A stretch of 32,000 bases of DNA. It comes from Aeropyrum pernix K1. GTDB taxonomy: Archaea > Thermoproteota > Thermoprotei_A > Sulfolobales > Acidilobaceae. The position numbers and the translations under genes are program-made. The stretch covers positions 540,001 to 572,000 of the forward strand of contig NC_000854.2 of NCBI RefSeq assembly GCF_000011125.1. Reading direction: 5' to 3'. The notes under the pieces are model-generated. The model was not told where the DNA came from. It was given only the letters and a program-made list of their open reading frames with translations, and made no database searches. This document shows positions 1 through 32,000 of this stretch, piece by piece; the first letter of the stretch is position 1, and each line of letters begins with the position of its first letter.

Positions 1-1
1 T

Positions 2-478
2 CGGGTGTACCTCGTTGCGGGGGGTAGCAGGAGGGATTACGCAGCAGGCCCGGGCTACAAGCTGCTCAGGGTAGATATACCCTACAGGGGGGTCGAGGTG
101 CCCGTGGCTGTTGTTAACGAGCCTGTCGATACCCCGGTCTACCCGCGGCTCAGCATTGTAGGGGATATACTCGTCTACGAGTCAAGGATTGACGGTCTGC
201 GAGTGGGCATACGTGACGTGTCGATGGAGTACTCTAACAAGCAGACCGTGGTTAAGGCGGTGGTCTATAACGAGGGGTCGGTAGAACTCAAGAGGATCTC
301 TATATATGTGCTGCCGAGTCCCAGGCACAAAGTATCTATAGATAGCCTAAAACCGGGCGAGCATAGGAGCGTGAGGCTACTTCAAGCTCCGGGCGATAGG
401 CCCCCTCAGTGGATAGCGGTTGAAGCGAGCGCCGCCGGCGTTCCCTTCTATAGGGAATACCCGATAAAGCATTCCTAA
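2..478 (+). CDS. C-terminal fragment of a hypothetical protein (frame open to the window edge)
   Basis: Track ORF 5..478. The frame stays open back to nt 2, so the true start is probably upstream of the window. No recognisable motif. Confidence 0.4.
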   Translation, partial: RVYLVAGGSRRDYAAGPGYKLLRVDIPYRGVEVPVAVVNEPVDTPVYPRLSIVGDILVYESRIDGLRVGIRDVSMEYSNKQTVVKAVVYNEGSVELKRISIYVLPSPRHKVSIDSLKPGEHRSVRLLQAPGDRPPQWIAVEASAAGVPFYREYPIKHS

Positions 479-515
479 TTCCTGCAGAGAGGAGGATACT
501 AGGAGCAATAAGAGG

Positions 516-806
516 CTAAACTAGTAGCTCGCGGGGAACGCCCCTCTTCCTTACATACTCTCTCAGGGGCTCCGCAAGGTTATAGCAGCCCACACCCTCC
601 TCCAGAAGTCCTAGATCCACTAGCCTCGCTATAACCTCTTCAGGCTCCTCCACACCCTGATGCCTCAGCTCCTCCACAGCCTTAATCTCCCCCACCGATA
701 TGTTCTCGAAAAAATATTTCAGCACCCTCTTCTCCACCCTCCCCAGCGATTCCACCAGGGAGAATAGCTTGTCGACCCTCTCGTCCACGGGCAAGCCCGC
801 CCCCAT
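516..806 (-). CDS. small winged-helix-like DNA-binding protein (hypothetical)
   Basis: Track ORF 516..989. The first 61 codons are low complexity and overlap the divergent methyltransferase gene. The in-frame ATG at 806 gives a 96-aa protein (MGAGLPVDERVDKLF...) whose segment EIKAVEELRHQGVEEPEEVIARLVDLGLLEE looks like a wHTH. Confidence 0.45.
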   Translation of the reverse strand: MGAGLPVDERVDKLFSLVESLGRVEKRVLKYFFENISVGEIKAVEELRHQGVEEPEEVIARLVDLGLLEEGVGCYNLAEPLREYVRKRGVPRELLV

Positions 807-846
807 GCAATACCCTATAGCCTTCGGCAGGATTTTATCATGTGTT

Positions 847-1725
847 ATGGAAGGGGAAGCCTTGGCTCTGCTGAAAGAGATAGCGGAGGAGGTGCTAGGC
901 AGGGACAAGGCAGCGCTGCTCTGGAAGAGGATCGATATAATAGGCGATATAGCAGTTATAAAGAAGCCTATACACGGCGGTGTGAGCATAGAGGATTTGA
1001 GGCTTGTAGCGGGGGAGCTCCTCAGGAGACTCCCCCACGTTAGGAGCGTGTGGCTAGCAACAGGTCCTGTAGGGGGGTTGTTTAAAGTCAGGAGAGATCT
1101 ACTGCATCTAGCCGGGGAGAAGAGGACCTCTACGGTTTACCGTGAACACGGAGCCGAATTCCTCGTAGATATATCCAAGGTTTTCATAACTCCCAGGCTC
1201 AGCTTCGAGCACCTCCGCGTGGCGAGGCTTGTTAAGCCTGGAGAAACGGTTGTCAACATGTTCGCCGGAGTAGGGGTCTTCTCGATAATAATAGCTCTCA
1301 AATCAAGGCCTAGCAAGGTCTATAGCATTGACATAAACCCTGATGCATATAGGCTGATGATTGAGAACATTAGGCTTAACAGGGTTGAGGATGTTGTAGA
1401 GCCGATGTTAGGCGATTCAGCGAGGATAGTGAGTGAGAGTCTAAGGGGGGTTGCAGACCGGGTGCTGATGCCCCTGCCCGACCTCGCTCTAGACTATATA
1501 GGACATGCTCTCGACGCACTGAGAGGGCGGGGCTGGCTCCACGTTTACCTCCATGTCGACTATGAGAGGGGGAAGGGCCACCTGCGGAGGGCGTGCAAGC
1601 TGGTGGAAGCAGAGGTAGAGAGGCGGGGCTGGAGAGTGGTTGAGGCTAAGGCCCGCGTAGTGAGGAGCGTAGGGCCCAAGCTGCTGCAGGTCGTCGTTGA
1701 CGCTGTGGTGAGGCGGGATGGGTAG
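847..1725 (+). CDS. SAM-dependent tRNA-modifying enzyme of the Trm5/Taw2 (Met-10+) family
   Basis: VVNMFAGVGVFSI (SAM-binding motif I) and VYSIDINPDAY are typical of the Met-10+/Trm5/Taw2 family. The in-frame ATG at 847 (MEGEALALLKEI) is more plausible than the track start at 700, which overlaps the divergent gene. It lies next to a TYW3-like gene. Confidence 0.7.
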   Translation: MEGEALALLKEIAEEVLGRDKAALLWKRIDIIGDIAVIKKPIHGGVSIEDLRLVAGELLRRLPHVRSVWLATGPVGGLFKVRRDLLHLAGEKRTSTVYREHGAEFLVDISKVFITPRLSFEHLRVARLVKPGETVVNMFAGVGVFSIIIALKSRPSKVYSIDINPDAYRLMIENIRLNRVEDVVEPMLGDSARIVSESLRGVADRVLMPLPDLALDYIGHALDALRGRGWLHVYLHVDYERGKGHLRRACKLVEAEVERRGWRVVEAKARVVRSVGPKLLQVVVDAVVRRDG

Positions 1726-2284
1726 TATAGAGGAGGTGCTTTTGGAGGAGAGGCTCATAGGATATCTAGACCCCGGAGCCGAGAAAGTTTTAGCGAGGAT
1801 AAACAGGCCTTCAAAAATAGTGTCTACAAGCAGTTGTACAGGGAGGATAACACTGATCGAGGGCGAGGCTCACTGGCTCAGGAACGGGGCAAGAGTAGCG
1901 TACAAGACCCATCACCCCATATCCCGGAGTGAGGTTGAAAGGGTTCTAAGGAGGGGCTTCACAAACCTTTGGCTCAAGGTGACCGGCCCTATACTACATC
2001 TCAGGGTTGAGGGGTGGCAGTGTGCAAAGTCCCTTCTCGAGGCAGCTAGGAGAAACGGGTTCAAGCACAGCGGAGTCATAAGCATAGCTGAGGATTCAAG
2101 ACTCGTCATAGAAATAATGAGCAGCCAGAGCATGTCAGTACCTCTAGTTATGGAGGGTGCTAGGATAGTCGGCGACGATGCCCTAGATATGCTGATTGAG
2201 AAAGCAAACACTATACTAGTTGAGTCTAGAATCGGGCTAGACACGTTTTCAAGAGAGGTCGAAGAGCTTGTCGAATGCTTTTAA
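1718..2284 (+). CDS. taw3: tRNA wybutosine-synthesizing protein 3 (TYW3/Taw3-like methyltransferase)
   Basis: TSSCTGRI matches the SSCSGRI-type signature of the TYW3 family. The start overlaps the stop of the upstream Trm5/Taw2-like gene (1718 vs 1725), suggesting an operon. Confidence 0.6.
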   Translation: MGSIEEVLLEERLIGYLDPGAEKVLARINRPSKIVSTSSCTGRITLIEGEAHWLRNGARVAYKTHHPISRSEVERVLRRGFTNLWLKVTGPILHLRVEGWQCAKSLLEAARRNGFKHSGVISIAEDSRLVIEIMSSQSMSVPLVMEGARIVGDDALDMLIEKANTILVESRIGLDTFSREVEELVECF

Positions 2285-2606
2285 AACTTTCCAAAATAAT
2301 GCAAAATCTAATCTCGTATAATTATACTTAAGACTGGATAGTAGATCGTGAACGCTGGGAGCAACTCCATGGCGCCCGAGCAGTATTGTACAGGTGAAAA
2401 GAATAAGAATTCTAAAAAGGAGGACGGCAAACCCTACTTTGACTGCAGCATATTTTAAACCCGGATAATACACGCCTCCCCGTCTATCAGTCTGCCCAGA
2501 CAGTCTCAAAACGATTTTTACGGGTCTACACCGTCTCCTAAACCTGCAGCAGCTCTGTAAACCTATAAGACCCCGCCCGGATAAGATCTGATACCACTGG
2601 GGCCCA

Positions 2607-2684
2607 GGGCCCGTCGTCTAGCCTGGTTAGGACGCCGCCCTTACACGGCGGAGGTCCGGGGTTCAAATCCCCGCGGGCCCACCA
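2607..2684 (+). tRNA. tRNA-Val (anticodon UAC), CCA encoded
   Basis: Cloverleaf read by eye. Acceptor stem is GGGCCCG/CGGGCCC and the D arm is GTCT...GGAC. The anticodon stem CCGCC/GGCGG carries loop CTTACAC, with anticodon TAC at 2642-2644. The T arm is CGGGG-TTCAAAT-CCCCG, followed by discriminator A and CCA at 2682-2684. A TATA-like CTATAAG lies about 40 nt upstream. Confidence 0.9.
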
Positions 2685-2794
2685 GCGCATCATACAGGAG
2701 CCCCCTCCTACAATCACATAAACAACCAGCTACCCACTCGGTTTCTCAACCGGACATTCAATCTGCTATACGGTTGTTATACGCCTCTGGCTCC

Positions 2795-4132
2795 ATGGAA
2801 GCGTATAGCAAGAATAGTACCGCCGCTCCAAGCAGTAGTCACGCCGAGGGGGAGAGCACGGCCGATGTCCTGGGCTATGAGGGGGTAGAGGTGCTCCCCG
2901 AGCCTAAGGACGTGCCGCAAGAGGCTAGACGCCAGCTTCTCAACCTGTTGGCCGAGAGGGGGAAAGTAAAGCCCTCGACTCTCGGTGTGAGCCGCGCATA
3001 CTTCTACCAGATGCGGAGGGGGCTACGCCCCATATCCGACTCTATCCTGGAGAGGCTTCTGGAGCTAGCTACTGACGACGACCTGGCCGGAATCCCCTTC
3101 TTCGCTCCCTACGTAGACTATCAGCGGGTGAAGGGTTACGATGTGGATAGGCTCGTTAGGCTGGTAGCCGAGTGGGCGAGGGCTAACCCTGCTAGCGCTA
3201 AGGTGTTCTTGGATAGCCTTTCAGCGGAGCTGGAGCGCCTGGGGCTCGTTGGGAAGGCTATCAAGGTGTCAGAACGGCATGTTAGGGAGTTTGAGGGCTA
3301 CCTCGAGGCGAGGGTTAGGAGCGGGGACATGGATCCCGGGACGGCGGGAGATAGGCTTAGGTACCTCAGGATGGCCCTCGAGGAGCTGGGCTACGTCCTG
3401 ACCAAGCAGGCTTTAAGGGGTTTAATAAGGAGGTATCAGGCCTCCCAGCCCGGCGTCGCAGATCACATATACAAGTCACTCAAGCTCTTCGTAAAGGAGG
3501 TGGTCCAGGACAGGGAACTCCTGGAGGCCATACCCTACCCGAGGGTTAGGTGGGGCAGCCCGGAGGCGCCTCAATGGAGTGATATATGCAGGGTCGTAGA
3601 AGCTCTCCCACACGCTGGTGCCCCTAGGGCCCTACTCCTGCTATTGGCATCCACAGGGCTGAGGGTCGAAACAGCCTACTCTCTACCGCTAGACTCGCTA
3701 AAACTCTCTGAGAGGCTGGTCTGGGTCTGGAGCCTTAAGAGGAGTAAGAGGACCTACTTCTCCTTCATAACCGAGAGGGTTAAAGGCGAGCTGGAGGTGT
3801 ATCTGGAAGCCAGGAGGAGGCACCTAGAGATCCTGGGTAGGGGCTCGGGCAAACTGTTCCCCTACAAGCCCCGGAGGCTCAGGGAGGCTATCTACGAGGC
3901 TATGGATAGGGAGCTGGGCCGGAGGTTCCAGCTGAAGCTCATTAGAAAGCGGGTGGCGGAGCACCTGAGCCACCACCTCTCAACCCTGGAGCTGAACGTG
4001 ATAATGGGCCACGCCCCGAGGGAGGTCGTGGAGAAGCACTACCTCCTCAGAGACCAGATCGAGGACCTCCGCAGAAAATACGACAAGGCTATGGCTAAGG
4101 TGCCGTGTCTAGGCGGAGGTGAGGCGGGATGA
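2795..4132 (+). CDS. tyrosine recombinase / integrase with N-terminal HTH
   Basis: The C-terminal catalytic domain shows ASTGLRVETAY (Arg), KLIRKRVAEHLSHH and IMGHAPREVVEKHYL (His and the Tyr nucleophile, tac at 4040-4042). An N-terminal HTH-like segment reads LGVSRAYFYQMRRGL. The track start is TTG 2774; the in-frame ATG at 2795 is preferred. Confidence 0.85.
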   Translation: MEAYSKNSTAAPSSSHAEGESTADVLGYEGVEVLPEPKDVPQEARRQLLNLLAERGKVKPSTLGVSRAYFYQMRRGLRPISDSILERLLELATDDDLAGIPFFAPYVDYQRVKGYDVDRLVRLVAEWARANPASAKVFLDSLSAELERLGLVGKAIKVSERHVREFEGYLEARVRSGDMDPGTAGDRLRYLRMALEELGYVLTKQALRGLIRRYQASQPGVADHIYKSLKLFVKEVVQDRELLEAIPYPRVRWGSPEAPQWSDICRVVEALPHAGAPRALLLLLASTGLRVETAYSLPLDSLKLSERLVWVWSLKRSKRTYFSFITERVKGELEVYLEARRRHLEILGRGSGKLFPYKPRRLREAIYEAMDRELGRRFQLKLIRKRVAEHLSHHLSTLELNVIMGHAPREVVEKHYLLRDQIEDLRRKYDKAMAKVPCLGGGEAG

Positions 4133-4380
4133 GGGTTGAGAATGCTTCTCTAGGCGACCGCCTTTCTAGGCTGTCCGGCAAAATGATAAGGAGGGTCAGG
4201 CTGAGCTGGTGTAATAACGAGGAGCACCGTACCGTCGATATCTTCGAGGATTTGATGCACATGTTCCTCTGCGACGGCTACCACGTAGCCATAATCCTCG
4301 AAGACGGTACTGTGGTGGAGCTATTCGCGGACGATAACGGCCACATCAACATATACGAGAAGCGCGGGAAGGTGGGGTAG
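4129..4380 (+). CDS. hypothetical small protein (83 aa)
   Basis: An ATGA start/stop overlap with the integrase gene suggests translational coupling. No recognisable domain. Confidence 0.5.
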   Translation: MRVENASLGDRLSRLSGKMIRRVRLSWCNNEEHRTVDIFEDLMHMFLCDGYHVAIILEDGTVVELFADDNGHINIYEKRGKVG

Positions 4381-4444
4381 AGTGGCTCTAGCCCTTCCCG
4401 GATCCTCTCTGAAGCCGCCATGCGGTGGGTGTGCCTGGGTGGGG

Positions 4445-4488
4445 GTTAGAGACCCCTTTTCCGGTGTTCTGTCGAGGGCTTCTCTAAC
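4445..4488. repeat. bipartite palindrome copy 1
   Basis: Left arm GGGTTAGAGAC, right arm TTCTCTAACAC; arm-to-arm offset 36 nt. Upstream of gene 4519..4908. Confidence 0.85.
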
Positions 4489-4518
4489 ACTGCGCATACA
4501 ACACTCGGGGTGGCCTGA

Positions 4519-4908
4519 TTGGATGTTGAGTACCAGCGTCTGTACGGTATCGAGTTCAGGGTGAAGGGTGTTCGGGGGTTGTACGGAGACGGCAGGTTCG
4601 GCAAAGCTATGGCTATAGCGGCATTCCTGAGAACCCTGTCTGTTCTCTGGTTCATGCCCAGGGGTATGAGGCCCCATGTGGAGGTGTCGAAGGACTTCGG
4701 CGATGTCTGGCTCGAGTGGAGCGGCGAGGGAGAGAGGCGTGTTTACATAGAGTTTATGCTATGCGGTGAGGGTTGCGAGTACGACGCCGAGGGTGTTCTG
4801 GAGATGGTTGGGTTCGACAGCAAGACGTTCCGGAGCCTGCTAAACGCCTTCCTCAAGGAGGCTAGGCTGAGGAGTCTCCAGGCTACTGCGCCTCAGGGTG
4901 TGGGTTAG
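4519..4908 (+). CDS. hypothetical protein (129 aa)
   Basis: A TTG start lies about 24 nt downstream of a weak TATA-like GCATACA, which directly follows palindrome copy 1 (leaderless geometry). The stop abuts the next ATG (TAGATG). Confidence 0.5.
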   Translation: MDVEYQRLYGIEFRVKGVRGLYGDGRFGKAMAIAAFLRTLSVLWFMPRGMRPHVEVSKDFGDVWLEWSGEGERRVYIEFMLCGEGCEYDAEGVLEMVGFDSKTFRSLLNAFLKEARLRSLQATAPQGVG

Positions 4909-5889
4909 ATGGCCGTGCCCCCCGCCTCCCGGGCCTGCCGAGGTGGCGGGGGGCGGGGCTGGGGGTTAGAGATTGTTCTGGCCGATCTTAGGCGGGGCTT
5001 CTCTAACCTCCTCGAGTGGGAGCTCCTCAGTATAGTCGAGCTGAAGAGGCGGGGCCTAGGCCTCTCGGAGATAGCCAAGGCGGTTTACGGGACCAGCAGG
5101 AAGAGGTACAGGGTCTTCCGTATTCTGAGGCGTCTCCAGCGCATGGGTGTTCTCGACTGCCTACTCGAGGGCTCATGTTGCGCCCTGGGTGGGGAAGGCG
5201 ACGGCGGCCATGTTGCGCCTGCCGAAGATGCGCAACATGAAGGCGACGACGGGAGCGGGGAGGCGACATCGGAAGCAACATGGGAGGGGCTGCCTGGGAG
5301 GCTGGGGAGGACTCAGAAGCTTGTCATAGCGGCTCTGGCTATCCAGCTGGAGGCCACGCCCAGCATGATAGCTGCCTACGTCAACCATGCATACGGGAAA
5401 CGGGTTTCCCGGAACGCTGTGTGGCACGCCCTCAAGAGGCTGTCAGCCCGGGGTGTCGTTGAGAGGCTACCCCGGGGCTACTACAGGCTCCGCAGGCTCT
5501 CCAGCGGCATCCTGGTGGAGAACCTCAGGGTGAGGGGTCGCATGGTATGGAGCACGAGAGAGGAGGGTAGGCCAGCCACGCTGGAGGAGGCGTTAATAAC
5601 GGCGGCACTCAGAGACAGGACGTGGCCCGTGGAGCAGGCGGAACTCCTCTCACACGGCCCCCGCAAGCTGCTGGAGAAGGCAAGGCTGCTCGAAAGGCTG
5701 GGCTGGAGAATGACGGTTATGTATATAGACAGGAAGAACGGCGCCCCCAGGCTGAAGCTGGAACACAGGCTCTGGAACACACCCATACCGGCAAGGCCGG
5801 AGGAGCTATACTCATGGGTAAACCTATACAGGGAAGCCTCATCACTGGCAAGAGACCTCGCCGAACACATACTAGCGCGCACACGCTAG
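4909..5889 (+). CDS. DNA-binding protein with two (w)HTH-like domains (candidate regulator or replication/partition factor)
   Basis: LLSIVELKRRGLGLSEIAKAVYGTSRKRYRVFRILRRLQRMGVL is a LuxR/sigma-r4-like HTH. MIAAYVNHAYGKRVSRNAVWHALKRLSARGVVERLPRGYYRL is winged-helix-like. Palindrome copy 2 lies in its 5' part. Confidence 0.6.
   Translation: MAVPPASRACRGGGGRGWGLEIVLADLRRGFSNLLEWELLSIVELKRRGLGLSEIAKAVYGTSRKRYRVFRILRRLQRMGVLDCLLEGSCCALGGEGDGGHVAPAEDAQHEGDDGSGEATSEATWEGLPGRLGRTQKLVIAALAIQLEATPSMIAAYVNHAYGKRVSRNAVWHALKRLSARGVVERLPRGYYRLRRLSSGILVENLRVRGRMVWSTREEGRPATLEEALITAALRDRTWPVEQAELLSHGPRKLLEKARLLERLGWRMTVMYIDRKNGAPRLKLEHRLWNTPIPARPEELYSWVNLYREASSLARDLAEHILARTR
4965..5007. repeat. bipartite palindrome copy 2 (intragenic)
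   Basis: Left arm GGGTTAGAGAT, right arm TTCTCTAACCT; offset 35 nt. Inside the 5' part of ORF 4909..5889, read as G-L-E...F-S-N. Confidence 0.8.
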
Positions 5890-5947
5890 CCCATGTTGCG
5901 GGCGGGGGGTTCGTGGGCGCGCAATATTGGGGTTTGTGGTTGGGTTT

Positions 5948-6655
5948 TTATTGGCAGATTCTTTTTATGTTGTTTATGCGTTCGTCTAGGGTGAGGGCTG
6001 GTGCTCCTAATGTGGTTTCGTGGCTTGTGTTGATGCCTTGTTTCTTTAGGTGGTTGAGTATTTCTGCGAATATTAGTGCTGGTTTGCAGCCGGTTGTTTT
6101 TGCTGCTAGTGTGTCTGCTTCTAGTTCTTGTTCTTTTATTGTTGTTGCTTCGTATTTTGTGGTTTGTGCTAAGAGGGCGAGTGAGATTATTATTAGTAGT
6201 AGGTTGGCGGTGGGTTTTTCACTTTTCTTTGTTCTGTTTAGGTTTTTGATTGAGTCTTTGAGGCTGTCGAAGCTTATTTTGGTTAGTTGTCTTGTCGTGT
6301 AGGATGCGATGGCGTGGTTCTTCACTATATGGGCTACTTCGTGTGCTACGATGAATTTTATAACCTCTTCTGGCAGCTTATCCGCTAGTTCTCTACGGAT
6401 AAACACTATTCCGTAGCCGCCTAGTCCTATGGAGAATGCGAGCTCGTAGGCTGGTAGCTTTTCGTTCTCTTTAAACAGCGCCACTATTATTATGCCTCTT
6501 GAGCCCATTCTGGAGGCTAGTTCTTGTGCTAATGCTGTGTATTTGATGTCTAAGTTAGATAAGGCGAGGAGCAGAAGATCTATTAGCTCATCCTCCACAC
6601 TTCTTTCGCTCAACTGCCTATTCCGACCTAAGTTTTTGGGGTGCTTCATGTTCAA
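5948..6655 (-). CDS. M48-family-like Zn metallopeptidase
   Basis: The HExxH motif in FIVAHEVAHIVKNH maps to about 6329-6343. A downstream QELEADTLAAKTTG matches the ExxAD third-ligand motif of the M48 (HtpX/Ste24-like) family. The gene is AT-rich. A TATA (6689-6699, minus strand) abuts palindrome copy 3. Confidence 0.65.
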   Translation of the reverse strand: MNMKHPKNLGRNRQLSERSVEDELIDLLLLALSNLDIKYTALAQELASRMGSRGIIIVALFKENEKLPAYELAFSIGLGGYGIVFIRRELADKLPEEVIKFIVAHEVAHIVKNHAIASYTTRQLTKISFDSLKDSIKNLNRTKKSEKPTANLLLIIISLALLAQTTKYEATTIKEQELEADTLAAKTTGCKPALIFAEILNHLKKQGINTSHETTLGAPALTLDERINNIKRICQ

Positions 6656-6699
6656 GATCCACTCAGCTTTTAAAGATAGTGCGTTATACTATATAATAT

Positions 6700-6742
6700 G
6701 TTAGAGAAGGTATTACCGCTATGCTGTGAAGTTTTCTCTAAC
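6700..6742. repeat. bipartite palindrome copy 3
   Basis: Left arm ATGTTAGAGAA, right arm TTCTCTAACAC; offset 35 nt. Abuts the TATA at 6689-6699. Confidence 0.9.
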
Positions 6743-6840
6743 ACGTGCTGGTGGTGTGAGCCCGATGCGAGCCTCGATCATAAATACCGTAGCCATGTAA
6801 CATGACATCTATACTGCTTAGACTTACTCCAAATGAACCC
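6743..6840 (+). repeat. conserved noncoding module, copy A (paralogous to 9437-9535)
   Basis: Shared blocks in the same order and similar spacing after a palindrome copy: GAGCCCG, TAGCC(A/T)TGTAA, TATACTGCTTA (6810-6820 vs 9509-9519) and GACTT. Confidence 0.6.
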
Positions 6841-7021
6841 ACCCCACCTAGAGTTACGGCTTCCGGCCACGATGTAGGGAAGGGAGTTTTCCCTTGTTTC
6901 CAGCCTAGCACCCTCTGGGGAGGTTCCGATTTTATTATTCTAGGGTTTTTCTGGGTGCCTCCTATAGTATTAGGAGTCATGGTGGCAAAGGCTGCATGTT
7001 AGAGTTTCCGATTACGTCGCG

Positions 7022-8005
7022 TTGCAGAGGCCTGGGTTGAGATATGGACTGTTTCTCATTATATCCGGTGGGGCGGCCTTGGTTCTGAGCTTCAATATTG
7101 AAGGACGGTTGTCCGAAGTCCTCATGGCTATTAGTGCGACCCTAACGGCCTCGGGTGCGATAATAGCCGCCCAGTCCTTGGCTCAACTGGAGATTCAAGA
7201 AGCCTTAGAGAGCAGAAGGGAGCATAAGAAAAGACTTGATAAGTTGGCAGAGCGTATCATCAGAGGTGACGCTGGTAGGATTGTATCTAACGCTATAGGG
7301 TTAGAGAAAACAAAATTTGACATACTCTATTCAGAACCCTGCGATACACTTGAAGCATTGAAAGACGAGGAGCCTTATCTCCTGAAGGATCTAGACACTC
7401 ATCTTGAAGGTAAGCCTATAAGTAAACTGCTAGATGTTTGCAGGAAGCATAAAAAGTCGGTAAAATCTTTAGATGAAGAATTGGATGAGATAGCTTCCAG
7501 AGTAGTTGATTTTGTGGTGCAGGAACTTGGACAGCAGTATAAAATTCTGGAAACGTATGACAATTCGTTTAAAGAATTCGTTAAAACTAAAGTATTAGCA
7601 CCCACTATAAGAACCATACATAATAATGAGTCTCAATGGACGCTTGAGAATATAGTAAAAGAAGCACGTAGAATACAGGATGAAATAAAGATGGAAGTGA
7701 AATTGAAGGATACGTACAAAGGGGGTATGTCAGGCATAGATGTATACATGTACGCGTTCAAGCTAGTATATGTTAAAGCTCATTTGCCGACAGAGGGTCC
7801 AGCCGTTCGCAATAACGTTCTGAGAGTGTTTAAAGAGGTATTTGAACAAAAGCTGGCCAGCTATGCCAAAGACCTAGTAGATAAGGTGGAGGAGACTTCA
7901 TCATTAACGCGCAGTGCAGAAGAAATCAAGAAGCTAACGGTAAATCGTTTATACGAACTGAGGGAAAAAACGTATCTTCCAAACCTCTGCCAGTACGTAA
8001 AGTAA
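7022..8005 (+). CDS. hypothetical membrane protein (2 N-terminal TM helices plus a charged helical domain)
   Basis: Hydrophobic segments LFLIISGGAALVLSF and VLMAISATLTASGAIIAAQSL are followed by a Lys/Glu-rich region. AT-rich codon usage differs from the backbone. The start is uncertain (TTG 7022 or TTG 7037). Confidence 0.55.
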   Translation: MQRPGLRYGLFLIISGGAALVLSFNIEGRLSEVLMAISATLTASGAIIAAQSLAQLEIQEALESRREHKKRLDKLAERIIRGDAGRIVSNAIGLEKTKFDILYSEPCDTLEALKDEEPYLLKDLDTHLEGKPISKLLDVCRKHKKSVKSLDEELDEIASRVVDFVVQELGQQYKILETYDNSFKEFVKTKVLAPTIRTIHNNESQWTLENIVKEARRIQDEIKMEVKLKDTYKGGMSGIDVYMYAFKLVYVKAHLPTEGPAVRNNVLRVFKEVFEQKLASYAKDLVDKVEETSSLTRSAEEIKKLTVNRLYELREKTYLPNLCQYVK

Positions 8006-8225
8006 AATAGCGTTACTTCAAAGGGAGCCTTGCACTGCCTACCTATGTAAAACTTTGGTCGTCTTGGGCTCCTTGATTCATTATTTGAACATTATATATC
8101 ACACCCGTTAATCATCGTGTTATTAAAGCTTTGCCAGCTATGGTTGGAGAAGTCAGCTCATAACATACTCAACCATCTCTTTAAACCCTGGATGGGCCCT
8201 GGAGGTTCTGTCTGCTTGCCTGGCT

Positions 8226-8417
8226 GTGGTGGGGCTCGGGGCCCAGGTTAGGGTTTTGAGGGGGTTGTTGGAGCTGTATCATGCTAGGTTGCCCGGCGAT
8301 GTTAAACGCGGTATAGTGGATATGTTGGATGAAGCCGAGGCTTTGAAGGCCGTCTTGAAGCGGGAGCTGGATCCGGTTTTGCGTAGGCTCGGAGACAAGG
8401 TGTTAGAGAACGGTTAG
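8226..8417 (+). CDS. hypothetical small helical protein (63 aa)
   Basis: GC-rich islet inside the AT-rich island. The last codons (GTG TTA GAG AAC GGT TAG) run into palindrome copy 4. Coding status is uncertain. Confidence 0.3.
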   Translation: MVGLGAQVRVLRGLLELYHARLPGDVKRGIVDMLDEAEALKAVLKRELDPVLRRLGDKVLENG

Positions 8418-8445
8418 CCTGGGTTGCCTGTCCTGTTCTCTAACA
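8403..8445. repeat. bipartite palindrome copy 4
   Basis: Left arm GTGTTAGAGAA, right arm TTCTCTAACAC (perfect 11-mers); offset 35 nt. Confidence 0.9.
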
Positions 8446-8473
8446 CCCTGGAGTCTAGGGTCTAGGCATGGTG

Positions 8474-8517
8474 TTAGAGGGAGGCTTTTTGCTCCAAGCT
8501 GGATGCTTTCTATTACT
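8474..8517. repeat. bipartite palindrome copy 5 (degenerate)
   Basis: Left arm GTGTTAGAGGG; right arm TCTATTAC matches 6 of 8 positions at offset 36. Lies 29 nt after copy 4. Confidence 0.5.
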
Positions 8518-8558
8518 CATGTATGATGCATAGTATTAGATGTTTGATAAAAGAATGG

Positions 8559-9350
8559 CTAGCGTTTTTGATGGCATAGATTTAGGGCTTCCTCTGCTAT
8601 TTGTACTAAATAAGTTTTTTGAACAAATCCTACTAATTCATTTATAGTCTTACTTGTTTCTTCCGTTATAGGGTTGTCGAGTTGCTTTAGTAGGATTCTT
8701 GTTCTATCTAGTATTTCTGTTGATCCCGTAGTTTCTGCTGCTCTTTTAATGATCTCTAGAGCTTCTTTTGGTCTTGGCATTGAAAATATATCGTGTCCTT
8801 GGCTGGAGGAGGTTAGTGGCGTAATGGCTAGGGAGCGGCTTTTAATGGCCTCTGGTAGGCCCCAGCAGATGATTATATATCCTTTGAATGGATCACTATA
8901 ATTATGTTTCTTTGCTTCGGCAACAGCTTTAAGGAGCGTTAATAGCGAGGCTGCAATATCTGGCTTCATTGATTCTATTACTTGTTGTTGGGCTAATTCT
9001 CTTGTGTAATAAGCTTGATAGTATATTGCTCCTAGCACGAAGAGAGATATTATTACGCTAATTATAGTTAGCACGCCTGATGTTACATCCCATAAAGGGA
9101 TAAAGCCTTTAATATATAAAAGCCAACTTACTACAATGATGACCAAAGAGACTACAAACAAAATTACACTTACAAGCTTTGGCTTCAGATCCATCATCTC
9201 CCAGAGAATACTTAGACTATAGCAATACCATATTTTATTTTTATGGTTAGAGAAGCTTCTTATATGAGGATTGTAGTTGCCCTCTAACTCCGGATTTCTA
9301 TGCTCTCTTGTAAGGAGTTGTCTCTGCGTCTCGTGGCTCCTGTTAATCAT
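8559..9350 (-). CDS. hypothetical membrane protein (2 TM plus a soluble domain); a short form probably starts at 9197
   Basis: The TM segments LVSVILFVVSLVIIVVSWLL and VLTIISVIISLFVLGAIYY follow the internal MMDLKPK (ATG 9197). A TATA (9231-9244, minus strand) abutting palindrome copy 6 lies about 39 nt upstream of 9197. A second TATA (9381-9390) abutting copy 7 could serve the long form starting at 9350. Confidence 0.55.
   Translation of the reverse strand: MINRSHETQRQLLTREHRNPELEGNYNPHIRSFSNHKNKIWYCYSLSILWEMMDLKPKLVSVILFVVSLVIIVVSWLLYIKGFIPLWDVTSGVLTIISVIISLFVLGAIYYQAYYTRELAQQQVIESMKPDIAASLLTLLKAVAEAKKHNYSDPFKGYIIICWGLPEAIKSRSLAITPLTSSSQGHDIFSMPRPKEALEIIKRAAETTGSTEILDRTRILLKQLDNPITEETSKTINELVGFVQKTYLVQIAEEALNLCHQKR
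9246..9288. repeat. bipartite palindrome copy 6
   Basis: Left arm TGGTTAGAGAA, right arm CCTCTAAC (7 of 8); offset 35. Abuts the minus-strand TATA at 9231-9244. Confidence 0.75.
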
Positions 9351-9393
9351 GGTTGATGGACGTGGCGGTGTCGGGGTGGGTATATAATAAGGT

Positions 9394-9436
9394 GTTAGAG
9401 AATGTTAGGGCACTATGCTGAGGAACCTTCTCTAAC
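9394..9436. repeat. bipartite palindrome copy 7
   Basis: Perfect GTGTTAGAGAA / TTCTCTAACAC; offset 35. Abuts TATATAATAA at 9381-9390. Confidence 0.9.
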
Positions 9437-9535
9437 ACCTACTGTTGGCGCGAGCCCGTGTTGAGTCTTGATCTATCTATGAATGCTATAGCCTTGTAAT
9501 GCATGGTTTATACTGCTTATGACTTCCGCCTCTGA
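9437..9535 (+). repeat. conserved noncoding module, copy B (paralogous to 6743-6840)
   Basis: See copy A. Both modules are preceded by TATA plus a palindrome, and both end near AGTCATGGTG (6975-6984 and 9563-9572) leading into a GTTAGAG half-site or full site. Confidence 0.6.
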
Positions 9536-9571
9536 GTTTTAACTACTTAAAGCCCTAACTCCAGTCATGGT

Positions 9572-9614
9572 GTTAGAGAATGTTTTAGGCGGTTTTGAAC
9601 AGTCGTTCTCTAAC
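9572..9614. repeat. bipartite palindrome copy 8
   Basis: Perfect GTGTTAGAGAA / TTCTCTAACAC; offset 35. Followed by TTATTATA at 9619-9626. Confidence 0.9.
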
Positions 9615-9700
9615 ACCCTTATTATACGTTTCAGGTTGCTCCGTGCTGTTTCCAGTCTTCATCTAGTATGTTGCATGGCGCATATAGTATGTAGGGTGGG

Positions 9701-9979
9701 TTGGTGTCTGTGCATGTGGATAGGTTTGTAGCAGTAGTGGATTATATTATAGATATTGTTGCGGGTGTTTTGATGGCGTTCTTCATGGTGGTGTTTGGCT
9801 GGTTTCTGAAGGGAGCATATGAAGTGCATAGGGCTGGTGCTTGCGATGGGCTCTGCATGAATCTATTTGTTCTGAGCCTGATAGGGTTCATGCTTGCTAC
9901 CGCGCTTTCCCTCTTCTTTTCTAGGTCAATACTGAGGAAGCTAGGGGGTGCAAGTGATGGTCCTAGAGTATGTGCGTAG
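9701..9979 (+). CDS. hypothetical small membrane protein (92 aa)
   Basis: Two or three hydrophobic helices (IVAGVLMAFFMVVFGWFL, LFVLSLIGFMLATALSLFF). First gene of the long plus-strand block, downstream of palindrome copy 8 and a TATA. Confidence 0.5.
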   Translation: MVSVHVDRFVAVVDYIIDIVAGVLMAFFMVVFGWFLKGAYEVHRAGACDGLCMNLFVLSLIGFMLATALSLFFSRSILRKLGGASDGPRVCA

Positions 9980-10436
9980 GCTTGTTGGGGCTAGGGAGAA
10001 GCCTGATCCCCGTGAGCTTTTGGGTTTGGTGGAGGCGGTTGATGCTGGGCAGCAGCAGGGTGGTGCGCCCCCGTTCGACTTGTATACGTTGCTTGAGGAC
10101 GAGAAGGTTGGGCGCGAGCTGTGGCCCTATATTCTGGGGTTTGTGGCGAGGGATACGAAGCTCACCTACTTTACGGAGAGGGATGAGGAGTACCTGTTCT
10201 GGAAGATCGAGGCGATAGCGACTAAGATAGAGATGGCGCTGAACTCGCAGACCCCGCCGCCCGACCGGTTCCCCAGGGTTGAGGATTACGTGAAGGTTGT
10301 GGAGGCGCAGCGGCTGCTGGCGGACAACCTGAGGGTGCTGATGCTGGCGGCCGTGAGGCGCTCCACACTGGGCTTCGAGAGGAGGCTGCAGGCGATGCGC
10401 CACTTCGTCTTCTCCTACTCGGACAGGAGGTTCTAG
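9957..10436 (+). CDS. hypothetical protein
   Basis: Track ORF 9948..10436. ATG 9957 is preceded by the SD-like GGGGGTG. It overlaps the upstream gene's end, giving an operon-style arrangement. Confidence 0.5.
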   Translation: MVLEYVRRLVGAREKPDPRELLGLVEAVDAGQQQGGAPPFDLYTLLEDEKVGRELWPYILGFVARDTKLTYFTERDEEYLFWKIEAIATKIEMALNSQTPPPDRFPRVEDYVKVVEAQRLLADNLRVLMLAAVRRSTLGFERRLQAMRHFVFSYSDRRF

Positions 10437-10441
10437 GGGCC

Positions 10442-11401
10442 TTGATGGGCGCGCTCATGCTGCTGGGCATGGCCCTCGGGGGGCTGGCGGGCCTGGGGGC
10501 TGGCTACCTGCTCTACCCCTCGAGGCCCGACCTGGCCCTCCTGGCGGGGCTGGGCGCCGGTTCGGCCCTGGGCTGGGCTATGGGGTTCTTCTACTGGAGC
10601 TTCGGGGTTCCACCGGCGTTCAAGCAGGCTATGCGGGCTGCTAGAACCGGGTTCCTTATTGTGGCTGTGGGGGCGGACAAGAAGGCCCGCCTCCTCCCGG
10701 GGTTCAGCGACGGCTTCGTGGTCCGCCCGGCGCCTAGGCCCTACAGGGATAAGTACGCGTGGGCGGCGGACGGGGAGAGCAGCTACCCTATCCACGGGGG
10801 CCGGGGGACCCAGCTCCTCGTAACATTCATGGGCTACCCCTTCCCCCTGGAGGCCGGGAAGGCGGCGGCCGTCTCGAAGTTCAGGGAGAGGGGGTTCAGG
10901 AGCATTGAGGACCTGAAGACGGCGGTGGAGCTGCCTACTGTGGAGGAGATTGAGGCCCGGATGCGGGAGCTGGAGGCGGCTAGGGCCTCTATAGAGAAGA
11001 TGGACGAGGGGGAGGTTAGGCGGCTCTACGGCGAGGATAAGCGCCAGCTTCTCGCTGAGGTTGATAGGGAGCTGGAGCGGCTGGAGAGGGTTAGAGAACT
11101 CGTTAAGGAGTACGGCGGCGGCAGTTCTCTAACCGTTAACGTGGACGGCGCCACGGTGAGGGCCTCGGACCTCATCTCCTACCTCGTCTGGCGCCACCAT
11201 CCGAGCGAGATCGACAGGATAGTGAAGGCTGAGACCAACGCGGTGCTCTCCAGGCTCTCCGCTGTGGACTGGCTGAGGCAGCTCCTGCCGGTCATCATAG
11301 TGACGGGTATGTTCGTGCTGGGTATCATAGTGGTGGTGTACATGCTGAAGGGTGGCGGGCCCCCGGCGCCGGTCGAGTCCATAGCTATAGGGGGTGGGTA
11401 G
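10442..11401 (+). CDS. hypothetical membrane protein (N- and C-terminal TM segments, central coiled region)
   Basis: N-terminal Gly/Ala/Leu-rich TM helices, a central Glu/Arg-rich helix, and a C-terminal TM (LLPVIIVTGMFVLGIIVVVYML). It contains palindrome copy 9 in frame. Confidence 0.55.
   Translation: MMGALMLLGMALGGLAGLGAGYLLYPSRPDLALLAGLGAGSALGWAMGFFYWSFGVPPAFKQAMRAARTGFLIVAVGADKKARLLPGFSDGFVVRPAPRPYRDKYAWAADGESSYPIHGGRGTQLLVTFMGYPFPLEAGKAAAVSKFRERGFRSIEDLKTAVELPTVEEIEARMRELEAARASIEKMDEGEVRRLYGEDKRQLLAEVDRELERLERVRELVKEYGGGSSLTVNVDGATVRASDLISYLVWRHHPSEIDRIVKAETNAVLSRLSAVDWLRQLLPVIIVTGMFVLGIIVVVYMLKGGGPPAPVESIAIGGG
11090..11133. repeat. bipartite palindrome copy 9 (intragenic, in frame)
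   Basis: Left arm GGGTTAGAGAA, right arm TTCTCTAACCG; offset 36. Read as V-R-E...S-L-T in ORF 10442..11401. Confidence 0.85.
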
Positions 11402-11404
11402 GCT

Positions 11405-11809
11405 TTGGGCTACAGCAGGTTCAGGACTGTTAAGAGCCTGCAGCCCGGCTTCATAGCCGTCATCTCCGAGGTGGCCCTGGAGGCTGTTAAGGCTAAGATC
11501 GCCGCCTCGAGGAACCCCTTCGCCGCCTACGACTACGCCGAGGCCCTGGACGCCCTGATATCCGTTCTGCCGCCGGAGGCCAAGCAGGACATTACCAAGC
11601 GGCTCGGGGTTGACGTGGATATTGTCGTCGAGGAGGCCCTCGGTAGCTGCTCGAGGGATCCGAACGCGCATCCCTACGTAAACGAGGCCAGATGCCTCCG
11701 GAGGGTCAAGGAGGACCTAGACAAGCTGCTCCGAGTTGTTTTCGACGTAGCCCACAGGAGGGGCTTGTTCGTGGTTGAGAGGGAGGTGCTGTACGGTGGG
11801 GAGGCGTAG
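11405..11809 (+). CDS. hypothetical protein (134 aa)
   Basis: ORF packed 3 nt after the previous stop, with the same codon bias. No recognisable domain. Confidence 0.5.
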   Translation: MGYSRFRTVKSLQPGFIAVISEVALEAVKAKIAASRNPFAAYDYAEALDALISVLPPEAKQDITKRLGVDVDIVVEEALGSCSRDPNAHPYVNEARCLRRVKEDLDKLLRVVFDVAHRRGLFVVEREVLYGGEA

Positions 11810-12668
11810 GATAGAGGATGTCCTTGAGATACTCGAGTCCGGGGATCTAGGTGAGATAGACGGGGTGGCGGAGAACGCGAGGGAGTTCTATGAGAGGCCT
11901 GAGGAGGCCGAGGAGTCCGGCGTGGGCTGGAGCATCCTCGCCGGGTGGATGGAGTCGGCGTTCAGGACCGGCGGGTTCAACTCGGTTATAGTCTACGGGA
12001 AGCAGGGGGCCGGTAAGTCCGTGTACGCCATTAAGGTTGTCTACGACCTGCTCCGCAGGCTGGGCGTGGTGCCCGCTAGCTCGACCAGCCGCATAGTCTT
12101 CAAGCGGTACATGGTTTTCTCCGCGTCCCACTTCATCGGGAAGATCAAGAACGCCCGGGGGGCTAGGCTGCCAGCGGTGATATGGGACGATGCGGGGGTC
12201 CACGGGGGGTCCTACCTGTTCTTCACCGACGTGTTCCTGGCTAAGGCTTTGGGCGACCTCTTCAGGGTCGCCAGGACCAGGGTGGCCAACATAATCTTCA
12301 CAACCCCCAGCCCCCGGGACCTGCTGAAGCCGTTTCGCTCCTACGACACGATTATAGTCTATGTGCACGAGATGGACGAGGTTTGGTCGAGGGCACACAT
12401 CTACAAGATGAGGCTCCTGCCCTCCGGCGATGTACGGGTTCAGAAGAAGGCTATGGAGGACTTCCGGAGGAGGCTTAGGACCTACGACGAGTACATCAGG
12501 ATTAGGGATAGGTATGTTGACGAGGCTATTGACGCTTTGGAGGAGCTTATGCTGGTCAAGTATGCTGAGAGGGCTATGAAGAGGGCCAGGCTGTTTGAGA
12601 AGGCTGCAAGGCTGGGGGGCTGGAGGGGGTTTGAGGCAGAGGACCAAGGATCCTATCGGGACGATTAG
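11775..12668 (+). CDS. P-loop NTPase (AAA/DnaA-like or packaging-type ATPase)
   Basis: Walker A is VYGKQGAGKSVYA (about 11994-12020). A Walker B-like AVIWDDAG lies at about 12174-12194. The start is uncertain (TTG 11775 or GTG 11796). Confidence 0.7.
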   Translation: MRGRCCTVGRRRIEDVLEILESGDLGEIDGVAENAREFYERPEEAEESGVGWSILAGWMESAFRTGGFNSVIVYGKQGAGKSVYAIKVVYDLLRRLGVVPASSTSRIVFKRYMVFSASHFIGKIKNARGARLPAVIWDDAGVHGGSYLFFTDVFLAKALGDLFRVARTRVANIIFTTPSPRDLLKPFRSYDTIIVYVHEMDEVWSRAHIYKMRLLPSGDVRVQKKAMEDFRRRLRTYDEYIRIRDRYVDEAIDALEELMLVKYAERAMKRARLFEKAARLGGWRGFEAEDQGSYRDD

Positions 12669-12706
12669 GATCTCCCAGCTACTGTTAAACCTGGTGGAGC
12701 AGATGT

Positions 12707-12748
12707 GTTAGAGAATGTTTTCTCGTGATGGTCTAGTTGTTCTCTAAC
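12707..12748. repeat. bipartite palindrome copy 10
   Basis: Perfect GTGTTAGAGAA / TTCTCTAACAC; offset 34. Followed by TTTATAAA at 12755-12762. Confidence 0.9.
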
Positions 12749-12806
12749 ACATCCTTTATAAACCGGCTCCTCAAGCTGCATTCTTATTTGGGGGTCACCG
12801 CGGGCT

Positions 12807-13472
12807 ATGCCTTCTAAGGCTGAGACGGCAGCGCTGCTGCGGGGCTTGGGCTACTCCTATCTTGAGATAGCTAGGGAGCTCTATCCTGGGGACTACCGGC
12901 GTTATCGTGAGACTGGGGATAGGAGGCTTTATCAGCTTTTGAAGAAGAGGGTTTGGAAGCTGCTTAGGCTTGCCGGGGGTGGTGGATCCCGGGGTAATGG
13001 GGTGGTGGACCCTCCCGCCGGGTGGACCCTTGAGGTGGAGTTTGACGAGTCCGGCTGGGAGAGGGACAGCCCCACCCCCCGCGCGCCCCCGGAGCTGCCC
13101 CATCCTAGGGAGCGTAAGCGGGGGCTGCGGGGTTTCGAGAGGCAGGTGGTGGAGTATGAGCAGCTCCTCTACTATTATTACACGAGGCATCTGAAGGGTT
13201 ACGACTCCTCGGGCGTCATCTGGGGGACTATAAAGCTGGTGCACGGCCGGGCTTTCAGGGGGTTCTACGAGGAGCACGGGGTTAACGTTTGGCGGAGGGA
13301 GAAGGCGGGGCGGGTCGCCAGGGCTTATGTTTACTCTGTTATGGTTGTTTCTCTGTGGCTCCACGGCTACTGGTTCTACAGCGAGCTTAGGGAGCGGCTT
13401 AGGAGGGCGCTTGACGTGGATAGGGAGGATGTGGCCAAGGTGCTTCCGCTTGTGATGGGTACTGTGGTCTAG
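12807..13472 (+). CDS. HTH-containing protein (LuxR/sigma-r4-like N-terminal HTH)
   Basis: AALLRGLGYSYLEIARELY resembles a LuxR/sigma70 region-4 HTH and also the GLGLSEIAKAVY segment of ORF 4909..5889. The upstream region is palindrome copy 10, then TTTATAAA (12755-12762), then the SD-like GGGGGT. Confidence 0.55.
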   Translation: MPSKAETAALLRGLGYSYLEIARELYPGDYRRYRETGDRRLYQLLKKRVWKLLRLAGGGGSRGNGVVDPPAGWTLEVEFDESGWERDSPTPRAPPELPHPRERKRGLRGFERQVVEYEQLLYYYYTRHLKGYDSSGVIWGTIKLVHGRAFRGFYEEHGVNVWRREKAGRVARAYVYSVMVVSLWLHGYWFYSELRERLRRALDVDREDVAKVLPLVMGTVV

Positions 13473-13495
13473 AGCATTACATCTTTGGGTGCCGC

Positions 13496-14215
13496 TTGGT
13501 GCTTCCACCTAGGCTCCGCGGGAACCCGGTCCTCTCCAGGTATGCCCGGTTCTATAAGACCCCCTCACCCCCGGCTCCAGCGGTGACCAGGGGCGCCCCG
13601 GGTCCCCGCCCGACGGGCTCTAGGCCTCCGCGCTCCGGCTCCAGGGCTTCCGGTAGGGGCCGGGACCTTGTGGATGCGCTTCTAAAGGAGGGTCTTGCAT
13701 ACAGGGATGAGGAGCGCGGGTATGTTGTTTTGAAGAGGCCCGACGCCTTCAAGATCCTGGAGGGGAGGAGGGCTTCTAGGTCGAGGCCGAAGACAGCCAG
13801 CGTAGGCTGGGAGGAGCTGGAGAGGAGGAGGTGGGATAGGAGGGTTGAGAGGGCCGCGAGCTTCGCCTACACCTCGACGCCGGGGAGCGCTATACTTGAC
13901 GACGTCCACTCGCAGGACACTCTGAACAGGTGGATGGAGCAGTGGGTGCAGAAGCTCGTGTCGGAGGGGTACAGCGAGAAGAGCGCCAGGTCTATGGCCG
14001 CGAATATGCTGGGAGGCGACTTCAGGGAGGATTTCGAGGCGGCGGTAAGGCAGATGATGAACGAGCTGGGCCCGGGGTCGAGGCTGTACACGTGGTACGG
14101 TGAGGGCGGGTGGCATGTTACCGTGTTCAACCCGAGGACCGGCCGGAAGAAGAGCCTCAGCTTGAAGGAGTTCGCCAGCAGCTGGGAGCCCGACTTTGTC
14201 ACGGTTTGGGACTGA
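13496..14215 (+). CDS. hypothetical protein
   Basis: Long ORF in the co-directional block. The N-terminal 58 aa are Pro/Arg/Ser-rich low complexity, so the in-frame GTG at 13670 is an alternative start. Confidence 0.45.
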   Translation: MVLPPRLRGNPVLSRYARFYKTPSPPAPAVTRGAPGPRPTGSRPPRSGSRASGRGRDLVDALLKEGLAYRDEERGYVVLKRPDAFKILEGRRASRSRPKTASVGWEELERRRWDRRVERAASFAYTSTPGSAILDDVHSQDTLNRWMEQWVQKLVSEGYSEKSARSMAANMLGGDFREDFEAAVRQMMNELGPGSRLYTWYGEGGWHVTVFNPRTGRKKSLSLKEFASSWEPDFVTVWD

Positions 14216-14230
14216 GGGTGGTGTGGTTGC

Positions 14231-15496
14231 ATGCTGAGGCGTCGTGTTCTGATGGACGGCGGGGGCTCGGCTGGCTCCGCCCCCTCCTCCCCCGGCTCTT
14301 CTAGGCCCCCGGACTACAGCCTCTACGAGTCTCAACCCCGACCGGCACCCGCGTCCTGGAGCCCCCTGGGTGTGCTGGCCTCTGCTCTCGACGCCCCCTA
14401 CAGTTTTGTCCAGGAGAGGGGGTGGGGGGTTGTTGAGAGGCTTAGGAGGAGGGCGTTGAGGGAGAAGGCTGAGGGGGACTATGCCGAGGGGTTTCTCTGG
14501 GCTCTGGGCGCCTCTGCCGCTAGCTTCGGCGTGGGCGTGGCGGCCGGTGTTACGGGGCTCTTCAGCCCTAGGGCCTGGAGGGAGGCTTTCCACGCCTTCA
14601 TGCACCCGGGGGAGACTGTGAGGGCCGTGGCGTCCGACCCTCTGTCGTGGCCGTATCTTGCGGGGTCTGTGGTCGGGCCTGCTAAGCTGGGGAGGGCTGT
14701 TGGGCGGAGGCTGGGGAGGGTTAGAGAACCCGATTTAGCCTCTACCAGCGAGGGTTCTCTAACACTTGTGGCCGCCAAGGGAGAAAGGCTCAGATGGGCG
14801 GCCAGGCTCGAGGCAAGAGGCCCCACAGTAGGGGTTAAGGGTGTGAAGCCCAGGCCCCCGCCAGACAGGCTCGTCACCCTCGAGACCCCGAGGGGTAGGG
14901 TTGAGCTGCTCGAGTCTAGGCGGGGCTCCACCGTTAGGAGGGTCTATAGGGCTGAGTACAGGGATGTGGGGAAGAAGCTGCTGGGGGTTGAGGAGTGGAG
15001 TGTCGAGGGCTGGCTGAGGCCTAGGTACCGGTACCGGGGGCTGCTTGTCGACCCGGAGACGCCCGGGGCGGCCGTCCTCCTGGAGGCCCGGAGGCCGTTG
15101 TTGAGGGGTGTGGATCTGCCGCCTCCCAGACTGTGGGTCGAGCCTAGGCTTGCCGCTCCCGCCGGGGCTGTAGGCCTTATACTAGGCCTCGGCGCCGCCG
15201 GGACCGGTGCTCGGGGCGGTTTGGAGGGTGGTGCCGCTGGGCGGCCTGCTGAGGCGGGTGCCCGGGGGCTTGTGTCCGGGTCCTCTCTGGCCGGGGGTGA
15301 GGCCGCGGCCTCTACCCTGGCGGGGGCCTCGGCCGCGTCTTCCCCGGCGGAGCCCTCTGCAGCCTCAGCCGGGCGCGGGGGTCCTGAGGCTCCCCCGCTC
15401 CTGGGGTCTGGTTCCCGGGGGAGGCGTGGCAGGAGGGGGAAGCTGGCTTACTCGGAGATCCTGTATCCTGGCGGCGTGCTTCTGGAGCTTCTCTAG
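14231..15496 (+). CDS. hypothetical protein with a Gly/Ala/Ser-rich C-terminal region
   Basis: 421-aa ORF containing palindrome copy 11 in frame. The C-terminal third is low complexity (GAAGTGARGG...ASAASSPAEPSAASAG). Confidence 0.5.
   Translation: MLRRRVLMDGGGSAGSAPSSPGSSRPPDYSLYESQPRPAPASWSPLGVLASALDAPYSFVQERGWGVVERLRRRALREKAEGDYAEGFLWALGASAASFGVGVAAGVTGLFSPRAWREAFHAFMHPGETVRAVASDPLSWPYLAGSVVGPAKLGRAVGRRLGRVREPDLASTSEGSLTLVAAKGERLRWAARLEARGPTVGVKGVKPRPPPDRLVTLETPRGRVELLESRRGSTVRRVYRAEYRDVGKKLLGVEEWSVEGWLRPRYRYRGLLVDPETPGAAVLLEARRPLLRGVDLPPPRLWVEPRLAAPAGAVGLILGLGAAGTGARGGLEGGAAGRPAEAGARGLVSGSSLAGGEAAASTLAGASAASSPAEPSAASAGRGGPEAPPLLGSGSRGRRGRRGKLAYSEILYPGGVLLELL
14720..14763. repeat. bipartite palindrome copy 11 (intragenic, in frame)
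   Basis: Left arm GGGTTAGAGAA, right arm TTCTCTAACAC; offset 36. Read as V-R-E...S-L-T in ORF 14231..15496. Confidence 0.85.
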
Positions 15497-15520
15497 ACGC
15501 ACCCTCCTATTGGGGGGGCG

Positions 15521-15811
15521 ATGGCTGCTAGGGCTTGGGTTGTTGCGGTTGTCGGGTTCTTCGTCATGTGGCTTATGTTCCAGGTCGTGGGGTGGGTTAT
15601 CGGCGTTATATGGGGTGTGTGGCAGCAGCTTGACCAGGCGACCGCGGGTACCATGATAGAGCCGCCTCAGGATTGGAAGAACATGCTGAACAGCCTGTAC
15701 AGCAACATGCTTGGCATATGGAACTATCTCCCGGTGGTTGTGCTGCTCTCCGCAGTGGTGTACATAATAATCGAGAGCCTGCGTAGGAGGCCGGAGGAGT
15801 ACTACGTCTAG
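15521..15811 (+). CDS. small membrane protein (2 TM)
   Basis: ATG preceded by a G-run SD. Helices are WVVAVVGFFVMWLMFQVVGWVIGVIWGVW and LPVVVLLSAVVYIII. Confidence 0.55.
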   Translation: MAARAWVVAVVGFFVMWLMFQVVGWVIGVIWGVWQQLDQATAGTMIEPPQDWKNMLNSLYSNMLGIWNYLPVVVLLSAVVYIIIESLRRRPEEYYV

Positions 15812-15814
15812 GGG

Positions 15815-18604
15815 GTGGCCGCTTTGAGGCCCGGCCCGGTCCTGATACTGCTGCTGGTGGTGCTATCGACCGCGGCCCCTCTGGCGGATGCTGGGGTGCA
15901 GGACTGGGTCACGCCTGGCCTCGTCCTGGACGCCTCACCCCACCTCTGGCTCAGGATGGCCGATACACTTGTGCAGAGGCTCTACGACCCCGGCCTCAAC
16001 CTGTTCAGGGAGACCTGGGGCACCCCTGAGGGGCGGTGCTGGTACTGGAATACTGAGCAGGGCGAGGCGGCTCAGATCGCGGTCTACCTCAACGACTCCA
16101 CCCTCCTCTCGAGCCTCCTAGCAGCGTACAAGCAGTACTTGATATACGAGTCCCAGAGTGGCCAAGTCTACCTGTTCTCCCGGTACACTCCCTGCAGCAC
16201 GATAAGGCAGCTCAGCCTAGACCCCCAGAACTTCAGCCTCGGCAATCTGATAGTGAACATTGGAGGGGACCTGGCGGGGACTAGGACTGATGTACCTGAC
16301 TACCACAGGGTGGTAGCCCTCAGCCTAGACATCTACAAGGACCCCACTAACATCTACGAGCAGGATAAGGCGTGGCCCAACATGTGGTACACGGCCAACC
16401 TGAAGAGCCACGAGGTCTGGTACCTGGCGCCGGGCGACACCACGGACTATAAGGGAATTTGGGATACCTCTGACGGTAGCCTGGGTACGGGCAGCATCAC
16501 GAGCTACAGTGTTAGGGTCGAGCAGGCCACGGACCCCACCACCAACACCACCTATGATGTTGGCGTGGCGGAGAGGACTATGGAGGACGCAAACCTAAGC
16601 TACACCCAGCGCTTCGTACTGGAGCCCAGGAAGCCCTACGTCAAGGTGGAGCTAACGGTCACCAACAAGAGTCAGGTGGACACTCTGAGCAACGTGAGGG
16701 TGACCCTGGCCTTCGACAACCTGGACTGGTGGCTCTACAAGTATGTCTACATCCCTGGGGTGGGCCTGATAGACGCCTCCACCAGCGGGACCCAGATTAA
16801 CACGGGTGAGAAGGAGTACCATCTCGCAAGGACCTGGGAGGGCTTCTGGCAGCCAGTAACGGACTCTAGCGGCAGGGCCTGGTGGCCCAGCATAATCTAC
16901 GCCGACAGGCCCCTAGGCATGAACAGGGGGCTACTGGTCCTGGTTGATGGAAACTACGGGGTGAACTTCTGGGGCTACGGCAACTACCAGGCCCCGCAGA
17001 AGGACCTCTACGGCGTCCCCGCCTACACGGACTGGTACTACAGGTGGCTGAAGTACGAGGTGGTGGTTGGGGACCTGCCGCCGGGCGCCTCGAAGACGGT
17101 CGAGATTCTGATAGTACCTATGGCTAGCTACGCCCCTGGCCTGGAGGACCTCTACATCGAGATGGCCTCGAAGCTCGACCAGCTGGAGGGCCGGGACTTC
17201 AGCTACGCAGTGAACACGGGCACTGGGGCCTTCAAGGGCCTCGCCATGGCCAGGATTATCCTCGCCTACCTCAACCAGGGTGACCACCAGTTCGCCCAGA
17301 GGATCCTGGACACTGTGGGCCAGGTTATGGAGGCCTGGGGCTGGATGGTGTCGACCAGGGCCCTCAGCAACTACATCCTGTCGCTGGTGTACCTCTACGA
17401 CTACACGGGCGACAGGACCTACCTGGACAGGGCCGAGGCCGCCGCGCAGACCCTACTCCAGGCCCAGATAAGGGACCCCCAGGACCCGAGGAACGGGGGC
17501 TTCCTGGACATAGTTTACCCCTACGGCGTCGCCACCTACCTGGACGTGAACGCCGAGGCCGCCCACGCCCTCCTGGCCCTGTGGGAGAGGACGGGGGACA
17601 CCGCTTACAGGGAGGCTGTGGACTACTGGCTCCAGAACTGGTTCCGCAGGGAGCAGGATACGGGTAGGTGGTACTACTACAGGTACAAGAGCCTCGAGGA
17701 CGCGCCCAGCGAGTACTGGTACAAGGGCTATCTTGACGAGAAGCAGCCATACGCCCAGGGCTACTTCCTCCAGGCCCTCGCGAAGCTGTACTGGAGTGAT
17801 GAGAGGCTCCTGGTATCCTTCAACAGGATAATGGAGCTGCTCAGTGACGAGTACTGGGAGCTGACTTGGGAGGGTGCTGACGAGACCAACGTGGAGACCC
17901 AGAGCAGCGCGGCGGCGGGCCTGAGGGAGTACCTGCTCGCCCTGGCTGGAGGGGCAGGCGCGGCCGTAGAGTACGTTAGGGGCGGGGAGCTGGCCTCTGT
18001 GGTTTACGAGAAGTACGGTAGCATGGTCGACCCTTCAACCGGGCTTAGGTTTACCCTGGGCAGGATGGTCATCACCGTCTCGAAGCCTCCCCTGGCCCTT
18101 GCAACCGTCGCCGTCTACCTGCCGTCAGGGCTGCTTCTCGAGGTTCTGGTTGACGGAGTCCCCGCTAGGCAGGTGCAGCAGCTCGCCGATCTGGCTCTGA
18201 GCCCGGAGTCCTACTATTTCGACGGGAGTTTGGTGTATGTTAGGCTGCAGAGCGCCGGGGAGGTGGCGATCGTCTACCAGTGGGTGGAGAGCGGCGAGAG
18301 CAACGTCTACAGCCCCGAGGTGTCGACGCCTGTTGTGGAGCAGCCCCCCACCGTCACCCCGCCTAGCGTGGGCGTGACGCTCCCCCAGTGGCTCGAGCCG
18401 TATAAGGGGTTGCTGGCCGTGGGGCTTATCGTGGCGTCGGCTATGCTGGCCACAGAGGCCTCGGCCCCCGTGTTTGCCCTGGCCGCCGCCGGGCTGGCCG
18501 GGGTGTTCGTCGCCAGCGGCTGGCTCACTATACCCCAGGCCGTGCTGGGCCTCGCGTTCGCGGCCGCCGGGCTGGGACTGATCGTCATGAGGAAGAGGGG
18601 CTAG
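15815..18604 (+). CDS. large secreted, C-terminally membrane-anchored protein (candidate virion end-fibre/adsorption glycoprotein)
   Basis: Signal peptide (LILLLVVLSTAAPLADA), several N-x-S/T sequons, aromatic-rich sequence, and two C-terminal TM helices followed by MRKRG. The segment LLQAQIRDPQDPRNGGF is reminiscent of alpha/alpha-toroid repeats (weak). Confidence 0.7.
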   Translation: MAALRPGPVLILLLVVLSTAAPLADAGVQDWVTPGLVLDASPHLWLRMADTLVQRLYDPGLNLFRETWGTPEGRCWYWNTEQGEAAQIAVYLNDSTLLSSLLAAYKQYLIYESQSGQVYLFSRYTPCSTIRQLSLDPQNFSLGNLIVNIGGDLAGTRTDVPDYHRVVALSLDIYKDPTNIYEQDKAWPNMWYTANLKSHEVWYLAPGDTTDYKGIWDTSDGSLGTGSITSYSVRVEQATDPTTNTTYDVGVAERTMEDANLSYTQRFVLEPRKPYVKVELTVTNKSQVDTLSNVRVTLAFDNLDWWLYKYVYIPGVGLIDASTSGTQINTGEKEYHLARTWEGFWQPVTDSSGRAWWPSIIYADRPLGMNRGLLVLVDGNYGVNFWGYGNYQAPQKDLYGVPAYTDWYYRWLKYEVVVGDLPPGASKTVEILIVPMASYAPGLEDLYIEMASKLDQLEGRDFSYAVNTGTGAFKGLAMARIILAYLNQGDHQFAQRILDTVGQVMEAWGWMVSTRALSNYILSLVYLYDYTGDRTYLDRAEAAAQTLLQAQIRDPQDPRNGGFLDIVYPYGVATYLDVNAEAAHALLALWERTGDTAYREAVDYWLQNWFRREQDTGRWYYYRYKSLEDAPSEYWYKGYLDEKQPYAQGYFLQALAKLYWSDERLLVSFNRIMELLSDEYWELTWEGADETNVETQSSAAAGLREYLLALAGGAGAAVEYVRGGELASVVYEKYGSMVDPSTGLRFTLGRMVITVSKPPLALATVAVYLPSGLLLEVLVDGVPARQVQQLADLALSPESYYFDGSLVYVRLQSAGEVAIVYQWVESGESNVYSPEVSTPVVEQPPTVTPPSVGVTLPQWLEPYKGLLAVGLIVASAMLATEASAPVFALAAAGLAGVFVASGWLTIPQAVLGLAFAAAGLGLIVMRKRG

Positions 18605-18620
18605 GGCTGTCGCATAGCTA

Positions 18621-19010
18621 GTGTGGGGGGTTGCCGGTTTGAGGGCGCTCAACATGGCTGTGTTCATCTTCCTGCTCAGCCTCAGCATGAGCGCTGTTAA
18701 GGAGGCCTTCGGGCTGCCGCACGTGGGCCCCGTGTGGAGTGTGGGTGTTGAGGATGTGGAGGCGTACGGGAGGGTTGAGTACAGCGGGGACTGGTGGGGC
18801 GTCAGCGTGTTCTCCGCCGTGAAGAACGGGGTCGAGCTTCTGGGGGGTGTTGTTGGCGGGGCCCTCATGCTCGGCAGCACCCTCCAGGCATTCATACCCT
18901 TCCAGCTTCCGGGCGTGCTGGTGATGGGGCTGAACATTCTGGGCAGCTTCGCCGCCGCGCTGGCGTTCATCCAGTTCGTGAGGGGCGTGTCCACCCGGGG
19001 GATGGAGTGA
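18621..19010 (+). CDS. membrane protein (129 aa)
   Basis: N-terminal and C-terminal hydrophobic helices. An alternative start is ATG 18654. The stop overlaps the next ATG (ATGA). Confidence 0.55.
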   Translation: MWGVAGLRALNMAVFIFLLSLSMSAVKEAFGLPHVGPVWSVGVEDVEAYGRVEYSGDWWGVSVFSAVKNGVELLGGVVGGALMLGSTLQAFIPFQLPGVLVMGLNILGSFAAALAFIQFVRGVSTRGME

Positions 19011-19300
19011 TGGCCTCGGCAACGTTGCCTCCCCCGCCGGACGTGCTTACGGGCGTTGGCCTGGACCAGCTGATATCCAGCTTCGCTTCGTGGTGGTCCG
19101 GCGCCACGTTCGGCCTCTTCGGCCCGGTGCTGGCCGTGCTGGCGGTCGTAACGGTGTTCTTGAAGACGCGGAGCGCCTCGGCAACCGCCGTTGTCAGCCT
19201 GGTGCTCGCCGCCTTCCTGGGTAGGGAGTGGCTGATGCTGGTGGCCGCCCTGTCCCTGGCGGCGCTGCTGTGGCAGGTGTGGAGGGCATCCACGGACTAG
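19010..19300 (+). CDS. membrane protein (96 aa)
   Basis: Internal Met73 of track ORF 18794..19300. ATG 19010 overlaps the TGA of the previous gene. The upstream part of the track ORF is Arg/Gly junk overlapping 18621..19010. Three hydrophobic helices. Confidence 0.55.
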   Translation: MASATLPPPPDVLTGVGLDQLISSFASWWSGATFGLFGPVLAVLAVVTVFLKTRSASATAVVSLVLAAFLGREWLMLVAALSLAALLWQVWRASTD

Positions 19301-19313
19301 CCGCATATATATC
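19298..19313 (+). promoter_or_regulatory. leaderless promoter of capsid-like paralogue 1 (TAGCCGCATATATA box)
   Basis: The TATA core GCATATATA is centred about 23 nt upstream of ATG 19331. An identical 14-mer recurs at 19646-19659. Confidence 0.6.
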
Positions 19314-19330
19314 TCGGAGGCCTGGGGGCG

Positions 19331-19648
19331 ATGCAGGGCTTCATAGCCTATCTTGTGGGCTTCGCGGTTGTGGCCGGGGTGGCGGTGGCCCTGGGTATAA
19401 CGCTGGGGTTCTTCGCCGACATAGCTAGCAGTCTGACGTACACCACTACCACGACTTCGGTAGACCCTTCTACCGGCCAGACGGTGACTATAACACAGAC
19501 CAACTACTACGTGCCGCAGGAGTACATGAACGTGATAGACATGGCCCAATCCCTGGGCGGCACCGGGGTCACGCTGGCGATAGCAGCGCTGATAGTGGGC
19601 CTGGCCCTTCTGCTGATAGCTGTGATCAGGCAGACTGGCGGGGTGTAG
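19331..19648 (+). CDS. candidate major capsid protein, paralogue 1 (fusellovirus VP1/VP3-like, two hydrophobic helices)
   Basis: MQGFIAYLVGFAVVAGVAVALG...AQSLGGTGVTLAIAALIVGLALLLIAVIR. Size and the double-TM architecture match spindle-virus capsid proteins. A strong leaderless promoter, GCATATATA, lies about 23 nt upstream. Confidence 0.6.
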   Translation: MQGFIAYLVGFAVVAGVAVALGITLGFFADIASSLTYTTTTTSVDPSTGQTVTITQTNYYVPQEYMNVIDMAQSLGGTGVTLAIAALIVGLALLLIAVIRQTGGV

Positions 19649-19661
19649 CCGCATATATAGG
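19646..19661 (+). promoter_or_regulatory. leaderless promoter of capsid-like paralogue 2 (TAGCCGCATATATA box)
   Basis: Same 14-mer as at 19298-19311, centred about 22 nt upstream of TTG 19676. Confidence 0.6.
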
Positions 19662-19675
19662 GTGGTGAACAGGGG

Positions 19676-19942
19676 TTGCAGGGCTTCACAGCGTATCTTG
19701 TGGGGTTCGCTATAGTCGCTGGCTTCGCAGTGGCGCTGGGCTTCATATTCGGCATATTCAACCAGATAGTGGCCCAGCTCAACACAGACCCCAACAACCC
19801 GATGATAAGCCAGGAGTTCGTCGACGCCATAAACCTTGCCCAGAGCCTTGGGGGCACCGGCCTGACCCTTGCTATAGCGGCGCTTATAGTAGGCCTCGCG
19901 ATGCTCCTCATAGCCGTGATCAGGAGCTACTCGGGCGTCTAG
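19676..19942 (+). CDS. candidate major capsid protein, paralogue 2
   Basis: Clear paralogue of 19331..19648 (MQGFTAYLVGFAIVAGFAVALG...AQSLGGTGLTLAIAALIVGLAMLLIAVIR). TTG start preceded by the same TAGCCGCATATATA box. Confidence 0.6.
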   Translation: MQGFTAYLVGFAIVAGFAVALGFIFGIFNQIVAQLNTDPNNPMISQEFVDAINLAQSLGGTGLTLAIAALIVGLAMLLIAVIRSYSGV

Positions 19943-19974
19943 CCTCCAACCACCTCCCGTCTACACAGCTGTTT

Positions 19975-21267
19975 TTGGCCCGGGTGCCAGTTTTGAGGCT
20001 GTCAGCCGTACTTGCGGGTGGCCTCCTGCTCCTCTTGCTGGTGGCCCCTATCCCTGGGTGGACCCCTGCGGCTGCTCAGGCGGGCGTCTTCCTGGAGATA
20101 GTGCTGCCGGACGGGAGTGGCTACAGGTTCGGCCCCCTGATACTCGAGAGGGGCGATCTAGTGGCCCCCAGCTTCTACAGGCTGGTGCTCGACGGGTCGG
20201 GCTACGTCGAGTTCGACCTCGCGCCCGAGGCCGGTACTGTGGCGGCCCTGGTGAGGCCCTACAAGACGCCGGACTGGAACGCTATAGCCAGCAACGACGA
20301 GGCCCTCTCCTGGAGGCTCTACGTCTCCCAGGCCTCAGACGCCTACGAGTTCATGAGGAGGGACAGCGCCCTAAACGCCTACGTGGCTGGCGACGGGGCC
20401 GCCCGGGACGGCGTGCTCGTGTGGGTCCTAGCCTACACCTACAGCGACAGGCTGGAGATACACGCTACCGGCAGCGGGAGCGCCTCGTGGACCGGGAGCC
20501 CCGCGGGCCCCGCTGCCAAGGTACTGATAGGCTCTAACATGTTCAACGGGAGCGAGGTCCCGGCCCAGCGGTGGATCGGGGAGATATGGGCTGTTGTGGT
20601 GCATTCGCAGCCCGCCGTCGACCCTAGGGGCTACGAGGTCCCCGCTTCGGGGCTGGAGCTCCTATTCGACCCGGGCTGGTACCTCGGCGGGGGCCTGTTC
20701 GCCGGGCTCTCGGGGTCCGGGTTCGTGTACGGGCGCCTGGTAGGTGATGCTGTGCTCGAGGCGTCTGCGCCTAGGATCTGGGTGGTTAGAGACGCCTACA
20801 CAGACCAATACCTGCACGTTTCTCTAACACCCTACGGCTCGAGGCTGAGGGTGCTCGACGCCTCCGGCGAAGTCCTGGCAGAGTATAGTGTGATATCAGA
20901 CAACAGGGTGGGGGACCTGGTGCTCGACTACCAGGTACCCTGGCCCCCGGCGCCGGGATCCGGCGGTGGTGATGGGGGGCTGGGGGCTCTGGACCTGCTG
21001 GCCGTCCCCGTTGTGCTGCTCGCCCTTGCAGCCCCGGGGGTTGCCCTGGCATCCGGTCCGGTTTGGGGGTTCACCTTCGCCGTCTTCGCCGGGGTCGCTG
21101 GCTGGGTCTCACTGTCGCGGGCCGGTGGCTTGGGGGTTGAGGGGAGCGTGTGGCAGGGGCTGGCGCTGCTCGCCCTGGTCAGCATGGTTCTGGCGGTGGT
21201 CCTATCTGCGGTCAAGCTCCTCGCCTGGAGGGGCGGCCTCAGGGAGCCCAGGGGTTTGGACCTGTGA
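19975..21267 (+). CDS. secreted protein with C-terminal TM helices (possible LamG/concanavalin-like fold)
   Basis: Signal peptide (LLLLLLVAPIPGWTPAAAQA), a beta-rich central part, and three C-terminal TM helices. It contains palindrome copy 12 in frame. Confidence 0.6.
   Translation: MARVPVLRLSAVLAGGLLLLLLVAPIPGWTPAAAQAGVFLEIVLPDGSGYRFGPLILERGDLVAPSFYRLVLDGSGYVEFDLAPEAGTVAALVRPYKTPDWNAIASNDEALSWRLYVSQASDAYEFMRRDSALNAYVAGDGAARDGVLVWVLAYTYSDRLEIHATGSGSASWTGSPAGPAAKVLIGSNMFNGSEVPAQRWIGEIWAVVVHSQPAVDPRGYEVPASGLELLFDPGWYLGGGLFAGLSGSGFVYGRLVGDAVLEASAPRIWVVRDAYTDQYLHVSLTPYGSRLRVLDASGEVLAEYSVISDNRVGDLVLDYQVPWPPAPGSGGGDGGLGALDLLAVPVVLLALAAPGVALASGPVWGFTFAVFAGVAGWVSLSRAGGLGVEGSVWQGLALLALVSMVLAVVLSAVKLLAWRGGLREPRGLDL
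20785..20828. repeat. bipartite palindrome copy 12 (intragenic, in frame)
   Basis: Left arm TGGTTAGAGAC, right arm TTCTCTAACAC; offset 36. Read as V-R-D...S-L-T in ORF 19975..21267. Confidence 0.85.
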
Positions 21268-21488
21268 TGCGCGGCGCCTGCAGGCTTCTGGCAGTGTTTA
21301 CCGTGGGTCTGGCGGTGTTCAGCCTAACCGTACTAACCGGCCTTCTCCTGGACGCCCTGGACGGCGTTCTCGGCGATGACGCCGCCTATACCGGTGTGGC
21401 TGTTGTCGTGGGGAGCATGCTGGGCGGGGCGGCCCTCATACTGTACAGGGGTGAGCCCCGCGGCTGTGGCGGCGGGGCGGCGCATTAG
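21267..21488 (+). CDS. small membrane protein (73 aa)
   Basis: Met40 of track ORF 21150..21488, with an ATGA overlap with the previous stop. Two hydrophobic helices. Confidence 0.5.
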   Translation: MRGACRLLAVFTVGLAVFSLTVLTGLLLDALDGVLGDDAAYTGVAVVVGSMLGGAALILYRGEPRGCGGGAAH

Positions 21489-21509
21489 ATAGTCGGTCAG
21501 GGTGGGAGT

Positions 21510-22358
21510 GTGCCGCGCAGGATCTTCCTAAATATGGTCGCCGCGGCGGTCCTGCTGGCGGTCGTGGTGCTCTCTCTGGCGGCGCCAGCGGCCGACGCTC
21601 GGATAACGCCTAGGCCGCAGGTTGTTAAGAACCCCAGCTTCGAGAGCGGGCTGGACTTCTGGGACCAGCTGGCTGGCGTTGCGGATGTAACCTCGAGCCT
21701 GTCGTACAGCGGCGTGTACTCGGCCTACTTCGTTAGACAGTCCGCCGAGGGCTATGCCCGCCTCAGCCAGATGCTGCCGTCGGGATACGATGAATACGAC
21801 TTTATCGCGCGGATATACGTGCCTTCACGGGCTCTGGGCAGCCCTCAGACCCTCTACGGTGCTGCTCTGGAGCATGACAACCTGCTGGTGATAGGGGCGG
21901 GCCTGCTTATAGACGGGTACAAATGCTACGTCTCCGTGAACGCCATCGACATTTTCGACATACCCGTCGACTGCAGCCAGATCGTCGACAGGTGGAACAT
22001 AGTCGAGGTGGTGATCACGGAGACGAGCCTCGGCTACAGGGCCAGGGTGTATGTAAACGGATTCATGTTCTTCGAGTCCATCGGCTTCCCGCCGCCCACA
22101 AACAGAGTGTCCCTGCTGTGGGCCGGGGAGGGCGAGTCGTCCTACTTCGACCTGATAGAGCTTTACGACCTATCCTCGGGCTCAGCCTCCGCCTCTCTGG
22201 ATGACTGGGGCCACCCCTGGGCCGTTATAATGGGGGAGCAGGGCGACCCGGCTTCCAGGTGGTGGACGCCGGTGCCCGGTGACACGCCCAGCCGCACGCT
22301 GTGGGAGGCGGTCTACGGCGCCCAGACTGAGGGGGCATCCCCGGCTAGCCGGGCCTAG
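21510..22358 (+). CDS. secreted beta-sandwich protein (CBM/galactose-binding-like domain)
   Basis: Signal peptide (AAAVLLAVVVLSLAAPAADA) followed by VKNPSFESGLDFW, the typical opening strand motif of CBM4/9-like jelly-roll domains. GTG start with an SD (GGGTGGGAG). Confidence 0.6.
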   Translation: MPRRIFLNMVAAAVLLAVVVLSLAAPAADARITPRPQVVKNPSFESGLDFWDQLAGVADVTSSLSYSGVYSAYFVRQSAEGYARLSQMLPSGYDEYDFIARIYVPSRALGSPQTLYGAALEHDNLLVIGAGLLIDGYKCYVSVNAIDIFDIPVDCSQIVDRWNIVEVVITETSLGYRARVYVNGFMFFESIGFPPPTNRVSLLWAGEGESSYFDLIELYDLSSGSASASLDDWGHPWAVIMGEQGDPASRWWTPVPGDTPSRTLWEAVYGAQTEGASPASRA

Positions 22359-22445
22359 GCTATCCACGGCCTCCACCCCCTCCCCATTCCCCCTCTTTTC
22401 CTCGGGCCTCGGCCGGTTGACGCATAACCTTTTTGGTGGGGGAGT

Positions 22446-24050
22446 GTGAAGAATGCTGTAGCGGCTCTCATCCTCGCTACAATCCTGTTGGCGCCTCTCC
22501 TCCAGGCGGTGCCAGCGTCCGCCGCCCCCAGCTACTCCGAGGTCTACAGCGCCTACATCGAGGGTAAGAGGTACATCGAGAGGCTGGCTAGGACGGTGTA
22601 CGACCCGGCGACGGGCGAGCCCGTGTACAGCTTTATAGCGGAGTATCCGAGCCTGCCTGTGTGGGGCAGGTACGGGGAGTACGAGTGGGTACCCGGCATG
22701 CCATTCTACCAGCTCTGCTCCTCCGGCGTCCACGGGTTCTACAAGGTCCATCTCAGCCTTGCCAGCGAGACGCTGGGGAGCACGTACAGTAGGTGGGTGT
22801 ACGACTACACCCTCCAGTTCGTCCTGTCCACCTCCCGGGGGGCCACAGTATTCGACCTGGCCGTTCTTAGGGTTGCGGAGGAGCACTACGGGGGCTCGTG
22901 GAGAGTTACTGTGTCTACGCTCAGCTACGGCAGTTGGGAGGGGCTGGGTAGCTGCGGGGCTATCAACGGCCGGGATATAACGGTGTACCTGGCCTCGATG
23001 CCCCTGGGGACCGTGGGGAGCCTATACACTAGCCCGGCCACCTTCAGCTTCGACAGCTCGACAGTTCTCCCCGCCTTCAGGTTCTCGGCCAGGCATGTGC
23101 TGATGCTCGGAACCCTGTTCTACGACGCCTTCGGGGTCGGAAACCTCTACATGGACAACGCCGCGAGGGATATACTGTACGAGGTGTTCAAGACCCCGAG
23201 AGACCCGCTGGACCTCTACGGCAACGCCCTCCCGGCCGCGGGCTACACGGTGAGCATTGACATCCCGGCCCTGGACAGCGATAGCGAGGACCACGAGTAC
23301 TTCTTCGACGCAATGCTGTTCGAACTGTACCCCGGGTACTATGAGACCGGCTACGACAGGATATTCAGGTGGACGCTCTACAACGGCTGGGTGGACGCGA
23401 GCGGTCCAGGCGTCTACTACCCGCTGTACCCGTACAAGTCGAAGGTCGTCTCTTACGCCGAGCTCTTTGGAGTGAATGGTGGGGATGGCTTCCTTTCTGT
23501 ACTTGAGCGTCCGCTCACATGTGGATTGGATGCCGAGACCGATCCTCTGCTAAACGCCTGGAAGGGTATCTACTACGCTGTTACGGGTAGCTGGGGCGCC
23601 GCCACGAGCCAGTGGTACGACATTGTGGATGACTGGGATGGTGTGGGGGTTCTGGCGTGCTACTCGGAGAACTACTCCACCGTTAGGCTGGCGGCCGCCG
23701 TTATGCTGGGAACCCTGCTGGCTGAGAGGGGATATATAGGATGGGGCACGGTCGACGCTATGGTGGAAGCCCTTCTCAAGGCTCAGTGGAGGGGGAGCGG
23801 CTACTACAAGCCGACGGACACGTGGGAGTACATGTTCAAGATCGACCACGCAGGCGGCTTCATAGTAGCCTATAACGTGGCGCCTGACGGCAGCTTCGGG
23901 GTCACAGGCTTCAGGCCAGACTACCTAGAGCTTATAACCGAGGGCAACGACATGGACCCCGAGTACATAGGGCCACTACCCACAAACGCGGAGACCACGC
24001 TCGCTGCCATCACAGCGCTCAAGATGTACATGGACGCCAGGTACTCCTAG
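22446..24050 (+). CDS. secreted protein (534 aa), aromatic-rich
   Basis: Signal peptide (ALILATILLAPLLQAVPASA). GTG start with the SD GGTGGGGGAG. The C-terminal LLKAQWRGSGYY...HAGGF resembles the LLQAQ...NGGF segment of 15815..18604. Confidence 0.6.
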   Translation: MKNAVAALILATILLAPLLQAVPASAAPSYSEVYSAYIEGKRYIERLARTVYDPATGEPVYSFIAEYPSLPVWGRYGEYEWVPGMPFYQLCSSGVHGFYKVHLSLASETLGSTYSRWVYDYTLQFVLSTSRGATVFDLAVLRVAEEHYGGSWRVTVSTLSYGSWEGLGSCGAINGRDITVYLASMPLGTVGSLYTSPATFSFDSSTVLPAFRFSARHVLMLGTLFYDAFGVGNLYMDNAARDILYEVFKTPRDPLDLYGNALPAAGYTVSIDIPALDSDSEDHEYFFDAMLFELYPGYYETGYDRIFRWTLYNGWVDASGPGVYYPLYPYKSKVVSYAELFGVNGGDGFLSVLERPLTCGLDAETDPLLNAWKGIYYAVTGSWGAATSQWYDIVDDWDGVGVLACYSENYSTVRLAAAVMLGTLLAERGYIGWGTVDAMVEALLKAQWRGSGYYKPTDTWEYMFKIDHAGGFIVAYNVAPDGSFGVTGFRPDYLELITEGNDMDPEYIGPLPTNAETTLAAITALKMYMDARYS

Positions 24051-24170
24051 TTGTCCACCAGCTTCTCAGGCCTTAAGCCGGAGGCAGTTAAGATAGAGTA
24101 GCCGTGGCTCATTGTAACCCTGTTTTTACTCTTTCCACTGTTCCCCCTCGTGGGGGGTTGTCAGGTCGGG

Positions 24171-24830
24171 ATGTGGAAGGAGATCCGTTTCTGGCCTGAC
24201 GAGGGCTCTGGTCCTTGCACCTTGGGCTTCCCCGTTGTTAGAGCTGTGGACGGCGCCTACGGCGTAATAACTGCTGGCCACTGCAACGACTAGGAGGACG
24301 GCGGGTCGAACTACGAGTGGGTAATGCACCAGCCCGAGAAGGATGGCGACAAGAATGAGATAGGCCCGGTGGAAGCTGCGGCCTGTGTTGTGGATGCCAC
24401 CCTAGTAATTTACAGTAATGTTTATCCAGGGGTTCTGCATATATATGATGATGGCTCGTACGAGACGCTAGAGGTGACGGATTGGATAGCCTGGGAGGAC
24501 GTGCCCAATTACCTCTACGACGTCGTGTTTTACAAGACTGGTAAAACCACGGGAACGACGGCTATGCGTATGGAGGGGTATATGTCTGAGGTTCAGTCCG
24601 ACTTATACCCATGCAGGGTCTATAAGGCTATATTCGCAGATGTCGTTGCTGCCTTGTCAGGCGACAGCGGATCCCCCGCGTACCGGAAGCTGGGCGGCCA
24701 CGCAGTACTGCTGGGCTATGTAGTGGCTAACTCTGATGACTGGGATGGGATAGTGAGGACTATGATACTTAGCGTCGATAACTTGTGGGGCGCCTTTGGG
24801 GTGAGGCCTTATGTGTGCCAGTGGTGCTAG
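24171..24830 (+). pseudogene. streptogrisin/alpha-lytic-type S1 serine protease interrupted by an in-frame TAG (24291-24293)
   Basis: The upstream frame reads MWKEIRFWPDEGSGPCTLGFPVVRAVDGAYGVITAGHCND-TAG, giving the Cys-x-x-GF and TAGHC His motifs. The same frame continues ...EDGGSNYEWVMHQPE...VVDATLVIY (Asp)...LSGDSGSPAY (Ser, agc at 24666-24668). The hydrophobic stretch upstream (LIVTLFLLFPLFPLVGGC) lacks a canonical start codon. Confidence 0.7.
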
Positions 24831-25827
24831 GGCCCTGCTCCTCACGGTTCTAGCCCTCCCCCTGCTGGCTTTAGTGGCTGGCGCCGAGGCCCCAACACTG
24901 GTTGGCGAGTCTGGCCCCTTCGACGTCTACAGGGTTGGCGAGGGCTTCTACGTAGCCCTGATCGACGATGGGTTCTTCGACGAGGTTAGGGGGAGGTTCT
25001 ACCTGTACTGGGCCGGGTCTCCGGAGGAGCACTCCAGGCTGACCGAGTCTCCGTTCACCCCGGTGGTTGAGGATCTGGGGGCCTCCCTTGGCCCGGGCGA
25101 GGAGGGGGCTATAGGGCCCTACAGCCGCGAGGAGGACTTCGACTGCAGGTGGGGCGTCGCCCCTGACGGGCGGTGGTGGGTCAGGATCAACGGGGAGAAG
25201 CGTTATGTGTCGGAGCCCGAGGCTTCCAGGGCCCTGCGTGGCCTCGGTGTGGAAGCCTCCGCATTTAGCGTGGGCAGGCTCGTAGTATTCGATAGGCAGA
25301 ACGGCGTGATAACTGAGCGGCTCGACACGGTGGCTAAGGTTTACGTGCACGGGCCCCGGGACGCCCTCCTAGATCCTAGGCTGGGCGAGGCTGTTAGGGA
25401 GGCTGTTTTGAGGGACTGCGGAGTGCCTGTCAATGTGGTTGTGGCGGTGGAGGAGGCGTGGAGCCTCAAGAAGTGGGCCCTGAGGGAGGAGACTTATGAG
25501 AGGATCTCGACAGCCTGGGATAGGCTCGGCCTCCCCCTCTACGGCGTGGGGGGCATGCTGGGCTTCCCGCTCCTCGTCGGCGTGGACGGCCTGGAGATGA
25601 GGAGCAGGGGTGTGACCCTAGACTGGGTCCTCTCCGTCCTGGACAGGGAGATACCCCCGGGTCTGGCCGTGCTGGTAGTGGTTAGGGACTACAAGCCCAC
25701 GGAGGGCTCGCTACTACCCGGCCAGGCCGGTGGCAGCGGCGTGGGCCCCGAGGCCGGGGTAGCGGCGGCGGCCCTCGCGGTGGCCGTGGCGGCGGCCCTT
25801 GTAGCGTTCAAGCGCCGTAGGACATAG
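24811..25827 (+). CDS. secreted, C-terminally anchored protein (338 aa)
   Basis: Signal peptide (ALLLTVLALPLLALVAGAEA) and a C-terminal TM (VAAAALAVAVAAALVAF) followed by KRRRT. It overlaps the protease gene end by 20 nt. Confidence 0.6.
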   Translation: MCASGARALLLTVLALPLLALVAGAEAPTLVGESGPFDVYRVGEGFYVALIDDGFFDEVRGRFYLYWAGSPEEHSRLTESPFTPVVEDLGASLGPGEEGAIGPYSREEDFDCRWGVAPDGRWWVRINGEKRYVSEPEASRALRGLGVEASAFSVGRLVVFDRQNGVITERLDTVAKVYVHGPRDALLDPRLGEAVREAVLRDCGVPVNVVVAVEEAWSLKKWALREETYERISTAWDRLGLPLYGVGGMLGFPLLVGVDGLEMRSRGVTLDWVLSVLDREIPPGLAVLVVVRDYKPTEGSLLPGQAGGSGVGPEAGVAAAALAVAVAAALVAFKRRRT

Positions 25828-25894
25828 CCGTGGCGGAAGTCGATTATCACGGTTTTTGTAAGCACATTATCTATAAACTCTATTTTCGGGGGTT

Positions 25895-26224
25895 GTGGGC
25901 GGCTTGTCTGTTCTGAGGCTTACCTGGTATAAGGTTCTACCCCTGTATATGCTGGGCGCTGTTTTGGGTTACCTGGTTTTCTCTGCTGTTCTGTCCATAG
26001 GGTCTGGCAGCAGTATGTTCGACCCTCTTTGGCTGTATATCGTGTTGGTGACGGCCTTCCTCTCCCCCCTCTCCATGCTTGTCTGGGGGTTCCTCTCCCT
26101 GACGGCCTGGCTTCTCGATAGGAAGCTGGGCCCCTACGCCATGTTCGTGCCCCTTGTTGCCGGGGCTGTTATGGGCCCATTAACCCTCTACATACTCGTC
26201 CGCGGCCTTCTAGTCTATCCCTAG
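25895..26224 (+). CDS. small integral membrane protein (3-4 TM)
   Basis: TATA (ATCTATAAAC, about 25869-25880) lies about 25 nt upstream of the GTG start (leaderless geometry). The protein is hydrophobic throughout. Confidence 0.55.
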   Translation: MGGLSVLRLTWYKVLPLYMLGAVLGYLVFSAVLSIGSGSSMFDPLWLYIVLVTAFLSPLSMLVWGFLSLTAWLLDRKLGPYAMFVPLVAGAVMGPLTLYILVRGLLVYP

Positions 26225-26253
26225 CCCTCCCACACCCCGCGGCGCATATCTTT

Positions 26254-26676
26254 GTGGTGCGGTGTGGCTTGCTGGGCTGGCTTAGGAGGAAGGCGGGGGA
26301 GCTCAGGAGGAGGCGTAGGGTTCGCTCGAGGATAGTCTCCCATCTCGTGAGCAAGGGCGTAGCCAGGAGGGATGCAGAGAGGCTCGCCCCCCTTGTTATG
26401 AGGGGCGAGCTGACGGTCTCGGAGGCCGTATCCCTGGGTAAGAGGCTGGGCCGGGATAGGGTTGCCAGGGTGGAGCGTCGGCTGAGGGGCGAGGAGCGCC
26501 GCAAGAACGATAGTAAGGGCGGGGATAGGTTCCTCGGGCTCTCACGGTCAATACTGGGCTTCACGCTCGGAACCTCTGGGAGCCAGCCTATCGACCTCTT
26601 CGGCGGCCAGACGGGGGAGTCTAAGCGCCGGAGGAGGCGGGGCGGCCGGGAGCCCGGGCAGCCTCCCCTGTGGTGA
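26254..26676 (+). CDS. Arg-rich basic protein (140 aa)
   Basis: RRKAGELRRRRRVRSR near the N-terminus and ESKRRRRRGGRE near the C-terminus. The start is uncertain (GTG 26254 or TTG 26269). Confidence 0.45.
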   Translation: MVRCGLLGWLRRKAGELRRRRRVRSRIVSHLVSKGVARRDAERLAPLVMRGELTVSEAVSLGKRLGRDRVARVERRLRGEERRKNDSKGGDRFLGLSRSILGFTLGTSGSQPIDLFGGQTGESKRRRRRGGREPGQPPLW

Positions 26677-26705
26677 GAGCATCATCCTCTTGGGGCGGGG
26701 TGTGG

Positions 26706-27041
26706 ATGGCGGTGAGGCTTAGGAGGAGGCGCCGCCGGGGCTCCCGGTGCCCTGTGCCACGGGAGAACCCCCGGACGGGCCGTAAGACCAAGTATCTGGG
26801 GCACAGGGTTAGGGATGTGGGGGGCTCGGGGCTCGATAGCCCCCGGGAGTTCAGGGGTATACTGAGGGAGGTTACGAGGGACTACAGGGAGGGGTGCATA
26901 TCTAAGCGGACGGCGCGGGGGAGGCTCCTGCTGCTCTACAGGCTGACTTACCCTCGCTATAACAGGAAGGCCAGGCGTATCCCGGCCTCGACGAGGAGGA
27001 GGCTTAGGGAGGAGATAAGGCGGGCGATGGAGAGCCTATAA
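26706..27041 (+). CDS. Arg-rich basic protein (about 111 aa)
   Basis: Track ORF 26670..27041. ATG 26706 (MAVRLRRRRRRGSR) is preferred, with the G-rich SD-like GGGGCGGGG upstream. Confidence 0.45.
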   Translation: MAVRLRRRRRRGSRCPVPRENPRTGRKTKYLGHRVRDVGGSGLDSPREFRGILREVTRDYREGCISKRTARGRLLLLYRLTYPRYNRKARRIPASTRRRLREEIRRAMESL

Positions 27042-27060
27042 CCACCCATTTAACCGGGCG

Positions 27061-27103
27061 GTTAGAGAAGCACGATCCGGCTACTGTCTTGACGTTCTCT
27101 AAC
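27061..27103. repeat. bipartite palindrome copy 13
   Basis: Left arm CGGTTAGAGAA, right arm TTCTCTAACAC; offset 35. Followed by ATTTAT at 27112-27117 and the TTG start at 27135. Confidence 0.9.
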
Positions 27104-27134
27104 ACCTCCGCATTTATGCTCTGGGGAGGGCTGG

Positions 27135-28112
27135 TTGTTCGAGGGCAGCGAGTACCTCTACCCCCTCTACAGGCACCTATACGGGCTTGGCCTGACTAGG
27201 GAGGAGTGGCTCCGTGCCAGGGAGGCGTTCAGGGAGAGGGCTAGGAGGTGTCCGCGCTGCGCCTTTATGGACGTCGGGCTGGCGGCCAGGCACGCTAGGT
27301 CGCTGAGGCAGTGGATGAGGTCGCCCAACAGGTACGACATACCCGGCGTTGACTCCCCGGAGGTGGGCTGGTGGCTCGAGTCCCGGGATCTCCTGGAGCC
27401 TTATAGTGAGGAGTCCAAGAGCATCCTGGGCGAGGTTGAGAGGGCTAGGAGGGCGGTGGAGCTTTACTTCGGCGAGCCGGTGGCCACGAGGGTCAGGGTT
27501 AGGTACGAGGAGGAGATGGATAAACCGGGGGTTCTGGGGTACTGGGAACACAGGCCCGGCTGGGACTATGGAGTGCTGGCCGTTAAGAGGGGGCTGGGCG
27601 AGAGGTTCAAGGACGTGGTCGTCCACGAACTGGTGCACGCCTGGAGCCTCGGCAGGTACAGCGACGTTCCTTACGGGGAGAAGGCGGGGAACCCGGCGTG
27701 GAACATGAGAGTGGTTGAGGGTAGCACGGAGACGGCTGCCAAGCGGGTGCTCTCGTTGCTGGGCTTGAAGCCGTCCGCAGTGGCCTACTCGGCCCTCGTC
27801 GAGAGGCTCTCGGAGGGGGGCGCGGAGAGGGGTGTAGAGGCGGCCCTCGAGTTCCTCCGGGCGGCCAGGGAGAGGAGGCGGCCTAGGGGCGAGTACATGA
27901 GGGAGGCTGTGCTGCTGAAGCACACGGAAGGCCCCGACGTCTACGTGTCAAAACCGCCGGAGAGGCTCCCCGGGGAGGCGAGGGACCTGCTCTCGCCTAA
28001 ACCCTTCCCCGCCGAGCTCGCCCTCGACAGGACTCTGAGGCCTTTCGCAGAAGCCCTTAAAACCCTCAGGAGGCAGAGGAGGAGGGGCGGGAGGAGGCGG
28101 CGTTGGGGCTAG
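27135..28112 (+). CDS. HExxH metallopeptidase-like protein with an Arg-rich tail
   Basis: KDVVVHELVHAWSLG carries the HExxH at about 27624-27638 and is SprT/DUF45-like. The C-terminal tail is RRQRRRGGRRRRWG. The TTG start lies about 20 nt after ATTTAT (27112-27117), which follows palindrome copy 13. Confidence 0.55.
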   Translation: MFEGSEYLYPLYRHLYGLGLTREEWLRAREAFRERARRCPRCAFMDVGLAARHARSLRQWMRSPNRYDIPGVDSPEVGWWLESRDLLEPYSEESKSILGEVERARRAVELYFGEPVATRVRVRYEEEMDKPGVLGYWEHRPGWDYGVLAVKRGLGERFKDVVVHELVHAWSLGRYSDVPYGEKAGNPAWNMRVVEGSTETAAKRVLSLLGLKPSAVAYSALVERLSEGGAERGVEAALEFLRAARERRRPRGEYMREAVLLKHTEGPDVYVSKPPERLPGEARDLLSPKPFPAELALDRTLRPFAEALKTLRRQRRRGGRRRRWG

Positions 28113-28360
28113 ACCCCTTTGTCATCCAGGCCCGGGAGGGCGACAGGGAGGCCTGGACCCGGGCGAACAGGCTCGCTGCGGGGCTGATGGCTATAGGCTA
28201 CCCGGTGGAGGTCAAGCCCCTGCCCCGGAGCTCGCGGGAGAGGCTCGTAATAGTAACCCCCCTGGGAGGGCGTATAGCCGACCCCGGGGAAGGGGAGCTG
28301 CGTGATATACTGGACTACCCCCACATCCACGCGGGCTACATTGTAGACGCCGAGCACTAA
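28103..28360 (+). CDS. hypothetical small protein (85 aa)
   Basis: TTG start overlapping the previous gene's end by 10 nt, with the same codon bias. Confidence 0.45.
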   Translation: MGLDPFVIQAREGDREAWTRANRLAAGLMAIGYPVEVKPLPRSSRERLVIVTPLGGRIADPGEGELRDILDYPHIHAGYIVDAEH

Positions 28361-28408
28361 ACCCCCCAGGGTCTCCCGGGGTGGATTCCGAACTTGGCGG
28401 CGGCGTGT

Positions 28409-28450
28409 GTTAGAGAATAAGGCTAAATTCCTTACAGCATTTTCTCTAAC
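28409..28450. repeat. bipartite palindrome copy 14
   Basis: Perfect GTGTTAGAGAA / TTCTCTAACAC; offset 34. Followed by a C/A-only tract. Confidence 0.9.
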
Positions 28451-28525
28451 ACCCCACACACCCCCGACCAGCCACGACACACATACACCCAACCCCCCGC
28501 CACACACAGGCCGGGCGGAAGCACA

Positions 28526-28717
28526 GTGGGGGGTGGCGGGTTGGACTGGGCGAGCGTCTTCCAGTTTTACGCCCGTCTCAAGAGGGAGCTTAGGGAGGCG
28601 GTGCACGGTTGCGAAGCAAGCCCTGAGTGCAAGAGGATCGTGTGGGAGGCCGTCTCGAGAGTCCTGGAGGAGAAGGCAGTAGAACTCGAGGAGATGGCCG
28701 CTTCTTCTCCCAAGTAG
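28526..28717 (+). CDS. hypothetical small helical protein (63 aa)
   Basis: Last GC-rich ORF before the abrupt drop to AT-rich sequence at about 28718. GTG start (alternative TTG 28541). Confidence 0.35.
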   Translation: MGGGGLDWASVFQFYARLKRELREAVHGCEASPECKRIVWEAVSRVLEEKAVELEEMAASSPK

Positions 28718-28889
28718 GCTATAAAATATTGAAGATTATGAATTCGAATGTACGAGTGTCTGTTTGTGTTTTTAATTATCTGAGTTTCACTAACGTATAT
28801 TTTTCTTTGGGCTGTTCGATAGGGCGCATGTGGAATACGGATAAGCGCCTATGCTTGGTGGACTGCTTTAATATCTAGGTGATGACAAG

Positions 28890-29357
28890 TTGAGTTCAAT
28901 GATTCGTCATAGGGAATCATACATACTGTCGCTGATAGTAGGGGTTCTCTCCGCATCTATACTGTGGTTGGCTTCTAAGGGGGTCATCAGCCCTAGTGTT
29001 TATCCTATAATGGCATCTGTCTCAGCCACACTCTTGGGCTTTGTATTCACGGCGGAACAGTTAGCAATAATGATATTGGCCAACGAAAATAGTACAGTGG
29101 CTAAAATCCTGCGGAAACACAACCCAGGGTATATTAACGAGCTTCTCGGGCTAGCAGATCTTACCATGGTTTCACTATTCTCCACGGCTATAGTAAGTGG
29201 AGCAGCGTCCATCTTCGCTTTCTATCCAAAGTTTATTGCTTATACAACAATGTTCTTGGTGGGGGTGAGCATGATGTCATTACTTATCTTAATTCTTAAC
29301 GTGCAGAAACTCTATCATGATCATTTTAATGTAGACCTTTCCTCGAATAACCGGTAG
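28890..29357 (+). CDS. integral membrane protein (4 TM)
   Basis: AT-rich gene with four hydrophobic helices. A TATA (CTTTAATATCT, about 28866-28876) suggests a leaderless start at the in-frame ATG 28899. Confidence 0.55.
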   Translation: MSSMIRHRESYILSLIVGVLSASILWLASKGVISPSVYPIMASVSATLLGFVFTAEQLAIMILANENSTVAKILRKHNPGYINELLGLADLTMVSLFSTAIVSGAASIFAFYPKFIAYTTMFLVGVSMMSLLILILNVQKLYHDHFNVDLSSNNR

Positions 29358-30376
29358 GATTCGCGTATCAACTCGCTGTTTTTCAGAGCCAATTCTTTAA
29401 GAATGTTTAGTGAGGCAGTGGTGTCAGTGCTTCTGAGGTATCTCCCACCACTTCGTGCTTTTGGTATGCTAACTTCCCTAAATACCAAGGCATCCTCTAC
29501 AAGGTCGACTACTCTTCTAGGGCTTCCAAAGGTTATCTTGAAACGTTGGAGGGATTCTTCTCCTAATTCTTCTCTTATTGAATTAAACAGCTCTAGCAAC
29601 TCATCTATCGTGAAATCTAACTCCTGATCCTTACCCCTTCCAGCGTGCTGTATAGCTTCGTATAACTGTCCTCTTATCTTGGTTATATCTATACCCAGCT
29701 TTTCTAACAGCATGTCTATGGTCCTTTGGTTTGTGAGCCGGGCTTTATTTGATATTTTGAGTTTTATATCGATCTGTTTTATTGTAGAATCACTATACAG
29801 TTTTAGTAGCTCTTCAGTGTCTGGTCTATAGAGTTGCCTAATGGCTATTCTGATTTTGTCACAGTTCTTCAACAATACATGTATCTTTTGCGGCCCAATT
29901 CTCTGGCAATATTCTTGGGCCGCTCCTCTGAATAACGTGCTGAGGATTCCATGTTTTGGAACAAAGCTAGTTACTTCTACAAGGGCTATACCTGGCTTAA
30001 TCAAAATCATATGAGCATACTCATAGAGATCCTCATCATCGCTGAGCTTTTTAGAAAGGGACGCATGTCTTCGACTTTTTCTGTCATAGAAATGTGACAA
30101 ACCTTCATGCCTAAGATATCCGTAAACGATACCTAGGTATTTTTCTCCATTAGCTGGAAGTTCTTTTATATCTGTTATTATGGGGATTTTTTCTGGCGAG
30201 AAGGGATTGTTATTGGAGTTCAGCGGATACGAGGTGGATTGGGCGTACTTCACCACATCTGTAATAAATTGATAGTTCAGCTTGATAACTTTTTTATCTT
30301 CAGTGTAGGCTTCAGCGATAACTCCATAAGCATAAATGTTCCTTTTGTATTCGTGGGAGGCCAAGTGAATCACCAT
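29321..30376 (-). CDS. hypothetical 351-aa protein (AT-rich cargo ORFan)
   Basis: Long minus-strand ORF whose 3' end overlaps the convergent 4-TM gene by 37 nt. ATG 30376 lies about 27 nt downstream of TTAAAT (30401-30406, minus strand), which abuts palindrome copy 15. No domain recognised by eye. Confidence 0.6.
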   Translation of the reverse strand: MVIHLASHEYKRNIYAYGVIAEAYTEDKKVIKLNYQFITDVVKYAQSTSYPLNSNNNPFSPEKIPIITDIKELPANGEKYLGIVYGYLRHEGLSHFYDRKSRRHASLSKKLSDDEDLYEYAHMILIKPGIALVEVTSFVPKHGILSTLFRGAAQEYCQRIGPQKIHVLLKNCDKIRIAIRQLYRPDTEELLKLYSDSTIKQIDIKLKISNKARLTNQRTIDMLLEKLGIDITKIRGQLYEAIQHAGRGKDQELDFTIDELLELFNSIREELGEESLQRFKITFGSPRRVVDLVEDALVFREVSIPKARSGGRYLRSTDTTASLNILKELALKNSELIRESYRLFEERSTLK

Positions 30377-30408
30377 GGAACATTCGAACCTCGTGCTACA
30401 ATTTAAGT

Positions 30409-30452
30409 GTTAGAGAATAATCAGCGACAGATTAGGTCGATATTTCTCTAAC
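30409..30452. repeat. bipartite palindrome copy 15
   Basis: Perfect GTGTTAGAGAA / TTCTCTAACAC; offset 36. Abuts the minus-strand TTAAAT at 30401-30406, upstream of gene 29321..30376. Confidence 0.9.
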
Positions 30453-30781
30453 ACGTATCATAAGCCCTAGAATTCAGTAATATTTCAAAGAGGACGCTGT
30501 ATTACCAGCTATGGCTTAGCTTTTGTATTAACTTTATGATAAGATAAACATGAGCGCTTAAATGCCGCACAGCTAGACAGCCGTCTTAACTTTGTATGAA
30601 GCTATAAATCAGACTTACCATGACAAAGGCTGGCCGCTCTGTAAGGACCTCTGTCCCCTTTAAGCTTTCTTTAATTAACTGAAAAATGATTGCCAGACTT
30701 GGCGGCTTGAGCGGGTAAACCTTTTGATAATAAAAACGCTTTAAGATGTGTTATTTTCCTCTTTAATACCTACAGAAATGC

Positions 30782-30843
30782 TTTATAAGTATTTGTGTCT
30801 TAGAAGTGTATATTGAGTGTATACGGAGAGTTGGTGGATACAC
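30782..30843 (+). promoter_or_regulatory. promoter plus candidate operator of the RHH-methyltransferase operon
   Basis: TTTATAAG lies at about 30783-30790. GTGTATA is repeated directly at 30806-30812 and 30817-30823. Its near inverse GATACAC sits at 30837-30843, immediately before ATG 30844. Confidence 0.45.
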
Positions 30844-31044
30844 ATGAGAGAGCGGGGAAGAGCCAAAACTAAAAGAGTTCAGGTTACATTTACACAGGAA
30901 CAGTGGGAGCTGATAGAAAGATTTAGAGGCGTTATGGGCAACGATGATGCTGAGATAGTAAGGAACATAGTGCTGTCTTGGCTGGCTGAGAAGTCCGTAG
31001 TATCCTACAGGATTAAGGAGAAGGGAGGAGGTGCTGAGAGTTGA
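30844..31044 (+). CDS. ribbon-helix-helix (CopG/Arc-like) DNA-binding protein, controller-like
   Basis: KRVQVTFTQEQWELIERFRGVMGNDDAEIVRNIVLSWL follows the classic RHH beta-alpha-alpha pattern. Track ORF starts at 30817; ATG 30844 is preferred. The stop overlaps the TTG of the methyltransferase gene. Confidence 0.6.
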   Translation: MRERGRAKTKRVQVTFTQEQWELIERFRGVMGNDDAEIVRNIVLSWLAEKSVVSYRIKEKGGGAES

Positions 31045-32000
31045 GCCGATACAGCACCATTTCGCTGTTCTCTGGTGCTGGCGGGCTGGATTTAGGGTTT
31101 GTGCAGAGCGGCAGGTTTAGGATTGTCTTCGCCAACGAGATACTTCTACCAGCGGCTGTTACTTATTCCAGAAACCTAGGGCTTAGGCTGGAAGTCTGCG
31201 GGGATGAGCCTCGTGTAGAGGCGCAGCCTGGAACTATCATGGCGTGTGATGTTGCTAAGCTGGATTTCACGGGTTTATCGGGTGTTGATGCCGATGTAAT
31301 CATTGGAGGCCCGCCGTGTCAGGACTTCTCTATAGTCAGGGGGCCTGACTGGGACAGGAGGGGCATAAATGTAAAAAGGGGCAGGCTTTATGCGCACTTT
31401 GTCAGAGCTCTGGCCTCTCTGCAGCCTAAGGCGTTTGTCTTTGAGAATGTTCCAGGCCTGGTTAGTGCGAACCGGGGCTTAGCTTATAAGGTGATTCTTG
31501 AGGACTTTGCAAGGCTGAGCATTAGGTGGGATGAAATAAAGAGGATTGTGTCAAGCAATGGGAACGGCGGAAAAGTGGAGGGCTACGAGATAGTCTTTAC
31601 CGGAATCGTGGATTTCTCAAAACTGGGTGTTCCCCAGAAGCGTGAGAGGCTTGTAATAATAGGTTTGAGGAAGGACCTGGCCGGAGGAGGCTTTGAGACC
31701 ATCTCCAGACTTAGGGCGCGCATCGATCATGTCCTCAGCGGCAAGAGGTGGCTGCTCCACAGGTATCCGCTGACCCCTATTGAAGTCTTCGAGGGTCAGC
31801 CGCTGGACAGACTCGGTGATAAGTATAAGGAGGTTATGCTGAAGTGGGAGGGAGTCTGGGATGAGGTAGGTACTGAAAGAGCTTTTGAGTGGAAAAGAAG
31901 GGTGTGGGACAGGCTTACATTCGATATTATAAGTGACTATCTCAGCTTTAACGGTATAAAGCATGCAGACAAGCAGGAGCTGGAGGAGGCGCTGATGCAG
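31041..32000 (+). CDS. DNA (cytosine-5)-methyltransferase, 3'-truncated by the window edge
   Basis: This frame is not in the ORF track because no stop occurs before the window end. It reads SLFSGAGGLDLGF (motif I, about 31065-31090), GGPPCQDFS (motif IV, catalytic Cys tgt at 31317-31319), FVFENVPGL (motif VI) and QKRERLVIIG (motif VIII). The TTG at 31041 overlaps the upstream TGA. Confidence 0.85.
   Translation, partial: MSRYSTISLFSGAGGLDLGFVQSGRFRIVFANEILLPAAVTYSRNLGLRLEVCGDEPRVEAQPGTIMACDVAKLDFTGLSGVDADVIIGGPPCQDFSIVRGPDWDRRGINVKRGRLYAHFVRALASLQPKAFVFENVPGLVSANRGLAYKVILEDFARLSIRWDEIKRIVSSNGNGGKVEGYEIVFTGIVDFSKLGVPQKRERLVIIGLRKDLAGGGFETISRLRARIDHVLSGKRWLLHRYPLTPIEVFEGQPLDRLGDKYKEVMLKWEGVWDEVGTERAFEWKRRVWDRLTFDIISDYLSFNGIKHADKQELEEALMQ

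Follow-up and report, generated by a model that had tools for sequence, protein, structure and literature searches.

Our data show that the integrated provirus APSV1 of Aeropyrum pernix K1 and its uncultured relatives carry one two-part DNA signal in many copies, which is preserved even within protein-coding genes. These sites are real, specific to this virus lineage and position-keeping, and they are under purifying selection at the nucleotide level with a fixed spacing between their two arms. Judged from sequence, and with a probability that we put at about one half, the copies are putative sites in duplex DNA where a symmetric regulator encoded by the virus would bind, ORF3 being the leading candidate for it.

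The window, i.e. the entire stretch of 32,000 nucleotides analysed here, consists of A. pernix K1 DNA and the integrated provirus (100% identical to NC_028268). The core of the signal is GTTAGAGAA-N23-26-TTCTCTAAC, mostly with N25-26. A first-pass annotation of the window had described fifteen dispersed bipartite palindromes, and a mismatch-tolerant scan found all 15, two degenerate ones included (table 1). Its core coordinates hold except for copies 4 (8402-8444, not 8403-8445) and 5 (8473-8516, not 8474-8517), and recounting gave the same six copies with perfect 11-nt arms on both sides, 11 exact right arms TTCTCTAACAC, a core offset of 34-36, and AATGTT(T/A) following the left arm in copies 7, 8 and 10. 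The exact 8+8 pattern GTTAGAGA-N24-30-TCTCTAAC has 13 matches in the window versus none in 100 dinucleotide-preserving shuffles of it. A single perfect left arm stands as an orphan at 7300-7308. The variable, low-GC region has the highest density of copies, with five of them clustering in 1.2 kb of low-GC DNA. Copy 5 begins 24 nt after copy 4, so that the unit repeats every 71 bp, and a similar 70-bp register is seen at 844-1027 of the related contig L186. Copies 3 and 7 lie in paralogous blocks, the one with copy 3 measuring about 110 bp.

Table 1. Copies of the two-part signal (11-nt-arm coordinates) and genes considered alongside them, in window coordinates.
Feature	Position	Strand	Sequence and context
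Integrase gene, SSV-type	2774..4132	+	attachment end at tRNA-Val (2607-2684); element gene without a tie to the motif
Copy 1	4443..4490		GGGTTAGAGAC-N26-TTCTCTAACAC; intergenic orf1/orf2, 29 nt upstream of orf2 start
orf3 (326 aa)	4909..5889	+	leading candidate binder; two predicted helix-turn-helix domains and C-terminal alpha/beta domain; near integrase gene
Copy 2	4963..5009		5' end of orf3, annotated codons 19-34
Copy 3	6698..6744		left arm adjoins TATA-like box of minus-strand orf4 (M48 protease); orf4 start 43 nt away
Candidate decayed sixteenth copy	8143..8185		GTTGGAGAA-N25-CTCTTTAAA, upstream of orf6; 1+3 mismatches, weak
Copy 4	8400..8446		perfect; left arm forms last codons of orf6
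Copy 5	8471..8518		degenerate, 2+3 mismatches on 11-mers; 24 nt past copy 4
Copy 6	9244..9290		degenerate; within 5' part of minus-strand orf7
Copy 7	9392..9438		perfect; left arm adjoins TATA-like box of minus-strand orf7, ATG 42 nt off
Copy 8	9570..9616		perfect; right arm followed by CCTTATTATA; upstream of orf8 and orf9
Copy 9	11088..11135		within orf10, codons 216-232, encodes RVRE...SSLT
Copy 10	12705..12750		perfect; 57 nt upstream of orf14; right arm followed by ATCCTTTATAAA
orf14 (221 aa)	12807..13472	+	alternative candidate binder; N-terminal HTH-like segment resembles that of orf3
Copy 11	14718..14765		within orf16, codons 156-172, RVRE...GSLT
Copy 12	20783..20830		within orf23, codons 264-280, VRD...VSLT
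Copy 13	27059..27105		intergenic, 30 nt upstream of orf32; followed by GCATTTAT
Copy 14	28407..28452		perfect; intergenic, 74 nt upstream of orf34
Copy 15	30407..30454		perfect; left arm adjoins TATA-like box of minus-strand orf36; ATG about 33 nt from arm
orf37 (66 aa)	30844..31044	+	ribbon-helix-helix-like; candidate regulator; first gene of motif-free block

That the motif is confined to the element, as the annotation had it, is borne out by scans of the surrounding DNA. Copy 15 is the last one ahead of a motif-free block, and the remaining 11.7 kb of APSV1 (virus 26327-38049) hold no copy but only weak matches at chance level; neither the host flank (1-4128) nor APOV1, the second provirus of A. 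pernix K1, has a copy. Elsewhere, multi-copy matches are restricted to contigs encoding APSV1 homologues, and nothing among the IMG/VR matches and bacterial singleton matches is comparable to the APSV1 pattern. A density similar to that in the element was thus found neither in the host DNA scanned (the flank and APOV1) nor in unrelated genomes, which gave chance singletons only. In the literature we found no earlier description of this signal.

Across APSV1 and APSV1-like contigs, including an element of Aeropyrum camini, 69 distinct copies could be compared, 53 of which have perfect 9+9 arms. Their spacers measure 26 (34 copies), 25 (29), 24 (five) or 23 (one). A scan of left-to-right arm spacers in all related loci likewise gave 26 (29 copies), 25 (25), 24 (five) and 23 (one), and no further spacing below 73 nt. 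The arms are nearly invariant, and information in the spacer stays below 0.4 bit at every position. Among 23 changed arm-pair positions not one is compensated, 18 having become mismatches and five G-T pairs; since the arms thus vary independently, this fits recognition of duplex DNA. The strict spacing of plus or minus one fits what a protein ruler would demand. Within the 9-bp arm there is no internal dyad, which suggests one DNA-binding domain per arm.

The first-pass annotation had held that the arms and the distance between them are under selection, not a copied block, and the alignment of orthologous elements that it proposed strongly supports this: the arms are conserved while the spacers drift. 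Orthologous copies are found at the 5' end of orf3, upstream of orf9 and orf14, and within orf10 and orf23. The first of these recurs in seven relatives (L066, L079, L055, L043, L183, L184 and L188), with the reading frame kept in some and the copy out of frame in others. A counterpart of copy 8 lies about 100 nt upstream of orf9 in L139, L183 and L184. In L085, L183 and L184, copy 10 has its counterpart 50-51 nt ahead of orf14, where nucleotide conservation forms an island. The orf23 copy has an orthologue in L184 (12435-12478) with a recognisably homologous spacer; at the site of copy 11, the L183 orthologue of orf16 encodes related amino acids with different codons. The clearest case is orf10, where APSV1, L184 and L186 carry the same intragenic site and share five of six arm codons, as against only 44-59% identical synonymous codons outside the arms. 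In L183, orf10 has lost the motif without an indel, keeping the amino acids with identical codons at 0 of 4-5 positions. By this codon comparison, selection on the motif overrides codon drift in orf10.

The copies are associated with promoters. Ten of the 15 are intergenic, in an element with 11% intergenic DNA (P=5e-7), and orf36, orf7, orf2 and orf32 begin about 30-42 nt away from an arm. Of 47 copies, 23 have a TATA-like box 2-10 nt beyond an arm, versus 15.6 +/- 3.0 for random placement, i.e. the association is moderate and concerns about half of the copies only; intragenic copies have no promoter-like flank. Of the annotated placements, 'cassette junctions' applies in a loose sense only: copies often enclose small accessory genes, but compositional borders lie elsewhere.

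We infer binding by a protein, the identity of that protein and an effect of the sites on transcription from these patterns. In such a scheme each 9-bp arm would be read by one DNA-binding domain, and a protein with two-fold symmetry, i.e. a dimer or higher oligomer, would hold the arms 34-35 bp apart, centre to centre, with the intervening 25-26 bp either contacted without sequence preference or bent. Such a distance, about 3.3 helical turns, would be uncommon for a simple dimer and calls for either a bend in the DNA or a protein of extended shape. Where copies stand at promoters, the arm closer to the TATA-like box is 3-9 bp from it, approximately at the expected place of the BRE, and occupancy there could control the recruitment of TBP and TFB. 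Copies within orf3, orf10, orf16 and orf23 as well as those between cistrons may act as stoperator-like roadblocks or as extra cooperative anchors. Jointly, the sites could serve as a single switch for the 26-kb block of the provirus that covers replication and morphogenesis; the 12-kb block with the integrase and small regulators would stay outside this control. Our guess is a repressor, keeping the provirus silent, rather than an activator. Of the three roles originally considered, that of operators fits best, but the 'dimer-of-dimers' reading attached to it finds no support in an arm that lacks an internal dyad.

For ORF3 as the motif-binding protein, both sequence and structure prediction offer hints. 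Invariant residues occur in both predicted helix-turn-helix domains, which give weak Pfam HTH matches. The AF2 model is confident for residues 36-87 and 134-194 yet poor as a whole, with a mean pLDDT of 56. It weakly matches the folds of IclR/PadR/MarR-type regulators (TM about 0.2; E about 2e-3 at best), which mostly reflects a generic winged helix; the best matches are of the IclR family, which combines a winged helix with an alpha/beta domain. The gene co-occurs with the motif in relatives, each of which has a copy at the 5' end of orf3 itself, and is absent from L191 and L192, which have no motif; L180 has an intact orf3 homologue and a broken motif, and L085 has copies and no orf3 match within the 8 kb examined. 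orf14 may be an alternative, its HTH-like segment resembling that of orf3 with E=0.015 in a single comparison; no orf14 match was found in the A. camini element, which keeps four copies. For orf37 the Pfam match (ParG-like) is weak, and the ribbon-helix-helix reading is based on a sequence pattern.

Among other explanations, a minor but real chance remains that the copies are architectural, bridging or maintenance sites, at which a bound protein pairs distant copies to fold or compact viral DNA, or to partition, replicate or package it, with any effect on transcription being secondary. Their dispersal over 26 kb, also inside genes without an evident promoter, would suit such a role, as would the bunching in low-GC DNA and the arrays in which arms of alternating orientation follow each other at 35-bp intervals (8400-8518 of the window; L186 844-1027). 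Also in its favour, a Hi-C study of A. pernix K1 reports 19 chromosomal loops emanating from APSV1, but the map is shown at 3 kb resolution and ties the loops to no motif (PMC10769869). Loops to other chromosomal loci would require partner sites there, and outside the element the scanned DNA had none. The TATA-like boxes adjoining many copies also speak against a primarily architectural role, and a final 12 kb of virus without copies would be odd for packaging or general compaction. In addition, the defective A. camini element (L188) keeps four good copies without having structural genes, which favours regulation over packaging. Unlikely, too, is that the copies serve as recombination sites or short-homology hot spots for the gain, loss or swap of accessory genes, somewhat like cassette exchange. 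Small variable genes are indeed often bracketed: in APSV1 and L066 copies 1 and 2 enclose orf2, L183 has one copy and no orf2, with a spacer homologous to that of copy 1 beside the orf3 flank, and orf6 homologues have a copy on either side in L043 (two cases), L186 and L188; moreover, copy density peaks where the element is variable. Yet a gene carrying its own regulated promoter would give the same picture, and neither the GC-mosaic borders (virus about 1780, 5800, 24600 and 26800) nor breakpoints of nucleotide homology (e.g. exactly at the orf9 start) coincide with copies. Copies in conserved genes stay put across lineages, no second recombinase was detected, and L191 and L192, with 60%-identical SSV-type integrases and without orf3, have no motif, leaving the module-exchange role of the first-pass annotation weakly supported at most.

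The hairpin or cruciform that it also proposed, with a 9-11 bp stem and a loop of 24-26 nt acting in RNA or DNA as a processing, stability, termination or replication signal, is now disfavoured, and we consider it very improbable. The arms are perfectly complementary and pair in structures predicted at 37 C, and the palindrome extends inward by at least 3 bp in five of 47 copies, compared with 0.7 expected. But besides the lack of compensatory changes, spacers barely aid folding (mean z -0.39), many loops are fully open, a stem would not need a loop length fixed to plus or minus one, and no Rfam family matches the copies. A. pernix grows at about 90-95 C; of five copies tested with RNA parameters at 90 C, four are unfolded (MFE 0.0), and folding of the remaining one, whose stem is extended, is marginal with -0.8 kcal/mol. 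Hardly credible is spread through the virus genome as a miniature mobile element of the MITE, REP or RPE-like kind. Terminal inverted repeats, a high copy number and the in-frame position of some copies within genes, as in Rickettsia palindromic elements, recall such elements, but this reading is contradicted by an unconserved interior and by the finding of neither target-site duplications at the copies nor a transposase. Furthermore, intragenic copies lie in ordinary coding sequence, with orthologues that have and lack the arms aligning free of indels, and what would be the 'interior' in orf10 is conserved coding sequence in all six homologues.

These putative sites for a virus-encoded regulator can be set beside several known systems. 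Integron attC sites are imperfect palindromes of 57-141 bp with terminal boxes like GTTRRRY and RYYYAAC and a variable centre, and are associated with gene-sized units beside a tyrosine recombinase. The APSV1 site likewise has short conserved terminal boxes, a variable centre and gene-sized units in an element with a tyrosine recombinase, but its box order is reversed, with GTT outermost left and AAC outermost right, its length is fixed at 43-44 bp, it has no extrahelical bases, copies lie within conserved genes, and the recombinase is of the SSV type, with close relatives that lack the motif. Similar in layout are the sites of the phage phi29 protein p4 (CTTTTT-N15-AAAATG), where a dimeric viral regulator of transcription binds two short inverted arms, bends the DNA and activates or represses depending on position relative to the promoter. 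Two short inverted arms with a long non-specific spacer are common to both; in phi29, however, the spacer has 15 bp where that of APSV1 has 25-26, the sites number a handful as opposed to at least 15, and the system is bacterial and without homology. With regard to size, the tetramer of the IclR-family protein TtgV (PDB 2xro) covers an operator of about 42 bp, similar to the APSV1 site, and this is the family of the best, if weak, fold matches of the low-confidence ORF3 model. IclR operators, in contrast, are palindromic sub-sites recognised along their length, whereas the APSV1 site has two short arms and an information-free centre of 25 bp.

APSV1 shares an SSV-type integrase and a DnaA-like ATPase with the fuselloviruses, and a virus-encoded regulator, in APSV1 a candidate, would be a further parallel to F55 of the fusellovirus SSV1, a spindle-shaped crenarchaeal virus. 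F55 sites are tandem direct repeats in few promoters; those of APSV1 have inverted arms with a long fixed spacer and are genome-wide and also intragenic. This lysogeny regulator, called unique to SSV1, binds the repeated 11-nt ATAGATAGAGT in several copies at early promoters and its own promoter, in an account that describes no bipartite architecture for the sites (PMC9608457). The TAGAG common to the F55 site and the APSV1 motif is probably coincidence. In genome-wide distribution, APSV1 resembles the Cluster A mycobacteriophages, in which one L5-type immunity repressor is thought to block initiation and elongation across lytic genes from stoperators, i.e. single asymmetric 13-mers that are bound by a monomer and oriented with the direction of transcription (PMC9283540). 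The APSV1 site, by contrast, consists of two symmetrically arranged 9-mers with 25-26 bp between them and thus has no orientation; its sequence is unrelated, its archaeal host uses TBP/TFB promoters, and its roadblock role is putative. What both temperate viruses have in common is a short site repeated in many copies across the genome, at promoters as well as between and within transcription units, in APSV1 as 15 copies over 26 kb.

The motif is a real and strongly selected cis-element of a single virus lineage, to which it is specific. In the window, the exact pattern GTTAGAGA-N24-30-TCTCTAAC is found 13 times, as against none in 100 shuffles, and a mismatch-tolerant scan recovers all fifteen copies claimed in the first-pass annotation. 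The counts given there, with perfect 11-nt arms on both sides in six copies and an exact right arm in 11, hold as well, and the core coordinates are right except for two that are off by one. What had been described as an integrated element confining the copies is a known provirus, APSV1; the genes upstream of it are host genes, e.g. for a TRM5/TYW2 methyltransferase, and the 4.1-kb host flank contains no copy. None is present in the other 11.7 kb of the virus, where only weak matches at chance level occur. A host regulon was considered and rejected because copies are absent from the host flanks of the window, of the Aeropyrum camini locus and of a further locus (L189, upstream of the integrase) as well as from APOV1, the other provirus of strain K1.

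Across APSV1 and its relatives, 69 distinct copies were collected, 53 of which are perfect at 9+9 arm positions. Their spacers are 26 (34 copies), 25 (29), 24 (five) or 23 nt (one) long, and arms with at most one mismatch show no other left-to-right spacing below 73 nt. From these arm and spacing counts the core is therefore GTTAGAGAA-N(25/26)-TTCTCTAAC, with the arm order 5'-GTTAGAGAA...TTCTCTAAC-3' on either strand in 69 of 69 copies and an overall site length fixed at 41-44 bp. Weaker preferences are seen on either side of the core (G/T before, A/C after) and within the spacer at its first and its last position, where G or C is favoured. Lone arms also occur, i.e. a perfect left arm inside orf5 with no partner at 23-27 nt and, elsewhere in the virus, four left and two right arms with one mismatch each. 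Arrays come in two registers. The first has a unit repeat of 70-71 bp, so that arm orientation switches roughly every 35 bp; in the second, neighbouring units almost touch, with 4-5 nt between them, and one additional lone right arm comes before them. Outside the window, between the divergent orf44 and orf45 (HTH), an otherwise motif-free block holds a weak look-alike, GTTATAGAG-N25-TACTCTAGA, which has 2+3 mismatches, is near the chance level and might be a diverged operator for another regulator.

Positions of features of the provirus, its relatives and the motif (window coordinates unless another sequence is named)
Feature	Position	Remark
APSV1	virus position 1 = window 4129; window end = virus 27872	
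SSV-type integrase	2774-4132	adjoins tRNA-Val (2607-2684)
First low-GC block	5930-9930 (virus ~1800-5800)	borders near virus 1780 and 5800
Second low-GC block	28730-30930 (virus ~24600-26800)	borders near virus 24600 and 26800
orf13 of the APSV1 record	12665-12781, minus strand	38 codons
orf4 promoter region	6660-6810	paralogous to that of orf7
orf7 promoter region	9354-9504	paralogous to that of orf4
Lone perfect left arm	7300-7308 (virus 3172-3180)	GTTAGAGAA, inside orf5
Weak look-alike	L001 (APSV1) 34097-34139	orf44/orf45 intergenic region
Arrays, 70-71 bp unit repeat	8400-8518; L186 844-1027	
Array, nearly abutting units	L184 1731-1835	
G-rich left flanks	4433-4444, 4953-4964, 11078-11089, 14708-14719, 20773-20784	
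Stop codon of orf18 homologue	L184 10498-10506	within a left arm
A. camini SY1 locus (L188)	AP012489.1 400927-422174	element at 10001-17300 of the locus
L180 locus	GCA_035615675.1 WWDZ01000015.1, 8700-15300	Desulfurococcales chromosome
IMG/VR phage contigs	L031 10045-12045; L039 9194-11194	

In an 18-base scan, a single genome for each prokaryotic species was searched, a set in which K1 and hence the rest of its chromosome are not directly covered; 46 loci were returned. Its bacterial matches were singletons, in about the number estimated for chance, and all multi-copy matches lay on Acidilobaceae or Desulfurococcales MAG contigs, which encode homologues of APSV1 orf2, 3, 6, 11, 12, 14, 17, 18, 44-47, 52 and the integrase (tblastn). 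Four further contigs of the APSV1-like type came from a metagenome scan, and protein look-ups led to three richer relatives: L183 with four copies, L184 with 11 perfect copies within 13.9 kb and L186 with seven within 5.4 kb. At the A. camini locus, a small integrated element carries four copies, with none in ~13 kb of host flank; it encodes homologues of the integrase, orf1, orf3, orf6 (with copies on both sides), orf9 and orf29, and no match to the APSV1 virion-block genes was found in it. A pattern search of related genomes, as the first-pass annotation had proposed, finds multiple copies only in APSV1-like contigs. IMG/VR yielded no APSV1-like contig, none of its 40 matched loci having an APSV1 protein homologue; these matches are singletons, with the exception of two phage contigs, related to each other, that carry an unrelated TCTAACGTTAGA repeat. 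The repeated units of these two phages are built on the palindrome TCTAAC-GTTAGA, an accidental match to the pattern.

Loci of two other kinds were also found. The L180 locus, on a Desulfurococcales chromosome, holds fragments of orf9, orf12 and orf34, has no integrase within 10 kb on either side and looks like a decayed APSV1-like remnant. Its orf3 homologue is intact and 57% identical, the motif at the 5' end of the gene is broken (34-nt spacer, right arm TTCTCTAGC), and the protein may be a domesticated regulator. In L191 and L192, the integrases are ~60% identical to that of APSV1, there is no motif copy and no orf3, and the other gene content differs from APSV1 in comprising a NucS-like nuclease, a trypsin-like protease and a distant DnaA-like ATPase. 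The integrase is thus common to unrelated element backbones and, being so similar in elements with no copy at all, is not the partner of the motif.

Many sites keep their place among the relatives. Eight elements have a copy at the 5' end of orf3, four have one ~50-57 nt upstream of orf14, three have one inside orf10 and two inside orf23, and two relatives have one at the end of orf18; another lies ~100 nt upstream of orf9 in L139, L183 and L184, and in APSV1 copy 8 is located upstream of orf8 and orf9. In blastn comparisons with relatives, copies form isolated islands of identity in diverged intergenic DNA. The first-pass proposal to align orthologous proviruses, with arms kept and spacers drifting as the expected outcome, is borne out, since orthologous positions are kept and spacer information stays below 0.4 bit at all positions.

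Inside genes, selection on the arms can be separated from selection on the protein. All six of six orf10 homologues share the peptide ...RV(R/K)ELV..GGG..L..VDGA without an indel. The orf10 proteins of APSV1, L184 and L186 are 58-67% identical, all three genes use GTT AGA GAA ... TCT CTA AC, and 5/6 same-amino-acid codons in the arms are identical, against 44-59% elsewhere. The L183 gene uses GTC AGG GAG ... CTC TCC, with 0 of 4-5 codons identical, and a like contrast in arm codons is seen between APSV1 and L183 in orf16. The contrast in these two genes means that the arms are kept by nucleotide-level selection atop ordinary coding sequence and are not inserted blocks. Each arm holds a stop codon in one frame (TAG, TAA), which restricts the arm frames and spacer lengths open to intragenic copies. 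In L184, the stop of the 929-aa orf18 homologue is the TAG of a left arm (GT-TAG-AGAA). Five APSV1 copies, in GC-rich or coding DNA, also have an asymmetric G-rich left flank (approximately GCTGG(G/A)G(A)GG ahead of GTTAGAGA) to which nothing on the right side corresponds, and similar G-runs precede the orf3-proximal copy in L066, L079, L183, L184, L137 and L188; this flank could be a second half-signal or just common coding context (RL.R-VRE).

With respect to genes, 10 of the 15 APSV1 copies are intergenic in a region of which 11% is non-coding (P=5e-7), the other five being in genes. Many copies have a TATA-like box 3-9 nt past an arm and a start codon ~30-55 nt beyond it, with the left arm facing the minus-strand genes orf4, orf7 and orf36 and the right arm facing orf2, orf8, orf14 and orf32. 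The same arrangement recurs in relatives, e.g. upstream of orf14 in L085, L183 and L184. The association with TATA-like boxes is moderate (23/47 copies versus 15.6 +/- 3.0 under random placement), and the remaining copies, inside genes or between cistrons, have no promoter-like flank. The promoter regions of orf4 and orf7 are paralogous (~110 bp at 78% identity) in a block that spans the TATA-like box, the motif and ~60 bp beyond the distal arm (GAGCCCG...GATC...TAGCC.TGTAA). The annotated orf13, which is largely copy 10 read from the opposite strand, is probably not a gene.

Taken as a whole, the motif is most likely a dispersed operator system. In its more specific form, to which we assign a probability of about one half, the copies would act as operators of a symmetric regulator encoded by the virus, for which ORF3 is the leading candidate, and which would gate promoters and also use intragenic copies as roadblocks. 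The data show that the sites exist, are specific, are conserved and are under selection; binding by a protein, the identity of this protein and the sign of regulation are what we infer here. Such a regulator would hold on to two arms that lie 34-35 bp from each other. Because neither arm is itself dyad-symmetric, the simplest assumption is that each is read by one DNA-binding domain, and a symmetric dimer is likelier than the dimer of dimers suggested in the first pass. The promoter-proximal arm sits approximately where the archaeal BRE would be expected, and a regulator bound there would control whether TBP and TFB are recruited. Copies inside genes or between cistrons would serve as roadblocks or cooperative anchors, such that the 26-kb replication and morphogenesis block would be under one switch and the integrase/regulator block would be left free.

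ORF3 homologues are found in motif-bearing elements wherever the relevant part is available, each time with a copy at the 5' end of the gene. The protein combines an N-terminal HTH (weak HTH_23 and IclR matches) with a central winged helix, and invariant residues are located in both domains. Its AF2 model is confident in those two domains only (mean pLDDT 56 over the whole model), and the best fold matches are IclR/PadR/MarR/Fur-type regulators with weak E-values in a fold search that is non-specific. Among other potential DNA binders, ORF14 has a short HTH-like segment in common with ORF3 (E=0.015), but the A. camini element, although it keeps copies, gave no match to ORF14; ORF37 looks like a ribbon-helix-helix protein, and the annotation lists ORF45 as an HTH protein and ORF48 as a CopG-like repressor. 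Otherwise, almost every gene of APSV1 is annotated as hypothetical, and Pfam and PHROG scans of ~30 element proteins found almost nothing besides the integrase, an M48 protease and a DnaA-like ATPase.

Other roles of the copies have to be weighed against this operator model. An architectural or bridging role seems rather unlikely but is kept alive by Hi-C data in which 19 loops were reported to emanate from APSV1 (PMC10769869; the supplements contain no loop coordinates). More doubtful is an elaborate version in which the copies would be anchors of a virus-encoded DNA-bridging system, a symmetric protein tying the 15 sites together, and perhaps also to other chromosomal loci, so that the 26-kb lytic block stays folded, looped and transcriptionally silent until induction; if true, it would amount to a sequence-programmed 'mini-chromatin', the host being naturally without SMC proteins, and would give the 19 loops a molecular basis. 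That the copies act as recombination sites is improbable. Copies often stand on both sides of small accessory genes (orf2, orf6, a 156-aa gene in L184), and L183 resembles APSV1 minus the orf2 between copies 1 and 2, but bracketing is equally expected if each small gene brings its own motif-bearing promoter, and L183 homology begins exactly at the orf9 start codon rather than at a copy (blastn). The ~62% GC virus contains two blocks of ~40-45% GC, a composition suggesting that they were acquired from relatives of low GC like L043, L046 and L051 (41-43% GC). Of the 15 copies, seven are located in or at the first block, but in a 200-bp GC profile none of the four compositional borders is at a copy. 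Module junctions, as defined by the GC profile and blastn breakpoints against relatives, were therefore rejected as the positions that the motif marks.

A hairpin in RNA or DNA is very unlikely. The sole point that favours pairing is an extension of the palindrome by at least 3 bp in 5/47 copies versus 0.7 expected, whereas none of the 23 changed arm-pair positions is compensated (18 mismatches, five G-T), the folding energy hardly changes on spacer shuffling (mean z -0.39) and many loops are completely open. The host grows at ~90-95 °C, and with RNA parameters at 90 °C the minimum free energy is 0.0 in four of five tested copies and -0.8 kcal/mol in the fifth, whose stem is extended; folds computed at 90 °C with DNA parameters, a nonsensical extrapolation giving isolated pairs, were disregarded. 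Moreover, a stem provides no rationale for a loop length held to +/-1 nt, which a protein measuring distance along B-DNA would impose. In Rfam, the tRNA is the sole match in the window. We conclude that the arms are read on double-stranded DNA. Origin from a mobile element of the MITE, REP or RPE type is hardly conceivable: the interior is not common to the copies (<0.4 bit per spacer position), identical flanks are no commoner than expected by chance, and orf10 and orf16 orthologues with and without arms align without indels. With no target-site duplications and arms that are not inserted blocks, such an origin can be excluded. A CRISPR array or solitary repeat units were also rejected, as the arms are inverted rather than direct and the units are dispersed over 26 kb.

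For APSV1 and its relatives, whose genes are almost wholly without known function, the motif is a concrete handle on provirus silencing and induction at ~90 °C. Within the replication and structural block it marks the promoters as well as several genes; it delimits a probable regulon and yields a short list of candidate regulators, with ORF3 first. Its architecture is unusual, i.e. two 9-bp arms around an information-free centre whose 25-26 bp are kept to within +/-1 bp, a format to which even coding sequence is subjected, and working out how it is read would bring a new mode to the few kinds of DNA recognition known for archaeal viruses. It also has practical use as a marker: scanning for it located APSV1-like elements in hydrothermal metagenomes and in A. 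camini. Our literature search, which had the original APSV1 paper (Mochizuki 2011) outside its scope, found no earlier description of the arm sequences in this context. In our best judgement, short of certainty, the motif is undescribed so far.

Several known systems nevertheless invite comparison. In integron attC sites, which are ~57-141 bp long and form cassette ends beside an IntI-type integrase, an RYYYAAC box lies 5' and a GTTRRRY box 3', so that AAC...GTT face the centre. The GTT/AAC-type boxes and cassette-like spacing of the APSV1 motif gave a first impression of attC, but this was discarded: the box order is opposite in 69/69 copies, the length is fixed, copies occur inside conserved genes, and the integrase is of the SSV type, with no link to the motif. 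By virus type, the nearest relatives are the F55 operators of SSV1, 11-nt ATAGATAGAGT sites that occur as several copies within the T5, T6, Tind and Tlys promoters (PMC9608457). These are confined to a few promoters, and the APSV1 motif differs from them in sequence and in arrangement, with inverted arms 25-26 bp apart. The stoperators of Cluster A mycobacteriophages are many repressor sites spread over a temperate genome that block both initiation and elongation; each is an asymmetric single 13-mer, oriented with transcription and bound by a monomeric repressor (PMC9283540). The APSV1 motif is a symmetric bipartite palindrome instead but, like stoperators, is spread in 15 copies over 26 kb, at promoters as well as within and between transcription units, and is so in the relatives, too. 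Stoperators would be its nearest functional counterpart.

Follow-up and report, generated by a model that had tools for sequence, protein, structure and literature searches.

Genes and composition of the variable region

The window analysed here, a 32,000-nt stretch of the Aeropyrum pernix K1 chromosome, contains the known archaeal provirus APSV1, with 100% identity over the 6 kb tested. Five open reading frames lie between the conserved genes orf3 and orf9, namely orf4 (5948-6655, minus strand), orf5 (7022-8005, plus), orf6 (8226-8417, plus), orf7 (8559 to 9350 or 9197, minus) and orf8 (9701-9979, plus). These are annotated ORFs in the APSV1 records, and RefSeq already names orf4 'M48 family metalloprotease'; the present analysis adds to this ORF annotation a mosaic in base composition, the set of palindromes, the orf6 family and a comparison to metagenomic relatives. 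GC content falls from 0.58-0.63 at 5000-5750 to 0.38-0.50 over about 5950-9950 and rises to 0.60-0.69 past 10000, and GC3 is 0.45 in orf4, 0.42 in orf5, 0.34 in orf7 and 0.47 in orf8 against 0.70-0.89 in core genes. A preliminary description of this DNA had reported a switch from GC-rich to AT-rich after the orf3 stop and had read the island as compositionally foreign accessory DNA; windowed GC and the GC3 contrast bear out the former and support the latter. The three cargo genes it recognized, for an M48-like peptidase and two proteins with two transmembrane (TM) helices, are likewise upheld by the ORFs, the Pfam match to M48 and hydropathy. Its GC-rich islet with a 63-aa ORF exists (orf6, GC3 0.69) but is no oddity, being the gene of a conserved family. 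Some 32% of the island is non-coding, and the 506-nt gap at 9198-9703 holds three palindrome copies.

The product of orf4-235, cargo cassette 1, is a soluble M48/M56-type zinc metallopeptidase that matches Pfam Peptidase_M48 (PF01435) with E=4.4e-11 and 43.4 bits (cut-off 20.3). Its motifs HEVAH (HExxH) and QELEAD are both invariant within the small orf4 family, hydropathy finds no TM segment, and the best Foldseek matches of the AF2 model (pLDDT 84.8) are BlaR1, Ste24/ZMPSTE24 and minigluzincins. The protein resembles the M48/M56 gluzincins (HtpX, Ste24/ZMPSTE24, BlaR1/MecR1 and the archaeal minigluzincins selecase and projannalysin) in combining HExxH with a downstream Glu in an ExxAD context, and in its Pfam and fold matches, whereas it differs from them in its length of 235 aa, the lack of transmembrane helices, low TM-scores (0.4-0.5), the lack of an evident substrate or sensor domain, and a tiny clade of six sequences in a 5.8-billion-protein set. 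The clear homologues (n=3) are all on contigs of 33-47% GC. The M48 homologues are solitary genes in variable or defence-type neighbourhoods of other genomes, near DUF499/DUF1156/SNF2 genes and a faint Mrr_cat match, with neither orf5 nor orf7 neighbours and no partner common to them. Around the HExxH motif, orf4 also has weak matches to Lit and RmrA.

By hydropathy, orf5, orf7 and orf8 each encode two N-terminal hydrophobic helices. The orf5 protein (322-327 aa; cargo cassette 2) has an N-terminal two-helix membrane anchor and a long helical domain with a beta-hairpin, modelled by AF2 with a pLDDT of 66.7 (80-93 in the soluble part); sequence and fold searches gave no significant match for it. 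Its sole homologue, P0009, is 37% identical, with an identical 24-aa juxtamembrane helix, and is encoded by a solitary gene with no M48 companion; this gene sits in an islet of low GC, next to a degenerate palindrome and to fragments that resemble APSV1 genes. Cargo cassette 3, orf7, encodes two strong TM helices and a soluble domain and is an orphan, the only database match being itself as the 212-aa form (8559-9197); 49 nt upstream of the 9197 start lie a palindrome and an A/T-rich box. Of the three cargo proteins, orf4 has an M48/M56-type match, and orf5 and orf7 have no informative one. The small two-TM protein gene orf8-91 (9704-9979) overlaps the orf9 start and is APSV1-specific, being absent from the related elements L143, L144 and L145, in which the promoter region leads directly into orf9.

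The gene in the GC-richer islet, orf6-63, belongs to a family of small conserved helical proteins native to this virus group. Its family HMM matches L032 (three times), L143 and L052 (twice) with E from 1e-7 to 1e-34, a search of Pfam and PDB gave no match, and the family similarity reaches upstream to 8127. Palindromes bracket the genes of this family on both sides, and in L143 and L032 a common palindrome lies between the orf6 gene and a divergently oriented small RHH gene, an arrangement resembling a switch. The RHH gene is missing from the APSV1 locus, where the palindrome 5' of orf6 is degenerate and the conserved N-terminal part of orf6 has no canonical start.

The left anchor of the region, orf3-326 (4909-5889, plus strand), is conserved and encodes two winged-helix-like regions, with weak wHTH matches (TrmB/GntR/AbiEi_4) that all fall under Pfam cut-offs and a PHROG match to a transcriptional regulator at E=3e-5. 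Homologues with 30-58% identity occur in P0011-13, L143, L083, L105, L063 and L032, and a palindrome within the 5' coding end (4965-5007) is found at the same place in the five L-series elements. The left island edge had been described as free of palindromes, and so it proves; a conserved non-coding element of about 60 nt followed by a T-run (5890-5950) instead marks this junction immediately 3' of the orf3 stop. Blastn finds the element about 85% identical to L143 3022-3071 and L140 10956-11013 with diverging flanks, any reading frame through it is broken by a 1-nt indel, and no covariation was found in it. The right anchor, orf9-159 (9957-10436, plus strand), is the first conserved core gene, with amino acid identities of 84% to L143, 81% to L144 and 70% to L145 that begin at the start codon.

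The palindrome and its copies

The palindrome found between the island genes is GTTAGAGAA-N24-26-TTCTCTAAC, also written for the virus family as GTGTTAGAGAA-N24-26-TTCTCTAACAC, with arms of 9-11 bp and a spacer of 24-26 bp. Ten perfect copies occur in the window against 0 expected (100 shuffles), and APSV1 has 14 good copies over a span of 26 kb. Core genes contain four of these, and one of the four, in orf10, arose in situ by codon choice. The same motif recurs in related elements of Acidilobaceae/Desulfurococcales metagenomes, and it belongs to the virus as a whole and not to the island in particular. The island has seven of APSV1's 16 or so copies within 3 kb, the exact ones at 6700-6742, 8402-8444, 9394-9436 and 9572-9614. 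In a second low-GC block of APSV1, orf35-orf44, the sole palindrome is close to the left end (window 30409); one more (28409) lies just beyond that end.

Palindromes at most cassette edges, as claimed earlier, were found, although the earlier list of copies needs amendment. Those at 6700-6742, at 9246-9288 (ahead of the short orf7 start, with two mismatches in one arm) and at 8474-8517 (degenerate, GTGTTAGAGGG ... CTTTCTATTAC; between orf6 and the orf7 3' end) stand, and 8403-8445 is one base off 8402-8444. The copies at 9394 and 9572, inside the interval then described, were not listed, and a degenerate copy upstream of orf6 at about 8143-8190 (GTTGGAGAA ... ATCTCTTTAAAC, read from sequence), where relatives have a canonical one, was missed. 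The supposed half-site at 6998-7005 matches over 7 bases only (GTTAGAG) and failed a search allowing one mismatch, and is therefore indistinguishable from chance. The exact copy at 8402-8444 lies between the convergent orf6 and orf7 and overlaps the 3' end of orf6, one arm encoding its C-terminal VLEN; the L032 paralogues are arranged alike.

For about 10 of the 16 copies in APSV1, a start codon follows at a distance of 30-100 nt, and many copies abut a TATA-like box. Such a box abuts 17 of 41 copies compared with 25% of random windows (p=0.016), a clear neighbour being present at only about 40% of copies. One putative promoter module (6680-6830) comprises a TATA-like box at 6688-6698 (minus strand, for orf4) that abuts an arm of the palindrome at 6700-6742, together with some 90 nt of flank that is conserved, with the orf4 start 45-51 nt off. 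It is a duplicate, at 71-78% identity, of the module at 9374-9530, in which a TATA-like box, the palindrome 9394-9436 and the conserved flank precede the long orf7 start (9350) by 44 nt. The palindrome at 9572-9614, with an abutting TTATTATA box, is placed where a promoter of orf8 and of the run of genes orf9-orf12 would lie; this copy upstream of orf9 is common to L143 (5236-5279) and L144 (81-123), and that upstream of orf14 to L143 and L125. The orf5 start is an exception, the nearest good copy being 280 nt away. The promoters, operators and regulators named here for APSV1 are putative ones, assigned by position.

Comparison with related elements

The closest relative, L143, keeps orf3 (51% identity) and orf9-orf18 in synteny, in the order orf3, a 2.3-kb low-GC region with different genes, orf9 (84%), orf10, 11, 12, 14, 16, 17 and 18. 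Different sequence or genes occupy this place in L143, L144/L145, L146, L063 and L032, beside orf3 or orf9 (both flanks are seen in L143), in agreement with the cassette polymorphism previously proposed. The outer junctions of APSV1, after the conserved element 3' of orf3 and at the orf9 start, lie outside palindromes, which speaks against exchange at the palindromes; a 96%-identical block of L032 and L052, with one end in a palindrome spacer and the other inside an orf6 paralogue, weakly favours it for the palindrome/orf6 unit. This breakpoint evidence comes from a single pair, and the metagenome contigs involved are of low coverage and open to mis-joining at repeats. The compartment has a low GC content in all GC-rich relatives, and the cause could be a region-wide regime of mutation or selection and not import.

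Discussion

Our findings indicate that 5950-9950 is probably, at roughly 70%, a hypervariable accessory compartment of the spindle-shaped provirus APSV1, placed between the regulator-like orf3 and the orf9 core genes. The island is a mosaic of separately acquired low-GC genes (orf4, orf5, orf7 and orf8) among native regulatory DNA and the native orf6. L143 carries a different low-GC set, M48 and orf5 homologues occur alone and orf7 is an orphan; the cargo genes are therefore independent cassettes and not a three-gene system. Recombination within the palindrome/orf6 repeat units and the conserved flanks may account for the gene turnover, as the L032/L052 block faintly suggests.

The view that the peptidase and the two two-TM proteins work together as a single prophage-borne system for defence, abortive infection or superinfection exclusion draws on a protease beside small membrane proteins in DNA of foreign composition, on the defence-type genes near M48 homologues elsewhere and on the weak Lit and RmrA matches, but we regard it as very improbable: homologues of orf4, orf5 and orf7 co-occur nowhere, the genes are separate transcription units of mixed orientation with a native gene between, and a PADLOC search gave no significant match. 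It is also improbable, if less so, that the palindromes are site-specific recombination sites at which the island was assembled in an integron-like or recombinase-driven manner. Their presence at most cassette edges, including the 3'-3' junction at 8402/8474, which is not a promoter position, on both sides of orf6-family genes and at one L032/L052 breakpoint would fit such a role, as would the arm GTTAGAG/CTCTAAC, which bears a superficial resemblance to integron core sites. However, four copies sit in conserved core genes, the orf10 copy arose through codon choice, the outer junctions lie away from palindromes, the second low-GC block is mostly devoid of them, and the arm order is opposite to attC; the only recombinase is an SSV-type integrase with att at tRNA-Val and the split-int junction. 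The island shares with integron gene-cassette arrays short imperfect inverted repeats between exchangeable genes, but it is archaeal and viral, has no integron integrase or attI, and its mixed-orientation genes have their own promoters and TATA-like boxes.

A replication origin is the least credible reading of the segment, as cumulative GC skew rises monotonically with no turning point, the low GC resides in coding sequence (GC3) and the same repeats extend over 26 kb, whatever the appeal of low GC, several inverted repeats and the nearby DnaA-like gene orf12. Unlikely, though the least so of these readings, is that the region is mainly a regulatory or lysogeny-switch hub in which the AT-rich genes are incidental passengers. 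The crowding of copies, three of them in the gap before orf8, the large non-coding share, the orf6/RHH divergence in L143 and L032, and the palindrome in neighbouring orf3 argue for it; the missing RHH partner, the degenerate 5' palindrome of orf6 and the lack of a canonical start in APSV1 argue against. This reading is compatible with an accessory compartment, adding to it and not excluding it.

Between the two options raised earlier for the palindromes, exchange or regulation, the positions of the copies relative to start codons and TATA-like boxes better support regulation. Within the accessory compartment, most transcription units would begin beside the virus-family palindrome, usually with a TATA-like box directly at one arm, and because of this a palindrome-binding regulator would switch imported genes along with core genes. 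The duplicated modules at 6680-6830 and 9374-9530 presumably drive the two leftward genes. The orf6 family protein is one candidate regulator; the other is the double-winged-helix orf3 protein, whose gene contains a copy at the 5' end in all relatives. Since copies 8402 and 8474 lie between convergent 3' ends and four others within core genes, acting as a promoter-proximal operator cannot be the motif's only role.

The cargo products would comprise a protease of the cytoplasm, its active site complete, and proteins anchored at the inner membrane face; most likely each acts singly while the viral programme runs, on the membrane or the proteome of the host. Possible functions of the orf4, orf5, orf7 and orf8 proteins include host takeover, exclusion of competitors and counter-defence. 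As in the moron or hypervariable regions of temperate viruses, genes of foreign composition lie between conserved syntenic blocks, their content differs per relative and each has its own transcription unit. Classic morons, with promoters and terminators of their own, are expressed while the prophage is repressed, whereas in APSV1 the promoters of cargo and core genes have one palindrome in common, implying that the cargo is regulated together with the viral programme. In the fusellovirus SSV1, repeated operator sites are bound by the RHH repressor F55. The APSV1 motif is likewise a short virus-specific sequence recurring at several promoters of a spindle-shaped temperate archaeal virus, but it differs in being a wide-spaced inverted repeat that also occurs in genes and between convergent genes.

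A hypervariable accessory compartment within provirus APSV1

The island between orf3 (4909-5889) and orf9 (9957-10436) is part of the already published provirus APSV1, and it is a hypervariable accessory (moron-type) compartment of that known provirus. It appears to be built from independent imported cassettes under copies of a putative palindromic control element, and a native orf6/palindrome unit sits mid-compartment. Window positions equal APSV1 record positions plus 4128. Host DNA occupies the left part of the window, tRNA-Val (2607-2684) was the sole Rfam match in the window (hit at 2607-2681), with none in the island, and an integrase fragment spans 2774-4132. The annotated ORFs covered are orf4-235, already called 'M48 family metalloprotease' in RefSeq, orf5-322, orf6-63 and orf7-263, plus the region 5' of orf8-91. 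The AT-rich shift noticed in the preliminary description is real, with GC at 0.58-0.63 before 5750, 0.38-0.50 across about 5950-9950 and 0.60-0.69 thereafter. It is located in coding sequence: GC3 per gene is 0.45 for orf4, 0.42 for orf5, 0.34 for orf7 and 0.47 for orf8, against 0.70-0.89 for orf9-orf34, and the 63-aa islet gene orf6 has a GC3 of 0.69. A second low-GC block comprises orf35-orf44 (28890-38190 in window numbering; 24762-34063 in L001). A DNA methyltransferase and an adenine glycosylase are encoded in this block, whose sole palindrome lies near its left end, at 30409, with another just outside at 28409.

About ten metagenomic relatives are now known for a virus that had stood alone, which makes comparative work on APSV1-like viruses possible. 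A palindrome scan of species-representative genomes gave mostly single chance matches, and the multi-copy contigs were from Acidilobaceae/Desulfurococcales MAGs: L032 with six exact copies (eight when mismatches are allowed), L063 with four, and L041, L083 and L125 with two each. These palindrome-rich contigs carry APSV1 genes (tblastn). The order int-orf2-orf3 is kept in L083 and L105, with palindromes at the same two places as in APSV1; L088 carries orf44-47 and orf52; and L125 (WANR01000040.1, 72001-80000) is a provirus remnant, a deletion variant with the order int'-orf11-orf12-orf14-orf17-orf18. Everything from the int C-terminus through orf10 is deleted in L125, the integrase is truncated, and two tandem palindromes lie 5' of orf14. 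Homology search with orf3 yielded P0011-P0013, and the P0012 contig, L143 (GC 0.587), is the best comparator. IMG/VR gave single chance matches only in the palindrome scan and zero matches in the orf10 and orf3-family scans, and the orf9 metagenome scan returned two short contigs only.

Gene order in L143 is int, two small genes, orf3 (51%), a variable stretch, orf9 (84%), orf10 (61%), orf11 (81%), orf12 (64%), orf14, orf16, orf17 and orf18 (71%), with palindromes at the orf3 5' end and ahead of both orf9 and orf14, all matching APSV1, and one more in the variable stretch. The left flank (orf3) and the right flank (orf9-orf18) are thus conserved in synteny, and the same synteny is seen partially in L083, L105, L144 and L145. 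Between them, the L143 interval (3025-5380) has a GC of 0.33-0.52 versus 0.58-0.68, and orf4, orf5, orf7 and orf8 are all missing from it; its genes encode an opposite-strand protein of 238 aa, a member of the orf6 family, an RHH protein of 45 aa and a TM-plus-helical protein of 272 aa. Other relatives differ again in content: 233-aa and 84-aa proteins follow orf3 in L146; an opposite-strand membrane-anchored gene stands directly before orf9 in L145, with an upstream GC of 0.375; L063 carries proteins of 211, 113, 236 and 174 aa at the same position, mostly membrane-anchored; and L032 carries three orf6 paralogues alongside small membrane proteins, AbrB-/RHH-like proteins and a retropepsin-like aspartyl protease. 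These comparisons define where APSV1-like viruses keep fast-evolving accessory genes, which are individually exchangeable and form no system.

Sharp breaks mark both junctions. At the left one, the first 60 nt or so past the orf3 stop are about 85% conserved in L143 and L140, and similarity stops at the 3' end of the opposite-strand cargo gene. At the right one, similarity returns with the orf9 start codon; a palindrome and TATA-like box precede orf9 in APSV1, L143 and L144, and orf8 (9704-9979) is an APSV1-only insert between the predicted orf9 promoter and orf9. The element that follows orf3 (window 5890-5950; L143 3022-3071; L140 10956-11013) is followed by a T-run and is non-coding, as indicated by a 1-nt indel. 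It is better conserved (about 85%) than the surrounding genes, shows no covariation, and could act as a terminator or as a further binding site.

Independent cargo genes

The preliminary description took the three cargo proteins to be one candidate system, and this single-system reading fails, while the island itself is confirmed and foreign accessory cassettes are supported. Co-occurrence of orf4, orf5 and orf7 was found in no other genome: tblastn of the island proteins against all M48 homologue loci recovered M48 only, with no common partner gene, and M48 and orf7 are both missing from the locus of the orf5 homologue. PADLOC-DB gave a 13.7-bit RmrA match for orf4 only, which is not significant, and none for orf5, orf6, orf7 or orf8. 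With neither co-occurrence nor a significant PADLOC match, we rejected a new three-gene defence or abortive-infection system, and no cargo protein is yet claimable as a new defence system. The cargo proteins may serve in conflicts between virus and host or between viruses in Aeropyrum; roles in host takeover, exclusion or counter-defence are conjecture.

The M48-like assignment of orf4 (5948-6655, minus strand) holds, with a match to Pfam PF01435 over residues 73-189 (43.4 bits against a cut-off of 20.3, E=4.4e-11). H105-E106-x-x-H109 (HExxH) and Q176-E-L-E-A-D181 are invariant in all six of the six family members, the downstream Glu third ligand lying in an ExxAD context. The best PDB folds for the AF2 model (pLDDT 84.8) are BlaR1, Ste24/ZMPSTE24 and archaeal minigluzincins, all weak (E of at least 2e-3, TM 0.4-0.5); Foldseek against viral structures gave weak generic zincins only, and a PDB sequence search gave no match. 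No hydrophobic segment exceeded the threshold, and a membrane-embedded peptidase of the HtpX/Ste24 type was rejected because flanking TM helices are missing. By its sequence, orf4 would be a soluble gluzincin of M48/M56 type. Its homologues among 5.8 billion clustered proteins are three clear ones, at 40-45% identity, and two more distant, in contigs of 33-47% GC beside unrelated genes; one adjoins a DUF499/DUF1156/SNF2 cluster and another a protein with a faint Mrr_cat match.

The two-TM character proposed for orf5 (7022-8005) and orf7 (8559-9197/9350, minus strand) was borne out and extends to orf8, each having two N-terminal hydrophobic helices. By the positive-inside rule, the soluble domains of these membrane-anchored proteins are probably cytoplasmic. 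For orf5 the prediction, of moderate confidence, is a two-helix anchor with a long helical domain carrying a beta-hairpin; Foldseek with this model found generic helical bundles only, ClyA-type toxins reaching a probability of at most 0.23 and a TM of at most 0.35. PDB sequence searches with orf5 and orf7 gave no match, and orf5, orf6, orf7 and orf8 had no significant family in NCBIfam or PHROGs. The two-TM proteins orf7 and orf8 matched no others, the database match of orf7 being itself only. A common family of TM-plus-helical proteins was considered for orf5, orf7, the 211- and 236-aa proteins of L063, the 200-aa protein of L032 and the 272-aa protein of L143; all pairwise scores fell below 10 bits, so homology was not demonstrated.

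The single orf5 homologue among 1.8 billion representatives is P0009 (37% identity; locus L138). The two proteins share an identical juxtamembrane helix of 24 residues, AQSLAQLEIQEALESRREHK, which looks like a strongly constrained motif; the 80-nt stretch encoding it is 86% identical (window 7149-7228, L138 10149-10228). Upstream of the two genes nothing is conserved beyond a degenerate palindrome. The homologue lies in a low-GC islet of a chromosome of 55-59% GC, adjoins a degenerate palindrome and fragments resembling APSV1 orf49 and orf52, and is paired with a 290-aa gene, not with M48. By eye, this 290-aa partner is homologous to the L145 gene before orf9; its presence at both places provides a direct example of cargo re-dealt among elements.

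A dispersed palindrome as a putative protein-binding site

The palindrome, GTTAGAGAA-N24-26-TTCTCTAAC, occurs in 10 perfect copies in the window versus 0 expected. Island copies are exact at 6700, 8402, 9394 and 9572 and imperfect at 9246 (two mismatches), 8474 and about 8143 (both degenerate). The copies listed earlier from the sequence were thus recovered, with 9394 and 9572 to be added, and the supposed half-site at 6998-7005 is a 7-base match only and not significant. APSV1 holds 14 good copies (record positions 317 to 26324), with none in its last 11.7 kb or in the host flank; adding two degenerate island copies gives the 16 considered here. About 10 of these lie 30-100 nt upstream of a start codon, namely those of orf2, orf4, orf6, orf7 (both starts), orf8, orf14, orf32, orf34 and orf36. 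Four are within GC-rich core genes: orf3, orf10 (11090-11133), orf16 (14720-14763) and orf23 (20785-20828). The remaining two sit where orf6 and orf7 converge at their 3' ends. Frequently, an A/T-rich TATA-like box starts 3-6 nt past the arm, for example ...TTCTCTAACAC-CTTATTATA and -ATCCTTTATAAA. A strict TATA-like 8-mer 2-19 nt from the arm accompanies 17 of 41 copies from APSV1 and relatives versus 25% of random windows (p=0.016), an enrichment that is real but partial. No paper linking this motif with Aeropyrum was found in the literature searched.

What the palindrome does can be weighed against several alternatives. The host grows near 90-95 C. A hairpin or cruciform role was rejected because the predicted stems fold only modestly even at 37 C, the arms are kept in sequence beyond mere complementarity, and the host is hot; for the same reasons we favour a double-stranded protein-binding site. 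The orthologous codons in L143 and L145 lack the orf10 copy, so palindromes can arise in place under selection. At this site APSV1 reads GTT AGA GAA and L143 GTC AGG GAG, both encoding V-R-E, and such creation by codon choice favours a binding function and opposes insertion scars. It also implies selection for sites along the genome. An integron-like cassette array, in which the palindromes would be the exchange sites, was rejected on this and other grounds: the sole recombinase is an SSV-type integrase, neither an integron integrase nor attI was found, the genes are of mixed orientation with TATA-like boxes, four palindromes lie in core genes and one was gained in situ. Reading the region as a secondary integrated element or a genomic island nested in the provirus fares no better, for no direct repeats were found around about 5900/9950 and the island has no integrase, transposase or other recombinase gene of its own.

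Exchange at the palindromes, one of two roles that the preliminary description offered, may occur. A 1.7-kb block common to L032 and L052 (96% identity) has its right end in a palindrome spacer and its left end in the conserved core of an orf6 paralogue, and it is the only direct support for exchange at palindrome/orf6 units; it is one pair of breakpoints in metagenome contigs, one at 1.5x coverage, where repeats can cause mis-joins. Against this, both outer junctions of the APSV1 compartment lie outside palindromes. The corresponding part of L052 (JALVZQ010000003.1, 2250-4400) is a variable-region remnant of about 2 kb in a 401-kb chromosomal contig, beside an apparent tRNA gene called from ORF translation only. 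Besides palindromes, this remnant contains orf6-like genes and genes for a wHTH protein and an aspartyl protease; it matches part of L032 at 96% identity.

The orf6 family and the predicted regulon

The orf6 family of small helical proteins has one member in APSV1 (8226-8417), three in L032, one in L143 and two in L052, and no relatives in Pfam or PDB, profile search included. In L032, two paralogues have a palindrome overlapping each end, with arms that encode either FSN, close to the N-terminus, or a C-terminal LEN; in the third, palindromes lie just inside both ORF ends. In L143 (3821-4316) and L032 (2391-2857), divergently transcribed orf6 and RHH genes share a single palindrome, an arrangement reminiscent of a genetic switch. 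The divergent RHH partners are 45-58 aa long, and the module is missing at the APSV1 locus. The APSV1 copy looks partly decayed: it is without an RHH partner, its 5' palindrome is degenerate, and the conserved N-terminal part is without a canonical start.

Predicted promoters place a TATA-like box and palindrome 44-90 nt upstream of the starts of orf4, orf7 (both) and orf8; orf6 is preceded by a degenerate palindrome, and for orf5 the closest good copy is 280 nt away from the start. Leftward orf4 and orf7 would each read from one copy of a duplicated predicted promoter module of about 140 nt (6680-6830 and 9374-9530, 71-78% identity). A sigma-70/terminator scan showed no enrichment, these models not being meaningful for an archaeon. 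Each island gene would be a separate transcription unit, and because predicted promoters of cargo and core genes carry the same motif, we infer that the cargo is expressed with the viral programme, not as autonomous lysogenic-conversion genes. The predicted palindrome regulon, with orf3 and orf6 as candidate binders, is the more interesting object and extends far beyond the island coordinates; it offers a testable regulatory element and two named candidate binders for a hyperthermophilic archaeal virus whose regulation we did not find described. All orf3-like genes, which encode two winged-helix-like regions, have a palindrome about 55-100 nt inside their own coding start (window 4965-5007; L143 2116-2159; L083 2726-2768; L105 547-589; L063 5913-5956; L032 7622-7665), a pattern that would be expected of an autoregulated palindrome-binding protein.

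One bolder proposal, which we consider rather unlikely, is that the wide-spaced 43-bp palindrome and TATA-like box form a portable socket, at once an operator that wires captured genes in and a recombination junction for cassettes. In the variable region this palindrome-TATA unit often accompanies an orf6-family gene flanked by a palindrome on either side. As operator, it would let the virus-encoded regulator, orf3 or orf6, bring any captured gene into the viral programme; as repeat, it would allow cassettes to be swapped among viruses of AT-rich and GC-rich hosts. If true, archaeal viruses would have their own counterpart of a cassette platform, undescribed in the literature searched. A Hi-C study of A. 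pernix K1 reports 19 chromosomal loops that originate at the APSV1 provirus (PMC10769869). Candidate anchors for these loops are the dispersed palindromes, core-gene copies included, together with a binder.

The two starts of orf7, 9197 and 9350, which differ between databases, each lie about 45-50 nt downstream of their own palindrome and A/T-rich box, and tandem promoters giving isoforms of 212 and 263 aa are possible.

Follow-up and report, generated by a model that had tools for sequence, protein, structure and literature searches.

Within the 32,000-nt window analysed here (Aeropyrum pernix K1 chromosome, 540001-572000), which contains the provirus APSV1, the segment 9198-9700 raises the question of what three palindromes, each beside a TATA box, do between two divergent genes. 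APSV1 is a temperate spindle-shaped virus, here in its integrated state; its published coordinates are converted by the relation window position = APSV1 position + 4128. The first-pass annotation regarded the segment as a noncoding region resembling a multi-operator genetic switch or immunity region. The multi-operator layout between divergent genes (orf7 leftward, orf8 rightward) was upheld by our analysis, but the switch or immunity interpretation was not. It is probable that the region contains three co-regulated promoters, two leftward and one rightward, each with an operator of a putative virus-encoded regulator. From sequence comparison, 9198-9700 is best read as a control region that serves, in both directions, an accessory AT-rich cassette of two genes, orf7 on the left and orf8 on the right.

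When the positions of the three palindromes were recomputed, they agreed with those first given, as did the start-to-start spacings of 148 and 178 nt, and a TATA box was found in the sequence beside every one of them (Table 1). The three operators span 370 bp. Both perfect palindromes have 11-nt arms and a 25-nt spacer. In the degenerate palindrome 9246-9288, the TATA-proximal 9-mer GTTAGAGAA is perfect and the distal arm is GTTAGAGGG. The annotation had also stated that the segment holds no convincing ORF. This holds for 9439-9569; 9198-9350, however, is annotated as coding in GenBank APSV1, where orf7 runs to 9350. In 9439-9569 no convincing ORF was detected, and a structured RNA at 9439-9571 was rejected (no Rfam match, folding z-score of +1.4).

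Table 1. Features of the orf7/orf8 control region and its surroundings (window coordinates; promoters are predicted).
Feature	Position	Strand	Remarks
TATA + palindrome unit for orf4 (M48 peptidase, Pfam M48 match)	6688-6742	-	Paralogous to the 9381-9525 region
Perfect palindrome overlapping the orf6 3' end	8400-8446		Arm encodes the C-terminal V-L-E-N of the orf6 protein; spacer similar in the orthologue from a second Aeropyrum genome (L027)
Decayed second palindrome with TATA remnant	8471-8545		Left arm GTGTTAGAGGG retained; intact counterpart in L027
orf7, short form (212 aa)	8559-9197	-	Starts MMDLKPK; two hydrophobic segments; ORFan accessory membrane protein
51-codon N-terminal extension of orf7 (263-aa form)	9198-9350	-	GenBank APSV1 annotation
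A/T-rich TATA-like box, proximal leftward promoter (predicted)	9230-9244	-	About 36 nt from ATG 9197
Degenerate operator palindrome (copy 6 of the first-pass annotation)	Core 9246-9288, full 9244-9290		Spacer 25 nt
TATA box TATATAATAA, distal leftward promoter (predicted)	9381-9390	-	1 nt from arm; 31 nt from ATG 9350
Perfect operator palindrome (copy 7 of the first-pass annotation)	Core 9394-9436, full 9392-9438		GTGTTAGAGAA-N25-TTCTCTAACAC
Inter-operator segment between the two perfect palindromes	9439-9569		Left part paralogous to 6743-6825
Perfect operator palindrome of the rightward promoter (copy 8 of the first-pass annotation)	Core 9572-9614, full 9570-9616		GTGTTAGAGAA-N25-TTCTCTAACAC
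TATA box TTATTATA, rightward promoter (predicted)	9619-9626	+	2 nt from arm; stands at the head of the 19.6-kb plus-strand block
orf8, small protein with two hydrophobic segments (2-TM)	9701-9979	+	First gene of the plus-strand block, in the inserted cassette

The palindromes belong to a family with the consensus GTTAGAGAA-N24-26-TTCTCTAAC. When the whole 1.67-Mb genome was searched with the core pattern GTTAGAG-N26-32-CTCTAAC, 14 copies were found, all of them within APSV1 nt 317-26324. The full pattern had 6 exact matches in the window versus 0 in 100 shuffles, and 25 of the 38 genomic copies of the 9-mer GTTAGAGAA are inside the provirus, where 0.9 are expected from the provirus length. The palindrome thus recurs far above chance in the virus and is absent from the rest of the host chromosome. 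Full-text searches of the published literature, a scope outside which the original APSV1 description lies, did not find the motif. Clustered full copies also exist in other APSV1-like integrated elements (G053, G065, G078, G079, G086, G088, G090, G091 and G093), and at least five other genera carry such clusters. The palindrome-bearing loci of these relatives encode an SSV-type integrase and homologues of orf1, 2, 3, 6, 9, 11, 12, 14, 18, 34 and 44-46. A pattern scan of viral contigs returned 15 contigs with a single copy each; these showed no clustering and were judged to be chance matches. Protein searches with orf9 and orf10 for related loci gave no match in viral contigs.

For arm and spacer statistics, 43 palindrome copies (86 arms) were pooled. 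Arm positions 8 and 9, neither of which was used for selection, are conserved in 85/86 and 80/86 arms, respectively, and the 10 arm changes in this set are all one-sided. The spacer is 24-26 nt long in 40 of the 43 copies and free in sequence; a composition check found no A/T-rich or bendable centre in the spacers, and only slight dyad symmetry beside the arms. Among diverged relatives, the half-sites stay constant while the spacer and flanks drift.

In several transcription units, the sites adjoin elements of the core promoter. A TATA-like box lies within 10 nt of 21 of the 43 pooled copies, versus 10.9 ± 2.8 at random placements (P ~0.0005). In APSV1, seven copies have their core 30-58 nt before an annotated start, and two further ones at 75-89 nt; in our own numbering of the family, the core of copy 5 is 48 nt ahead of ATG 9197. 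The inner half-site ends 1-5 bp from the TATA box, which is the location of the BRE (TFB recognition element), and the TATA-proximal arm is the better-conserved one. Half of the pooled copies are TATA-less, including four to five intragenic copies of APSV1, so promoter control is not the whole story. The TATA boxes of the three promoters studied here are near consensus, and repression therefore fits at least as well as activation. The archaeal promoter box is located about 26 nt before leaderless starts (PMC6028130). The orf7 start codons are found 31-36 nt beyond the leftward TATA boxes, so the leftward transcripts would have short leaders.

Two tandem leftward promoters had been proposed for orf7, one for a long and one for a short isoform, and this arrangement is architecturally plausible, both boxes adjoining palindromes at the distances given above. 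The minus-strand ATGs 9350 and 9197 share one frame, and the short isoform indeed begins at the TM domain, its first residues being followed directly by the hydrophobic stretch. There is a slightly better than even chance that just one of the two promoters is real. In that case, either 9198-9350 is plain coding sequence with an intragenic palindrome at 9244-9290 and only the 263-aa protein is made, or translation starts at ATG 9197 and the distal unit gives a long leader only. The long form is favoured by a reading frame that stays open over the 69 codons preceding ATG 9197 (P ~0.05 in shuffles), by the GenBank annotation, by the distance from TATA box to ATG 9350, which matches that of the paralogous orf4 promoter (31 versus 33 nt), and by the intragenic palindrome copies known elsewhere in APSV1. 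The short form is favoured by another gene call of 212 aa, by the extension 9198-9350, whose GC1 and GC2 are equal (0.35) and do not show the GC1 > GC2 relation of the five neighbouring genes used for comparison, and by the A/T-rich box 9230-9244, which adjoins an intact proximal half-site. Against a single promoter, both units show the promoter geometry of the family, and the sequence alone dismisses neither. The orf7 protein has no Pfam match, and a search among 5.8 billion proteins found no homologue, the sole match being the 212-aa form of the protein itself.

The region 9381-9525 matches 6690-6825 (70.7% over 147 nt, E = 5e-10). Judged by this match, the orf7/orf8 control region is in part paralogous to that of orf4/orf5; orf5 and orf7 as paralogous genes were rejected on direct comparison. 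The closest related element (G053) lacks the whole block of orf7, three palindromes and orf8 (~8545-9960): there, orf6 is followed by two palindromes with a TATA box and then directly by orf9; APSV1 has about 1.4 kb extra. One breakpoint of this indel follows the remnant of the old TATA box (~8545); the other coincides with the start of orf9 (~9960-9970). orf8 is absent from L027, the second Aeropyrum genome, where an orthologous palindrome with its TATA box precedes the orf9 homologue, in line with the rightward direction first assigned to the palindrome 9572-9614 and TATA box 9619-9626. The intact L027 counterpart of 8471-8545 is the putative promoter of the orf9 homologue. In APSV1 this old promoter has decayed, while the new palindrome 9570-9616 is perfect.

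Two other functions of the palindromes were weighed against that of duplex operators. As perfect inverted repeats whose arms are stable at 37 °C (-6 to -12 kcal/mol), and with some copies immediately behind the end of a gene (orf6 in this window, orf44 homologues in G065 and G078), they may be thought of as RNA or single-stranded DNA hairpins serving as terminators, processing signals or replication/packaging signals. This is very unlikely, because none of the 10 arm changes is compensatory and the arm dG is +0.8 to +5.7 kcal/mol at 90 °C, in the growth range of the host; compensatory changes and stability at growth temperature, as would mark structured RNA or REP-like elements, were thus both lacking. 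The loop is fixed in length and free in sequence, the arms are not followed by an oligo-T tail, no Rfam match was obtained, and the three copies between the divergent genes have nothing there to terminate. One-sided arm changes, fixed spacer length, free spacer sequence and positive dG at 90 °C together suggest that the arms are recognised as DNA sequence and not as a fold. The palindromes could also be recombination or mobility sites, attC-like or ends of miniature elements, which shuffle accessory cassettes among related viruses. The AT-rich cargo regions of APSV1, G093 and G078 are densely populated with copies, the indel relative to G053 is situated among palindromes, the control region is duplicated, and all elements have a tyrosine recombinase. 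attC motifs follow the order RYYYAAC...GTTRRRY, with extrahelical bases and co-oriented cassettes, and the arms loosely resemble GTTRRRY / RYYYAAC (6 of 7 positions of this generally known motif). The idea was nevertheless rejected as highly improbable because the indel breakpoints lie outside any palindrome. The boundaries of the AT-rich islands (~5890, 9950 and 28718) also miss the copies, the arm motifs run in the opposite order to those of attC, pairing is perfect without extrahelical bases, cargo genes point both ways, and copies are also found inside conserved genes. Neither junctions in the site, nor the motif order, nor the co-oriented cassettes of integron attC sites were thus seen.

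In the switch proposed by the first-pass annotation, the three operators would decide in a bistable manner whether transcription runs leftward or rightward, and so between lysogeny and virus production. Its attraction lies in the divergent promoters with three closely packed operators, in the difference in operator quality (one degenerate versus two perfect) and in the location at the head of the long plus-strand block. There is nevertheless little chance that it is right. The flanking genes, the 2-TM ORFan orf7 and the 2-TM orf8, encode membrane proteins and no regulator, since protein and Pfam searches found no DNA-binding domain in either. The block is missing from G053 and is thus not a conserved core element of the lineage, and the region is paralogous to the orf4/orf5 control region. 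One operator type is used throughout: it is present on both sides and at 11 other places, with 14 copies across 26 kb, and the same operator at the same position on both sides argues against opposite regulation. The same operator on all three promoters suggests co-regulation and not mutual exclusion. A separate divergent winged-helix pair, orf44/orf45, exists, with four TATACTCTAG repeats within 80 bp, and in relatives these repeats change together with the proteins. From its sequence, the orf44/orf45 intergenic region, outside the window, would be a better switch candidate.

For three co-regulated promoters, the operator would be a site of 43-47 bp, composed of two inverted 9-bp half-sites GTTAGAGAA with centres 34-35 bp apart, which a virus-encoded sequence-specific regulator would read as double-stranded DNA. 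Two tandem operator-TATA units would point left, toward ATG 9350 and ATG 9197 of orf7, and the third would face the other way, toward orf8 and the long block of replication/structural genes. The same regulator would act at about 10-11 other sites in the first 26 kb of the virus and, being shared by all sites, would switch these transcription units together. We infer both that a protein binds the palindromes and which protein it may be, the candidates being orf3 (two helix-turn-helix domains), orf45, orf48 and orf44. orf44 has an ArnR1-like winged-helix domain and is identical to PDB 2PG4; its homologues are missing from several palindrome-bearing genomes. Homologues of orf3 with the same recognition helix are found on two contigs without the palindrome, and the orf3 structure model is poor overall (pLDDT 58), with only the winged-helix domain being informative. 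Co-occurrence with the palindrome thus singles out neither orf3 nor orf44 as its binder. The palindrome-bracketed orf6 family was rejected as the regulator; its model is a plain three-helix hairpin (pLDDT 85) with no significant or DNA-binding fold match. The half-site separation of 34-35 bp is unusual for a simple dimer. We lean towards a dual regulator. At a site upstream of TATA, the situation of all three promoters here, it would act positively or compete for the BRE; at a site lying across the start point, which is the case for orf6-like genes in relatives, it would be a repressor. It is possible, though unlikely, that the regulator is a bridging architectural protein that docks on the long-spacer palindromes and gathers the silent provirus into a hub of loops. 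By Hi-C, 19 chromosomal loops emanate from APSV1 (PMC10769869). All 14 sites, those within genes and lacking a TATA box as well as the close group at 8400-9616, would in that event be the anchors of these loops, and accessory cassettes would join by carrying a palindrome in a portable two-way promoter.

Several known systems resemble this arrangement in part. One is the set of F55 / T-lys repressor sites reported for the Sulfolobus fusellovirus SSV1. SSV1 is likewise a temperate spindle-shaped archaeal virus with an SSV-type integrase, in which one virus-encoded regulator (putative in APSV1) has a repeated motif at several viral promoters near core elements. For F55, the sites consist of direct 11-bp repeats in tandem and overlap TATA/BRE or the start site of four promoters. 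In APSV1, the 9-bp half-sites are inverted, with a spacing of 34-35 bp, and occur at 14 places, for the most part upstream of TATA. The likeness is one of arrangement only, and no sequence similarity is claimed. The sites of phage phi29 protein p4 lie in its central early/late control region. They too are spaced inverted repeats with a long non-conserved spacer, in several copies between divergent promoters, and whether they activate or repress depends on where they lie with respect to the core promoter, as is proposed for APSV1. The phi29 promoters, however, are bacterial sigma-70 promoters, the spacer is 15 bp and the motif is different; phi29 has a single control region, whereas the APSV1 sites are dispersed over 26 kb, so the analogy is functional only. 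Ptr2 and TFB-RF1 are archaeal activators with sites just upstream of BRE/TATA. Similarly, the site in APSV1 borders on a BRE position that is weak and C-rich and immediately precedes TATA, an arrangement that would permit recruitment of TBP or TFB. Ptr2 and TFB-RF1 are host regulators with compact sites, whereas in APSV1 the TATA box is near consensus and a need for activation is not evident. At the flaB promoter of Sulfolobus acidocaldarius, binding of ArnR/ArnR1 requires both of two cis elements, which lie at -43 to -84, upstream of BRE/TATA, and each box is a 15-bp inverted repeat TCGAC-N5-GTCGA (PMC6396743). The paired cis elements upstream of BRE/TATA are shared with APSV1, as is an ArnR1-like domain, that of orf44. 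The APSV1 arms are individually asymmetric, only the pair being inverted, and the sequences are unrelated, so that both motif and geometry differ from ArnR boxes. Moreover, the presence of orf44 homologues does not follow that of the palindromes, and orf44 is accompanied by local repeats of its own.

To our knowledge, gene control in viruses of hyperthermophilic archaea is described for a handful of cases only. Here, a single, sharply delimited DNA motif accompanies most promoters within the first 26 kb of a temperate virus and is unchanged in related proviruses of several genera. The segment 9198-9700 is its most compact test object, with three operators of two strengths, three TATA boxes and both directions on one 500-bp fragment. 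The half-site spacing poses a concrete structural question. The region gives a handle on the identity of the regulator, on the silencing and activation of archaeal proviruses, and on how newly acquired accessory genes are wired into viral control.

The palindrome cores reported by the first-pass annotation at 9246-9288, 9394-9436 and 9572-9614, with spacings of 148 and 178 nt, were all present in the sequence. So were the A/T boxes at 9230-9244, 9381-9390 and 9619-9626, each 1-2 nt off the outer end of an 11-nt arm, and the two in-frame minus-strand ATGs at 9350 and 9197. The copies at 9394-9436 and 9572-9614 have perfect arms (GTGTTAGAGAA / TTCTCTAACAC) and 25-nt spacers. In the copy at 9246-9288, the TATA-proximal 9-mer is perfect and the distal arm is GTTAGAGGG. 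The complete pattern matched 6 times in the window and never in 100 shuffles. The observation at 9198-9700 is real and far above chance.

The A. pernix K1 genome is one contig of 1,669,696 bases, of which the window covers 540001-572000, and window coordinates equal those of the provirus APSV1 plus 4128. In the GenBank APSV1 record, an uninterrupted plus-strand block runs from orf8 to orf35. The similarity of the ORF adjoining the tRNA-Val gene to the integrase regions of related loci places the integration junction there, and 2607-4132 would be the split-integrase junction expected of an SSV-type provirus. The element of the second Aeropyrum genome (G053) occupies the same tRNA-Val.

Features of APSV1 (window coordinates) and of related integrated elements (locus coordinates, L-numbers)
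Feature	Position	Strand	Remark
tRNA-Val gene	2607-2684		
452-codon ORF adjoining tRNA-Val	2774-4132		resembles integrase regions of related loci
Palindrome in orf3	4965-5007		
Palindrome in orf3 homologue, L027	12210-12253		
Palindrome in orf3 homologue, L028	15622-15665		
Palindrome in orf3 homologue, L029	5913-5956		
Palindrome in orf3 homologue, L032	2726-2768		
First palindrome kept in APSV1	8400-8446		spacer resembles that of G053
Decayed second palindrome and TATA remnant	8471-8545		follows the 8400-8446 palindrome
orf7	8559-9350	minus	263 aa, GenBank APSV1 record
orf8	from 9704	plus	GenBank APSV1 record
orf6-like gene, L027	8434-8807		between two palindromes
orf6-like gene, L028	10378-10635		between two palindromes
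orf6-like gene, L028	11697-11968		between two palindromes
orf6-like gene, L028	13265-13560		between two palindromes

The palindrome belongs to the virus. All 14 genome-wide matches of the core GTTAGAG-N26-32-CTCTAAC fall within APSV1 nt 317-26324, and no core was found in the final 11.7 kb of APSV1, which carries the methyltransferase, glycosylase, small regulators and integrase. Of the 38 genomic occurrences of the 9-mer GTTAGAGAA, 25 fall in the provirus (0.9 expected from its length). When 351 genomes of the class were scanned, full-length palindrome clusters were found in G053, G065, G078, G079, G086, G088, G090, G091 and G093, all from the same family. As a control, the pattern read backwards had hits in just 3 of these 351 genomes, each with one match on either strand. 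The retrieved loci are APSV1-like integrated elements with an SSV-type integrase, and they share homologues of orf1, 2, 3, 6, 9, 11, 12, 14, 18, 29, 34 and 44-46. A second, partial homologue of APSV1 orf9 was also seen elsewhere in the A. pernix chromosome, at genome 1421479-1421643 (53% identity over 55 residues). The motif was absent from the full-text literature that could be searched.

In the 43 pooled copies (86 half-sites), arm positions 8 and 9, which lay outside the selection criteria, are A in 85/86 and 80/86 half-sites. Spacers measure 25 nt (n=18), 26 (n=16), 24 (n=6), 23 (n=2) or 30 nt (n=1), with neither sequence conservation nor composition bias among these copies. A hairpin is disfavoured: each of the ten arm changes is one-sided with none (0/10) compensatory, and the free energy of the arms folded as RNA is positive at 90 C (+0.8 to +5.7 kcal/mol). 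Together with the conserved arms and free spacer, these results point to two half-sites that are predicted to be read sequence-specifically on duplex DNA at a fixed distance.

The copies are linked to promoters. A TATA-like octamer starts within 10 nt of an arm in 21 of the 43 copies, versus 10.9 +/- 2.8 at random placement in the same loci (P about 0.0005), and of the two arms the one next to the TATA box is better conserved. Measured in APSV1 between core end and annotated start, the distance is 30 nt for orf2, 31 for orf32, 32 for orf36, 43 for the long form of orf7, 44 for orf4, 58 for orf14, 75 for orf34 and 89 for orf8, and 48 nt to ATG 9197; most of these pairs have a TATA-like box between core and start. 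Since archaeal promoter boxes sit about 26 nt ahead of leaderless starts (PMC6028130), this geometry would fit leaderless or short-leader transcripts heading away from the palindrome. Four or five APSV1 copies are intragenic and have no TATA box, so promoter control is only part of the story.

The sign of regulation seems to depend on position. In the orf6-like genes of relatives, which encode three-helix hairpins, the TATA box lies outside the palindrome and the ORF, if counted from its first start codon, starts within the spacer. Translation of the inner arm gives F-S-N, and a further palindrome, which overlaps the 3' end, supplies the C-terminal V-L-E-N through its arm; three of these palindrome-bracketed units occur within 3.6 kb in G093. 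A protein bound here would straddle the start point, and this layout is clearly predicted to be repressive. Archaeal activators such as Ptr2 and TFB-RF1 usually have their sites directly upstream of BRE/TATA. A weak BRE would follow from the C-rich 3-6 nt that separate arm and TATA box. Counting against activation, the TATA boxes come close to consensus, and a protein on the arm, which extends into the BRE position, could exclude TFB. Taking these positions and the orf6-type layout together, we favour a dual, position-dependent regulator. Functionally, the palindromes come closest to the F55 sites in SSV1 and the p4 sites in phage phi29. The ArnR boxes at -43 to -84 also lie upstream like archaeal activator sites (PMC6396743), but differ from the APSV1 palindromes in both motif and geometry.

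The first-pass annotation had likened the layout of 9198-9700 to a multi-operator genetic switch or immunity region, which is not borne out. orf7 has no Pfam family and no homologue in 5.8 billion proteins apart from its own 212-aa version, and orf8 has a sub-threshold match to DUF996 alone, which is not a DNA-binding domain. Judged by sequence, the flanking genes are not regulators. The divergent winged-helix pair orf44/orf45 has a classic switch-like layout and would be the better candidate. Its 140-bp intergenic region (APSV1 34064-34202, genome 578192-578330, outside the window) carries four TATACTCTA(G/T) repeats within 80 bp around a TATA-like box, including the perfect inverted repeat TATACTCTAG-AAC-CTAGAGTATA. 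G078 retains a related motif in the equivalent region, and the G065 counterpart has a large inverted repeat that is different.

Four APSV1 proteins have DNA-binding domains: orf44 (ArnR1-like winged helix, E = 5e-61, identical to PDB 2PG4), orf45 (MarR-like), orf48 (ribbon-helix-helix) and orf3 (two helix-turn-helix domains). Homologues of orf44 are missing from several palindrome-bearing genomes. For orf3 as the binder speaks that it accompanies the integrase in five palindrome-bearing elements; against it, two contigs have orf3 homologues without the palindrome. Its predicted model is poor overall, and the winged-helix part resembles Fur, MarR, PadR and PhiH1-repressor domains. In all five elements the palindrome recurs at one position within the 5' coding region of the orf3 homologues, but it is translated in either of two frames, as V-R-E...S-L-T or as L-E...F-S-N; selection therefore acts on DNA rather than on the peptide.

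The evidence on the start of orf7 is conflicting. Translation from ATG 9350 is annotated by GenBank (263 aa), is consistent with a reading frame that is open for 69 codons above ATG 9197 (P about 0.05) and follows a distal unit that reproduces the geometry of a genuine promoter. Translation from ATG 9197 is given by another gene call (212 aa); the extension departs from the five neighbours used for comparison in that GC1 = GC2 = 0.35, and it contains an A/T box beside the intact proximal half-site. Two tandem putative promoters could possibly yield two forms of the protein.

Downstream of its orf6 homologue, G053 has a tandem pair of palindromes, then a TATA box and then the orf9 homologue, 173 bp altogether. 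APSV1 is longer by about 1.4 kb (about 8545-9960), comprising orf7, three palindromes and orf8, and the breakpoints fall outside palindromes. The palindrome 9570-9616 with its TATA box is now at the head of the plus-strand block. It appears that the APSV1 lineage acquired an insertion and that the old promoter then decayed, which suggests that arms may remain perfect only while used. Another decayed palindrome lies upstream of orf6 at 8143-8230 (GTTGGAGAA...CTCTTTAAAC). The ATG of the G053 orf6 homologue is CTG in APSV1, where orf6 may be truncated or decaying.

Part of the control region has a paralogue: 9381-9525 aligns to 6690-6825 with 70.7% over 147 nt (E = 5e-10), the TATA box, palindrome and upstream sequence of the adjacent divergent pair orf4/orf5, with TATA-to-start distances of 31 nt (ATG 9350) and 33 nt (orf4). 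Both spacers also hold tiny plus-strand ORFs (6768-6803 and 9460-9501, 11 and 13 codons) ending ...N-(T/A)-(V/I)-A-(M/L)-stop; their differences are few and conservative, which may be chance. Ahead of the orf5 TATA-like box there is a possible decayed rightward palindrome at about 6873-6913 (ATGTAGGGAAG...CCTAGCACCC), and this 6873-6945 unit possibly mirrors the 9570-9626 unit. The GC of the AT-rich island is 0.42-0.44, that of the plus-strand block on its right 0.55-0.67. From the paralogy, the island would consist of divergent cassettes for membrane proteins, all equipped with a portable bidirectional promoter bearing the virus operator. The region 9198-9700 is predicted to control an accessory cassette in both directions through three promoters, tied into a virus-wide regulon.

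Follow-up and report, generated by a model that had tools for sequence, protein, structure and literature searches.

The question raised by this locus is what a palindrome that recurs throughout a provirus is for, and which protein would read it. The window, i.e. the whole stretch of 32,000 nt that was analysed (NC_000854.2, 540,001-572,000; positions below refer to it), is DNA of Aeropyrum pernix K1 with the integrated APSV1 provirus. Lysogeny control in viruses of hyperthermophilic Desulfurococcales is essentially uncharted, and APSV1, nearly all genes of which are ORFans, is among the few proviruses of this group that can be induced.

An enriched inverted repeat and its promoter association

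The motif is a 9-base inverted repeat, GTTAGAGAA-N24-26-TTCTCTAAC, which is present in 14 copies in APSV1. When the window was searched with an 11-mer arm, allowing for up to one mismatch, 21 matches were found versus 0.43 expected (0/100 shuffles), and the arm matches pair into 14 clean palindromes with spacers of 24-26 nt. The frequency of the palindrome is far above chance. The repeat is a perfect inverted repeat of 9-13 bp; the identity among the spacers is at the random level (mean 0.26), and those arm mismatches that occur in the 14 copies are not accompanied by a compensating change in the partner arm. Non-coding DNA represents 9.4% of the virus, yet it houses 9 of the 14 palindromes, and the copies are densest within AT-rich islands. 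No earlier description of the repeat was found in the searchable literature, a scope that excludes the original APSV1 paper (Mochizuki 2011), and a full-text literature search with the arm strings matched only unrelated primers and shRNAs.

The sequence-only reading had listed eight palindromes as examples of a layout in which an outer arm is followed by a TATA-like box and a start codon. The coordinates of all eight agree with the sequence, except for one box that is shifted by a single base. On the plus strand, the exemplar, GTGTTAGAGAA-N24-TTCTCTAACAC (12705..12750) in the orf12/orf14 intergenic region, is followed after 4 nt by TTTATAAA (12755-12762) and after 57 nt by the ATG of orf14 (12807). 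The palindrome between orf31 and orf32 (27059..27105) precedes ATTTAT (27112-27117) and a TTG 30 nt from the arm (27135). The copy at 9570..9616, upstream of orf8 and the orf9-12 replication module, is followed by TTATTATA (9619-9626) and by the TTG at 9701, the annotated orf8 start being at 9704; a better-conserved box, CGCATATAGT (9679-9688), is closer to the start than TTATTATA. Upstream of orf2, the palindrome at 4443..4490 (N26, left core with one mismatch) leads to the weak box GCATACA and to TTG 4519, and both are present, the box being located at 4494-4500 instead of about 4493-4499. On the minus strand, TTAAAT (30401-30406) is 0 nt from the arm of the copy upstream of orf36 (30407..30454), and the ATG at 30376 is about 27 nt from the box centre, a distance that corresponds to the predicted geometry of a leaderless transcript. 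The distance to the arm is also 0 nt for ATTATATA (6689-6699), which belongs to the copy at 6698..6744, with the ATG of orf4 (6655) 43 nt off. This copy lies in the orf4/orf5 divergent region and is part of a duplicated promoter module, the second palindrome of which is a decayed relic, TGTAGGGAA...CCTAGCAC (6873..6911). Upstream of orf7, the palindrome at 9392..9438 has TTATTATATA (9381-9390) 1 nt from its arm and ATG 9350 at 42 nt, while the copy at 9244..9290, which has two mismatches in the right arm, is within the 5' part of annotated orf7 and is next to an A/T run (9231-9244) that leads to an in-frame internal codon of this gene, ATG 9197. Two of the eight boxes are weak, i.e. GCATACA and ATTTAT.

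The other six copies do not have the palindrome-TATA-start architecture. The palindrome at 4963..5009 is within the 5' end of orf3, 54 nt past the start codon and without a nearby TATA box, and that at 8400..8446 covers the last codons (VLENG) and the stop codon (8415-8417) of orf6, again without a TATA box. Three copies are within genes, i.e. orf10 (11088..11135), orf16 (14718..14765), and orf23 (20783..20830, one mismatch), and the copy at 28407..28452, 74 nt upstream of orf34, is followed by a CA-rich tract and has no A/T box. Two further decayed copies were identified, one upstream of orf6 with four mismatches, GTTGGAGAA-N25-CTCTTTAAA (8143..8185), which together with the copy at 8400..8446 flanks orf6, and one directly after that copy, GTTAGAGGG-N26-TTCTATTAC (8473..8516). 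In addition, orf5 contains an orphan exact half-site, GTTAGAGAA, without a partner arm (7300..7308).

To quantify the association with promoters, the positions of the palindromes were compared with those of annotated start codons and A/T-rich boxes. Eight of the 14 copies are located 29-88 nt upstream of annotated starts, versus 1.84 expected (P=5e-5). A/T boxes begin 0-6 nt from the arm in 6-8 of the 14 copies, and a perfect 8/8 A/T window 0-8 nt from the arm was found for 5 of 14, while 0.42 would be expected genome-wide and 0.85 in a local null of +-300 nt (0/2000 simulations). If only intergenic placement is considered, the values are 4 of 9 copies versus 0.67 expected (P=0.003). It had been proposed that the outer arm occupies the position of the BRE immediately upstream of TATA. 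This applies to about half of the copies, in which the arm abuts or overlaps the BRE position beside a TATA-like box, and the layout is kept at the orthologous orf14 and orf2 promoters of diverged relatives (see below). As a general rule it is not supported, because other copies are within genes, at 3' ends, or downstream of TATA, and the BRE position is one among several contexts of the palindrome.

Conservation and distribution in related elements

In metagenomes of Acidilobaceae/Desulfurococcales, about 20 related loci have exactly the same 9-bp arms, whereas their spacers and flanks vary. For 43 sites from 12 loci, the arms are essentially invariant, spacer and flanks are without information, and the spacer length ranges only from 23 to 26 nt. 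The palindrome-TATA layout upstream of orf14 is common to APSV1 and three relatives (L058, L052, and L160), and that upstream of orf2 is shared with L033, which has a strong box, TTATGATAATA. A palindrome upstream of orf9 homologues is also present in L058 and L111. The palindrome within orf10 is not conserved in the orf10 homologue of L058. The A/T-box association recurs in the relatives but is weaker there (12/34 versus 7.1 expected, P=0.034).

Besides the BRE position, conserved copies are found in the 5' part of orf3, over the stop codon of orf6 and, in relatives, directly past the stops of orf44 paralogues. Six orf3 homologues have the internal site at the same position but in two different reading frames, which shows that selection acts at the DNA level, and protein coding was rejected as the cause of the conservation. 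Genes similar to orf6 are flanked by palindromes three times in L010 and also in L018; in these units, the site is preceded at a distance of 42-47 nt by a conserved TTTATTA-type box, and its spacer contains the start codon. This arrangement, with TATA upstream and the start codon in the spacer, is a repressor-type geometry.

Apart from single matches at chance level, the exact motif was confined to APSV1-type elements in a set of 185,579 species genomes. The other approximately 36 genome matches are about as frequent as expected by chance, all of them are single copies, and none is archaeal. The scan of the genome collection did not return A. pernix K1 itself, for which APSV1, the host flank, and the other provirus, APOV1, were covered. 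APOV1 contains zero copies, and both the host flank and the final 11.6 kb of APSV1 are free of exact half-sites. Scans of metagenomes and IMG/VR yielded mostly single chance matches, and the only relatives were L109, L111, L113, and L114; L065, L069, and L105 turned out to be an unrelated sequence. The motif is limited to this group of elements. Two loci, L156 and L059, carry a different repeat that is based on GTATATAC. Variant palindromes that co-vary with divergent orf3 homologues were also considered, and no link to orf3 could be established for these two loci.

Candidate regulators and predicted function of the palindromes

The palindromes are rather likely to be the operators of one regulator that is encoded by the APSV1-type element and jointly silences its units in the lysogen. 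We infer protein binding with a repressive effect, the regulator probably acting as a repressor or roadblock. One DNA-binding domain would contact each 9-bp arm, and a dimer or higher oligomer would hold the arms 33-35 bp apart (centre to centre), tolerating an arbitrary spacer of 23-26 bp. In the first 26 kb, the sites would delimit most transcription units, i.e. orf2-3, orf4, orf7, orf8-12 (replication), orf14 onward, orf32, orf34, and orf36. At arms beside a TATA box, the regulator would mask the BRE, in competition with TFB/TBP, while at sites downstream of TATA or within genes RNA polymerase would be blocked. The units would be silenced together in the lysogen and released together on induction. 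The sequence-only reading had proposed a single regulon of backbone and AT-rich cargo genes, and the motif indeed marks one co-ordinated promoter set in the GC-rich backbone and the AT-rich islands alike; that reading had left open whether the bound factor recruits or occludes TFB/TBP, and the mixed site positions favour occlusion or a roadblock.

As to the identity of the binder, we infer that it is most probably encoded in the orf44-46 regulator block, which is located just beyond the window edge and tracks the motif better than orf3 does. The 94-aa product of orf44 consists only of a winged-helix domain, which matches PF22166 (ArnR1-like winged helix) with E=5e-61 over positions 1-90 of the 90-position profile; HAMP-like domains, sensor domains, and the two transmembrane helices of the membrane-anchored one-component ArnR type are missing. 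All three loci that were retrieved via orf44 homologues contain the motif, versus one of eight, plus one with a decayed motif, for loci retrieved via orf3 homologues (Fisher P=0.024), a comparison that is confounded by the closer relationship of the orf44 homologues (60-88% identity) than of the orf3 homologues (28-57%). The orf44-46 block is 66-76% identical between APSV1 and a MAG, while the orf3 of the same MAG is only 29% identical. A 94-aa winged helix does not obviously fit two non-palindromic half-sites about 34 bp apart, and no palindrome is located beside orf44 in APSV1. The characterised relatives of the orf44 domain, ArnR and ArnR1, are activators, not repressors (PMC6396743). A binder from the host, with targets of its own on the A. 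pernix chromosome, is a further possibility.

The attraction of orf3 (4909..5889, plus strand) as a binder stems from its two HTH modules on a flexible linker and from the conserved sites before and within its own gene. The 326-aa protein contains an N-terminal HTH, a disordered linker, a wHTH, and an alpha/beta C-terminal domain. Its role as the reader is weakened, because the presence of the motif is out of step with the orf3 tree. The orf3 of the motif-positive L022 is 55% identical to that of the motif-negative L154 and 29% identical to that of APSV1, and the recognition helices are identical between motif-positive and motif-negative homologues. No decayed site was found in the genes for motif-negative orf3 homologues. 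Overall, orf3 rather resembles a conserved target of the motif, and as a binder it is the weaker candidate. The orf6 gene (8226..8417, plus strand) encodes a 63-aa helical protein, and its gene family is flanked by palindromes. Proteins of this type were rejected as readers, as only L, P, E, A, and D are invariant among them and no family was matched; orf6 is probably cargo under tight control rather than the binder.

An unlikely, although not negligible, alternative is that the palindromes are upstream activating sites, at which orf44 as an ArnR1-like protein would bind a bipartite site of 42-46 bp directly upstream of BRE/TATA, recruit TFB/TBP, and jointly switch on the lytic units after induction. 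The ArnR1-like domain of orf44 and its tracking of the motif are compatible with such a role, as are the ArnR/ArnR1 activators themselves, which depend on 41 bp of bipartite sequence upstream of BRE/TATA, at -43 to -84 (PMC6396743). Several motif-linked boxes are weak, as activator-dependent promoters would have them (GCATACA, ATTTAT, and none at 28407), but the strongest boxes, TTTATAAA and TTATTATATA, would be expected to work without an activator. In most copies next to a TATA, the arm is 0-4 nt from the box and thus on the BRE rather than upstream of it, and the copies downstream of TATA, within orf3, and at 3' ends cannot be upstream activating sites. Less probable still is an architectural function, in which a multivalent protein would bridge the 14 sites and compact or cluster the provirus, which would give silencing through condensation, partition, or packaging, proximity to promoters being secondary. 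In Hi-C maps of A. pernix K1, APSV1 is the source of 19 of the 171 loops, which were published without a proposed motif (PMC10769869). Bridging would account for this loop cluster, and it would agree with the strict arms, the loosely constrained spacer, and the spread of the sites over 26 kb, including intragenic and 3'-end copies. However, the reported loops join APSV1 to other chromosomal loci, while the exact motif is found only in APSV1-type elements among the 185,579 species genomes and is missing from APOV1 and the host flank, and the published maps, at 3 kb, cannot separate individual sites. The fixed arm-to-TATA distance of 0-6 nt and the conserved placement at orthologous promoters point to action at the level of the promoter. 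We regard as similarly doubtful a combined version, in which an orf44-family protein would oligomerise over the half-sites and bridge the 14 sites into a hub, so that the motif would be both the operator and the sequence basis of the 19 APSV1 loops in an archaeon without SMC. The motif offers a testable sequence-level account of the loop cluster.

Two further explanations were considered. That the palindromes are recombination or mobility sites, i.e. attC-like cassette boundaries or the ends of miniature transposable elements that flank small cargo genes, is very improbable. It could explain why the copies are densest in AT-rich islands and why orf6-like genes lie between two palindromes in L010 (three times), L018, and APSV1. 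Integron attC cores have the consensus GTTRRRY/RYYYAAC, and the outer cores GTTAGAG/CTCTAAC are superficially similar, but their order (GTTAGAG...CTCTAAC) is the reverse of the attC order RYYYAAC...GTTRRRY. The only recombinase is an SSV-type integrase that acts at tRNA-Val, the spacer of 24-26 bp far exceeds the crossover regions of tyrosine recombinases, and orthologous backbone promoters, not cargo genes alone, retain the sites. Each orf6-like unit flanked by palindromes carries its own conserved upstream TATA-like box. Target-site duplications of at least 3 nt were not detected under either boundary definition, and a MITE was rejected on the basis of this result and of the random spacers. 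The smallest chance of all was given to a nucleic-acid hairpin, either a DNA cruciform or a stem-loop in the transcript that would act as terminator, stabiliser, or translational switch at the start codon. Such a structure would make use of the perfect inverted repeat, the z-scores at 37 °C are -4.7 to -5.5 in 4 of 6 copies, and several copies are at 3' UTR-like positions or enclose a start codon. A. pernix grows at about 90-95 °C, and at 90 °C the free energy of arm-arm pairing is +1.5 to +6.6 kcal/mol for all 14 copies, even as RNA. The arm mismatches are never compensated, four copies are in divergent promoter regions, where no obvious transcript covers them, and T-runs were not found after the arms. 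An Rfam search matched only the tRNA and no palindrome family; the hairpin was rejected on account of this lack of a match and the instability at 90 °C.

A conserved, predicted operator in 14 copies offers an experimental handle on APSV1 and forecasts which transcription units are switched together. With the motif, the search for the switch protein can also concentrate on a few small regulators, and a defined DNA probe becomes available.

Comparison with known systems

The palindromes were compared with characterised sites of similar layout or role. At the flaB promoter of Sulfolobus acidocaldarius, each of the two ArnR boxes at -43 to -84 is a 15-bp inverted repeat, TCGAC-N5-GTCGA (PMC6396743). 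Similar to the ArnR/ArnR1 boxes, which form a bipartite site of about 41 bp just upstream of BRE/TATA, both halves of which are required for ArnR binding (PMC6396743), the APSV1 site is bipartite and, in about half of the copies, next to a TATA-like box, and the candidate binder orf44 matches the ArnR1-like winged-helix Pfam family over its full length. In contrast to the ArnR boxes, the APSV1 halves are non-palindromic 9-mers in inverted orientation, the proximal arm is 0-6 nt from the A/T box and reaches the BRE, and sites are also found downstream of promoters and within genes. ArnR is a large, membrane-anchored activator at few promoters, while orf44 encodes a soluble domain of 94 aa.

With integron attC sites, the palindromes share imperfect symmetry, conserved outer cores, a variable centre, and the flanking of small genes. 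They differ in the reversed order of the cores, in the lack of an IntI-type integrase and of attI, and in the conservation of sites at backbone promoters, and evidence of cassette movement at the palindromes was not seen.

The archaeal repressors MDR1, LrpA, and Phr act by occluding BRE/TATA or the transcription start. From the location of the APSV1 sites relative to the core promoter, TBP/TFB or RNA polymerase would likewise be expected to be sterically excluded. MDR1, LrpA, and Phr are host regulators with compact palindromes of 13-20 bp, whereas the APSV1 half-sites are about 34 bp apart. This wide 9-N(23-26)-9 geometry is unusual among archaeal regulators and may be informative on protein assembly upon DNA. 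SSV1 F55 and the phiH repressor, as examples of lysogeny or early-gene repressors in archaeal viruses, are small viral regulators that act on repeated sites over core promoters and keep a temperate virus silent. In their proposed role, the palindromes would be similar to the operators of these two regulators, with repeated sites at the core promoters of several viral units. The repeats that form the F55 and phiH operators are short, in tandem or closely spaced, and limited to a handful of promoters, while the APSV1 site is a 9-N(23-26)-9 palindrome that is present in 14 copies over 26 kb and is kept across the element group.

The palindrome in APSV1 and its relatives

The 11-mer arm TTCTCTAACAC has 21 matches with at most one mismatch in the window, compared with 0.43 expected (0 of 100 shuffles). 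They pair up cleanly into 14 palindromes, GTTAGAGAA-N24-26-TTCTCTAAC, named here by their window start coordinates; a further three copies are decayed, and one half-site is an orphan. Of provirus APSV1, an already known virus, the window covers 27.9 kb from the left junction onward (virus coordinate + 4128 = window coordinate). The host genes for the tRNA-modification enzymes TYW2 and TYW3 (700-2284) precede tRNA-Val (anticodon TAC, 2607-2684), after which the C-terminal 452 aa of an SSV-type integrase are encoded (2774-4132). The intact gene in the virus record encodes 520 aa; the integrase gene is thus split upon integration, as it is in fuselloviruses.

Non-coding DNA makes up 9.4% of the virus, yet it holds 9 of the 14 copies. 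All 25 exact half-sites are located within virus positions 1-26,400; none was found in the host flank or in the last 11.6 kb of APSV1 (orf37-orf53), which encode a methyltransferase, a glycosylase, the regulators orf44, orf45, and orf48, and the integrase. With uniform placement of 14 sites, the chance that all fall into that 69% is ~0.006 by arithmetic. APOV1, the second provirus of strain K1, has 0 copies. Two AT-rich islands (~5900-9700 and ~28700-31000; GC 0.39-0.46 versus about 0.63 in the backbone) harbor 7 of the 14 palindromes and look like acquired cargo placed under the same control as the backbone. Elsewhere, ~100-nt direct repeats (19327-19924, 70-74% identity) correspond to the tandem paralogues orf21 and orf22, small hydrophobic proteins that may be virion or membrane proteins.

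An exact-pattern genome scan retrieved the motif in ~10 Acidilobaceae/Desulfurococcales MAG contigs, several of them multi-copy, e.g. L010 with eight copies in 8 kb (L-numbers denote retrieved loci). The other ~36 matches were single copies, none archaeal, and are at chance level, since an 18-base palindromic pattern searched at three spacings is estimated to occur by chance ~26 times in 596 Gb. A. pernix K1 was not among the genomes returned, and its coverage comprises APSV1, APOV1, and the host flank. The motif-bearing archaeal loci encode homologues of APSV1 proteins. A metagenome scan added four further relatives, and a scan of IMG/VR yielded chance matches only.

For 43 sites from 12 loci, the information is confined to nine bases per arm (1.4-2.0 bits/position), while spacer and flanks carry none; spacer lengths are 25 (19 sites), 26 (17), 24 (6), and 23 (1). 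Orthologous placement is kept despite diverged surrounding DNA. Upstream of orf14 in APSV1, L058, and L052, the arm is followed by 3-4 nt and then by TTTATAAA, TTTATTAG or TTAATAAA, and L160 again has an A/T box after the arm. An upstream site is common to APSV1, L058, and L111 at the orf8/9-12 replication module, and to APSV1 and L033 at orf2. Six loci have a site inside the 5′ end of the orf3 homologue, which reads L-E-x...F-S-N in APSV1, L033, and L046, and V-R-E/D...S-L-T in L058, L022, and L010; this retention in two reading frames is decisive, showing that the DNA itself is under selection.

Promoters and other contexts of the palindrome

The eight examples of a palindrome arm with a TATA-like box and a start codon that the sequence-only reading had listed were all located as described, GCATACA being off by one base. 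An annotated start codon lies 29-88 nt downstream of 8 of the 14 copies (1.84 expected, P=5e-5), and a perfect 8/8 A/T window begins 0-8 nt from an arm in five of the 14. The expectation for the latter is 0.42 genome-wide and 0.85 with local placement, and 0 of 2000 simulations reached 5/14; with intergenic-only placement, the value is four of nine copies versus 0.67 expected (P=0.003). The association of palindrome and A/T box is statistically real; in the relatives the tendency is weaker (12/34 versus 7.1 expected, P=0.034).

The boxes are convincing at six copies (6698, 9244, 9392, 9570, 12705, and 30407) and weak at two (27059 and 4443). ATG 9197 is an in-frame codon internal to annotated orf7, which has two candidate starts (annotated ATG 9350 and ATG 9197), each with its own palindrome and A/T box, suggesting two isoforms or a mis-annotated start. 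At orf8, the box CGCATATAGT (9679-9688) lies nearer to the start than the arm-adjacent TTATTATA and is the better conserved of the two in relatives. Followed by GGGTTGG, it is kept in three relatives (9679-9688 and the orthologous positions of L058 and L111), ~60 nt past the palindrome and ~20-25 nt ahead of the orf8/orf9 start. The replication module probably has its true core promoter here. The annotated orf13 (38 aa, 12665-12781, minus strand) wholly overlaps palindrome 12705-12750 and the orf14 promoter, and is probably not a real gene.

Six copies do not have the palindrome-box-start layout, i.e. those in orf3, orf10, orf16, and orf23, one across the orf6 stop, and one before orf34 without an A/T box. 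Between this last palindrome (28407-28452) and orf34, an unusual CA-rich tract (cccacacacccccgaccagccacgacacacatacacccaaccccccgccacacaca, 28453-28510) occupies the place of the A/T box seen at other copies. Copies 6698 and 9392 are parts of a duplicated divergent-promoter module of ~230 nt (6693-6925 and 9387-9620, 74% identity), ordered as minus-strand TATA, palindrome, ~130 nt, second palindrome, and plus-strand A/T box; in the orf4/orf5 module copy, the second palindrome is decayed (6873-6911). A conserved stretch of ~90 nt between the palindromes (GAGCCCG...GATC...TAGCC.TGTAA...T.TATACTGCTTA) may encode a small RNA or a peptide, or act as a plus-strand promoter.

Genes for orf6-like small helical proteins (core LLELYHxRLPEDV...ALxEAE...DPVLRxL), a family multiplied in relatives, are located at 8226-8417 of the window, in L010 (2394-2630, 3664-3957, and 5289-5543), in L018, and in L058 (3824-4096); two palindromes flank the gene in APSV1, in L018, and in three cases in L010. 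In these units, the left arm is preceded at 42-47 nt by a conserved TTTATTA-type box, and the spacer of the upstream palindrome contains an in-frame start codon. Assuming the usual archaeal TATA centred near -26, this palindrome would span about +15 to +60 of the transcript. Winged-helix genes of the orf44 type are also multiplied, with two in L161 (7768-8094 and 10519-10863) and four in L162 (9356-10623). In L161, a palindrome begins at the base directly following the stop codon of both paralogues, and the two palindromes are near-identical, spacer included. Overall, palindromes are found upstream of TATA (on the BRE), downstream of TATA, in genes, and at 3′ ends.

Proposed operator function and candidate binders

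Several readings of the palindromes were ruled out. A known RNA is incompatible with the Rfam result for the window, which returned tRNA alone. As DNA, the hairpins have -7 to -14 kcal/mol at 37 °C; A. pernix grows at about 90-95 °C, and at 90 °C the free energy of the arm-arm stem is positive in all 14 copies, even as RNA, which excludes a stable hairpin. Arm mismatches are never compensated. A MITE is excluded because target-site duplications are absent and spacer identity among copies is 0.26. Integron-type attC sites are excluded by the reversed core order and by the sole recombinase, the SSV-type integrase at tRNA-Val, and an origin or iteron cluster by the scattering of copies across 26 kb.

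The palindromes are rather likely to be protein operators that define a viral regulon. Within the operator reading, repression is moderately preferred to activation: a repressor or roadblock fits the mixed positions better, as an activator can work only from upstream. A single regulon had been proposed with the arm on the BRE; the association with promoters is borne out, and the regulon reading is supported in part, as BRE occupancy is just one of several contexts.

The orf3 protein was suspected first as binder, because sites lie ahead of and within its own gene and a flexible architecture could span 34 bp. Its AlphaFold2 model (pLDDT 85, alignment of 29 sequences) comprises an N-terminal HTH (20-87), a disordered linker (91-128), a wHTH (134-194), and an alpha/beta domain (200-324), with solved counterparts for the wHTH only (MarR, RosR, Fur, and STIV F93). 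The family has ~40 clusters, and among eight loci retrieved via orf3 homologues, canonical copies occur in L058 only, with a decayed one in L055. Homologues from motif-positive and motif-negative loci are intermingled in the orf3 tree and have identical recognition helices (e.g. LRNRVWQALRRL in L022 and L154), and no remnant of the in-gene site was seen in the genes of the motif-negative ones. For these reasons, orf3 is disfavoured as binder and looks like a conserved target.

Besides orf3, the DNA-binding proteins of APSV1 are orf44, whose 94 aa match the ArnR1-like winged helix over its full length (E=5e-61), the MarR-like orf45, and the RHH protein orf48. Retrieval through orf44 homologues does not select for the motif, and all three loci obtained in this way have it (L160 with four exact copies, L161 with two, and L162 with one that carries a single mismatch). 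The difference from the orf3 loci has a one-sided Fisher P=0.024 (0.06 with the decayed L055 site scored as positive), the orf44 homologues retrieved being closer relatives than the orf3 homologues. The orf44-46 proteins of APSV1 share 66-76% identity with those of a MAG in which orf3 identity is just 29%, and motif-negative L154 (integrase and orf3-like gene) has a different regulator at the position of this block. Co-occurrence treats orf44, orf45, and orf46 as one inseparable block, and a 94-aa winged helix has no obvious fit to non-palindromic half-sites 34 bp apart. The orf44-46 block is a tentative candidate for the binder and orf3 an unlikely one, the remainder falling to another viral or host protein.

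Motif-negative elements encoding orf3-like proteins, L156 (11600-11732 and 8166-8204) and L059 (4-21 and 1911-1944), have a different recurrent palindrome based on GTATATAC (AGCGTATATAC...), repeated about every 30 nt beside the integrase in L156; it is possibly an origin or an alternative operator set. L055 contains a decayed APSV1-like island (8743-15329) in a Desulfurococcales chromosome, with orf9 and orf12 fragments, an orf3 homologue, an orf34 remnant, and an orf6-like gene; its palindromes are degenerate only (GTGTTAGAGAA-N34-TTCTCTAGCA; GGTTAGAGTC...GAGTCTAACC at 15106-15156).

Comparison with known systems

Operator regulons are a known kind of system. The searchable literature, which excludes the 2011 APSV1 description, yielded no mention of the motif, its geometry, its conservation across a group of uncultured Desulfurococcales elements, or its link with the orf44-46 block. 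Temperate archaeal virus repressors act on operator sets, and some host repressors occlude BRE/TATA or the transcription start. The APSV1 system resembles both in function and differs in its unusually wide 9-N(23-26)-9 geometry and its unusually large family-wide site set. In a Hi-C study of A. pernix, 19 of 171 loops came from APSV1, and shared transcription factors were suggested, with no motif named (PMC10769869); as a candidate, the palindrome may anchor these loops.

The closest characterised analogues of the candidate binder's family are ArnR/ArnR1 of Sulfolobus acidocaldarius, activators that require a bipartite 41-bp region (-43 to -84) with two TCGAC-N5-GTCGA boxes upstream of the flaB BRE/TATA (PMC6396743). 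The APSV1 site is similar to this region in size and position, but differs in box structure, in protein architecture, and in its additional downstream and intragenic contexts.
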